A stretch of 52,994 bases of DNA, the filler included, from Dimargaris cristalligena (lineage: Eukaryota), in assembly GCA_003614675.1 (NCBI GenBank). It is 2 parts of 2 records of this genome, joined end to end, with 100 filler letters (N's around TTAATTAATTAA, not from the genome) between each part and the next. Parts side by side here need not be neighbours in the genome. Positions count along the whole stretch, not along the records: positions 1 to 26,468 come from ML002540.1; 1 more part is not named here. One strand, given 5' to 3'. Positions 1 through 52,994 of this stretch are shown here, one piece after another. Both the position numbers and the translations under genes were made by a program. Within the stretch, counting starts at the first letter, position 1. Each line of letters starts with the position of its first letter. The notes under the pieces were generated by a model. That model saw nothing but the letters and a program-made list of their open reading frames with translations. It had not been told where the DNA came from and searched no databases.

Positions 1-1400
1 TGCCATTCAACATGAACCAGCCCATAGCTGGGTCAATTACCAGCCTGGTTTTTCACGAGGTGGCTCTTAGCAGCACTCTTTTGAAAAAGGTAATTGACCT
101 AGTCGGGTTGAACCTACAGAAACTGCGGTTGACTAATTGTGCCTGCGAAGAGCGGGAAATCAACTACGCACTGCGTTTCTGTCCGCGCCTGGTACATTTC
201 GATTTGTGCCATCGCGATGCGATATTCACCAGGGATCTTATGCCCAGTGAGTTCGCGACAAATTACTTATCGTATATGCGTGTTGCAGTGAATTATATTG
301 CGATTGCGTGGCTTTTACCAGTCCTGCGCAATCAGCATAATTTATTACAACTGAGCATATACAAACCGGGCCGGCCAATCTGCCGGGCCCTTCGCAATGC
401 TCTGCCTCGGTTGAATATATACTTCCTCTCAACCGAGGAATACAATAATCTCGTAAATCGAGAATATATAGAGCAGTCTGTAGGTGGGTAGTTTTTATTA
501 CCCAGCCTGTGATTATTCATTATTAGAAATAAAATTGTTTTACTATATTTATCGGTCTTATTACGTTTAAGAGGGTCTGCGGCCACTATTTATACGCAAT
601 TGCAATGGGTCTAAGGGAATAAGTTAAAAGAGGTTTTTGGTAATGATGTAGCCGCAGATTATATTTCACCCGTGCTTCTTATGGTATTTGTAGTGGTTGA
701 ACTATCGGGATAGTGGGTTGAAGTGGCTTGAAGTGGTGGTGATGGTGTGATTGATTGTCTAGCTGTTCATTTAATTTTTATAGTATTTGTTGCAAGATGG
801 CTGATACTCCCATTGCCATTATTCAGGGGGATATACCAATCCAAGTAACCCGGGGAGGCTGAGGTGGTTAGTAAGTGGCGTTTACTATAATAATACGTAT
901 AATAAGATGCTATCCTTCATTAAATGGTTTGGTTGGTATATGTAGAACAACGGCTATTTTTCAAAGCCAGTGCCTCACAAGTGCCCTCCTTCACTATTCA
1001 CTGATATTTTATAACAGCATATCCAACACACAGTATAGCCTATACTTATATTTCAGGCTTATTGGTATATACATCAGTATTATTTTTGACGACAGTTTGC
1101 TTCCAATATCGGTTTTCGTTGCCCTAGGTGGGCAGTTCGGATAACTCGATATTATTCTATAGGAGACCAATTTCTAGAGCTCGCCAACCAATAGCTACTC
1201 CCTTTTTTCTTTTATAATAGTGTGACACCAACCTACCACCGATTTTATGCGACAGCAATTCAGTCGTTATCGATGCCTTAGATTAATAGTGACAAGGCCC
1301 TTTGTTAGTGCCTCCAAACACTTTCTTGATATTTGGCTAGGCTATTTCTGTTATATTAATATGAATACGGGACAGGATTAGCTCGGCTGCAGAGCGAACC
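1..1400 (+). repeat. Left arm of a ~1.4 kb inverted repeat flanking contig A
   Basis: Over the ORF, position p matches the reverse complement of 26469-p (1-18 tgccattcaacatgaacc vs 26451-26468 ggttcatgttgaatggca). By eye, 4 mismatches in the first 262 nt, then rising divergence; similarity is still visible at ~1220-1400 vs ~25070-25245. Inner boundary approximate. Confidence 0.92.
3..491 (+). CDS. Leucine-rich-repeat-like protein, 5'-truncated by the contig end (copy 1); possibly F-box/LRR family
   Basis: Frame is open from the contig edge (first ATG at 12). LRR-like motifs LQKLRLTNC, CPRLVHFDL, LLQLSI. The paralog at 25978-26466 keeps the frame without indels. Confidence 0.6.
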   Translation, partial: PFNMNQPIAGSITSLVFHEVALSSTLLKKVIDLVGLNLQKLRLTNCACEEREINYALRFCPRLVHFDLCHRDAIFTRDLMPSEFATNYLSYMRVAVNYIAIAWLLPVLRNQHNLLQLSIYKPGRPICRALRNALPRLNIYFLSTEEYNNLVNREYIEQSVGG

Positions 1401-1830
1401 GTCCGATGCCTAGGGTCTAATAAAGCTGTATAACGTTGAGTCCGTTTGTCGGGACAGATATTATGTTAACAATTAATAGCCCGCCCATTTGCCAATACGC
1501 CTACTACTTGCTATCTCACACAGCTGTGCTAAATCTCGCCCATATACAAAGTTTGAAAGTACACTAAAGAAAGTAATTTTATGGGAGAGGGTTGACGATA
1601 AGGACAAATGACTATAATGGGCCATCATAGGACCTAATTTATTGATTAAAATAGATGAATGGAGAATAAGTCGATAAATAGAAACAATTTGGAATACATG
1701 GATAAGGCAATCAGGCCAACACTCAAACGTATAAACACGGATAGATGAATAACTAAATAGAATCAGACAACAAAACGTCTAGTGAACCACCCACCTTCGC
1801 TTAATTCTATTTTTTAAAAAAATAGGTAGT

Positions 1831-3489
1831 TTATGATCGGAGGGTCGATGAAGTCTGAGTACCCAAGTAGTACTGCACGGCCTCATCCACCCACGACTCG
1901 TGGAAATAATTCGCCCGACGGGCCACCTCGGTTAAATCGGACCGTTCTTGTGAAATCGCGTCCAATTCCCGGGCCTGGGATTCGACCCAGCGGTGGATAA
2001 ACTGGGCGGGGTCTTGACTAAACTGGGTCAGGAAGGCCCGCTTCTGCTGGGCGTTTTGGATATTGCGAATGACGGTCGTTAGTTGATCGTCTAGGTGGGC
2101 AATTTGGTGGTGTACGGTAGCGGATTTGTGGTAGCCGTAGGCACGGGACCGGACCAGATCGTCGACTTCCACCTGCAGGTCGTAGACGAGGGGGGATACG
2201 TATTGCTGGCCGGTTCCGGTGGTGCTGTCGCCGGCGTCAGGGTTGACCCGGACAGTGTACTCAATAACAACGGGCTCGGGGGGTAGGAGGTGGGGCCGCA
2301 ATAGATGGGAGACCAGGGGAAACGACCATTCCTTAACCCCAAAGAGGCGCTGGAGGGCGTCGTCGCCGATGATGCGCTGGGGATCCGCGGGGCTCTGCAG
2401 TTTATGGTGCCGAATGTAGTGCCACAGCTGAGTGATCACCTGGATACGCGACATAGCCACCCGGCTGGCCCGTTTCCCGGCCGCCGCGTCGCTATTAGCC
2501 CCGGTGGCCGGGGGGCTGGGCATGACGGGGTCCACCAGGGCTAATACGGAAGCTAAATCCTGGGAGAGTTGGAACCGGTCCGTCGGAGACCGCGGGGTCA
2601 GGATAATGCGAACAGGCACATCCACATCACCGCAGCGTTTCACTTCAAACCCGTCCACGTTGGCCTGGTCCTCCGTGCGCTTCCATTCGGTTATTTGGGA
2701 CTGTCTTTTTTCGTCCGACGGCTCACCTCCCTCCGCACCGGAAGGGTTCGACTCCCCGGGAGGTTGGTTAGCGTTCGCGGAGGGGTAATTGCGCGGATCG
2801 CGCAACAGTTCTACCACCACCGAGTCGAAGAAGGATGTGAATTTACAAGTTTGGGTGGTCTTTTTAGCGTAGGGCATATCCAACAGCCGACCTTCGATTT
2901 TCAGAGTCCAGGACGGCACGGGCAGGGAATCCGGATCGATGGGCTGGGTGGATTTAGTTGTGGTATCCGCCGCTGGATGGGGCGACGTCAAGGAATCATT
3001 CGCGCCCCCGGCGGGGGCCGTAAGACTATCCTCGTCCATTTGGTGGGCCTGGTTAGCCACGGTATTCGACACGAAAATCCGCAAGGTGCGCTGCGTACTG
3101 CCACTCCCGATCGCCCCTTTCGCTTCCTGGAATTCGAGGCGTTTGCGCAAAATAGTCGCGTCCAGATTCCGTTCAAAGGCTTGGAGGTCCGTAAGCAGAC
3201 GCGACTCCGGGACGGTGTGGTCGAGATCCAGCGGTAATTGCCGGTCGGCGATGCGGGGCCTTTTGGCCGTGGCGGCTGCCGCGGTGGTTTGGGCGGAGGT
3301 TAGGCCAATATGGGCCAAAGCGCCAGGTAACGCATTAAGAGCGGTGGTGGCGGATAGCGCGTTGGTGCTTAGGGGGCCAGGACCCGTCGAGTTAGCTGCA
3401 CTCGTCATAGGGGTAGTCTGAGGTTGGGGTGTGGCGGGCGTGGTCGCCCCACTAGGCTGGGGTTTGGCAGCAGCACTGTTATTCTCCAT
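1831..3489 (-). CDS. SNF12: SWI/SNF-RSC complex subunit, SMARCD/BAF60 (Snf12/Rsc6/Ssr3) family, SWIB domain
   Basis: Motifs VPESRLLTDLQAFERNLDATILRKRLE, RTLRIFVSNT, WTLKIEGRLLD, LWHYIRHHKLQ, FSQDPAQFIHRWVESQAREL, WVDEAVQYY are typical of BAF60/Snf12. First ATG at 3489; intronless. Confidence 0.93.
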   Translation of the reverse strand: MENNSAAAKPQPSGATTPATPQPQTTPMTSAANSTGPGPLSTNALSATTALNALPGALAHIGLTSAQTTAAAATAKRPRIADRQLPLDLDHTVPESRLLTDLQAFERNLDATILRKRLEFQEAKGAIGSGSTQRTLRIFVSNTVANQAHQMDEDSLTAPAGGANDSLTSPHPAADTTTKSTQPIDPDSLPVPSWTLKIEGRLLDMPYAKKTTQTCKFTSFFDSVVVELLRDPRNYPSANANQPPGESNPSGAEGGEPSDEKRQSQITEWKRTEDQANVDGFEVKRCGDVDVPVRIILTPRSPTDRFQLSQDLASVLALVDPVMPSPPATGANSDAAAGKRASRVAMSRIQVITQLWHYIRHHKLQSPADPQRIIGDDALQRLFGVKEWSFPLVSHLLRPHLLPPEPVVIEYTVRVNPDAGDSTTGTGQQYVSPLVYDLQVEVDDLVRSRAYGYHKSATVHHQIAHLDDQLTTVIRNIQNAQQKRAFLTQFSQDPAQFIHRWVESQARELDAISQERSDLTEVARRANYFHESWVDEAVQYYLGTQTSSTLRS

Positions 3490-4043
3490 GGCGCGAAAAG
3501 AACGGCTCGATTGGGATGGAATGGATGAAGAAATAGGGAAATACAAATGGGGGATGACTAGGGTGAATTATATAAAGGACAGGTAGTTTTTATAAAAACA
3601 AAAATCTAATGTACTGGAGATGGTGTGAAAACGGAATATAAGAAAGCAATGTGCTAAATCACGCGAACGAGAATTGAGAGCCAGTACAAGTAATAGTAGC
3701 CCTATACAGAATGTTTATGGGAGGACGACCATTCCCACGTAAGTCTTAAATTTATTTGCGGGGCCTATTATATAACCCATATTCCTCTTACCAAGCGTAG
3801 GCAACTTGGGTGGTGGTCTTCAAGGCAATGCAATGGACGTTCAATGGTCTTTCTATAGACTAATGAGCCTCAGCTAAGCACTAGACCAAATATTAATCAA
3901 CCTCAGGGGTAATATTTCCTTTTTATAGCACACACTGTGGACTGCGGTATTTGGTTACTTTATTGTCTATAAATTAAAAAGGCAACTCAGCCATAGTGGG
4001 GTTCAAAATGATGTGGGTATTGCTCCTACTTAATTGGTGCCAG

Positions 4044-6167
4044 TTACATGGAGGAGTCTTCGGGTGATAGTTTCAACAATTCCTGAAGTTCCAGGCTCAT
4101 TGCTTTCCCCTGGCTCTTGCCCCATATGGATTCCTTGGTCTGCAATGCATCACTAAGCCCTAATACATTGGCCAGCTCCAATAAAGAACTGGGGGCCGAA
4201 AACAAAAAGTGGCCCAGCGCAGCGAGTAGGCGCAATAGGGTCATTTCGGTGAGGTCCTCGTGGACCGCCTGAATAATGGCACCAAGGCACTCAATCAGCC
4301 AGTCCTCCAGAGACGCCTCGTCCCACCACCCAGGGCTTTCCGAGCTCGACTTGGCCAAGTCCAGCGGCACCTTACCGCGGGCAAGGTCGTAGTCCATCCG
4401 GCGGTGCACAGTCACCCATGCACTCAGGTTAAAGGCGAGGGATGCGGCGGCCTGGCGGACAATCGGTTCTTCCGCCAACAAAGTGTGTACAAGTAGGCTG
4501 GTGATTAAATCCCGGAGTGGCATCGTACAGGCTGGATGTCCCTCGGAGCCACGTACGGCTGGATTGGAGGCGACAGCATCGGGGTTGGGGAAGATATGCT
4601 CGACCATGCAATTTGAACTGAATAGGTTACAGGCCTGGTGATAGGTTGATACAAATAAATATACGGTAAAATGTCGCAGCATTTCGGAGGGCGTTAGTCC
4701 ACAGTCTTTGGATAAAAAACCCCAAGAATAGCGGCATGGGCCTTCCATTTGAATGGCAGTAAGGGCATATCTGATCGGTCGTAAGATATAAAATGACCAG
4801 GCGTATTAGATCTGCTGACTTACCATACGCAGGGTCGTGACTAATAGGCCTTTGGAAGAAGACTCGCTGTCTCCATTTTCCTGGACTGTGCTGTACAGTA
4901 GCTGGCGTACCAAGGTAAGGCCATCGTCAGATTCGAAACTAGGTTTGCATTGGGGGGTAACAAGTAAGTACCGAACCAAATCGATGAGCGCGAACTGATC
5001 GGACGGGGGCAACTGCCTATGGAGACGATCCAACAGAGTGATGAGCAGACATTTATCGAGTGGCGCGGCGGTATCAGAAACTGTGGCGGCTCCCGCTTCC
5101 AGGAGTTTTTGGAGGGTCTGCCAAGTATCGACATACTCTGGGTTAGATGCCATCAGGTCAACGCAGGCCGATGTAGTAGTGCAGCGGGCCAGGGCCTTTT
5201 GGGCACCTTCCCGCTGGGTAAATAAAATGGGATTTGCCCCGATGCCGTCGAGAGTGGGTGTGCGGAGGTGTAGCCAGTGCGGATGAGCGGGCGGGTGCGT
5301 GGCGTAGACCAACGTACGGAGTTCCGTGGCCAAGGCGGTGGGTTGGGCCCCTTTAAGCTCGGAGAACTTATTCCCATCGAGCAGGAAGATAAACGTGGGG
5401 GTAGCTCTGATGCCAAATTGGGCCGCTACAGAGTACCCGGTGGCCATGTCAATACGGCCCGCCCCGAGGGGGGATGTCGTGGGTTCGGCCTCGACTAGGC
5501 GCCGGAATTCGGGCTCAATGACGCGACAGGGAGGACAGCCCACTGAGGTAAAGAAGAGCACCACCGCCCGGTGCTGGGTGGTTAACCGATGAACATCGTC
5601 CATCGTATTCACCGGTACTAAGCGCTGGGAGGTAGGTGTTGGCATCGAAGTTGTCCTTATCGTTGACGGCAAGGCCGACTGTGCCTGGGGGGAGGCCAGT
5701 GCTGACGGGCCGAAGTTGGCCTCCAGCATGGGTCGCAGGGCCTGACCAAACTGGGTAGCCATGAATTCGCGCGGTAGGTCGGAAATATGGGTGGGGATGT
5801 TCTGACCGGTCAAAAACTGGACGGCTTCCGAAGTGAAGTGGTTACAATTGTGGTCGAGGAGGTGGTAATTGGCAGCGGTGTACCGTTCCGTACCTAGCGA
5901 AACCACAAACTCCTCGAATAGGCCCTGCGGGATCTCGGTGTTCCCCATGTCTAACCGCTGGACGGGCTGGCCATGGGGAGTGGTGCCCGGGGCGGCTTGG
6001 AGGATACCCTGGCCGTAGTAATATTCGGTGCCGTAGACGACGACGGAAGTGTGCCAGATGCCCTCGATGACTCGTCCGACTAATTGCGGCGATAGGGACC
6101 GGGCAAGGCCGTTCGAGAGGTCATAGACGAAGAGTTGGACGCGCTGAGGGGCAGATGAGTCGGACAT
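4044..6167 (-). CDS. PPPDE/DeSI-family peptidase (desumoylase/deubiquitinase-like) with thioredoxin and PUL domains; 2 exons
   Basis: Exon 1 6167-4824: VQLFVYDLS, GIWHTSVV (catalytic His), NCNHF (catalytic Cys), thioredoxin CPPC and ATPTF. GTAAGT donor at 4823, CAG acceptor at 4635. Exon 2 4634-4044 joins as LRM|ACNLFS and has the PUL-like VRQAAASLAFN and RLLAALG. Confidence 0.9.
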
Positions 6168-6926
6168 TTCCCAATGCGGTTTGTTAATGGGCGGAGGAAA
6201 GGCAATTCAGCAAGAAGGGGAAATAGGAGTAGGTTGTATGAGAAGAGTAGGTGGGGGAATGAGCTACGCTATAGAAGATAATATACTTGGCTATAGACAG
6301 TCTGGGCCTGGAGCTTTAAATAGCGATATTGGCCAGGACTGCTTGAGGAAAATTCCTAAAGCGTACGTTTAGCTTTTGTGGCTCTAGGCCCATGAATACC
6401 TTGGTGCTGCGCTGCTTACTAATAGCTAAGCCGAAAAAGGGACTTGGCATATGGTATATCTAACCTAATATGGATTATCAGGCTAGTTGACACGATATCC
6501 ACTTGTACCAAGGCCAAGCCTCCCGATAGTCAGTGCAACGCGGTCTTATTTATTACGTCGCCCTTACCACAGTAGAAGCATTTAGCGGTCAAGTAAGTGC
6601 CTGTTTTCAACCCGTTATTGGCTACCATCAACTAGGGACACCCTCTTTAACACCTTTACCGGATGTGGACTCGGTAAATAAAATCAACATGCGGTCACCT
6701 TTCTGATTCTCAACACCCACCCGCTGCCATTAGGTTCGCGAAGTATAACCCCAAAACATCTACACGCCTAGTGACATTATATTATTTTAATTGAGACTGT
6801 ATCGAATCCTCGAATCTTTGGTTCGGTATCATATGGCAAGGATTGGAATGGCACGGCCTTCAGCAAAAATAGGCATATTTCCTGCTGTATCGCGGAACAA
6901 AGTAGCATGTGGCGATAGTATACCAT

Positions 6927-8232
6927 TTACTCTGTAGGAATCAACTGTGCCTCGTTCATCTCTCGCACGAGCTGCGGGAGCCACACCTCGCTATCCTGGG
7001 CATTCATAAACCGGGACGAGCCATGTTTGAACAGACGCTGAAGCTGCTTAAAGGACTCGGGTTCTAATGCACTAGCAAACAGGTTCAAGCCAATGCCCTT
7101 ACGACTGGAACCCAAACACACTGGCACCGTTCCCGAATTTCCCCCTCTCGACTCCAATATTAACGTTAGTAGGCCAACTTCGTTGTTATCGGATAGGTGG
7201 ATTGGTTTAAGTATATGCAGGAAAAATAAATGCCCCCCGTGAACTTCGGGGACCGTAGTGAGGCCGGCTCGGGCCGTCGTGCCATTACTGGCCACCGAGC
7301 TATATTGCCAGTGGATTGATAAGAAACCCGCTCCCTGGAGTAAATGGTAGTTGCGCATCTGGTCAACCAGATTACAACGAAGCCGACGAGCTGCTGTCGC
7401 CGAATGTATATGATAAGGCCGGTTAATACCGTAGAACTGCGTGATGCTATCAATGCACGGGCCTTGTTTAAACATGGCGGCCAGGGTAATCGCTAGAGCA
7501 GCGAAGCTGCACGTGGTCCAACTGTGGGACTGGATATCCCTGTAGTAGTCTTTAACCATGAGGTCTAAGCTGACCAGGAATTGGACCAGGTCGGTGAATC
7601 GACTGGGCATTGCCAGTCGGACAATGGTCAGGTATGTCAGGGGTTCGAATAGAGTAGAACGCATGTCAGATACACCAGGGGACTGTTCGTAGGGAAGGAC
7701 ACTATACGGACCCATCATGATTCGAGTTTTACGTCTTCCCAGTGGGAGTACAGTGTCCATCATTCTTAACGTAGTATGGCCTGTCAAGATACCGAGTGCA
7801 GTGACGATTTGCTTGACATCGGCCAAATCATCCCACAGGCTTAATAGAGGTAGGTCCTTGGCCAATTTCTGAGAGGATTGCTGGTTGAGGTTGCTATACC
7901 GCCAGGCTTCTTTTTGGAAAATCGGGTGGGTCCTGTTAAACTTTAGATAGTGGTAGTAGTCCTCGACATCATACCAGCGGATGGGTTCTTGCATCTGTTG
8001 ACTGGGATCCGTCATATAGCGAAGCGCCTTGCCAAAGTACACGTCGGCACACAAAAACATGGTAATGGATAGCGGCTGGTCGAGAAGGACCATCCACGCC
8101 ACTGCCGCATTTTGAAAGGCTCTCAGCGGCTTTTCCCCTCTACTATAAAGACTCGCGCCGCGCTCGATGGCCTGGTACATTCTCTGTATAGCCTCACCAG
8201 AAATACAGGATAAGCCTATGTGTGTGCACACG
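6927..8232 (-). CDS. Hypothetical protein; probably the 3' exon of the signal peptide/F-box gene upstream
   Basis: 434-codon open frame whose track start is GTG, preceded by a possible CTCTAG acceptor (~8233). Same strand as, and 370 nt downstream of, the F-box exon. No domain recognised; splicing unresolved. Confidence 0.55.
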
Positions 8233-8602
8233 CTAGAGTGATGGCAATGGTATCATTATTCGGCATTTAGGTTAAAATAACAGTTATATGGGGCTTGGAA
8301 GGCATATGGGAGAAGTTCATTCAGGCTGTATAATGAAAAATCCATTGGATGCGGCCAATATTACTGGTTAAAAGCTATTCGCACATATATTCACCCATAC
8401 ATATATTATGTACAACCTTATACAGCTGGTTTGAATTTTACCCATATGGTGCAGAGGCCACCTACTCATCGGAAGATCAATGGCAAATACGGTAATTGTT
8501 TACGGATTTTCGCATTGAACAGGAGGCAAATCAACCAGGGACAGGCTGTATTTAGAAACTAATATTCCGGATGCCAGATTAAACATTAGGGGTCCTGCTA
8601 AC

Positions 8603-8950
8603 CAATCGATGGGTTATTAGAATACTCATGGCTGGCTCGGCATGGGTGTGGCTATCGATATGCGCCCGGAGGACTTTGGTGGTATGGGTAAGGGCTTCAC
8701 CAGACTCATAATAAGACAGATGTCCGACGATTTTATTAATAATCTCTGGAGGTAGGGTGGTCAACCGGTCTGAGGGTGGGGGAGTTTCCACACGGTCCGG
8801 CGTATTCGGGTGGCAGTAAATTAGGCGAACTAACCTATTTACGAGGCTTGGCTTGGATAGGTCAGACGGTTTCGCGACCGACTGCTCGTTGAACGCAAAG
8901 GTGAGGCCTAGAGCAGCCCAGCTAATAATTAGGACGTGTTGTACTTTCAT
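8603..8950 (-). CDS. Signal-peptide-bearing F-box-like protein, first exon
   Basis: ATG at 8950 gives MKVQHVLIISWAALGLTFA (basic + hydrophobic, signal-like), followed by LTTLPPEIINKIVGHL (F-box consensus LxxLPxEIxxxIxxxL) at ~8717-8764. Possible GTTAG donor at 8602. Confidence 0.62.
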
Positions 8951-9961
8951 GGCAGGAGGAGAAGGTGCACGATTGAAATATTTAGAGGTACAGTATGATA
9001 AATTCAATAATAAATGATGGGACGGTGTGAGATAAAAGCCGTAGCGTTTGGATAGATATAATTTGTCTGTTAACCAATAAATAAAAATAGGGGTTGCTTC
9101 TCAAACTTTTCTTATTAGCCTAGTATACCTTTCCTTGGCCACTCCTTATGTAAACCCCCCTCCATGTAAGTCCCTGAATAAAAGGCACGACGCTACTGAT
9201 TCATTATCCCCTCGATATTATACTTTTACTAAATACCGGGTGTCTAGTTGTTATAATCATGAGAATCTAAATGAGCCAAGTAACCCCGGGTAATGCGGAA
9301 GTGTATACAAGCAGGTAACTGTTGACCAGCGAATTTATTACTGGCACTACACGCTTGCAAATTACACTTCAGTTCGGCTCAATCTGCTTTTTTTTGCGAC
9401 ATTGGCAAAATAATCTGTCAAACACAAGCGCAAATGGAGTTTGAGGTTAAATACCAATCTAGTATTTTGTTGGTCATATAATGTCCCAAAAGGGAAGAAT
9501 AAGCCTGCGTTTACACTGATTTTTTAGGGTGATAATGGAAGAGGGATAGGGCCCACCATCTAAAGCATCAGATATTTATTTATACCAAGTATTGGCGAAA
9601 CCGGGCTCTATGGTGGTCCGTCAACTAATATAATTGGTTCGTTCCCTGGTCCATTGGTCCAAGCATGACAGCTGCAGCCCTCTTCTGAGTATAACGCCTG
9701 GCCTTCCTCCAATAGGGTATACTTTTTCAGCAACGGGGGCTGAATTTACTGGCATTTGGTTCGATTCCCTTGTACTTTTACTCTGACTCTAGCGCTAGCT
9801 CTGGCTCCTGTTTGTATTTGTATTTGCTCTTCTTGCTCTTAATTCCACATTCCCTTTTTGTCGCCTAAAGTTCAGCCGTGCGATAACTATTGGCTATTTA
9901 TCTATTTATTTTGGTTTAATTGATATTTACTATCCGTCTGGGGTAATCTCGTGCTATCGCC

Positions 9962-12900
9962 ATGACCTCCGACAGCCCACTACCATCCGCCGTACCGCCA
10001 TCGTTTCCCCCCGTTCCTTCCCGGTCCAGCGAAGCATCGCCTACCGCCCGATTCAACCATGCAGCTGAACCGATTTACTATGGCGCCACCGCTGCTAAGC
10101 GACCGTCGGTCACCAATCAATCGGCCTTGGAGATGGTCGTTGCCATGATAACCGCCGTCTGCCGATCCATACCCACCCGCGCCCTCTACCACCATTTGGA
10201 GACCAAGTGGCGCTCACTCCACTTCGTAGTACTGAGCGCCATGGTCGCCTGCATCACCATTCTGCTCTCCAATTACTTCTATACCCGCTTCGCCCTCCCC
10301 TACTTCCAATTCCGGGCCACGGGTTCGCTGGTCGCTGGTCTTTTGGTGATTGTCTTTCTGGTCCTTAACGCGTACATTCTGAACCGCGAAATTAACCTGT
10401 CCCGGTTGGAATGGGTACAGCGGGTGAACGCCTTGGTGTACAAGATTTCGTTTTTACATACCCGTCAACCTGGGCCGTCGACGGCTAGCAAACTAAACCT
10501 CGACGGTGGTCCACCGCCATTTCCCTGCGAGGGTACCGATGTGGAGGCGGCCCTGGGTTATGCTAGAGCGTCCGGGAGTCGGCCCCCAGTCGTACGGTTC
10601 GGCTCCAGCCAATCGCCCACCATGGCCTCTACGGGATCGGGTGGGGGCGTATTCAGTCTACCCGCGGTTCCCCCCACCCAGGTGGGTGAGGTGCATCTCG
10701 GGGACAATACGAACAGCCATGCGCTGGCCAAAACCCCCCTCAACGGGTCCGTATCGGCCTATTCGGTAATTCGGGACCGGGAGCTCCTACTGGTACCCTC
10801 GGCTCTATTATGTGCCGGCGACTTTATTGTCCTTAATATCGGTGAGAGCCTGCCAGGGGATGCCACCTACGTAGGGCCCTGGGTCAATCTCACCAATTTT
10901 ACCGAGTCATACCTGGCGGCACTAGACCTAGACAATGGTAGCCATGGACCGGCGGCGCCCACGGATGATCTACTGTGCCTCAAGGCTGGCCAGGCCTTCA
11001 CCCCAATATTTCTAAGGGCCCGGGCTATTCAGCCACTGGCTTTATATGACACCGAGGGTGAGCGGCCCCTATACTGTTGCCAGCACGTCTTTCAACTTCG
11101 GGCCACTCCCTTCTCGGACGACCTGCGGTCGGCGCTGGCCTACGAGGGCTGCCCCAACTCGGTGTTGGATAACCAAATCATGGCCCTCTGCCATTTCCTT
11201 CTAGGTCGAGTTCTCGGGGTGTGCTTCCTGCTTTCGGTAACCATAAACATCATTCGGTTTGTCCTACTCGATATTGTACACCCCCAGTACCGGCCGGATC
11301 TGGTCCACGAAACCAACCCCGGCGCAGCCCCCCAGCCCTGGCGGACCAATGCCCTCGAGTATATCGGAACTTACCAGATCTACGTGCTACTACCCTTTTG
11401 CGGCCTAGCCCTCCCTCTTTTGATCATTCTCGCGCGCACCTACGCCAACGCCCAGATTCTTATTTTACTCGACGCATTACAGCACTCGAAAACCGACTAC
11501 GAAGACTCGGACGATATTGACGAGTTCGACATGGATGCCCCACCCCCCACTAAAAATATCACGGTGTCCAAAGCGGACGTGTGGATCAAATTTCTCCAAC
11601 TGCTCTCCCGGAGTGATTTCCGGAATTTATCCCGATCTAACCGCCTGGTCGAGTCGCTGGGCAATACGACCGTGATTTGTGCTGTAGACCGAGACGGTAC
11701 CATCACCCGATCCTTCCCCGCCGTTGACCAAATTTTGTTCATTGACCACAATAATACCATGGTTAGCGTCGATGTGATGGAAGACAAAATCTACACCAAC
11801 GGCGTGGCTTTTGAGGAAAGCGGCTGGGAACGGCATCTGGCCTCCCTCAAACCCCTGGGCCTCAATTTCCTGCTAAATTCCAACTGCGGGGCCTCCCTCG
11901 GTCGCTACCGCCTGGATCCCCATAAACGCCAGAACCCCCTCCAAGGATTTTGCAAAATCGATGCGGCTCAACAAACTTGCCTCTGCCGAATCGGACACGA
12001 AATTGGATTCACCACCGAAGCCCTCTCCTCATTCGCTAAACTGGAACAGATCAGTGTGCTGGCCCCCCACCACCCGTCGGTACCAGTACTCACCTCCCTG
12101 CTGGACCCGGCCACCCCGAGCATGGTGTCCACGGTCTACGCCGAACGTACGTCGGGATCGAACCAACTCCTTTCAGACGGTCAGGTCCCCCTGGTGCTAG
12201 ATATGTGTTCGGATTACTGGGATGGGAAACGGGTCCGACCCTTGACCCTGGCCATGAAGCAGGAAATCATCGAACTCTACCAAAACGCCCTCGAAAACGA
12301 TATTCAGACCGTGGCCTTCGCTTACCGACCCATCGGACCGGAAGAATTAGGGCCGACCTGGGCCCCGGTACCGGCGGGCGCTAAGGCGACGCAGAATTCG
12401 GTTTGCCTGGAACTGACGGCGGACGACCACCAGCAGTCTTCGTGGCGCTGGCTTTACCGTAAACCGGCCCAGCCCCATACTTACGGGTCCGAAATATCGG
12501 CGGCTCGCCCGAGTAGCCCGCTATCATCCACCGGCACTAGCCCCGGAATGGAAACCCCCGGATCCCCGGCTGAATTATCCCCGTCGCACTCGGCTAAGGA
12601 GCCCTCCTCCCCGCACTCCCCAGCGAACCTTCCCCCTACTCGGGATTCGCCCAGTCCGCCAATTCTGTTAAATGATACTACTGGTTGCTGTACTGACCGG
12701 GGCGATGGTAGTGGGGTTAGTAGTGGTTGTGGAGCTGGCGGGCCATTCCAACCCACCCTTCATTTAGACCCCGCGGATACACGGCCCCGGGTCGAACGTG
12801 ACCGCCTGCGTGCCTTGGTTCAGGGCCAGATTTTCCTAGGCCTAACTACCCTATGCCCCGTCCCCAAGGTCGATGTGTGTGATGTCATTGAAGATCTCGG

Positions 12901-14895
12901 ACTGGCCGGTATCCGCTTCGTCTATTTCTCCCAGGCCCGCGAACGGGAAAGTAAGGCCTTTGCCGAGCGCCTGGGCCTGGCCACGGACTGGAATTCCTGC
13001 ATTCTCCTGTCCTCCAATCGTACCCCCAGCCGAGACCCTATTACGGCGGTGGTCAGTCCCTTAGTAAATGGGGATGCCATATTCGACGATACCCTTCATC
13101 CCCACGCCCACGCTACCACCACAGCCACAACCACGGCAACTGCTACTGCCGCTGTCCCCGCCGATGTGGATGATCCGACCCAACAACTCCTCCCCTACTA
13201 CCACCTCCCTGCTAACGAAGAATCCCCGGCCTTTCTCTTACCCAACGGTTACCTCGAAGACCACGATATTAAAACCCAATTGCCCCGCGGCATCGAAAAC
13301 ATCCGGCCCCATTTGGCCGACGTCGACGATATCCCGCTCCAGGTATCGTTGTTTGCGGAAGCGAACTGGGAGGCTATGCGCGAGATGTTCAGGATTTACC
13401 AAGAAGAGGGGGAAGTGGTGTGCTGCATCGGGAGTGGACTTAAGGCCTCTAACCCTATGAATTTTGCGACGGTAAGTAGTGAGCTATGTTAGATGTTAAC
13501 AGGCTCGAGGTCATTTTAGGTTTTACTATCAATGTAATGCGCACGCCTGTATTTTTTTGAATTTACTATGGTTTTGATTTGACTAACCGATATTACCGCC
13601 ACTTTTTTTTAAAACTCTCTCTTCCTCTGAAATATTAATATTATGTGATGGACCTCCACCAGGCCGATTTTGCGATTGCCATCGATCCCTATCCTATGGG
13701 ATTCCGGGGGCTGTATCGAGATGCGACCCCCGAATTCTCTTCGCCGCTGGTTTCTTTACAAACCCCGCGGGATGTGGCCACCTCTTTCCACATCGGGGCC
13801 GGCCTTATTAGCTTACCATGCTCGCTGACATTCCAGTACGACACTAGTTTGTACGTCTTAACTCAGATCATTCGGGAGGCCCGGTGGCTGTTGTCGTGTA
13901 TCCGTCAGGTAAGAACCTGCACTTTAATAACAATGGTTATACGATGCTAACGGACTCCGCCTATTTATTTACACTGGTATATACTATTATTTTAATTTAT
14001 ATCGGCTTCACCAGGCATAACCTTTTGTATTGGCAACTGTATTTATCAACACTAATCGATAAGCACTTTTGTATAACTGTACTAACGGACTTTTTGTGTG
14101 GGATTGGCATCACTATTTGGATTATGGCTATCATCTCTACAGGGGGGCTGTTTCCTCATTGGTATCCATGTCGCAGTGGTGCTCTGCCTGCTGCTCTCCT
14201 ACGCAACGCTACTCCCCCCGGTTTTTGAAGGGATCCACATTCTCTGGATCCTTTGTTTCCTGACCCCCCTCTTTGGGCTGCCCTTTTTGTTCGTAGAGCC
14301 CGAACCCGATATTATGACCACCATGTTAGTGAAGAACAATGTCCAATCCCAAAACATCGCCCGATTGTTCAAGTACGCCCTGGTCAGTTTCGCTCTGCCC
14401 AGTATCGTCTGTGTGTTCACGTATCTCATTGCGCTCCAGAGCCTACTGGATATCGGGTACGCCGACCTGTACGCCCGGTTTATCTACGTGAACTGGTCGG
14501 CCTTGACCGACGAGAGCCAGTGGGCGATTCTCTACGCCCAAACGCTGACGAGTTGTATGTTCGTATATTACATGGTCTGCCTGAGCGCCTCGTTCCTACA
14601 CCGCACCCATTTCCTGATCCGGAAAGCGCCCTGGTCCAACCGTTGCTGGCTGTTGATTTGCCCCTTTATCCTGCTGTGCCAATGTGCGTTTGCTGCGGCG
14701 ACCATGGCCTCGGGACCGCCTAATCTAATGGACCGGTTGCCGTGGTACTATTACGCCGTTACCCTGGTTGCCCCCGTCTTCTTCGTACCTTTCCAGGAGC
14801 TGATCAAGTGGCACGATAAGAAACACGTTGTGCTGTTCCAGAAACGCTCCAAATTGGAATTCAACACCAAACTGGGGCTCCATTCCCCAATTTAG
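9962..14895 (+). CDS. TMEM94: TMEM94/ERMA-like membrane protein (divergent P-type ATPase relative), ~1502 aa, 3 exons
   Basis: Exons 9962-13471, 13663-13908, 14143-14895 (GT-AG, phase 0). A-domain-like LCAGDFIVLNIGESLPGD, DRDGT in the DKTGT position, AGIRFVYFS, FAERLGLATDWNSCILL, QLPRGIENIRPHLADVDDIPLQVSLF, GEVVCCIGS and C-terminal KRSKLEFNTKLGLHSPI recall animal TMEM94. Confidence 0.85.
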
Positions 14896-16444
14896 GTATT
14901 ACCGCGTCGGGTGTTCGTCTGTCCCCTCGCCATTAAGAATTGCCATTTTCATACTACGGATAATGTACTGGGGTGAATGGCCGAGGTACCGCCGCCGAGG
15001 CTTGTTGATGGGTGGGGCTTTTTGTTGGGTTATATAGATATTCAGTTTAAACTTGGCCCCAAATGTAAATTACCCATCCTATGGCCATATCTTCGCACGT
15101 CTGCCCCCTGCTACTCTAGTTGGTCGCGGCCTATATCCGCCCTGGTAACCTTATCCGGCTTTGTAAAGTACCCATATTTTCCTATCCAGCCATGATGCCC
15201 TTTACATTTCATCAATTTCTAGAGACCTGATTATTTAGGCGTGGGCTGTTATTACTGCCTGTCGTCCATCTTACCATCCCCCCCTGTATCTAATAAATTA
15301 CTTTATGTTATGTGACCGGGATGCCTTTTTTAACCGGGGTAATTATGTGCGGTATTGTTCCATCATTCCGATATTCACCCATCCTCGTTTTATCTTGAAT
15401 GGCTATTAATAGACTGTGAAGGATCATTGCCACTGAAGGGTAGGTAAGACTTACTGGACTGGGTTTACCTGGTGGTTACTAGATGGTAGTGTAAAGTGAT
15501 CCGGGTCCCGCCTCCTCCTTGTGGGGTGCTTCAGCTTATTATTTCGGGATGTTGGTGTCTTTTTCAGCCGGGTGGATTCAATAGCCGCTTTGTTCTTTCT
15601 ATTCAAGCAGCCCCTTTCACCCGATTATGTTGGGTGATTTTACACCCTCTAAAACTGACCAAGAAGCCAACCACACCAGGCTGCGTTGGTTGGTAAGCTT
15701 CCATATCGCCAGCCCCCTTGAAGAGACGCCCGGTATACGAGGCTGAGACTAGCCTTGGCGGGAGGAGAGGCAGGGCGGGAATCCCCCTGGACAGTGGTAG
15801 TTGTACTAGAGGGGCACAACTGACCGCCCCCTTTGCCTTGATTGCAAACATTTATGCGAATCGGAGACAACCAGGGCTTGCTGGGGTGGAGGGAGTCCTT
15901 TAAGGCCGGGTCTTGGTCTAGCGTGATGGACAAAGCGCCTCGCAAAGACCCGCCGCCGTCTTCTTAGTTTCCCTTGCTTCCTACTTTAGGCTGAAGCACT
16001 AGGTAAAATTATGGTGGGCGGACGAGGGCAGCTGGTGTGTCTATGCATACATGCATTCATTTATTCATTCATTCACTGGCTCCGGGGGGTGCTTCTGGAT
16101 TAATCTGCTATATACAGGGGTATGCTATCTGAAATCTGTCAACATGCATACATCGAGAATGGTTCATAGTGAAGACCAGGCCGCTCGCACAATAATTACT
16201 TCCTTTTTCCCTCTCTCTCTCTCTGCGCGTCATATATAAGGCCGCTTCTCCGGTCGGACTGAGCACATCAACGCACAGCCACATTCTCCTACGTTTACAC
16301 TCCTCCTCATTTTCTGTACTAAAATTCCCTTTCAGTTACGCTTAACGACCCACCTTCCACCACACGGAGCCTGCATCTCCGTACACCACTTCTTACGTAT
16401 CTATTTCGTTTCGTTTTTTACGCTCAATCGATACTAGCTTAAAT

Positions 16445-17977
16445 ATGGTTCGCATGCTTTGGGCATTGGTGGGCAGCTACGTGTGCCTGGCGCACACCAC
16501 CGCTCGTCCCCAACCGCCGCGCTATGGCCTTCAGCCTTCCTACGGAAATTACCAACCCCGCCACTTGGCCCGTCGCAACTACGAAGTGACCGCCCCGCCT
16601 TGCACGAGCACCTCCGTTACCCCGGGCTATCCCCAGGTATCCGCGCCCACCCCGTTGTCGTCGGCGGATAACCAGGTGACGGGACGTGACTACGAGGCGA
16701 CTATTTCGCCCCCGAGTACCCCCGTTGCAGCCACCTCCGTGACCCCTAACTACCCGCAAGTTTCCCCTCCGACCGAGGCCACTACCACGCCGGGCTATGA
16801 GCAAATTCCGCCCCCCAGCAATAGTCAGACCAGCGACTCGCCATTGACCACCACGATTAACACTGGATCGGGCGTAACCACTTCCATCACCCCCAGTTAT
16901 CCGCAAGTGCCGGCACCGTCTGATTCTTCGGCGGTGGATAGTAGTGAAACCGACCAGGGCAATCAGCCGACTTCCCCTTCCACTAACGCCACCATTACCC
17001 CGGGTTATCCGCAAAATTCTCCTCCTGGAAATAGCCAGGGCAGCCCTCTGCCGTCGACTACTCCTAGCGGTTCCCCCACTCCCGGGTACCCAACCATTAC
17101 CGAGACCCAGGCATACACCCACTATACGTCGGCAACGCCGACTGACATTGGCACCAACGTGGCGAGCTGGAACACCTACGCTGCAACCCCAAGCCCTTCT
17201 ACCATGACTGACCTCGAGTCCCTGCCTTACTGTGATGAGCCAACCTCTACCCCTAGTGGCGACGAGTGCGATGACAGTGATGACCAGTGTGATGACGATG
17301 ACTGCGACTGCGAAGCCGACGACGGTACCGGCGGCGATGATGACTGCGAAACCGATGACGGTACCGACGGTGAGGGTGACTGCGAATGCGATGGAACCAA
17401 TACCACCGATTTGGAGTGTGTATCCGGTGTGGCCTCCATGCATACCCACACCCATTCCCAAACCGCTGTACGCCCAACTGCTACCACCATATCGGCCACT
17501 ATACCGTCAAATATTACCCCCGTCAGCCCCGACACTCAGGCACCTTCCGAAACCCCTACTACGGCCAATGCCAGTGCTTCAGCTTCCAGCACCGGGAATC
17601 CCACTGCCACTCCCGGCTACCCGACGCTCCCGCCTCCGGTCGATACTCCTACAACCGCTAACGACAGCAGCTCGGTTCCCGATAACGCCTATCCCACCAC
17701 CACACCCGGGTACCCTATAGTCCAACCTCCGGCCAGCACCCCCACAGCTGCTAATGGCAGCAGCTCGGCTCCCGCTAATACCTACCCCACTACCACGCCT
17801 GGGTACCCTGTAGTCCAGCCCCCGGCCAATACCCCCACCGCGACTGGCAACGGCCCCGTAGCGCCCCCTTCGGCCACCCCCACTGGGACCCCCGTGGCCA
17901 ATACGGATGTAACTCCTACTTCTACTCCCGGCTACGACTACGCTCGTATTCCGATTACCCCGGCCGCAGCTTACTAA
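16445..17977 (+). CDS. Secreted Pro/Thr/Ser-rich repeat protein (TPGYP repeats) with a central Cys/Asp-rich segment
   Basis: 510-aa intronless ORF with an N-terminal hydrophobic signal, dibasic LARR, ~10 TP(G/N/S)Y(P/E/D) repeats and an acidic Cys cluster. TATA-like tatataa at ~16232. Confidence 0.8.
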   Translation: MVRMLWALVGSYVCLAHTTARPQPPRYGLQPSYGNYQPRHLARRNYEVTAPPCTSTSVTPGYPQVSAPTPLSSADNQVTGRDYEATISPPSTPVAATSVTPNYPQVSPPTEATTTPGYEQIPPPSNSQTSDSPLTTTINTGSGVTTSITPSYPQVPAPSDSSAVDSSETDQGNQPTSPSTNATITPGYPQNSPPGNSQGSPLPSTTPSGSPTPGYPTITETQAYTHYTSATPTDIGTNVASWNTYAATPSPSTMTDLESLPYCDEPTSTPSGDECDDSDDQCDDDDCDCEADDGTGGDDDCETDDGTDGEGDCECDGTNTTDLECVSGVASMHTHTHSQTAVRPTATTISATIPSNITPVSPDTQAPSETPTTANASASASSTGNPTATPGYPTLPPPVDTPTTANDSSSVPDNAYPTTTPGYPIVQPPASTPTAANGSSSAPANTYPTTTPGYPVVQPPANTPTATGNGPVAPPSATPTGTPVANTDVTPTSTPGYDYARIPITPAAAY

Positions 17978-18768
17978 TGCCATGTATGCTACTTACTTGG
18001 CATTCTGTGTCCGTAAAACAGGCCCAACTTACCCATTGCTAATGGAAAGTACCAAGATCAGACCCGTAAGCTTCTTATTTTCCACCGACCCACAATAAAT
18101 GGGTAGAAGATCTCGATGCTGTCGAGATAAGTTTAAATAAAGCAAGTCGAATGGACTAGAGTACATTTCCGCAGTATATTTGGTAATGGCGGAAAATTAA
18201 GTTATTCTGGAAACTGGTATTGACGGACCTTAAGCTGAACAATAGGGTGACTGTTAGTGGGTCTCCACTCCTTCGCTGTAAGGCAGTCCAATGGAACGAC
18301 AGTCAATGACCACACTAACCAGAAAGCCAACTACTGATGACAGTCCAAAAGAGACCTTTTTATTTCCAGCGAGCAGCTCTGCAAAGGCTACTTTCGCTTG
18401 CAGGTTATGCCAAGCCAGCAGCCGCAGTTCCCAGCTCATCAAAGTTCGCACTTCTCACGCCCACCTGTGGGCTTTCTTCAGTCAAGAGGGCTACGCCAAA
18501 TCCGCTCTATTGTTTGGCTGCCCACCAGTCCAAGCGTGTTGTGCTGAGCGGGGGAAGGTAAAAGGGATGCCGAGCCTCACCCTTCACCCGGTCAGTTATT
18601 TGTGTCCCTTGCCTTTTGCTTCCTGTTTCCCTGCATTTACCTATCCCCCCAGTTTGCTACTTTATATAGGCCTGTTCTTCTTATTCCCTGCCTCATTCAC
18701 CTCCCCACTATTGCCAAGCCCTTCCTCCCATTTTTCTTTACCACCCCCTCTCACCAACCCACTCCAAC

Positions 18769-20946
18769 ATGGAGAAACCCATCTCCACCGTCACCAACCT
18801 ACTTGTCAAAGACACCAAGGTAAATCACGTTACCGTGTACCAAGACCGTGCCCTGCTCGAACGTAGCGTCCGCATTCCAGTTCCGCCGGTTGAGGACGAG
18901 TCCCAGGCCAACCCGTCCGGGACGTCCCAGCGCCGCCTGGAGGTTCATATCCGAGGCCTACCTACGGTCCTATACGACGACAGCGTGCGAGTGGATACCC
19001 TGAGTGCCGTCACCATTGTCGATGTCTCCACCCGCCTCCAGTCCGCCAACCCAACCAGCGGTAATGATGCCAATGACGACTGTGACGAGACGGGTTCCCC
19101 TCCCGAAGCCGCCAAGGACCCCCAATTGGAACAGGTCTTGGCGCTACGCAAGGAAAAACAGTACGCCGAATCCCGCCGGGATATCATTCAGCAGCGCCTG
19201 GATTTACTGGAGAAATTCGCCCTCCAAGCGACCACCGTTTTACCTTCGTCCGACCCATCGGGTCCCGGCCTACTGACCCTGGATAACGTCAATGCCATGG
19301 GCAAGTTTATGGACTATTACGAAAACTCACGGCTGGAATTGACTCCCCGTCTCCGGGACTGGGAGGATAAACTCCGGGACCTGGAGGCCCGTATCGACCG
19401 CCTGTCCGGCTACCAGGCCAAGAAACGGGGTGTGTCGGACTTTGGTACCGAATCCGCCGAGTACATGAAATACCAAATTGTGGTGGTGGTGGAGTATTCC
19501 ACGGCCTTTGCCGAGCCCGAAATTGCCCTGGCCTTTTCCTACGTGGTGGGCCAGGCGTCCTGGGAGGCCCTCTATGACGTCCGGGCCTTCACCGACTCCC
19601 AGAGCGTCGAAATCGCCTACATGGCCAACGTGTGCCAGAATACCGGCGAAGAGTGGACCGATGTGGCCATGGCCCTGTCCACCGCTCAGCCATCCCGCGG
19701 GTCTAATCCGCCCCAACTTACGGAATGGAGTATTTCATCGGGTCCCCCCGTGGTGTACCGCCCGAATATCAAAATGAAGCGGGGCGGATTCGGATCCAGC
19801 GCGGCCCCGATGGCGTACGCTAGTGCGTCGATGGCCGTGGATGAATCAATCCAAGTGACCAGTGCTATGCCCTTCGCCCGGTCAATGGTAGTGGGAGGGG
19901 CCCCGCCACCACCCCCGCCGGGCGTGTCGACCCAGTCCGGGATGACTAATACTACCTACGCCCTACCCACCCGCGTAACTCTTCCGTCGGACGACCAGAC
20001 CCACCGCGTCAACATCGGCCTGGTGCACGCCGAGGCCCACTTCAAGTACGTGACGGTACCCAAACTCTCATCGGACGTCTTTTTGAACGCCCGCATCAAG
20101 AATACCTCGGATTTTGTCCTTCTGCCGGGCGAGACCAACGTGTTCTGCGATTCCTCATTCGTGGCCAAGTCGAGTCTGCCCCACGTTAGTCCGCAGGAGC
20201 GGTTCGAGTGCTTCTTGGGCACCGACCCTAGCATTCGGGTCACCCGTCGCCCCGCCCACAGCGAACACATCTCGGCCAAATTCTTCGGTAATACTCGCAC
20301 CCTGCGTATGACCCAGACCGTCGAGGTCACCAATACCAAACCCCAGGCCACCATTTGTATCGTGGTCCAGGACCAGATTCCGCTTAGTAACGAGGATAAA
20401 TGTAAGGTCAGTTTGGTGGAACCGAGACCCCAGATTGTCAAGGAAATGCGGCTGGAGAGTGATGATATGGAGGTCAGCCCGGGTAATGGCGCAGGTGGGG
20501 CGACGGCCGCCCCGACAACAGCGACGAATACGCCGGGGGCATCGACCCCCAGTGGTCTGGGCACCAGCCCCCCCGCTGCTGAACCGACGCTGTCGCTAAC
20601 TGATAAGATTCGTAGTTTGGGTTCCTCCGCTGCCCATGTGTCCCCGTCGGCCCGACTCTCCCTCTACGGCAAGACTCCGCTGGGTGCGGAACCCCGGGCC
20701 GTCCCGAACAGTGAGGCCGCTGGCGGTGGGGAAGTATCTACCCCTGGGGGAGTCGGGGGCGTTGGAGGAGGGACCGCCACCCCCACCTTCCCTCTGCATA
20801 TCACGGGGCCCCAAGTCCCGATCTGGAATTCCGAGGTGCGCCAGGGTCTGTTATGGTCCTTGGTTCTTAAGCCCAATGAAAAGCAAACGATTTCGTTCAA
20901 ATTCGAAGTGGTGTACCCGTCCAATGAAATTCTCAGTGGTATTTAG
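18769..20946 (+). CDS. DUF4140/DUF4139 protein (mucoidy inhibitor MuiA / C. elegans F37C4.5-like)
   Basis: N-terminal VNHVTVYQDRALLER and GLPTVLYDDSVRV, a coiled coil, then YVVGQASWEALYDVR, QNTGEEWTDVAMALSTAQP, LLPGETNVF, LGTDPSIRV, VQDQIPLS. Intronless, 725 aa. Confidence 0.85.
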   Translation: MEKPISTVTNLLVKDTKVNHVTVYQDRALLERSVRIPVPPVEDESQANPSGTSQRRLEVHIRGLPTVLYDDSVRVDTLSAVTIVDVSTRLQSANPTSGNDANDDCDETGSPPEAAKDPQLEQVLALRKEKQYAESRRDIIQQRLDLLEKFALQATTVLPSSDPSGPGLLTLDNVNAMGKFMDYYENSRLELTPRLRDWEDKLRDLEARIDRLSGYQAKKRGVSDFGTESAEYMKYQIVVVVEYSTAFAEPEIALAFSYVVGQASWEALYDVRAFTDSQSVEIAYMANVCQNTGEEWTDVAMALSTAQPSRGSNPPQLTEWSISSGPPVVYRPNIKMKRGGFGSSAAPMAYASASMAVDESIQVTSAMPFARSMVVGGAPPPPPPGVSTQSGMTNTTYALPTRVTLPSDDQTHRVNIGLVHAEAHFKYVTVPKLSSDVFLNARIKNTSDFVLLPGETNVFCDSSFVAKSSLPHVSPQERFECFLGTDPSIRVTRRPAHSEHISAKFFGNTRTLRMTQTVEVTNTKPQATICIVVQDQIPLSNEDKCKVSLVEPRPQIVKEMRLESDDMEVSPGNGAGGATAAPTTATNTPGASTPSGLGTSPPAAEPTLSLTDKIRSLGSSAAHVSPSARLSLYGKTPLGAEPRAVPNSEAAGGGEVSTPGGVGGVGGGTATPTFPLHITGPQVPIWNSEVRQGLLWSLVLKPNEKQTISFKFEVVYPSNEILSGI

Positions 20947-22703
20947 AGTCAGCATTGCCTTGGTTGCGCCCCGGTACACTCGCTTTCATTATTGTTTTTA
21001 CTCCCCCATATATACATGTATTCATTCCAATTAATACAAGCAACCTTTGCTTGAGTCTTAGTTACCTACTATTTTACCCACCGACCTTTAAACTAAATAA
21101 ATATTTTATATATAGCAATACTGTTAGCCTACCTGGCTATATTGAGGAGCTTTCCCACTTGGTTATAAATAATGGTATATATGGAGTCTTATTTACTCAA
21201 ATTGGGAGTGGTGGTAAGGTGTTTACAATGAAATGATTGAAAAGAGATGCGAAAACATGGCACGCGGCTTAAGGGGCGTGACTGGGGCGGACATTGTCCC
21301 CGTGGTACAGACATGTTAGTAACTGAGACATGGCCTACATTCTTGCCGGGCTTCGGAACTGCATGCGGACGATAACGGTGATTTTAGCCTCGTGAACGGC
21401 AATTGTTCTCTGCCAATGAATGAAAGGGTCTCGGGAGTTTTCCCTGTAGGGGAGGGGTACAGTAAGCACCCATGGTATTTAGTTAGTTGTCTATGGAAGA
21501 TGAAGGGAGGGCGCTGTTCGCAGGGTGCTCTGATAATTGACCAAGCCACTCACACCCACCTACCATCGCCATTGTTTCTGCCCCGAAAAACAAGAACGCA
21601 TTACTAAAAGCCATTTCATTCATGGTTAACACTAATTAATGGCAGCAGCTTTGGCTTTGGTACCCCGATAATTCGCCAGGCCCCAATTGATTCGACCGCC
21701 ACATTAGGGAACGATGCCCGGTTACGGGGCACCATTTGTTTCTCTATTATTATCGATTCTTGGGGGCATTTTTAATTATTTTACTATTGATATTTACGAT
21801 AAATACGTTATCCAATAAAACAGTACTGGTTTCGGTATTTGTCTTTCATGGGTTTGGTTTATTTATTACACTGTCCAGGCGTTAAGACCCCGTAAAATGA
21901 CACTAATTTCTATAGCAAGGTGTAAAGTACAGTGTGGATATGCCAAAATACCTGCCAAATAGCCGGAACCTGTGTTAAGTGGGAGAGGGTTCTAAACTCA
22001 CCATTTTCCCTTATAACCAAGTATACCCAAAAGCACCTTAAAGTGGGTTGGATCAACCGCCAAATCTACTACTAGTTGATCGGAATCCAGTCACATGTCC
22101 AATTGGATGGTTATTACCTCCTCTATTAGTATCTCTGCGGCTGGCTAACTGGTTGGTTGGTTGGCTAATAAAACTGCGGCTATGTGTATGATTGATTAAT
22201 CGAAAATCGAATCTATAGGGAAAGCGGCTACAGTCTACTAAACCATTGGGGTGGAAAAATGTTATTTTACTACCTCGCCAATCTATAGTGCTAATTGAAC
22301 TGGCCAAGAAGGTTCATAGGGAGAGGGAGAGAGAGAGGGAACAGTAGAGTAGGGCTTATACTATGCAGTGGTAATTGTAGGACTTCCAAGTGCACCTTGT
22401 GAATTCGATTCGGGAAAATAGGCCAAGCCCACTCTCATTCCTACTTCAACCAGACTGTATTCGTTGTTACACCTTTACATTTTATTTTATTTTATATTCA
22501 ATTCGGAATTCGATTTACGCTAGTCGACGAGACACCCTTGGACTGGACAAACATTGCAAAGACGCACATTCCATTCACCCGTTCACCAGCAGTTGTACTT
22601 TCCACATACCGTCCACGAATATTGCCAACGAAACCAGCCGCTACTCGATCCAGTCCCACATATTGAAACTCCTACACACCAGTTACATTGACCAATTGAC
22701 ACA

Positions 22704-24556
22704 ATGGCCCGGGATCAGGCAACCAAGATTGACACGTCTATAAACTGGTCACATTTCCTCGGTGGCGGGTAAGTGACATGCTCTCCTAAGGATTTGCCCG
22801 GCTTTTGAATCCCTGGACCGACTGAGAAGAGAGCCAAAGGCCAATAATGGGGGGAGGGGGCAAATCGGCACCACCGAATCACCTATATATTTTCTTAGCC
22901 TAGAGTAAGAAGGCTTAGGTTAGCCAGTCTCAGTATATCCCAATGGTTATTAACCCTTTGTTTTCGATCTGCGGAAATATGATTATCGCCCATATTGTAG
23001 CATCGGGGGAACGGTCGGAGCGGTATTGACGTGTCCGTTAGAGGTCGTTAAGACCCGCCTTCAGGTAAGCTACCGATCCCGAGCATATCTGTCTATTCGC
23101 CGAGCAGCCCCCACTCGGAACAGCCTTACACGGTCGTTTTTTTTAAAAAAAAATTACGATACCGCTCTACCCTTAGTCCGCCAAAAATTTAAAATACACA
23201 CCTATTAATGAACCTCACTGAACCCTGGCTCACCCATACACACACACACACACACACACACATACTCTCTCTTTTAATATATATATATATATATAATATT
23301 TTAGTCCTCCCAATACCGAGGCGAGGATCTAAAACAAATGATCGGCCGTACCGCCGCCGCCACGCCCTCTACTCCTTCCGCCGCCCCGTCCGTCCTGGCT
23401 CGCATCGTCCGCCCCATTAGCGGCACTTTTTCCATTGTCCACAAAATGTACACGCTCGAGGGCATCGGAGGCCTATTCAAGGGCATCGGCCCGAACCTAG
23501 TAGGTGTCATTCCCTCGCGTGCCATCTCGTTCGCCACGTACGGTAACGCCAAGCGCATCTATACCGAACTGAACCATAACCGGGAAGGTCCCCTTGTGTA
23601 TTTGTCTGCCGCCGCCACCGCGGGCATCGTCACCGCCACGGCGACAAACCCTATTTGGCTGGTGAAGACCCGCATGCAGCTTCAAAGTCAAGTGGGGTCG
23701 GCGGCGGCGGCGTCTGCGAATGGTGTCCCAGTGTATAGAAACAGTCTCCATTGCCTATATCGGGTGGCGAAGGACGAGGGGCTGCGAGGTCTGTATAAGG
23801 GACTTACAGCATCATATCTAGGTAGGTGGTAATCATGGATGTACAGCCCATGGTATATTTGAAAATATCGGCTTATATTTCAGCGCGTTTATATTAATTG
23901 AGCCTGTTTATTCTTGATTAGGAATGATCTGGATATAACTTTCTATACAACCTTTTTGAGACTGCCTGTAAGCTTGGTACCACCCCCCTCCCCTCCACTG
24001 CTGGTACTAACTATCCCTCCATCGATGTGTGATTATACCATTGTTAACCATTAACTCTTCAGGCGTAGCGGAATCAGCCATTCAGTGGGTCATTTACGAG
24101 CAGCTCAAAAAGATGATCCGTGACCGCTCAGAAATCAACAACCTGGCGACCATCCAATCGCAAAAATTACCCTCGGCTTCATCCTCATTATCATCAGCAT
24201 CAGCATCATCATCACCACCAACAATAGCAACCACCACGACAACCAAAACCACCAAACCGTGGCTGGAGTATTTCGGGGCCGCCGGAACGGCCAAATTCTT
24301 AGCGGCGGTAATCACGTACCCCCACGAGGTTCTACGTACCCGTCTGCGGCAGGTCTCGCTGGTCGCCAGCACCGGCTCTGGACCGGGCGTGATGGTGGCC
24401 CCCTATCGTAATCTGGCCCATTGCTTCTCCACCATCGTGCGGGAGGAGGGGGTGGCGGCCCTATACGGGGGTATGACTGCCCATTTGCTGCGGACGGTAC
24501 CGAATGCCGCGATTATGTTCTTCTGTTATGAATTTGTGGTGCAGCATTTCGGTTAA
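22704..24556 (+). CDS. RIM2: Mitochondrial carrier, Rim2/SLC25A33-36 (pyrimidine nucleotide carrier) type; 4 exons
   Basis: Exons 22704-22768, 23001-23064, 23305-23821, 24063-24556. Three carrier signatures TCPLEVVKTRLQ, TNPIWLVKTRMQ, TYPHEVLRTRLR; Rim2-typical GPNLVGVIPSRAI and AHLLRTVPN. Confidence 0.9.
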
Positions 24557-25069
24557 GACTCTGTGTGAGATTGGGGACGGATCACTCGGTTTCCAGAGAA
24601 TGGTGGACTAAATATAACCACATACACACTCACTCACGCTGGCAATACCTGAGACACTATGTCCTTTAACGGACCCGACGTATCTCGGAGGATCCGGCAT
24701 AAGTCAACCTCACCTAGTCCCAGTATTATACTTACATTTTCTTTCATTTACTTTTTGCTTCCATTCTATTTTGACTGACAGATTGTATTACTAGCAATAA
24801 AACAGCCATTCCATTACCTTACCGTCCTTGAATCGGGAGTGGCATTCTAAGCTAAAGTTGGTTATTTAGGACAAATATAAATGAAGATGTATTTGTAAAG
24901 GAGGGGAGTGTCTCAAATTTGTAAAGAGTGGGCTGGAACAGGCGTGTAATAAAAACATAGGTGAAATTCGGTCCTGCAGTGTACGGCTTTAAATGATATG
25001 TGTATGTGAATATAGACAGAGGATTTATATTCTATCAGTAGCGTTTACCGCATCCAACGGATTTATTGC

Positions 25070-26468
25070 TATAAAGCCTGGCTAGACCCATCCTATATTT
25101 ATATAAAAAGACCGGGAATGACCCGGCCAGCCGTCAAGAAAATGCTTGGAAGTGCTAGCAAAGACCCTTGTCACTACTAAACCAAGGCTATGACAACGAC
25201 TGCATTGATGTCGCGTAATATTGGCGGTTGGCCAGTGTCACACGAGTATTTATGCAAAAAAAAAAGATCGCCAATTGGTTTACGAGTTCTAGACATTGGC
25301 CTCCTAAAAAATGGTGTCGATTTATCCGAACCGCTCGCCTAGTGCAACGAAAATTAATATTGGAAATAAACAGTCGGGGGAAGAAATAATCATACATATG
25401 CCGAGAAGTTCGAAATACAAGTCTAAAATATGCTGTATTAGATAGACCACTGTAAAAAAGTGGCGAATAAAAGCGGAAAGGGGCGCCTGTGAGGCATTAG
25501 CTTTGAAAACGACCCCTTCAATCATAAACGTCAGCCGAACCATATAATGAAGGGTAAAAACATAATATACATATTATTGTGGCATATTCTACTAACCAGC
25601 TGCCTCAGTCTCCCTAGGTTACTCGAATTGAAGTTTCCTATTGAACAATGGCGACTGGAATGTCAGCCATCTTGCAACAAATATTATAAGAAGTAAAACG
25701 AACTGCTAGACAATCAGTCGCACTAACACCGCCACTTCAAGCCGCTTTAAACCACTATCCCGATTGTTCAACCACTACAAATGTCATAAGAAGTAGGGGT
25801 AACATATAATCGATAGCCATATTATCACTAAAAAGCTCTTCTAACCAATTCCCTTAGACCCATTGCAATTATATATAAATAGTGACCATCAACTCCCTTA
25901 AACTTAATAAGACAACAGAATATACAAAAAAATATTTATTAAAAAGATTAAAAAAACTACAGGCGGGGTAGTAAATACTACCCACCTGCAGCCTGCTCTA
26001 AATAATCTCGATTTACGATATTATTGTATTCCTCGGTTGAGAGGAAGTGTATCCTTAACCAAGGAAGAGCATTGCGAAGGGCTCGGCAGATAGGCCGGCC
26101 AGGCTTGTATACACTCAGTTGTAATAAACTATACTGATTGCGTAGAGCTGGAAACAGCCACGTAATCGCAATATAATTTACTGCAACCCGCATATACAAT
26201 AGGGAGTTTGTCGCGAACTCACTGGGCATAAGATCCCTGGTGAATATCGCATCGCGATGGCACAAATCGAAATGTACCAGGCGCGGACAGAAACGCAGTG
26301 CGTAGTTGATTTCCCGCTCTTCGCAGACACAATTAGTCAACCGCAGTTTCTGTAGGTTCAACCCGACTAGGTCAATTACCTTTTTCAAAAGAGTGCCGCT
26401 AAGAGCCACCTCATGAAAAACCAGGCTGGTAATTGACCCAGCCATGGGCTGGTTCATGTTGAATGGCA
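25070..26468 (-). repeat. Right arm of the ~1.4 kb inverted repeat
   Basis: Reverse complement of 1-~1400; ends at the contig break on the base equivalent to position 1. Confidence 0.92.
25978..26466 (-). CDS. Leucine-rich-repeat-like protein, 5'-truncated by the contig end (copy 2)
   Basis: Paralog of 12-491: 3 aa differences in residues 1-84 and 16 in residues 85-159. Confidence 0.6.
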   Translation of the reverse strand, partial: PFNMNQPMAGSITSLVFHEVALSGTLLKKVIDLVGLNLQKLRLTNCVCEEREINYALRFCPRLVHFDLCHRDAIFTRDLMPSEFATNSLLYMRVAVNYIAITWLFPALRNQYSLLQLSVYKPGRPICRALRNALPWLRIHFLSTEEYNNIVNRDYLEQAAGG

Positions 26469-26568
26469 NNNNNNNNNNNNNNNNNNNNNNNNNNNNNNNN
26501 NNNNNNNNNNNNTTAATTAATTAANNNNNNNNNNNNNNNNNNNNNNNNNNNNNNNNNNNNNNNNNNNN
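26469..26568. other. Artificial contig-joining linker (44 N + TTAATTAATTAA + 44 N)
   Basis: Exactly 100 nt with a six-frame stop palindrome in the centre. Flanking pieces are 26468 and 26426 nt, consistent with length-sorted concatenation. Confidence 0.95.
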
Positions 26569-27316
26569 GTCTTCCCACCATGGGAAATCTAGAAGCCTAA
26601 AGCTAGATTTATGAGAGAACCTCAGCATAGCTTGTGAGGATTTATCACTTGACAACCAGAGATGAATCAGAGGACCTCTTCATAGTGGTGACGTTTCCAG
26701 ACCGTGTTCTAATCTTATAAGAAATGGATAGGCCCTCTTCTGATGCCTTAACAAAATCACCAAGGTAAAGTACATACGATATGGTAAACCCTTTTATGTA
26801 TTCAACCAGTATAGGGGAGGGGTACTGCACACTTATTTTTTATAGACGTGAATATGATTTAAAGAGTTCGGGATGGTCGGTGACTCGAAATAAGTGGGGA
26901 AATAAAGAGAGGTCACAACAGTTAAAAAATGCAATTGGATGCGGATTTTGTTGAATATAATAAAAAGTAGACACTTCCCGTCACCTCCCCCACCCCTCAT
27001 CTCCTTTTTTGGGAGAAAAGGGATAGGAATGGACCCAGAGGGGGGTGCTCTCTAATGTGACACGCCCACTAAACAAATCATGGTAGAAAGAAGGGAAGAG
27101 AATACTACAGCTGTATACCAGGGAGGCAGATTATAGCTATCCTAGAACATATCAGTCGAAAAACAAAGGAAAGCGGTGTGTAGGTGTGCTGTGATCGAAA
27201 AGAGTACATTTCTAATTAATAGTTGAAGGAAAGGAGCTTCACGTCTCAATTTATCTTTGTTTGAAAAAATAATACTAATATATCCATTATTGAGTGGTTT
27301 GCTTTGGTGGCTCTAT

Positions 27317-29656
27317 TTAATCAACATCCATCTCGCCGGTAGACTTGGGCGGGGCGGCGGCCTCGGGGGTAGCGGTGGTGTCGGTCACCTCAGGGGCAGC
27401 AGCGGCCGGGGCCGGCTCGGGGGTGGCGGGCTTGGGCTTAGGCTTGGAGAGGATGGGGGTAGCGAAGTGGGCCAACTCAGTCCGCTCGGTGTTAATCTGG
27501 GACGCGAAGACGGCCAAGGGAGCGTAGGCGGGCTGAGCCTTCTGGGTGGCCATGGCGTTGTCCAACCAGGTCTGGGCCTTCTGGGCCCGCTCGACGACCT
27601 TCTTCTTTTCCTCGGCGGCGATGTGGGCGAACCGCTCCTCCTTACCGGAGGCGCTGGTCAGGAACTTGCGGATGGCGTCGCGGAGCTGGGTCTCGGCCTT
27701 GGGCAGGAGCTCGGCCTCGCGCTGGCGTTCCACAGCACCGTCACCCACGGAGCGGAGGGTATTCAGACGTTCGACGTAGGCGCTCTTGGTGGTGTCGTCA
27801 CCATCGCCGTACAGCCAGTCCTCGGTGTCGTTCAAATCAGCCAGGAATTTAGACAGGACCGAGGGTTCCAGGAAGGGCCGCAGAGAGCCTTCGACCTTGG
27901 ACCGCATTTCGTACACGTATTCCTCGACTTCGTTCTTCTTGTGCTCGGTGTCGACCACCAGCTTATCGGAGGAAGCCATCTCGCCTTCGGTCGAGCAAAG
28001 CTGCTGAACCAGCTTGACATCCAGGTTAGTGGTGACACCCACGACCTGCAGATCCTGCTTGCGGACCTGCTTCTTAACAGTCTTCTTGGGGGCGGCCTCC
28101 TCGCCGACGGCGGGGCTCTCGCCGGACTCGTCCACCTCCTCCTCTTCTTCGCCGGGAACATCCTCAACCACGTAGGCGCTGTCGACGCTCAGGATACCGT
28201 GGATGTTGAGGCGGGCCTTGACCTTAATGGTGCTCAGTTCGCCCTTGGGGTCGGCTGTGACACCCTTGATGCTGAACCGTCCCAGCCAGGGCTTGATACC
28301 GTGGGGGAGCTCCTCGGGGCGGGCGTAGTAGGCCTCCACGTCAAAGGGGTTGCGACGGTAGAAGGTCAGGATCTTAGTGCTGGGCACCACGTTGTTACGG
28401 GGGAAGGCCACCAGCTCGCTTTCGGCGGGGCTCTCCTTGATGGGCTCCCAGACGAACTTGATGGGGTAGGAGTTGGTGTCCCGGACCTGGAAGTCACGCA
28501 CCTTGAAGGCGGGGGACAGCATGGCGCACTGCAGGGCACAGCCCCGGGCGACGGCCTCATCCTGGTTCAGGGTGAAGCTGAGCTCGCGCTGGAAGAACTC
28601 GCTGATGCGCTGCTTGACGGCGGGAATACGGGTGCACCCACCGACCATTTCGACGAAGTCCACGTCCTGCACCTGCAGGCCGGAGAGGGCCAGGGCCTGT
28701 TCGAGGGGGTTGATCATCCGGTCAATCAGGGGAGCGATCAAGGCCTCGAACTCTTCACGGTTCATGAGGGCGCTCACGTCCATATCGTCCATGATGTTCT
28801 CCACGTTGAGCATGGCCTGGGGGTTGGCGGACAGTACCTTCTTAAGCTTCTCGCAGCCGACGCGCAGACGCAGGATGGCCTTCTTGTTGCTTCGGATATC
28901 GATCTTCTTGGTTTCCATGAAGTGGTCGGCGAAGTGGTTCACCAGGGCCTCGTCGAAGTAGCGGCCACCCAAATGACGGTCAAAAGAGGTGGATTTGATG
29001 GTGAGCTGGCCCTTGCGGAATCCAACAATGGCCACACTGTAGGATGAGTGACCCATGTCGACGAAAGCCACGTGGCGGGTGGTATCCTCGGGCAGATCGG
29101 TCTTGGTGATACCGTAGCCCAGGGCGGCGGCGGCGGTGTCGGACATGAGACGCAGGCAGTTAAGGCCGGCGATTTCAGCGGCGCTCAAGATGTGGCGTCG
29201 CTGGCTGTCGGTGTACCAACCGGGCACGGAGATAACGACATCCGACACGGCGGTCTTCAGGTCGGCCGAGGCGGTTTCGCGCAGTTTCGACAGGTACATA
29301 GCCACCAGTTGGGTGGCACTGAAGGTGTTCTCGCTACCCAGGTACTGGACCCGGACACCCACCTCGCCATCCACGTCGCACAGAGGGGCGGTGATGAACT
29401 GGGCCTCGACCTCCTGGATGTCCTTATCGGCAAACGACCGGCCGACCAGGCGCTTGAGGGAGCCCACGGTATTACGGAAGTTGGACACCTCCTGGGTCTT
29501 GGCGGCCTCACCGAGGAAACGGCGCTTGGTGCCGAACGACACCAGGGAAGGGGTGGTCCGGTTGGACACCTCGTTGCACACAATGTCGATCCCGCGGTTG
29601 CGAGCCACTGCGATCAGGGACTGCAAATTACCAAAGTCGATACCGATGACGGACAT
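27317..29656 (-). CDS. SSE1: Hsp110-family chaperone / Hsp70 nucleotide exchange factor (Sse1/Pss1/Hsp88)
   Basis: MSVIGIDFGN, NEVSNRTTPSLVSF, TLNQDEAVARGCALQCAMLSP, KNEVEEYVYEMR, TEDWLYGDG and C-terminal MDVD. ATG at 29656, intronless, strong codon bias. Confidence 0.96.
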   Translation of the reverse strand: MSVIGIDFGNLQSLIAVARNRGIDIVCNEVSNRTTPSLVSFGTKRRFLGEAAKTQEVSNFRNTVGSLKRLVGRSFADKDIQEVEAQFITAPLCDVDGEVGVRVQYLGSENTFSATQLVAMYLSKLRETASADLKTAVSDVVISVPGWYTDSQRRHILSAAEIAGLNCLRLMSDTAAAALGYGITKTDLPEDTTRHVAFVDMGHSSYSVAIVGFRKGQLTIKSTSFDRHLGGRYFDEALVNHFADHFMETKKIDIRSNKKAILRLRVGCEKLKKVLSANPQAMLNVENIMDDMDVSALMNREEFEALIAPLIDRMINPLEQALALSGLQVQDVDFVEMVGGCTRIPAVKQRISEFFQRELSFTLNQDEAVARGCALQCAMLSPAFKVRDFQVRDTNSYPIKFVWEPIKESPAESELVAFPRNNVVPSTKILTFYRRNPFDVEAYYARPEELPHGIKPWLGRFSIKGVTADPKGELSTIKVKARLNIHGILSVDSAYVVEDVPGEEEEEVDESGESPAVGEEAAPKKTVKKQVRKQDLQVVGVTTNLDVKLVQQLCSTEGEMASSDKLVVDTEHKKNEVEEYVYEMRSKVEGSLRPFLEPSVLSKFLADLNDTEDWLYGDGDDTTKSAYVERLNTLRSVGDGAVERQREAELLPKAETQLRDAIRKFLTSASGKEERFAHIAAEEKKKVVERAQKAQTWLDNAMATQKAQPAYAPLAVFASQINTERTELAHFATPILSKPKPKPATPEPAPAAAAPEVTDTTATPEAAAPPKSTGEMDVD

Positions 29657-29890
29657 GGTGAATAGATGGGAATACTGGAAAGAGATGGTAGGGGAGGCAA
29701 AAACTATAACGGAAGGATAAAAAGAAGAACCGGGTGCGGAAGGCAAGCAGGGTAAGTAAGTAGTAGTAGTAGTGGGGGGGTGTTGTGGTCTTGCAAGGGA
29801 AGGGGAGTATAATAAGAGAGAGGACAACAACTTCCAACTAGTGTGAGCTATACAAAAAGTGGAGAGGAGAGGTGGCCCGCCCACGGCTAA

Positions 29891-30065
29891 ATTTTATAGT
29901 TGGGAAAATATTCCTATACTATACTATACTATACTATACTACCCGGTGTATGGACTTCCCAAATTGGTCCCGGGCTGATGGGAAAAAACGGGACCCAATT
30001 TAGCACTGGAAGCGTGCCGTAGGTTCCAGAACTATGTGCTAAGCCAATCGACGGTTCCGATTCCA
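29891..30065 (-). promoter_or_regulatory. Putative SSE1 promoter: TATA box, heat-shock-element-like units, CCAAT
   Basis: TATAAAAT (minus strand) at 29898-29891; TTCcaGAA at 30024-30031 with further GAA/TTC units nearby; CCAAT at ~30044; (CTATA)n tract at 29914-29942. Confidence 0.5.
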
Positions 30066-31739
30066 TGCACCACTCAAACTGGCTGGCGGAAAAATAAAAA
30101 CCTCCCCACGAGTAGCCGGCCGGTTAAAACATGCCCGTGGGTTGGTGGGGAAAATAAGTCCCGCCTATATTGGCTGTGGTGAGGGCTACGCCCATCTAAA
30201 ACCCTCTCCCCCAACCCCTCCCTCCCAGTGTATTGTGTGGTAAAGCGCTAGCCAACTCTCACTCTCTCTTCACTCTCTCTCTCTCTCCCTCTCTCTGTAA
30301 TAATAAACAAAGAGGGGAATAACCACCTCACCTATAAATCGAGTCTATATACGATTCGGGTTAGATACCATGGCTTGGCCCATTCCCGCCATCGCCCAGC
30401 GAATTACTGTAATCCATGTCGAAATTCGAGGCTAACCAGCGACCGGTAGGCCTCCTCTATGGATTGATTGTCGAAATTACTTTAAATTAAGGTATAGCAA
30501 ACTAAGTACTGGAGAGTCAATAGCAACAATGCTCGGCGGGACTGGTATATAGACCCCATTGGATATTAGGAAAGCCGCCATGCCATGCCCACCCATTCAG
30601 GGAAACCTGGCTTTACTAATCGCAGCCTTTACATCGCCCCTAAATCCAGACAAACCAATGGAGCTATATCTGCCCTACCCTTCCAACTAATCAATGTAAG
30701 AGGAAAGGGCACTACTGGATCTCACCATCTGTATCTTTGGGATTAACATGCCTAACAGATTGCCTGGTGTAGGTGGGATGCTGTAAAGAGGAAGTATTTC
30801 CCGATATTGATCTTGCCGAGCCCACTAAACAGTACCCCCCCCACATGTAACCAATCTCGCGTAGCTCTATCTAAACTCAAAGGATGTGTGGTTGGTGGCT
30901 CCTATAATAACTATATGAATTTTTTATAATATTAACATCTAAAAGCACACTCGTTCGTATAAGCCGAGACTAACTAAACATCTTCATAATTACAACTACC
31001 AGAATACACATGTATACATCACATCGAATGCAACAGGAAAAACAAAGCCAGGCACATCACTCGGCCCTAAACGAATAACATCTAGCGAAACGCACTAAAC
31101 TCAAAAATATGCAGCCAACATAACAGCAGAAACGATCAAAAAATTGGTTCAGAAAACCATCTACACAGCGGACAAAACAAAAAAAATCTACGACGGACCG
31201 AAATCAAAAATCAACAGCGAGGAGAGCATCGTGACCACCACCAATATCACATCACTGTGGTTTCTAGAAGACCAGGGGGGAGTAGGGCAACCTCCCATTC
31301 ACCGAAAGAAAGTATGATCCCTTTCAAGGTAGTGGTGGTGATAAGTGACAGTAAATACAGGGCTACTGCAAGGGGGGGAGGTATGAAATTAAGTGGTTGT
31401 AGGCCAAAATAAAATATAAAAAAGCAGCAGTAACCGCCCCCATTGCAAATGTAATGGGCAGCTAGGAGGTACATACACATAAATACGCACACAAATGTAT
31501 AAAAAGAAGCATGAGGAAACAACCGATATGCATTCAAATATTTACATGGGAATGAGTGAAATGGACAGACAATGGAGGTAAGAAAGATAATGTGTGTGTG
31601 TGTGTGCGTATATATGGGGGGTTTGGCACATGGGTAATAAGATTGGTCGCGCGGCTGGCGCACTGGAAATTCTAACAGATATATCTAATCTAAAGTGGGA
31701 TGGGAAGCGTCCGAAAGAGCGCGCCAAGGGTGCGGGATT

Positions 31740-34370
31740 TTACGATCGAGGCGGGTGCCCGTAGTGGGGGTTTCCGCCAGTCCCATGAGGGGACATCAGG
31801 GGCTGTGAGCCGTCGCCAGGCTGACCTCCATAGGCAGCGTATTGCTGGGAATAGAACGGCTGGTGGTGGGGGTGACCACCCTGGCCAGTTCCCAAGTTGG
31901 CTACCGATCCAGCCGAATTCCCGGCCTGTTGTTGGAGGAGGCCGGAAGAAGACTGACCAGCCCCTCCACCAACCCCGGCGCCTCCCCCCATCTGAGAGCT
32001 CTGCGCTGGACTGTGGCCCGGGTTCACTCCGGTAGGAGTACCCGGAGGCTGCATAAAATGGTTACGCAGGTACTGGAACTGCATCATATTAGGCGCCTGG
32101 GAGGCTCCCATCCCCGGCTGACCAGTCGTTGGGGACAGGGGCGAGGGTCCCACCGAGGGATATTGATTGGTCGGCGAGACATGGTATGTCATGTATGAGT
32201 ATGTGGGCTGCTCGTGAGGGAGGTTGGAGTTGAAGTCGGGCTGTGAGGTGTGTGATGGGAAAGTTGGAAGAAAAGCATGGGATATAACGGCATCAGTTGG
32301 CAAAATGTCCATTCGAATTACATTACAGGTAAGTGCAGTTAGGAGATTACTGCGCGATTATCCTAAACAAGGGAAGTGCGGTCAGGTATAGTTGATGAGG
32401 CCAAAATAAAGAATACAGGGGCCATCCAGCTAGTAAATCGATGACTTTAACTTACTTTGTCGGACGATTTCGAAGGGGTGGCTCGGTTCAGTTCCTCACG
32501 AGGAACAATATCGATTAAAAAGTCGAACATGTCCGTCTTAGTGATTGCCGAGGCGATGTCACTTCGCTGCAGAGTTCGCCGCTTATTCTCCTCGGCGTGC
32601 AACCAGGCGCGCAATGTGAGCTCGAGGATCATGATCTCACTATAAGGGAATACAATTCGAGTTCAATACACAATTCAAAAATCGATATCAGCCACCATAA
32701 TCTGGGTATAATTGGGGAATGTTCGTGCTACGCCCTGTCCAATCCTCGAGTGGACGTACCTATACCCATTGGGGTATTCACTACTACCATTGATAGATCA
32801 TTTTCGAACTGCCATGATATCATTAAGCTGACTATGATCCCCAACCCTGTCCCCGTTTTTACTGAACCTACTGGTCACCGTAAGGCAGCCATTAACGTAG
32901 CAACCGAAGGTATGGCTGTGGTATTAGATTTGAAGACCCAATTACGAAAAAAAAAAGAACTTACCAGGACTTGGCGAATAAAATAGGCGCCTAATTATGA
33001 CCAGATACCATAGTATAAGATAGAAACGATGTTTGTTGAATCATAAAGCAAATCAGGAAACGTCGGTTAATTTAGTTGATTGAGTCTTGGACTACCATCG
33101 CTCACCTTATCGGCTCATACAACTAACCTTCCCCAAAACAGCGGTTGGATTAGACGGGGCGTACAAAGACGGTAATAAAATAAAATGCCCGGAGTGAGCA
33201 GGAGCCGCTCGCTGCCTCAATACTCAGCACAGTAATTATCAATAGGAATAACGAGGTGGTCAAATAAGGCAGGGATTACCATGCCTTACCATATCCCCAA
33301 AACTACCCTAGTAAATCAGTTCATTGAACACTTACCTCTGCGCTAATCATCTATATGTTAGAGTCACGAAAGAAATTACGGTGATGATAGTTGAGGAGGG
33401 GGGAGGAGGGAAACAAAAACAGGCAATGTGGTACGGAGTATAAGATAATATGCGAAGGGGGAATAAAAAAGACAATTGGAAACATACGTATAGAAGCAGG
33501 GGATTAGTATTCGCGCTATGAAACACTATAGTCCCATTTTGGGAATATTCGTTACACAAATCCTTTAAGCAAAACATCGCTAAAGATTGCCAAAGTGGGC
33601 TAGTCCTCACATCAATACTGTCATTAAAAAATATCGAAGAGCAGGTGAAGGGAATTGCGGGCTAAGTAGGGTTAATCGTGGGGTAATGGAAGTGACCGGC
33701 AACACCATTACTTGGCAACATGGGTATGGCGGGTCTGGCCCAGTCAAGACCGTAGCCTAAAATTCACAGGAGCTAAGCACCCCACAAGAACCACGACCGG
33801 CTGGTAAAAACAGGGCATATCGGAGCACACTAGTAGACGTCACAAATCAAACCCCACATCCCTTTCATAACAATTCGTCCAAAGACATCAAAATCGGAAA
33901 AAAAACCCATACCCAATGTCGAGTATGGAAAGGGTAATGGTGAGGAGTCTCGATAAGAGGATAACGATGGGATAAAATAAAAAATAGCCATTCTCCCAGC
34001 TGATACGTACCTTCACCTCGTCATCGGTTTTCATGACCTTTTTGATACGGGCAAGGGGCAGCTGGTGCACCTTAAAGTCTAGTTTGCCCGTCTGGATTTC
34101 ATGAATTTGGTTATTCCAAAAGTTTTGGATATGCTGTTGTTGGTGGGGGGCTAGGCCCTGGGGCTGGCCATGGGCTGACGAGGGTGTGCCGCCATGAGTT
34201 AAATAGGACGCAGTAGCAGCCGCTGACGGAGCCTGCCCAGAGAGACCTAATTGTAGGTTGGGGTCCATGAACGACTGAGCACCCAGGCCGACACCTTGGT
34301 TGGCATACGGACCACCAGCCTGTGGGACCTGGCCGGGAATGCCATAATGAGAGTTGGACTGATCGGCCAT
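31740..34370 (-). CDS. HAP5: CCAAT-binding factor subunit NF-YC/Hap5; 5 coding exons including two microexons
   Basis: Exons 34370-34011 ([19 protein letters not shown]), 33350-33336 (MISAE), 32990-32965 (APILFAKSC), 32639-32456 ([47 protein letters not shown]) and ~32240 (or 32207)-31740 (Q/G/P-rich tail). All junctions are GT-AG and in frame. Confidence 0.93.
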
Positions 34371-37300
34371 GGCGAATTCGAGGACCGGAATCGGCAAAAA
34401 CAGAAACGAGGGGGAAGAAGGGAGAGGGGGGAGTAAGAAGTAACGTAGGTACCACACAAGACAAAGTAGAACGGCAACGGGTGTGGGAGTCGGTTGGCAA
34501 ATGCAATGGAAATTCAACGAATGTGGTCGTGTCGAATGTCGACGTGGGAAGCCCGCTATTCGCGTTTAGGCGTTTAACGAGACGGAAAGGGGAATTGGGC
34601 GGGCAAAGAAGGGGTCTAGCGTGGGATAAATATAAAATAAGTACGGGCAGTGTGGGCAAACAGTGTAGGACCAGCCACAAGGTTGGGGGGCAGAGTGGGG
34701 AAAAGAGGGTTAGTATATTGCAGGACAGACGGTTAATAGGAGGGGAGGGTTGACAGACCCATTAGGTAATTCAGTAACAAAAGCAGTGGAAATGACAACT
34801 ATGAGGCGAAGAGTGACTACAAGGGGATTCGGGTAGTATACAATACCAGCTGTTGGAAAATAGCTCGATAAATTGATAAATGTGTAATAGAATAGGTATA
34901 TCCTATCTACTTTTCTAAAGCAAACAATTTGCCGGCTATTACTCGGCCTATCCCGCTTACCAAACTAGTAAAGTTAATTATCTCATTGGAAAAAAAAGGG
35001 GGCAGGTTAAGCTAATAACGAACAATAAATAGTATAGACCAGAAACCTCACCTTTAACCTATAATGGTTGAACAAACCTGGTACTGGACTAGTCAAAAAA
35101 GGTAACTGAGGATAGTACGAAAAAAGGGACCGGTATACAGATTTGAGGAGCAGAAAAGCATAAATGGTGGTTAAGGGAAAATCAAATCGGGAGGTGCAGA
35201 AACGCAAAATATGGACAGAGAGGATCAAGCCATAAATGGTTGGCTCCGGAAATATATATATTTGGGGTTGGGAATGGCAAATGAAGGTAACGGTAATAGA
35301 GAGGGTATGGATGAAGTAGGAGGCTAGAGTTAACGTCAAGATAATTATTGTAAGAATAACCAACAGCCGCGTACTCCAAACATGAATCCACGTATATATA
35401 TAATATATACGAGCCACGTTTGGCGAATAGTGGCGTTGGAGTGGGCTGAAAATAAGAAAAACCTGCCGAAGCACCACGGCAGCGCCCAATATTATTGAGG
35501 AGGGAAAGGGGTGGGTGGGTGACGTGCCCACTACCCAAAGGGAACGAGCCGCCGAATTAAATAAGCAGCTGATGTTTATGACAAGGGCTAGTTTACAATA
35601 GAATCGCGCGTATAGCCGTAATTCGGAAGTGATATATAGTAAAAAATAAAGAAGGGGGAAATATAAATGGGCGGGCTAAAGAGAGCCGGCGCTTCCCCCA
35701 ATATCCTCAGAAGGCGCTCTCAAGGTTTCCTATAGGCTGAAGCCCAGGAATACCTATGGCAATTGGTTAAAAGGATTGGGCTGAGAAGGCGCATGCAGTG
35801 AAGTAATACCCAGCCCATTGGCCATACGGTACCAGCACGCCCACCAAGTGGCCAGACCCGGATGAAGGCAGGAAAGATAACGAAATGGGAGGTCTCAAGA
35901 GGAAAGCACAATCGCGGACCTTACCAGTAAGTGACCTTCCACTGGTTCCAATGTATACTCTACCTCCTGATCAATATATTTACTGACCAGACAGGTACAC
36001 CACACAATTGGGGTCACATTATTTAAACCACGCGACGTGTATAGCTCCGTTTAGAAAAGACTGAAAATCAAAAAAAAAAATGGGGAGAGGCGCAATTATA
36101 TGTAATGGGGGTAGATATTTGAAATAATGGGAACTTACTGTTCGGAAAATTGAGCGAGAACGTCTACGACGGGCAAATGGGGAAAAGAAAAGTGAAGACA
36201 AAAGCTAGGGATGCGCTGGCGGTCAGAGGGGATTAACGAGTCGGCCGAACAGCGTAGTCTAGTGGGGAGTACATGGCGCAGGGCATACAGGCAACACGAT
36301 AGGTTAATGTGGGCCGGAGAGGGCGAGGGTGTCGACGGTAATACGAATGCCCGACCAGTAAGCGTATGCAAATGGCGAAATAGAACTGTAAAGGAGCGGG
36401 CGAGAGTTTAAGCAATATTGGAAAAAGGAAACTGATAGGGACGGAAAGGGAAAGAAAAGGTATATGTACAGTGTGGTCGCCCACGGCAAAGTCAGCGAGA
36501 GGCAGGGCTAGTCAAAAGGTGTAAGGTGAGAAACACCTCCAGGCCGAGGAATATCGGGACGATGGAACCATGGATCCCACACACTGCCCCCCATGACAAA
36601 CTGGTCTAGAAAAGAATAGAAGGGAAACTGGGCATAAAGATGAAAGGGGGAAGGCCAGTGCACCACCGCTCCCCCCTTAAGCGCATCCGCGTCCCTGATG
36701 AACAACCCCCCTTCTTCCCTGGAGTTCGCTAGAAATCATACAGGTACAAAGCGTATCGCATCATCCGAAGACTCCCCATGTTCCGTCCATTCAAATCACA
36801 TCTACGGTCTACCATGCCGCCAATGGCCTCTGTGTAGCCTGTAGTCTGATTCGAGCGGCCTTTCAATCCCCCTCGAATAACGGATATGCCCTAGCACCAG
36901 AGACCAACCGGGACGCGCCAGGCAATGGTCATATCAGCGTGACCACCAACCACGACGCACGTTGCCTCCAACTACCTGGCTGTCCCCCACGTACCCACCC
37001 GGGTACACTCTTCCTCAAAAAAGGGCGTTTCCCAGTGTTCAGTCGAGGTTCTTACTACCGGGTGGGAATGGCAAAGGTAGGGAAGGGCCAGCTACAGTAG
37101 CAGGCGACGAGTGCTTGGTCATGCTCGCAGGGGGCAGCGAAGGGCCAGCGAGGGGAATGGCACAAACACCCAACGAAGATAGAGCAGTGCCCCCATCAGG
37201 CCAATGTTGGAGGGAGGGTGGTACTTTAGTCAGCTGGACGGATGGGTGTGATGCTGAAGAACACCGGCATGTCACCAGCCTGGACTAATCGGGCAGTCCA

Positions 37301-39870
37301 GTGCTTGCCAAAGACAACAATTGACATAAACGGCAATTACATTCTCTGATACTGATGCAATGATGCTGACGCCCACCATGGCTGATCGTTCAACACTCTG
37401 GGATTATACCTCCCTCTCTGACTCTAAAGCGGGGGGCTCTAGAGGGCAGAATTGCCATCACCCATCCGATCCCCATCTGCCTTTGAACTGTACCTGCCAA
37501 CACCTTCAGACCTTCAACCTATATCACAACCACCTTCTTTCCATAAAACACAAAGTACAAAAATAAAAACACTCCGACTTTCCGACTCCAATTATTCTTA
37601 TATATATATATATATATATGCTTAGTAACAAGATGCCAGGGTATACTTACTGGGTAGATTCTTGTCAAATCGACGAGGGTGACAGGTGGCGATGCCGGGA
37701 GTATACACTGAAAGTAAAAAAGGCGATCCTAATGATTGGCACCCAACCCAGAGGGGAATGCGTCGCTAATAAACAGCGAATCTTGGTAAGACGGCTATGG
37801 GGGAGAGGGTAGGAATCCAAGCGTTAGTAAAGGGAGTGAGAGATAGCTTAGGGAAGTGAATAGATTGTTTTTGTTGTTGTTCTGTAGTCCCGTCTGCCGA
37901 AGGACGGCGAATATATCAAGCAAGGCGGATCTGAGGAAATAATCCCACGCTCTGAATAGAAAACGGACGGAGAGGGGAACAGACAGGGGAGTTTATATCC
38001 AGATTAGGTGGGGAATATAGTGGCATACCCCCTCATAATATGAACATACCCAACCATGGCTGCAGCAACTCAGAACTCGACATGACTGTGGCCGACACCA
38101 TGGCCATTTAGAAGACCCGGTGTGGGTAGAGAGGGTGGTGTGCCCAACCCTCCTCCTGCGTAGCTCCTGGTGTATGGAAGCCACATCCACAGGGGGTGCG
38201 AAAATCCGAAGGGAGATTGAAGACAGGGTCAACCAGTGATCTGGATGACGCATGACTAGTTTCCTTCTCAGAAGAGCGGTGACTTACCTAAATCAAAAAC
38301 GGTCTGGGAATTTTGGTTTCGTCTGGGCTAAATAGGGCCAGTCGCCGCACTATGGGAAAATATATATAACAATCTAATTGTATACAGTCGGCGGATTACA
38401 GTTTACAACAATAATACCGGTCAGAATCAATAAAATCAGCCAAGGACAATCAACACCGGGCAGGGATATGCAGAAGCTACTGACAGGTGCCAGACTACCG
38501 AGTCTAGTAGCCACAGCCCTTTGGTTATAAATCAAGTGTGCCGAAAGCTAGAGTAGCCGAGTAATACTAACATGCTGAGCAGCCCGCGACCCCCAAGCAT
38601 AATACCAACTTCTATTACCACCCACGCTGCCCATATTTGGACCTTCTTCTCCTCCCACCCCAATTTAGAAATATCAAGCTCAGCCACCCGTGTCTATTAG
38701 AGCAACTGACACGATCAGTGCTCGCTCCGACGCACCAATAGATATCCCAAAACACGGCGGATCCTCAGTAAGGATTGCCACACGTGGCTGTGGTTAATGT
38801 GGGGGAGTTGGTGACTAAAGGGGCGGGGAAAGAATGCCTAGTTAAGGTGGGCGATTAATGCACTAATACGTCTAAATAATTTGGCAGCAGTGTGATTTTA
38901 CGCCCATCAGACGAAAAAGCCAACATCAAACAGGGAAAAAGAGAGTGTCTCAGCCTGATCAGTTTGAATAAATGACCAGCCCCCCTATCTAACCAGACCT
39001 AGGTAGCACGCCGCGAAACACCACTATCAACCAGAGGAGGGATGTTCAACCCTACCGCAGGCACTTGTAGGATATAGGATAGACGTACTTACCGGTCGGA
39101 AAGGTGGCGGCCGACGATCGAGCTATTGGTGAGTGAATTGTGATGCGCGGCCACTTATCTTACCCTGAACCCCGCTGGACAGCTAAACGAGTCATACATA
39201 AAGATGAAAGGTGATCCCGGTCAGGCGGTTAGTTCCGATTTACAGTGACATGAAATAACCTTGAGTTGGAGGACAAAAACAAGCAAGGCGGAGTCACTCC
39301 TATTATCACTTGTCCTCCCCCCTCATCTACTCGCAATTGCTATGCAATAAAGAGGGTTGGTAAATACCAAGTCACGCCGAATGATCACCACAGTCAAGGA
39401 TCAAGCGTATATTGCGGATGCATCCAGGCATGTGACACGTCGGGATGTGCGTGGAGGCAGGAAGATTGGTGCGTATAGACGGGGGTAAAGTAGGGCTTAC
39501 CTGTTGTAACGAAGTAGCCAAAGTAAAGACGGCTAGTTGGATGCGGGAATCGGCGAGAATTAGGTAATGCTGGATTTGTATTAGAACGCTGAATGATAAT
39601 ATCGACCGAGTGAGGGAGCGGTTGGAATTAGTGCGATGTGGTTGTTGGTCAAAGATGTAAGGATACGAAGCGACCGGGGCGGCTTGAGATATGATGAGTA
39701 TTATGTTGACTAAATTTTGGAATAGGAGACTATAGATGGGTTAGAAAATAGATAATATAGAACGCGAAAGAAACAGGGGGTCGGGAGTATTTGAGTGAAG
39801 AGTACAAAAAAATATACAACGCTGACAGGCGTCGTACACGGTTTTATACCACTGGATGATAGGAGGGGAA

Positions 39871-39901
<31 letters not shown>

Positions 39902-39950
39902 TAGAGAAGAGAGAAAGAGGAAGAGAGAAGGGGGAGGAGGGGCGCTCACA
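34371..39950 (-). other. Putative multi-exon non-coding 5' leader (or lncRNA) upstream of HAP5
   Basis: Chain of consensus donors, acceptors and branch points on the minus strand with no long ORF; see findings. Confidence 0.5.
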
Positions 39951-42900
39951 GTCCACGGTTAATGTCCTTCGATCGGTAGATTTGCCCACCTTTCCTTCGT
40001 CCGTTAACGCTCGGTGGTATGTGCCTTAAGTCGCCGATACACTACATTCCTCCCAATCCACTTCGTCAGCTGGTATATTTGCCAAACTTACCCACTCTAA
40101 AGATAGGCACAAACCAGACATGCCCAAGGCGGAGAGAACTTTACTGTACTAGAATTAAATATCACCGCCCGCCTACTTTGGGCTGGTACGCCAAGTCCCG
40201 TTGAATAAGGGAGAACCGAGCCTAGCGCCTGACCCGCGCTTACGTGCATTGCAACCCGGTCATTTGGCGGGGAGCGTGTCTGTGTCTATTGCTATGTATG
40301 ATCACAGCCACAATCAGAAAAAAAAAAGGCCGAACGGGCGGCCATAGATAGATTCGGTGGCCGTAATAATAGCGTAGCATCCGTTCTTTGTGGCTCCGCA
40401 ACTCCCTCCCCCTCACCCTTCTCGTACACACCACCTTACACACCCATTCCATACCACTTGGTATTTCCCCCAATCCCACGGCTCGCCGTCGTCGTTCACT
40501 CGGACCATATCTCCCAGTGTCATTGCGACCCGCGGAGCACGCCGATTGGTGCACTCATACCAGCATTAGTCAATCTGATAGGCTCTCTGCCGAACTCACT
40601 TCCCATTGTCTGTGGTGGCCACAATACATTTCCTTCATCCATTTACTCTACACCCCCCCCTCTTTCCAACCATTACGCTGTTCGCCGTTTTAGACCACCT
40701 ACCGAATTAAACTGAACAAAAAAGAAAAGGAAAGAAAAAACAGGAAATTGTAAACACCTATAGATACCAGAGTAGTACCATGTCTTCCCGTTGCGTCAGT
40801 CAGAAAAATGGGACTTTCACTTCCCAAGTAAGACTAGCTTGTGGGAGTATCCGAACTCCCTATATCGGAGGACCCATTGGTACTTCCATCTTACCAGTCC
40901 CCCACTCTAACTTAACATTTGGAACACCGGACAATGCTAAGCACTTACCAAAAGGGGATAACCTTGGTGGACTAAGTTTCCTCCGACAGACTATTGTTGT
41001 GGGTCGATGACTCAATTTGGTCAAATCTCACACCAAGGATGACCAAAGGACTGTAGACCCATGTGGCTGTGGCGCTAGATCGGGGGATTCGTTATTTCGA
41101 GGCATCAATGTGAGATTTGTCCAGAAAGAAGGTCGAAATAAACCCAGCATTAAGGCATACACCTTCCTCTAACCAATATCGCGGGCCAAGGGACTCCTCC
41201 AATTACCTGATGGATATTTCTAAATATTAGCGCCACATCGATCATGTCTGCTTGGCACCTTGACACGAGGGGGGGGGGGCTGAATTACTTACAACATTTC
41301 CCTTGGCCGATCAAACTGTAATTTCGGTTTAAAAAACCGGGCAGCTTACTTTGTGGTTCCGAATCCCGATGCGGAGCCATATAGTTAAACCACAATGGGT
41401 TTTGGGTGACACCAAGCTTCGATCAAGGGCGTGTATGCCCCACGGAGGCGATATTTTTTTAATCGTACCTACAAGGTTTGCCCCTTTTTGCCTAATGTAG
41501 ACGTGAGTCAGCAGAACATCCAAGACAGTAGTATCCTTTGCCGCAGGTCCATTTATAGATAAGAATAGAGCCATCGGGTACGGCTTTGGTGGCTGTCAAA
41601 GTCGTACGCGTATAATTTTACCCGAGTGACTTCCCGAAACAGGTTAAATAACACGAGTCATATGAGTGGCACCATGTCTGTAGTGCTGGGGTCGGAAAAT
41701 GTGCGATTGTCGTTGACTCCAGCTTGCAGACCAGCGGGTGAAACAACACTAAGCCCTTGTACAGATGGGTCAAAATGGGCAATTTATATGACGTTTGTAA
41801 AGTTTATTACTTACGGCTGGGTTTGCTTTTGGGCATGGCGCGCATAATAGAAATAATCTGGATAGTTTATCACATACCCCAAAACCTATCGCTGACGATG
41901 TCGAAAATCGCCGAATCCCCCCTACACTCATCCAGCTGAAAGTAGGGTGAAGGTGAAGGGCGCATAATAGATGAGCTGTGCTGTATTCGAATGATGCAGT
42001 AGACCGACCAAAACAGGTTGCTTCGAGACGGGAGGACTAGCCAATATGATTTCGAAATAGCAAAAGATGGTGGAAGAGGACTAAGCAATTACAGCTCAGG
42101 GTAGCTTTATATTTCTCACCCGGTGGGGAGAGGTAGGAGTGTAATGTATGCGCATATAGGATTGGCAAACTATACGGCCTGGCATTTCGTGAAAGTGCAT
42201 GTAATCGATTGGATTCCGATCATTACAAATCAACTTTTCCTCGGTAGACCGAGCTATGATCATCCTAGCCATATTCCACAGGATGTCGCCTACGTATTAA
42301 AGACACCACTATATAATGGCATTACTATCATGTCAAGATAAACTTGTTATATTATTGGAGCCTAAAAAATAAAAGAGCAAGGGTTCCAGGTTTCCCATTT
42401 CCGAATAATACCATGACCTTAACGGACACGGTAACCGCGGGTTGCTAGTAAATCCTTAAAGAAGGGTACGCTCTTAAGTCGCATATCTAACAATAGCCAA
42501 CTACCCATTCCATAAGCTACATCGTATTATTCAGAGATTTTCCAACAGCGTGGTTGCAATATAATCCTACATCTTTCAGATGATGATATCGAAATCAATC
42601 ACAGGTACCACCACGCCTTCAATAGAACCAATGTACAGCAACAGATGCGATGCAAATACCCAATAACTTATTTAGTAGAGGGAGGGGAGTGCACTTTATT
42701 AACTAAAATACACGGGGATACACTGACGAAGCTAACCCAGCGGCTAAAGGAATGTAACAAAGGGGGGTATAGAGGCCCAGCACACGGGATCATGTACACT
42801 TCTTACTTACAGTTCACTCTTAAAGGGACCACATAAATCAGCATCGACGAGTGAAAGAGGGAGGTGCCGAGTGGGCCGTACAAACGATATGTTAGGAGAG

Positions 42901-43146
42901 TGGAATGGTGCAGAACAAATGAAATAAAAAAGTTTAACCTGAGGATTTATTTGTTAGGCCCCGTAGGGTTCTCAAAAGAGTGAAACCCCTCGAAAGCACT
43001 ACACTACCCACACACACTCGGACCGCCGAAAAAACCGAGCACCATCAATGAATTGGGGAGGTAACCGGTAAATACATATATATTTTTTGGTATATATAAA
43101 AACCCGGAATTGATGGATGAGGAGAAAGGAGGGGGGGGAAGGACGT

Positions 43147-43900
43147 TTACTGGGCACCAATTTCGGTGACAGTAAGGGCGGGGGGGAGAGATTCTCTCAG
43201 CTTCTCGGCCTTGCGGGCATCGTCGACGACGAGGGTGTACAGGTAGCGAGAGCAGCGGAGCTTGAACTTGACGACCTGGCCGTTCTTCTTGATGCGGGCA
43301 GACTTGGCGTCCTTTCTGCGGGCGATTTCGAGGAACTTCTTGATGTCAGCGACGTTCTTGGCCTATGAAGAAAAATATAATAGATAGATGGTGTGTATGT
43401 ATATATGTTGCAACAGGGATTAGTATATAGATGCATAGCTGTGTGTATGTCGATGGGTAGGTAGATATACCGCATGAGGGAGCAAGTGTAACCGACCCGG
43501 GCCGTAAAACTGAATAGGAGGGGAAGCTCGTGGTCTAGAAGATAGCATATAGCCAATCAGTCCGACCACCTATTCAGCCCCGACGAGGATCTGGCAGTGA
43601 CTCAAGCAACCAGCTGGTTAACGGCGAATCCAATCGGATCTAGTCCGAATCTCGCAATCGATCGACTGGATTCCATCTTGTCCGAGGTAAATCTATGGTG
43701 CCTCTCGAGATCTGGGCGCCTCCTCGGTGGTAGGAATATAGGTTGATCGTCTCTCCGCTTGATTCCACAGTTAAAGGGGGTTTGGTCAGCCCAGGGTTTT
43801 TGTTTTGTCCCTCAGATCGACCGACACGATGATCCCACCCGCTCGAGTAAGAATCGGACGAAGTAGCGGGAGCTAAAGGGGGAGGGGGAAGACCTACCAT
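43147..43900 (-). CDS. RPL38: 60S ribosomal protein eL38; coding part of exon 1 is the ATG only
   Basis: ATG 43900-43898, GTAGGT intron to the CATAG acceptor at 43363, exon 2 43362-43147. Product: [72 protein letters not shown]. Missed by the ORF track. Confidence 0.96.
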
Positions 43901-45180
43901 TGTGTTAGATGGAACTGAGGAGAAGGGAGGGGGGATGAAAAGTCAGGCGACTAAACGGAGTAGATTTAGGCAAAGCACTGCGAAAGAGGAGGATCTTGTT
44001 GAGGGACCCCGGCGTACAGATCTTGTTATACAGACTTTGCAGTGGGGAGGGGGGGGAAGTTGGTGGTGAAAACTTTCCTAGCCAGCCTTTTTTTTGTGAA
44101 TAGGAGGAGGTTTCTCCTTCACGCCTAGTGGTGGTCTCGCTCTCCCCCGCCCCCTTCAAGCAAAGGGCTGTGCGGTACTTCTGGTTTGGTGGGAGGATAT
44201 TGGTGTACAGTATTCCCTCCCCATACCATGATTAGTAGTGGTATACACCATTTTCCTCCTTCACTCTTTCCACTACTGTCAGGGCAATGCTACCAGCAAA
44301 GCGTCATCTACATGAAGGACCACCCCCACTCACTCTCCTTTCCTTCTCCCCATCCAGCCTATTTTACTACAGTTGTCTCTAAGCTGCCCTTGATCTCTAC
44401 TGTTACTCACTGGCGGTTAGGCCTGGGCACAGGGGGAAAATAATGACCCATATCTGCGAATATCCCACTCGAAGCGAAAAAAAAAACTTTTTTTTGGCAG
44501 GGCCAGTTTTTTTCTATGGGAATCAATTCTAGTGGGATTTATTTTGGATGTATTAATATTATATTTATCCCATACATGACCCTACCCGATCGATGCAGCC
44601 TCTCCATTTACACCATGTGATTACCTTTTTGTTCACGTGATTGTATTACAGATTTTCGACCACAGGCTAAAGCTGGCTTTTAATACTGGTCTGTATAAAC
44701 TCGAACAGCTCTCCGGCTACTCGAGCATTGCACCCAAACAACGGCATGGGGTAGCCGCATTGGAAATAAGTGACTGTCTCTTGCTGGATAACAATATTTT
44801 CAATTTAAGGTTACATGGCACAGTTTATTATAAATGACTACGTTGGGCGATTGCGTGAAAGCAAGTCTGGCAACACATCTAACACGTATTGCCGACTAGT
44901 AAGCTAGTCAATGGATAAGAATACATAAGGTGAAATTGCCCAATAAACCGAGGTAAAGGCTATAGTAATATTGTCAAAAGCGGATGGTAAAATCTGGCTC
45001 GAATCAAATATGAATAAAAAAAATACAAGTGAAGGATGAAGGTAAGCGGTTGTCAACGCACATTGTTATCACCATGTATATGTACGTCTGTAGGAGTATA
45101 AATAGGAATGGCCAGGAAACTGGTGAACCTATCGTTATCCAGCCATCCTTATATTCCCAATAATGCCGCTGCCCTTGCGA

Positions 45181-45861
45181 TTAGACTGCCTCGACATCGG
45201 GCAAAATATGCCGGCCCACCAGTTCTTCCAAGCTGGGGCGACTTTGCAGCTTGTGGCTGAGCTCGTCACTCAATTTGGCGCGCTCCAGGTCGTGGGCCAG
45301 GCTCTGGAGGGCGGGGGCGGCCTGGGTGTTTTTCAAAATGTTATGTTGGACGAGTTCGGACCGGTCGGGGCGCTGCTCCAGCTTATGCTCCAACGCATCT
45401 TCCAACCGAGCCCGTTGGAGTTCAGCCTGCTTGGCTTGCAAGGAGGGGGCCACGTGGGTGCTCTTGAGAATATTGTACTGGACCAGCTCCGACTTATCCG
45501 GGCGTTGCTCTAGTTTATGCTCCAAGGCATCGGCCAGTCGGGCCCGTTTGAGTTCGGCCTGTTTGGCCTGTAGGGCGGGGGCGACCGTAAGGGGGGTGGC
45601 CTTGAGAATGTTATGGTCGACCAGGAACTGTTGGTCGGGGCGCTGCTCAAGGCGCTGGTGTAGCAGGTCGGTACGGTGGGCCCGGTCGAGCTCATGGGCC
45701 CGGGCCTGGAGTTGGGGGGCAATGGCAGGGTCGTGGAGAATGTGGCGGTCTACCAAGTTGCCCATTTCAGGGCGCTGGGTCAATTTCTTGGCCAACGCCT
45801 GGACCTTGGCGGGGTTGGGAATGGGGGTGGTGGAGATGGTGCGGTCGACCGGTTCAGCCAT
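45181..45861 (-). CDS. RPEL-repeat protein (five putative G-actin-binding RPEL motifs)
   Basis: LAKKLTQRPEMGNLVDRHIL, LHQRLEQRPDQQFLVDHNIL, LEHKLEQRPDKSELVQYNIL, LEHKLEQRPDRSELVQHNIL, LSHKLQSRPSLEELVGRHIL at ~44-46 aa spacing. Confidence 0.9.
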   Translation of the reverse strand: MAEPVDRTISTTPIPNPAKVQALAKKLTQRPEMGNLVDRHILHDPAIAPQLQARAHELDRAHRTDLLHQRLEQRPDQQFLVDHNILKATPLTVAPALQAKQAELKRARLADALEHKLEQRPDKSELVQYNILKSTHVAPSLQAKQAELQRARLEDALEHKLEQRPDRSELVQHNILKNTQAAPALQSLAHDLERAKLSDELSHKLQSRPSLEELVGRHILPDVEAV

Positions 45862-48800
45862 AATGGAAATAGTGAGGGGTAGAACGGGGTAAGGGGTGGG
45901 TGTCGGGGTGTAAAAGGGAGTGGAATTGAAAAGAGCAAGTTAGGCGGGAAAGGAGAGGGGGGCAACGCCAGGGACACAGTGGTGCAAGGCGAGTGTAGTG
46001 TAAGTAAGTTCTGGAATAAGAGAATGGCAATAGAATAAAGGTAATATAGTTCGGAGAAAGGCGGGTGTGACTAAGCAAGGCGTATTTAAGTCACATTGGA
46101 TGGCAGGGAGCGGAGGGCCAACCCTATGCATACGGGGGAAACGGATGGGGAGAAAACGTCAGATGATTGATTAAACTACCTGAGCAAGGGGATATGATAC
46201 AGCTGTGGTTGCGACCACGCTCCTTGGCAAGGTCACTCGCATCCCCCACACTGCCGCGTAGTCTCCACTAGTAATGCCTATAAAAAGACCCTGAGTTGAC
46301 GGGGTGGTCGTTGCCCCCCACAGGAGAAGAGAAGGAGGCTTGGCTGGGCTGACACGGAGGTGACCAGCGTATGGGGCGATGAGGGGGGGGGGGGGTTGTA
46401 TATTGCGCAAAAGTAAGAGTGAGAAATCTTACTGCGTCTGTGCTCTTTTGGGCCGATTAATGCGCTCATCACCGGTTAACAATGACGATCGACCATCCCG
46501 GAATTGCGCGTTCGTATGGGACTGGTTTGCTGCACCCAGCCATCGCGGCGATGTACATCCGGGCGATTGATCGACCTGGTCTGGGCCCCCACTGCCTATT
46601 CGCCACCGAGCGTATCAGCGGTCTCTGCAATGGCTGTTTTGGCGACTTGGATTTCCAGTGGACTACCAACTTAATGGGGTTGGATGGGGCGAAGGAAAGG
46701 TGTGGCATCAGTGAAAAGAGGCGAGGGTACAGCCATTTCCATGACGAATTCATGGGGTTGTGATGTAAAAAACCTCAAACGTATTATCTATCATCTACAA
46801 TGGTTGGAAGCAACATAACAGAATACATTGGCCAAACACCCCAGATTAAAAGTTGACAATATCGCGTATATTACACATGGGCATGGTGGAGTAGTTTATG
46901 CCTCTAGAACAATATACCAGTCAGATATGGTGAGAATGGTAATACCTATGATACCAGTGACGTATATTCAAAATAAGCGGAGGGTCAGAGGGATTGGTTG
47001 CACACCACTATATATAGCTGGCAAATAAGGTTTTACAATTGGGACTGGGGTCGCCATTCTTTCATTCAGCCACAATGACCCTGACCGTAGGACCGGTGGG
47101 TGGGGATGGCGGACTGATTCATCATATGCCTAGTGCTCCGGATCCAAAGGGCCCCCGCTTTCTGGCCATAATTGCCTGTTGACAATGGTGAAAAACTCGC
47201 CACCCAAGTCGATGGATCGGTTTAATGAATTATAGGGATTGGGTGCTGACATAGAGGGTCATATTCATAGGAGAACCAGGGGTGACAAGTGGAGCCATTT
47301 TACAAACCAGCGGTATATCTCTTGGGTACAGTACAGACAAGGGCTTATCGGCACCACCTGCTGATGGGAACTCTACTGGATAACGGCAGTAACATCGTTA
47401 TATTATAGACCGAATCGCTCGGTTGCAATGACATCAATCCAGTCGTCAAGTTTACCAATATGGCGGATTGTTGGTTGAAACCCAGTGTAACACCCATGTA
47501 CTGGTACGCACAGTTGGTACAGCCATCCGGAAATATAAAATAGCCAGCCCTTCAAAGTCTTGGGCCAGATGCAGTGTGCCAATGTACGAGTCACGAGCGC
47601 ATTGCAACCCATGTGCTTCTAAAGCGCGCCATCAACGATGTGGGTAAAATGCCGGGCACTTCCAGAATGCCTCTAAAATGGGGATGCGTCTCGACGATTG
47701 ATCCTATATTGAAGACACGTCGTAACTATTGCATTTGATAATGAAATATGGATATCGAGCAGCGGCTCACTTAAATTGGCAGGACGGGTGCCTTTTATAA
47801 GAACGCCGTTGGTATTCAAGGAGAACTGCCTAAGTGGTATCAGGGAGGGAATTATATGTAAATATCCATATATTCCTCTCTATGCATATATGTTCAGCGA
47901 TCGGAAATTCCGGCTAATACATATCTGTTAATCAATGGTGTAATACGAATAGCAATACTAGTAGGGATGGTATCTGCAAAGGCCAGAAATATATTTTCTA
48001 AAAGTAGCAAATACTCACAAGTTTATTTGGGATGGAACATTTGCTAAAGTGGAACAAAGGTGCGGTAGGGGAGGGTACGCCCGCGTTGTTAGTTACCAAC
48101 CCCACATTCTGGTAGGGACGGGTATATGCTATTACCCGGGCATGCGCCATACTCAGACAAGATAAATGCGCATATACTATAGCCGCCGACCTAATTGAGA
48201 TGGTCGGCATGAATGGTATTTATTACCCTGAATGACGAAGGGAGACTGGTCTTATTGGCCTCTTTTAATCCCTATTCTACCGCAAATGCCTTAGGAGATA
48301 GTGTATTACAATAATCTATTTTCGGCTGTGTTTCCAAACCGTTTATTTATATTAGTAATTACTCAGGTAAGTTGGGCATACTAATAGCACAGGGTATATA
48401 GGTATAGGCTTAGCCGGGCATCCTGAAATAGCCACGGAATTAAATCGGTCGGCTTCGTAAAGACCATGCTTGGGGTGCAGTATATCCCCCCGGGCCAGCC
48501 AGCCACTCGGTGGGAAAGCATGGGAGTGAACCGACTCATATCCCGATGCCCTAAAAGGGCCAGTGTGGGTTTAATTTATCATTTGCAGCCGTATCCACAA
48601 TAACCGAAGGCTTCCATTATCGGCTCACTCTCTTTACTTACCAGGGTAGCCTCAATGTGTATGGATTGTCGCCTCCTTACCTCCCTTCACGCTCCCCCGG
48701 CTAGCTATATGGCTCTTGGTATTGGCGGGATAGGGGAGGGGGTTTACCATATCATTCATATTAGTCAAGTTTCTCTAAAGGGGGCACATAATCGGAACTA

Positions 48801-48880
48801 GGGAGGCACTGTTATTAGAATATGTGCACTGGGTTCGACTTTCGAACGCATTCCCCCTCACGGTATAGGTTGGTAGTAGT

Positions 48881-48883
<3 letters not shown>

Positions 48884-48930
<47 letters not shown>
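48884..48930. repeat. (GA)n microsatellite
   Basis: Perfect AG dinucleotide run of 47 nt. Shorter runs occur at ~23238-23262 (CA), ~23277-23294 (TA), ~37599-37618 (TA) and ~39874-39895 (GA). Confidence 0.95.
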
Positions 48931-48932
<2 letters not shown>

Positions 48933-51900
48933 TGTGTTATTCGACCACCTACTTGGCTTAACCAACCAACCACCGACAGTGGCAGTATACAAGAGGTCAC
49001 GCTGACTCATGATGACCCCTATCTCTTTCATCAGATTGGATGGTTTCAAAAATCCAGTGGTGGTGGTATATTACCCAAACATTGGAAAGGTGTTGCACCG
49101 GTGACCATTGCCGGTTACGAATAGGCAGGCGGCGCTGTTAATCTCCGTTTAAACGTCGCCGTGACCCTCTCGATCACTACCTACTGCGCGTTTCGCCAAA
49201 AGGCCATTTTCAAATGGTCAAAGGTCTCCAACTAACTGACTGTGGGTTATTGATTGGTCCGGATAATTACCCTTCTTTCGACTCCGTTTCTGCCCTCGTT
49301 CGACGTCAGTTGCTTCGAATATTTCCCCCTATTCTAGCTTGTTTTTGTTTTGGTTTGTTTTATAGGAATACGGAGGGGGGTATTTCTTTTCCTGGCCTTT
49401 TACTATTTTTGGGACTATGGCAAGGTCGAAGTACACCTAAAAAGGGGTTAGCAGGCACAGGTTATTGGGGCACAAACAGGCAGAGTGCACACCACCACGC
49501 CGCACGGCCGGTGGGGTTCATGCATAGCCCTTACTCCCACTCCCATGACACGGCAACCGGTGCAAGAGTATACACGTATACAGATCGGTCGGTGGATTCA
49601 GCCTGGTTCTCAGCAGACTTGGGTTGGCCACGCAGCACAATGGGTCTCAATACGGACCATTGAAGGTGGGAGAGTTGGAGACGAAGAGTGCGGTGAAATA
49701 GGAAGAGAAGCATGGGAATTCCCGGGGGTGTTCTTCAAATCCAGGGCATCCCCAGGACCCCATGGCCGATGATGGAGGGCATAATAAGCAGCCTCCCTTT
49801 AAATATAGGTAGGTTAGGTAGATGGCCTTTCTAGGCGTGGCGGTAATTGTTTATATTTCAACGGCTGGAGGGAAGCTGTCATTTCTAGTCAAGTGGCAAT
49901 ATGGTTAAATATACACTGCAATTACTCTTAAGAGGTGGAAGTAGAGCAAGTGACCATGCGGCCCACAACCCTCGCACTAGAATCCTGACGATTGACCACC
50001 GGGTATTTAAGGTATGGGATGTGCCGCCTATCGGCTCTACAAATCGGAGGGGGAGATGGAATCGTCCGTGGAACTATATCGCTGGACTGCAGAGTATAGA
50101 AAATATGGAAGAAACAAAAAGGGAGGAGGAGGGGGCTCGGTGATGGTCGGGGGTATCGAGGGTTGGGGGGGGAGGGATAAACATTATAGCGGGAAAGAAA
50201 AGGGGTAAGGGTTAGGTCACGCTTTAGTTTCATAACCAGCGATCTGGGAGTGTACAGTCCAACCAGACCAATATGTGCATTTTTATATTATTAATAATAT
50301 ATATATATATAGATAGATAGATTATAAAAGGACTTTTCATGCGCTTTTATTCACTTTGGTGCCATTCATTTCGTTTAATAGAAGGTCCTGCATATCCAGC
50401 CAGTCTAATTTGGCCCCTAAATGAGTCTATCCGGGCGAGTTGGTTACAGACCCAAGCCCCCCCCCTGGTCGGGAACGGCCTCCCAGTCCCATGGGTCCGA
50501 GTCCTTAACACTGATAGCGGGTCAGTGTCCCTTTATACCTTTCTGTTTTTCCTTCTTTCTTTCTGAACCCCCCAATACTTAAGGCTATTCTCGGGGGTCA
50601 ATGTAAAATAGGCGCAAATATGAGCTTTGTAAGTAAGACCGTCCGCAGCCCCAATTTCGGTGGATACGGGTGTGGGTGGGAGGCGGCAAGGGCGTAGAAA
50701 GAAAGCGATGGACGAGTTGGCCCCATGGTAATACTAGTGGTATTAGTCCTCCGACCGATCCGACTGGTGCTCAGCTATGTGTCGCTTTAGTAGTAGCATG
50801 GGTGTGACGGCTAATTAATTGGGCAACCACGGCGGGCTGTCTGATCGGTGGGATTAGTAATACGGGATGGAGTACAGAACCTTCGACTTGGACGAAGTGT
50901 AAGCCTGTGTAGTGTCCACGGCCGGAAGCCGCCGTTACTGCTTATCACACACTACACCCACCAACCATACACTATGCCTAATCGCAGTATCAGTCAGCTG
51001 TAGTTGGTGGCATTCTTTGCCCCCGTGCACACATGGTTTGTAATGAATGTGCCGCGGCGGCTTCTGGGTAGTAGAGGCCACTGTGGCTGACGAAGTAGTT
51101 GGGTTAGTAAGGGGAATGCGGGGGAAGGTAATGTGTGGGAGACGGGGATTAATAACGTCTATTCTATCTACACCAATATACACTTCATGATTCTTCTCCT
51201 CCTAGCCTGTTGTGCTCCATTGAGTGTGTGGAAGTCCTGGCTGTGGCTGGTGTGTGTGTGTGTGGAAAGGGGTTGTCCACACCGGTTAGCCCTGGCCATG
51301 CCGGAATGAGCCAGCCTGGCTAGTGGTAATTTGTAATCCCCTCCGGCTTGGCGCCGCAGCACATATAGACCCCCCCCCCATTTATAAAAAACACGCACCT
51401 TACCTATCTGTACCTATAGTAGTAACCCTTACTGGGAGGGGGGGGGGCGTTGGGGCTAAACCGATAGGCCCAGTGGTGTAGCCTAGCCAACAAAACTACC
51501 TTACGAGGCAGTTCGGTCGGTGGCGGATAGCTAATAGGCATAATAAATACACATTGGGCCAGCCACTTAGCTTGTTTGAGCAAAGTCCAGCTTATTGCAC
51601 CACCCCCCCAGGAAGAGGCCGCGGTATACGGTGGAGGTGAAACGATGTCAGTCAGTCTGACTGATTAGAAATAGCCAACTAGAAAAGAAAAGAGAATAGA
51701 ATCCAAATGGGGAGAGAGAGAAGGAAAAGGGAGGAGGGGGGTGGCGCCCTATTGTTGGCGAGGAAGCAGGCAGGGTGGATAATAATAGGCCCTAGTCAGC
51801 CTCTTAGATGCGACTGGCCACGCGCCACTTCTCCCCTCTATGTCACCACCACCACCCTCCACTGACCCACCCAACCCAACTCATAGCATAGCATATATCC

Positions 51901-52254
51901 CAGAGTGGGTGTATATTATTATATGCCAGTCTCCTCTCCCTTTTCATTGGGGGTCCCTGCCCCGCGTCACATCGCCTTCCCAATCATCGTGACCATCTTT
52001 CTTTCCTCTCCCCCTCAATAAATGCGCATACGCTTCGGCCTTTCCTTAGGATGTGATTGGATAGCACTATACCAACTCCTCGTCTCCCCTCTCGCAAACT
52101 ATAAATACTCAGGGCTCCGCCCCTCCTCCTTCCGGAAGTCCTATTTTACCTCCCTTGCTCTGGGTTCTCCTCTCTTCGTCTATTGTCTGCTTAGGTTTTC
52201 TTTCCTGTAGTTCCGCCTCTCTTTGACCAATTCTTCTTCCCCCTCCTTCTCTGA

Positions 52255-52994
<740 letters not shown>

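Follow-up and report, generated by a model that had tools for sequence, protein, structure and literature searches.

We have found that the two ends of one contig of Dimargaris cristalligena carry inverted, diverged copies of the 3' half of an F-box-like gene, with a block of unrelated genes between them. The arrangement is best explained (with a probability of about 0.7) as an inverted duplication, static or only rarely inverting, in which the assembly broke within a stretch shared by both copies. The window, i.e., the whole stretch of DNA that was analyzed (52,994 nucleotides), consists of two contigs, A (1–26468) and B (26569–52994), joined by an N/TTAATTAATTAA spacer. There is no sign that the arrangement found in contig A is a regulated flip/flop device.

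Comparison of contig A with itself by blastn aligned positions 1–1329 with 26468–25134 at 81.0% identity over 1353 columns. This confirms the inverted homology of about 1.4 kb at the contig ends that had been seen before, although the description of the ends as reverse complements holds for their orientation and not for their exactness, since they are diverged paralogs. A repeat search gave three inverted pairs at these ends (517, 265 and 166 nt, with 92, 77 and 74% identity, respectively), and in the MAFFT alignment the homology of the arms peters out past approximately nt 1372, with a spacer of about 23.8 kb between them. In this alignment base 1 pairs with base 26468 with zero offset, so both ends of the contig stop at the same homologous nucleotide, just as the original prediction had stated, and this common break falls inside a 162-codon ORF. 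Contig B likewise breaks in a repeat, its terminus being located inside a polyubiquitin tandem with a 228-nt unit.

The left copy (1–491, plus strand; ORF 3–491, 162 codons plus stop) and the right copy (25978–26468, minus strand; ORF 26466–25978, 162 codons) are the 3' halves of paralogous F-box-like/LRR-like genes that face the block, and the 5' half of the left one lies beyond the end of contig A. Their coding stretches differ by 35 mismatches in 489 nt, all located at nt 26–481, with zero indels, and the stop position is common to both. The encoded C-terminal halves are of equal length and 88.3% identical over 162 aa, so the claim of two different C-termini was not borne out, and a swap would yield almost unchanged proteins. 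Were the identity of the outer parts to extend as far as the promoters, the same two genes would be remade by an inversion. In the diverged inner coding part the dN/dS was 0.106/0.293 (about 0.36), indicating that both copies are under constraint. Searches by tblastn with the proteins P0001, P0003, P0004 and P0005 found no further copies in the window, contig B included.

The identity between the arms was 97–100% over nt 1–240, 90% over 241–300, 83–93% over 301–480 and 62–87% over 481–1372, the 90% value belonging to a window that straddles a switch in identity at nt 262/263. Outward of this point (1–262 on the left and, by the arm alignment, 26207–26468 on the right) the copies are 98.5% identical, with four mismatches in 262 nt (26, 56, 72 and 142), versus about 86% in the inner coding part, where 31 mismatches accumulate in nt 263–488 (Fisher p = 1.5e-7, all sites). 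The binomial p value of this contrast was 2.2e-7, or 1.1e-4 after multiplication by the 489 possible break points, and the longest identical run between the copies was 120 nt (permutation p = 0.0016). The step persists at synonymous sites, with a dS of 0.035 in the outer tract versus 0.293 in the inner part (Fisher p = 0.0016), and therefore indicates recent homogenization rather than selection. Past recombination between the two copies is thus supported by the jump from 86 to 98.5% at nt 262/263, synonymous sites included. We infer from the alignment that the outer tract is a gene-conversion tract that extends past the end of contig A. Inward of the genes, the arms continue as decayed non-coding 3' flanks (492–1372 on the left and 25134–25977 on the right, again by the arm alignment), with 62–87% identity per 60-nt window. 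To judge from these values, the arms are old paralogs rather than identical repeats. A gathering scan with Rfam gave zero families and ARAGORN zero tRNAs, so the conserved patches of the 3' flanks match no known RNA. Two flank ORFs (875–1141 and 25573–25325) were rejected as genes, their translations being without conserved protein.

Between the arms there are seven to nine unrelated genes, where about seven had been noted. Next to the left arm is a SWIB/MDM2-domain protein (1831–3489, minus strand; Pfam PF02201, E = 4e-15), followed by a gene coding for a PPPDE peptidase with thioredoxin and PUL domains (4044–6167, minus strand; PF05903, 5e-45; PF00085, 1e-10; PF08324, 8.5e-13), probably formed by two ORFs with one short intron between them, and by a 417-aa ORF with no match in Pfam and none by sequence in the PDB (6927–8180, minus strand). 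The remaining genes are all on the plus strand. The largest (9962–14895) codes for a TMEM94-like P-type ATPase, with a 1176-aa ORF and downstream Cation_ATPase_C exons (PF00689, 4e-7), and its three PDB sequence matches were all to TMEM94 / ER Mg-transporting P-type ATPase (E about 1e-53). Then come a 510-aa ORF with internal tandem repeats of 36 and 93 nt, to which no family was assigned and which had no PDB sequence match (16445–17977), a DUF4140/DUF4139 protein of 725 aa (18769–20946; Pfam 1e-52) and, adjoining the right arm, a mitochondrial carrier in three ORF pieces, all three with PF00153 (22954–24556). By these assignments, the content of the block is one of ordinary housekeeping families. 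Pfam scans of contig A covered 15 ORFs and 31 stop-to-stop ORFs chosen from 88 of at least 80 aa, the main ORFs being common to both sets. Among these 46 ORF scans no recombinase, integrase or transposase appeared, which bears out the earlier remark that no recombinase or transposase was visible, and neither did any HMG, alpha-box or homeodomain protein.

Regarding the terminal gene, its left copy is 54–55% identical to the C-terminal halves of P0003 and P0004, two proteins of Dimargaris cristalligena named "F-box domain-containing" by their sources, and UniRef gives relatives the same label. Word-based searches with the 162-aa piece yielded one of 216 candidates at longer lengths and two of 20 at near lengths, all named Dimargaris cristalligena. 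A phmmer search with P0003, exhaustive over 1.84 billion representatives, gave only eight hits, among them four N-terminal-only proteins that are 55–74% identical to the N-terminus of P0005 and another that is a third N-terminus of the P0003 type. All the named relatives are from Dimargaris, the others having been found in unnamed records. The gene belongs to a family that is small but multi-copy, in agreement with the larger family that had been offered as an alternative to a cassette, with at least five N-termini of the window type and three of a second type, although the copy number in the Dimargaris genome is a lower-bound guess in which P0064–P0067 were counted without an organism name. 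The known window-type N-termini differ by 26–45%.

The name LRR-like given to this gene draws on the sources' names and on a modest AF2/Foldseek result, but the LRR and F-box models of Pfam all stay below their cut-offs: nothing came above them for the terminal ORFs and their relatives, and in P0003–P0005 the F-box was not matched even at E up to 10 and LRR gave one sub-threshold match (16.7 bits vs. a cut-off of 27). The AF2 model of P0003 shows alternating beta-alpha repeats at residues 160–300 (pLDDT about 80), while its N-terminal 100 residues are at low confidence. Foldseek with this model gave a best E of 1.3e-3, none at or below 1e-3, and TM-scores of 0.2–0.4, and among the matches listed all the identifiable ones were LRR proteins, including SKP2, FBXL3, TIR1/COI1 and Dia2. 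The look-alikes in the ESM Atlas were F-box clusters (score 0.96, 144 of 256 shared features), which we take only as a lead.

Public records extend the picture beyond the contig. P0006 (725 aa) is identical to the product of 18769–20946 and occurs on two contigs, the longer of 40,959 bp. The C-terminal 34 residues of P0005 are encoded exactly by nt 103–191 plus 233–250. This protein has an N-terminal exon outside the window joined to nt 103–191, the intron predicted between them passing over about 80 codons, which suggests that the record of 40,959 bp has a gap or defect immediately beyond nt 1. Homology to P0003 and P0065 indicates that the piece missing between nt 1 and the N-terminal exon of P0005 perhaps measures no more than about 150 nt, so the truly identical stretch could be short. 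A circular element, in which the 5' halves of both copies would meet head to head, was also considered and rejected, the genes being chromosomal housekeeping ones and a longer record existing.

The history that we favor would have started with an old inverted segmental duplication that left two inward-facing paralogs, both accompanied by some 0.85 kb of 3' flank. The inner parts of the arms would have drifted apart after the duplication, and outward of nt 262/263 the copies would have been homogenized much more recently via gene conversion between them. The common contig end would then mark the base just past which the copies can no longer be told apart, or are equally impossible to assemble, and the cause could be a repeat that was collapsed, a dropout of coverage common to both or a stretch trimmed from both. 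Contig A ends 25 nt past the last distinguishing mismatch (nt 26), and if the assembler used a k of at least 55 this overhang is a poor match for a simple collapsed-repeat break. The idea that the shared terminal 25 nt are a k-mer footprint was dropped, a first mismatch at nt 26 being unremarkable at 1.5% divergence. The length, copy number and identity of the shared sequence beyond the contig ends are as we infer them. Any inverted repeat pair permits occasional inversion by homologous recombination, and this would be possible for these arms too. As the homogenized tract indicates that the arms recombine, crossover-associated events would invert the block, the orientation of which may be polymorphic.

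Other readings of the same pattern have been weighed. The 24-kb segment could be invertible in an unregulated way, the homogenized outer parts of the copies being of sufficient length and identity for an occasional inversion by homologous recombination, with both orientations present among isolates or rare in cultures and without programmed function, as happens with the arms of sex-chromosome palindromes and the isomers of the plastid inverted repeat. The arms inverted around a unique spacer, the low-dS conversion tract that runs off both ends of the contig and a shared break point compatible with a collapsed two-copy node are all in line with it. We consider it unlikely nonetheless, since the four mismatches in the visible outer tract mean that homogenization is not continuous, the arms have decayed over their inner 1.1 kb, the truly identical stretch may be short and the known window-type N-termini differ by 26–45%. 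An assembly artefact, be it a chimeric or fold-back contig or a misjoin of haplotypes or family members, in which the copies do not truly bracket the block, is very improbable. Amplification or fold-back artefacts yield identical arms, and here they are 81% identical, in a graded pattern that makes biological sense, with the coding part better conserved than the flank. Besides, intact genes follow one another without interruption along the block, and the independent 40,959-bp record bears the DUF4139 protein P0006 as well as the left copy's 5' exon (P0005), the length of the longest contig being the same for both proteins. What speaks for an artefact is the evidently fragmented draft from which the sequence comes, with a contig B that breaks in a tandem repeat; the draft Dimargaritales genomes described in PMC9866270 are short-read assemblies.

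A programmed flip/flop, in which regulated inversion swaps the C-termini or the position of the block genes between promoters or chromatin contexts, we regard as scarcely credible. Only the geometry speaks for the cassette originally predicted, with its inverted pair (1–1329 and 25134–26468) around a segment of tens of kb and past recombination between the arms. Against it, the C-termini are nearly alike, the ORFs that were scanned yielded no MAT-type gene or recombinase, and the arms are not homogenized over their length. Identity is 81% overall and reaches 98.5% only in the visible outer 262 nt, and the inner 1.1 kb has decayed, whereas a system in active flipping has fully homogenized repeats. 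The genes adjoining the arms are those of the SWIB protein and the mitochondrial carrier, not MAT genes, and the terminal gene is one of several paralogs. Literature searches for Dimargaris with F-box, or with inverted repeat, found no paper. There is also a shufflon-like version, in which a homogenized middle or 5' tract would act as the recombination substrate while the N-termini beyond it differ, so that homologous recombination would turn the 24-kb block around and bring N- and C-terminal halves into new combinations; it strikes us as far-fetched. As an example of differing N-termini, those of the P0005-like and P0064-like types are 74% identical. If this were true, a mycoparasitic fungus would have a recombinase-free, eukaryotic means of varying a protein for substrate recognition, and its populations would contain both orientations.

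The inverted duplication that we prefer makes the locus nothing out of the ordinary for a fungal genome in draft form, i.e., an inverted duplicate pair with partial gene conversion and an assembly break. For annotation, it points to an F-box-like family of Dimargaritales that evolves fast, is restricted to the lineage and has several copies, and for which the models in public records are fragmented, and as a matter of method it illustrates that identical contig break points indicate shared sequence, not a switch. The family resembles the F-box/LRR receptors of SCF ubiquitin ligases in the UniRef name of its relatives and in the LRR-like fold of the P0003 model. It differs from them in lacking a Pfam F-box or LRR match at cut-off, in the weak Foldseek scores and in having been found only in Dimargaris-named and unnamed records. 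In bacterial shufflons and other site-specific inversion systems, inversion exchanges the 3' ends of genes, and an inversion here could do so as well. However, contig A has no identified recombinase gene (by Pfam, and the unknown ORFs had no PDB sequence match) or short crossover sites, and instead of one gene with alternative 3' cassettes there are two genes with near-equal C-termini. The flip/flop region of Ogataea polymorpha, 19 kb between inverted repeats, is similar in size, and an inversion here would, like mating-type switching in Ogataea and Komagataella (PMC5720833, PMC5701183), proceed by homologous recombination without a dedicated site-specific recombinase; the repeats of contig A are diverged rather than identical, and no MAT genes adjoin them. 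Mammalian X/Y palindromes (PMC8981503) have arms above 99% identical throughout, whereas here 98.5% identity is confined to a tract of at least 262 nt, with 62–93% across the inner 1.1 kb. They also differ in the spacer, which in this case consists of 24 kb of housekeeping genes, and in the host, a zygomycete-grade fungus. Like those palindromes (PMC8981503), contig A has inverted gene-bearing arms, a unique spacer that could possibly invert, and a low-dS conversion tract (0.035 vs. 0.293 in the inner part) next to flanks that have decayed to 62–87% identity.

The two ends of contig A (1-26468) are inverted homologous copies of each other, and this cannot be due to chance. A repeat search detected three inverted pairs at these ends (517 nt at 92%, 265 nt at 77% and 166 nt at 74%), self-blastn merged them into one match of 1-1329 against 26468-25134 (81.0% over 1353 columns), and in a MAFFT alignment the similarity between the arms was gone beyond ~nt 1372, in agreement with the ~1.4 kb of the original prediction. 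Base 1 pairs with base 26468, so that the same homologous nucleotide ends both arms, as had been proposed. The inward-facing gene expected at each end was also found, as a 162-codon frame reading inward at 3-491 (plus strand) and at 26466-25978 (minus strand), with the stop at a common position.

Over the 489 coding nucleotides the two copies show no indels relative to each other, and 35 sites differ. Four of them are at 26, 56, 72 and 142, there are none until 263, and 31 fall between 263 and 481. In 60-nt windows, the identity between arms was 97-100% over nt 1-240, 90% over nt 241-300 (which includes the 262/263 switch), 83-93% over nt 301-480 and 62-87% in the non-coding flank (nt 481-1372). 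Mismatches affected 4 of 262 sites in the outer part, towards the contig ends, versus 31 of 226 in the inner part (Fisher p = 1.5e-7); the binomial p for this step was 2.2e-7, or 1.1e-4 once the 489 positions where the break could fall are allowed for. The arms stay identical for at most 120 nt in a row (permutation p = 0.0016). The dS was 0.035 in the outer part versus 0.293 in the inner (Fisher p = 0.0016 at synonymous sites), and since the step persists at synonymous sites it points to recent homogenisation rather than to stronger protein constraint. We interpret this as gene conversion between the inverted copies, in a tract that ends at nt 262/263 and extends outward past the contig. The inner dS is similar to the flank divergence, indicating that the duplication is old. 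Besides, the inner dN/dS was ~0.36 and the frames are open in both copies, which suggests that both are functional.

As to the identity of the terminal gene, neither the two terminal ORFs nor their relatives passed a Pfam cut-off, the sole trace being a sub-threshold LRR (16.7 bits, where 27 would be needed). When the 162-aa piece served as query, word-based searches retrieved only three relatives (1 out of 216 candidates in one search and 2 out of 20 in another), each bearing the name Dimargaris cristalligena: P0003 (310 aa, 54% identical, with the UniRef name 'F-box domain-containing'), P0004 (272 aa, 55%) and P0005 (132 aa). The AF2 model of P0003, built on an 11-row alignment, had a mean pLDDT of 59, rising to ~80 in a part with alternating strands and helices (residues 160-300). 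The identifiable Foldseek matches among those listed were all LRR proteins, among them COI1, TIR1, SKP2, FBXL3 and Dia2, which are SCF receptors, with a best E-value of 1.3e-3 and none listed at <= 1e-3. Look-alike clusters in the ESM Atlas were F-box families, no more than a lead. The LRR-like character originally predicted thus draws on modest structural matches and on the source names, and falls below the cut-off in Pfam; F-box-like and LRR-like is a reasonable label rather than demonstrated membership. By alignment, the window part of the gene covers residues ~150-310 of P0003, leaving ~150 codons, the presumed F-box among them, off each contig end. A literature search found nothing joining Dimargaris with F-box or with inverted repeats.

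Exhaustive phmmer of P0003 against 1.84 billion representatives gave only eight matches at E <= 0.001, P0004 and P0005 among them. The others were P0062, a third P0003-type N-terminus (82/89 residues identical), P0063 (226 aa), related only distantly to the C-terminal half (34% identity), and four short N-terminal-only proteins (P0064-P0067). The latter share 55-74% identity with the N-terminal part of P0005 and 32-42% with P0003, and by similarity are of the window type. The family is therefore narrow in range yet multi-copy, with at least five window-type and at least three P0003-type N-termini. Each type comes so far from only one named source, so the paralogs may cluster by genome, as a result either of concerted evolution or of duplications specific to a lineage. 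Most family models are truncated near one common middle region, which fits a region that repeatedly breaks assemblies or gene models.

P0005 provides a view beyond nt 1. Its C-terminal 34 residues correspond letter for letter to nt 103-191 plus 233-250, and at nt 142, the only site distinguishing the arms within this stretch, it has the left-arm residue. The model places a splice acceptor at nt 101-102 and, over 192-232, an intron of 41 nt that shifts the frame into a stop at 248-250. This intron looks spurious because the uninterrupted ORF reaches nt 491 and is conserved in P0003 and P0004, and the public model looks mis-predicted. Its first ~98 residues lie outside the window and align to residues 1-103 of P0003. 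The model skips ~80 codons (~150 nt beyond the window plus nt 1-102), which suggests that the record bearing it has a gap or some defect immediately beyond nt 1. The longest contig reported for P0005 is 40,959 bp, and likewise for P0006, a protein 100% identical to the DUF4139 protein of the block, so a longer public record probably links the 5' part of the left copy to the block.

Between the arms lie at least seven genes, in line with the about seven predicted. On the minus strand are a SWIB-domain protein (1831-3489), a PPPDE-thioredoxin-PUL protein (4044-6167) and a 417-aa ORF of unknown family (6927-8180); on the plus strand, a TMEM94-like P-type ATPase (9962-14895), a repeat-bearing 510-aa ORF of unknown family (16445-17977), a DUF4140/DUF4139 protein (18769-20946) and a mitochondrial carrier (22954-24556). 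The 1176-aa ORF within 9962-14895 had no Pfam match at E <= 0.01 and matched PDB chains of TMEM94, an ER Mg-transporting P-type ATPase, at ~1e-53; a Cation_ATPase_C exon comes next, and this is probably a single intron-bearing gene. Tandem repeats of 36 and 93 nt (17306-17838) give the 510-aa ORF Pro/Thr/Asp-rich low-complexity protein repeats. After P0006, the next named relatives among the 56 matches of the DUF4139 protein at E <= 1e-20 came from Tieghemiomyces parasiticus (42%) and from Dimargaris xerosporica (36%), which makes the source a Dimargaris-type fungus (Dimargaritales, Kickxellomycotina). Outside Dimargaritales they were mostly unnamed or bacterial, of the 'mucoidy inhibitor MuiA family' type (~28%), with a few fungal ones, an odd distribution. 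Gene orientation is mirror-like, switching strand at ~9.5 kb together with the sign of the GC skew, and all block genes point outward, facing the inward-reading terminal copies.

The spacer between contig A and contig B (26569-52994) consists of N runs around TTAATTAATTAA. The G+C of the window is ~50%, its genes are eukaryotic and fungal (Hsp70, an RPEL protein and polyubiquitin also among them), and neither tRNAs nor Rfam families were found in it. Contig B terminates at its 3' end within a polyubiquitin gene (52255-52992) made of 228-nt head-to-tail units, 90-92% identical, so this assembly does break at repeats; Dimargaritales drafts are described as short-read SPAdes assemblies (PMC9866270). 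Contig B also has a region (30000-40000) with strong positive AT skew (0.15-0.21 over ~10 kb), few long ORFs and no Pfam match, two (AG)n microsatellites further along (39873-39928 and 48884-48930), and an RPEL-repeat protein (45181-45939) with three repeats and an internal direct repeat offset by 133 nt.

The simpler alternative of the original prediction, an inverted duplication that is static and belongs to a larger family, fits best, the family being multi-copy. One member of this family underwent an old inverted duplication, gene conversion would have partially re-homogenised the copies, as the divergence step suggests, and the near-identical stretch would halt the assembler at a common base in both. 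What we add to this reading is that the copies appear to have exchanged sequence. Recombination between inverted copies can also be resolved as a crossover, inverting the spacer, so a rare or polymorphic inversion is conceivable though rather unlikely. The regulated flip/flop cassette originally proposed is very improbable. The C-termini that it would exchange, supposedly different, are 88% identical, and inversion would recreate the same two genes should the identity of the outer parts extend to the promoters. Homogenisation covers only part of the arm, and no recombinase, transposase, HMG, alpha-box or homeodomain (E <= 0.01) was found in the 31 contig A ORFs scanned against Pfam (of 88 stop-to-stop ORFs >=80 aa, those overlapping longer ones excluded), the lack of a visible recombinase or transposase having been noted before. 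A fold-back or chimera is also very unlikely, because identity between the arms is 81% and follows a graded, coding-aware pattern. The inverted pair is a real but ordinary feature.

Among known systems, shufflons are defined by a recombinase and alternative 3' ends. Ogataea is reported to invert a 19-kb region with MAT genes, placing them under centromeric repression (PMC5720833). Contig A, whose scanned ORFs matched neither MAT genes nor a recombinase and which has no alternative 3' ends, belongs to neither. By mechanism it comes closest to a small inverted segmental duplication of the palindrome type whose arms undergo gene conversion with each other, the example being mammalian sex-chromosome palindromes (PMC8981503); there the arms are homogenised as a whole, whereas those of contig A are so only in part.
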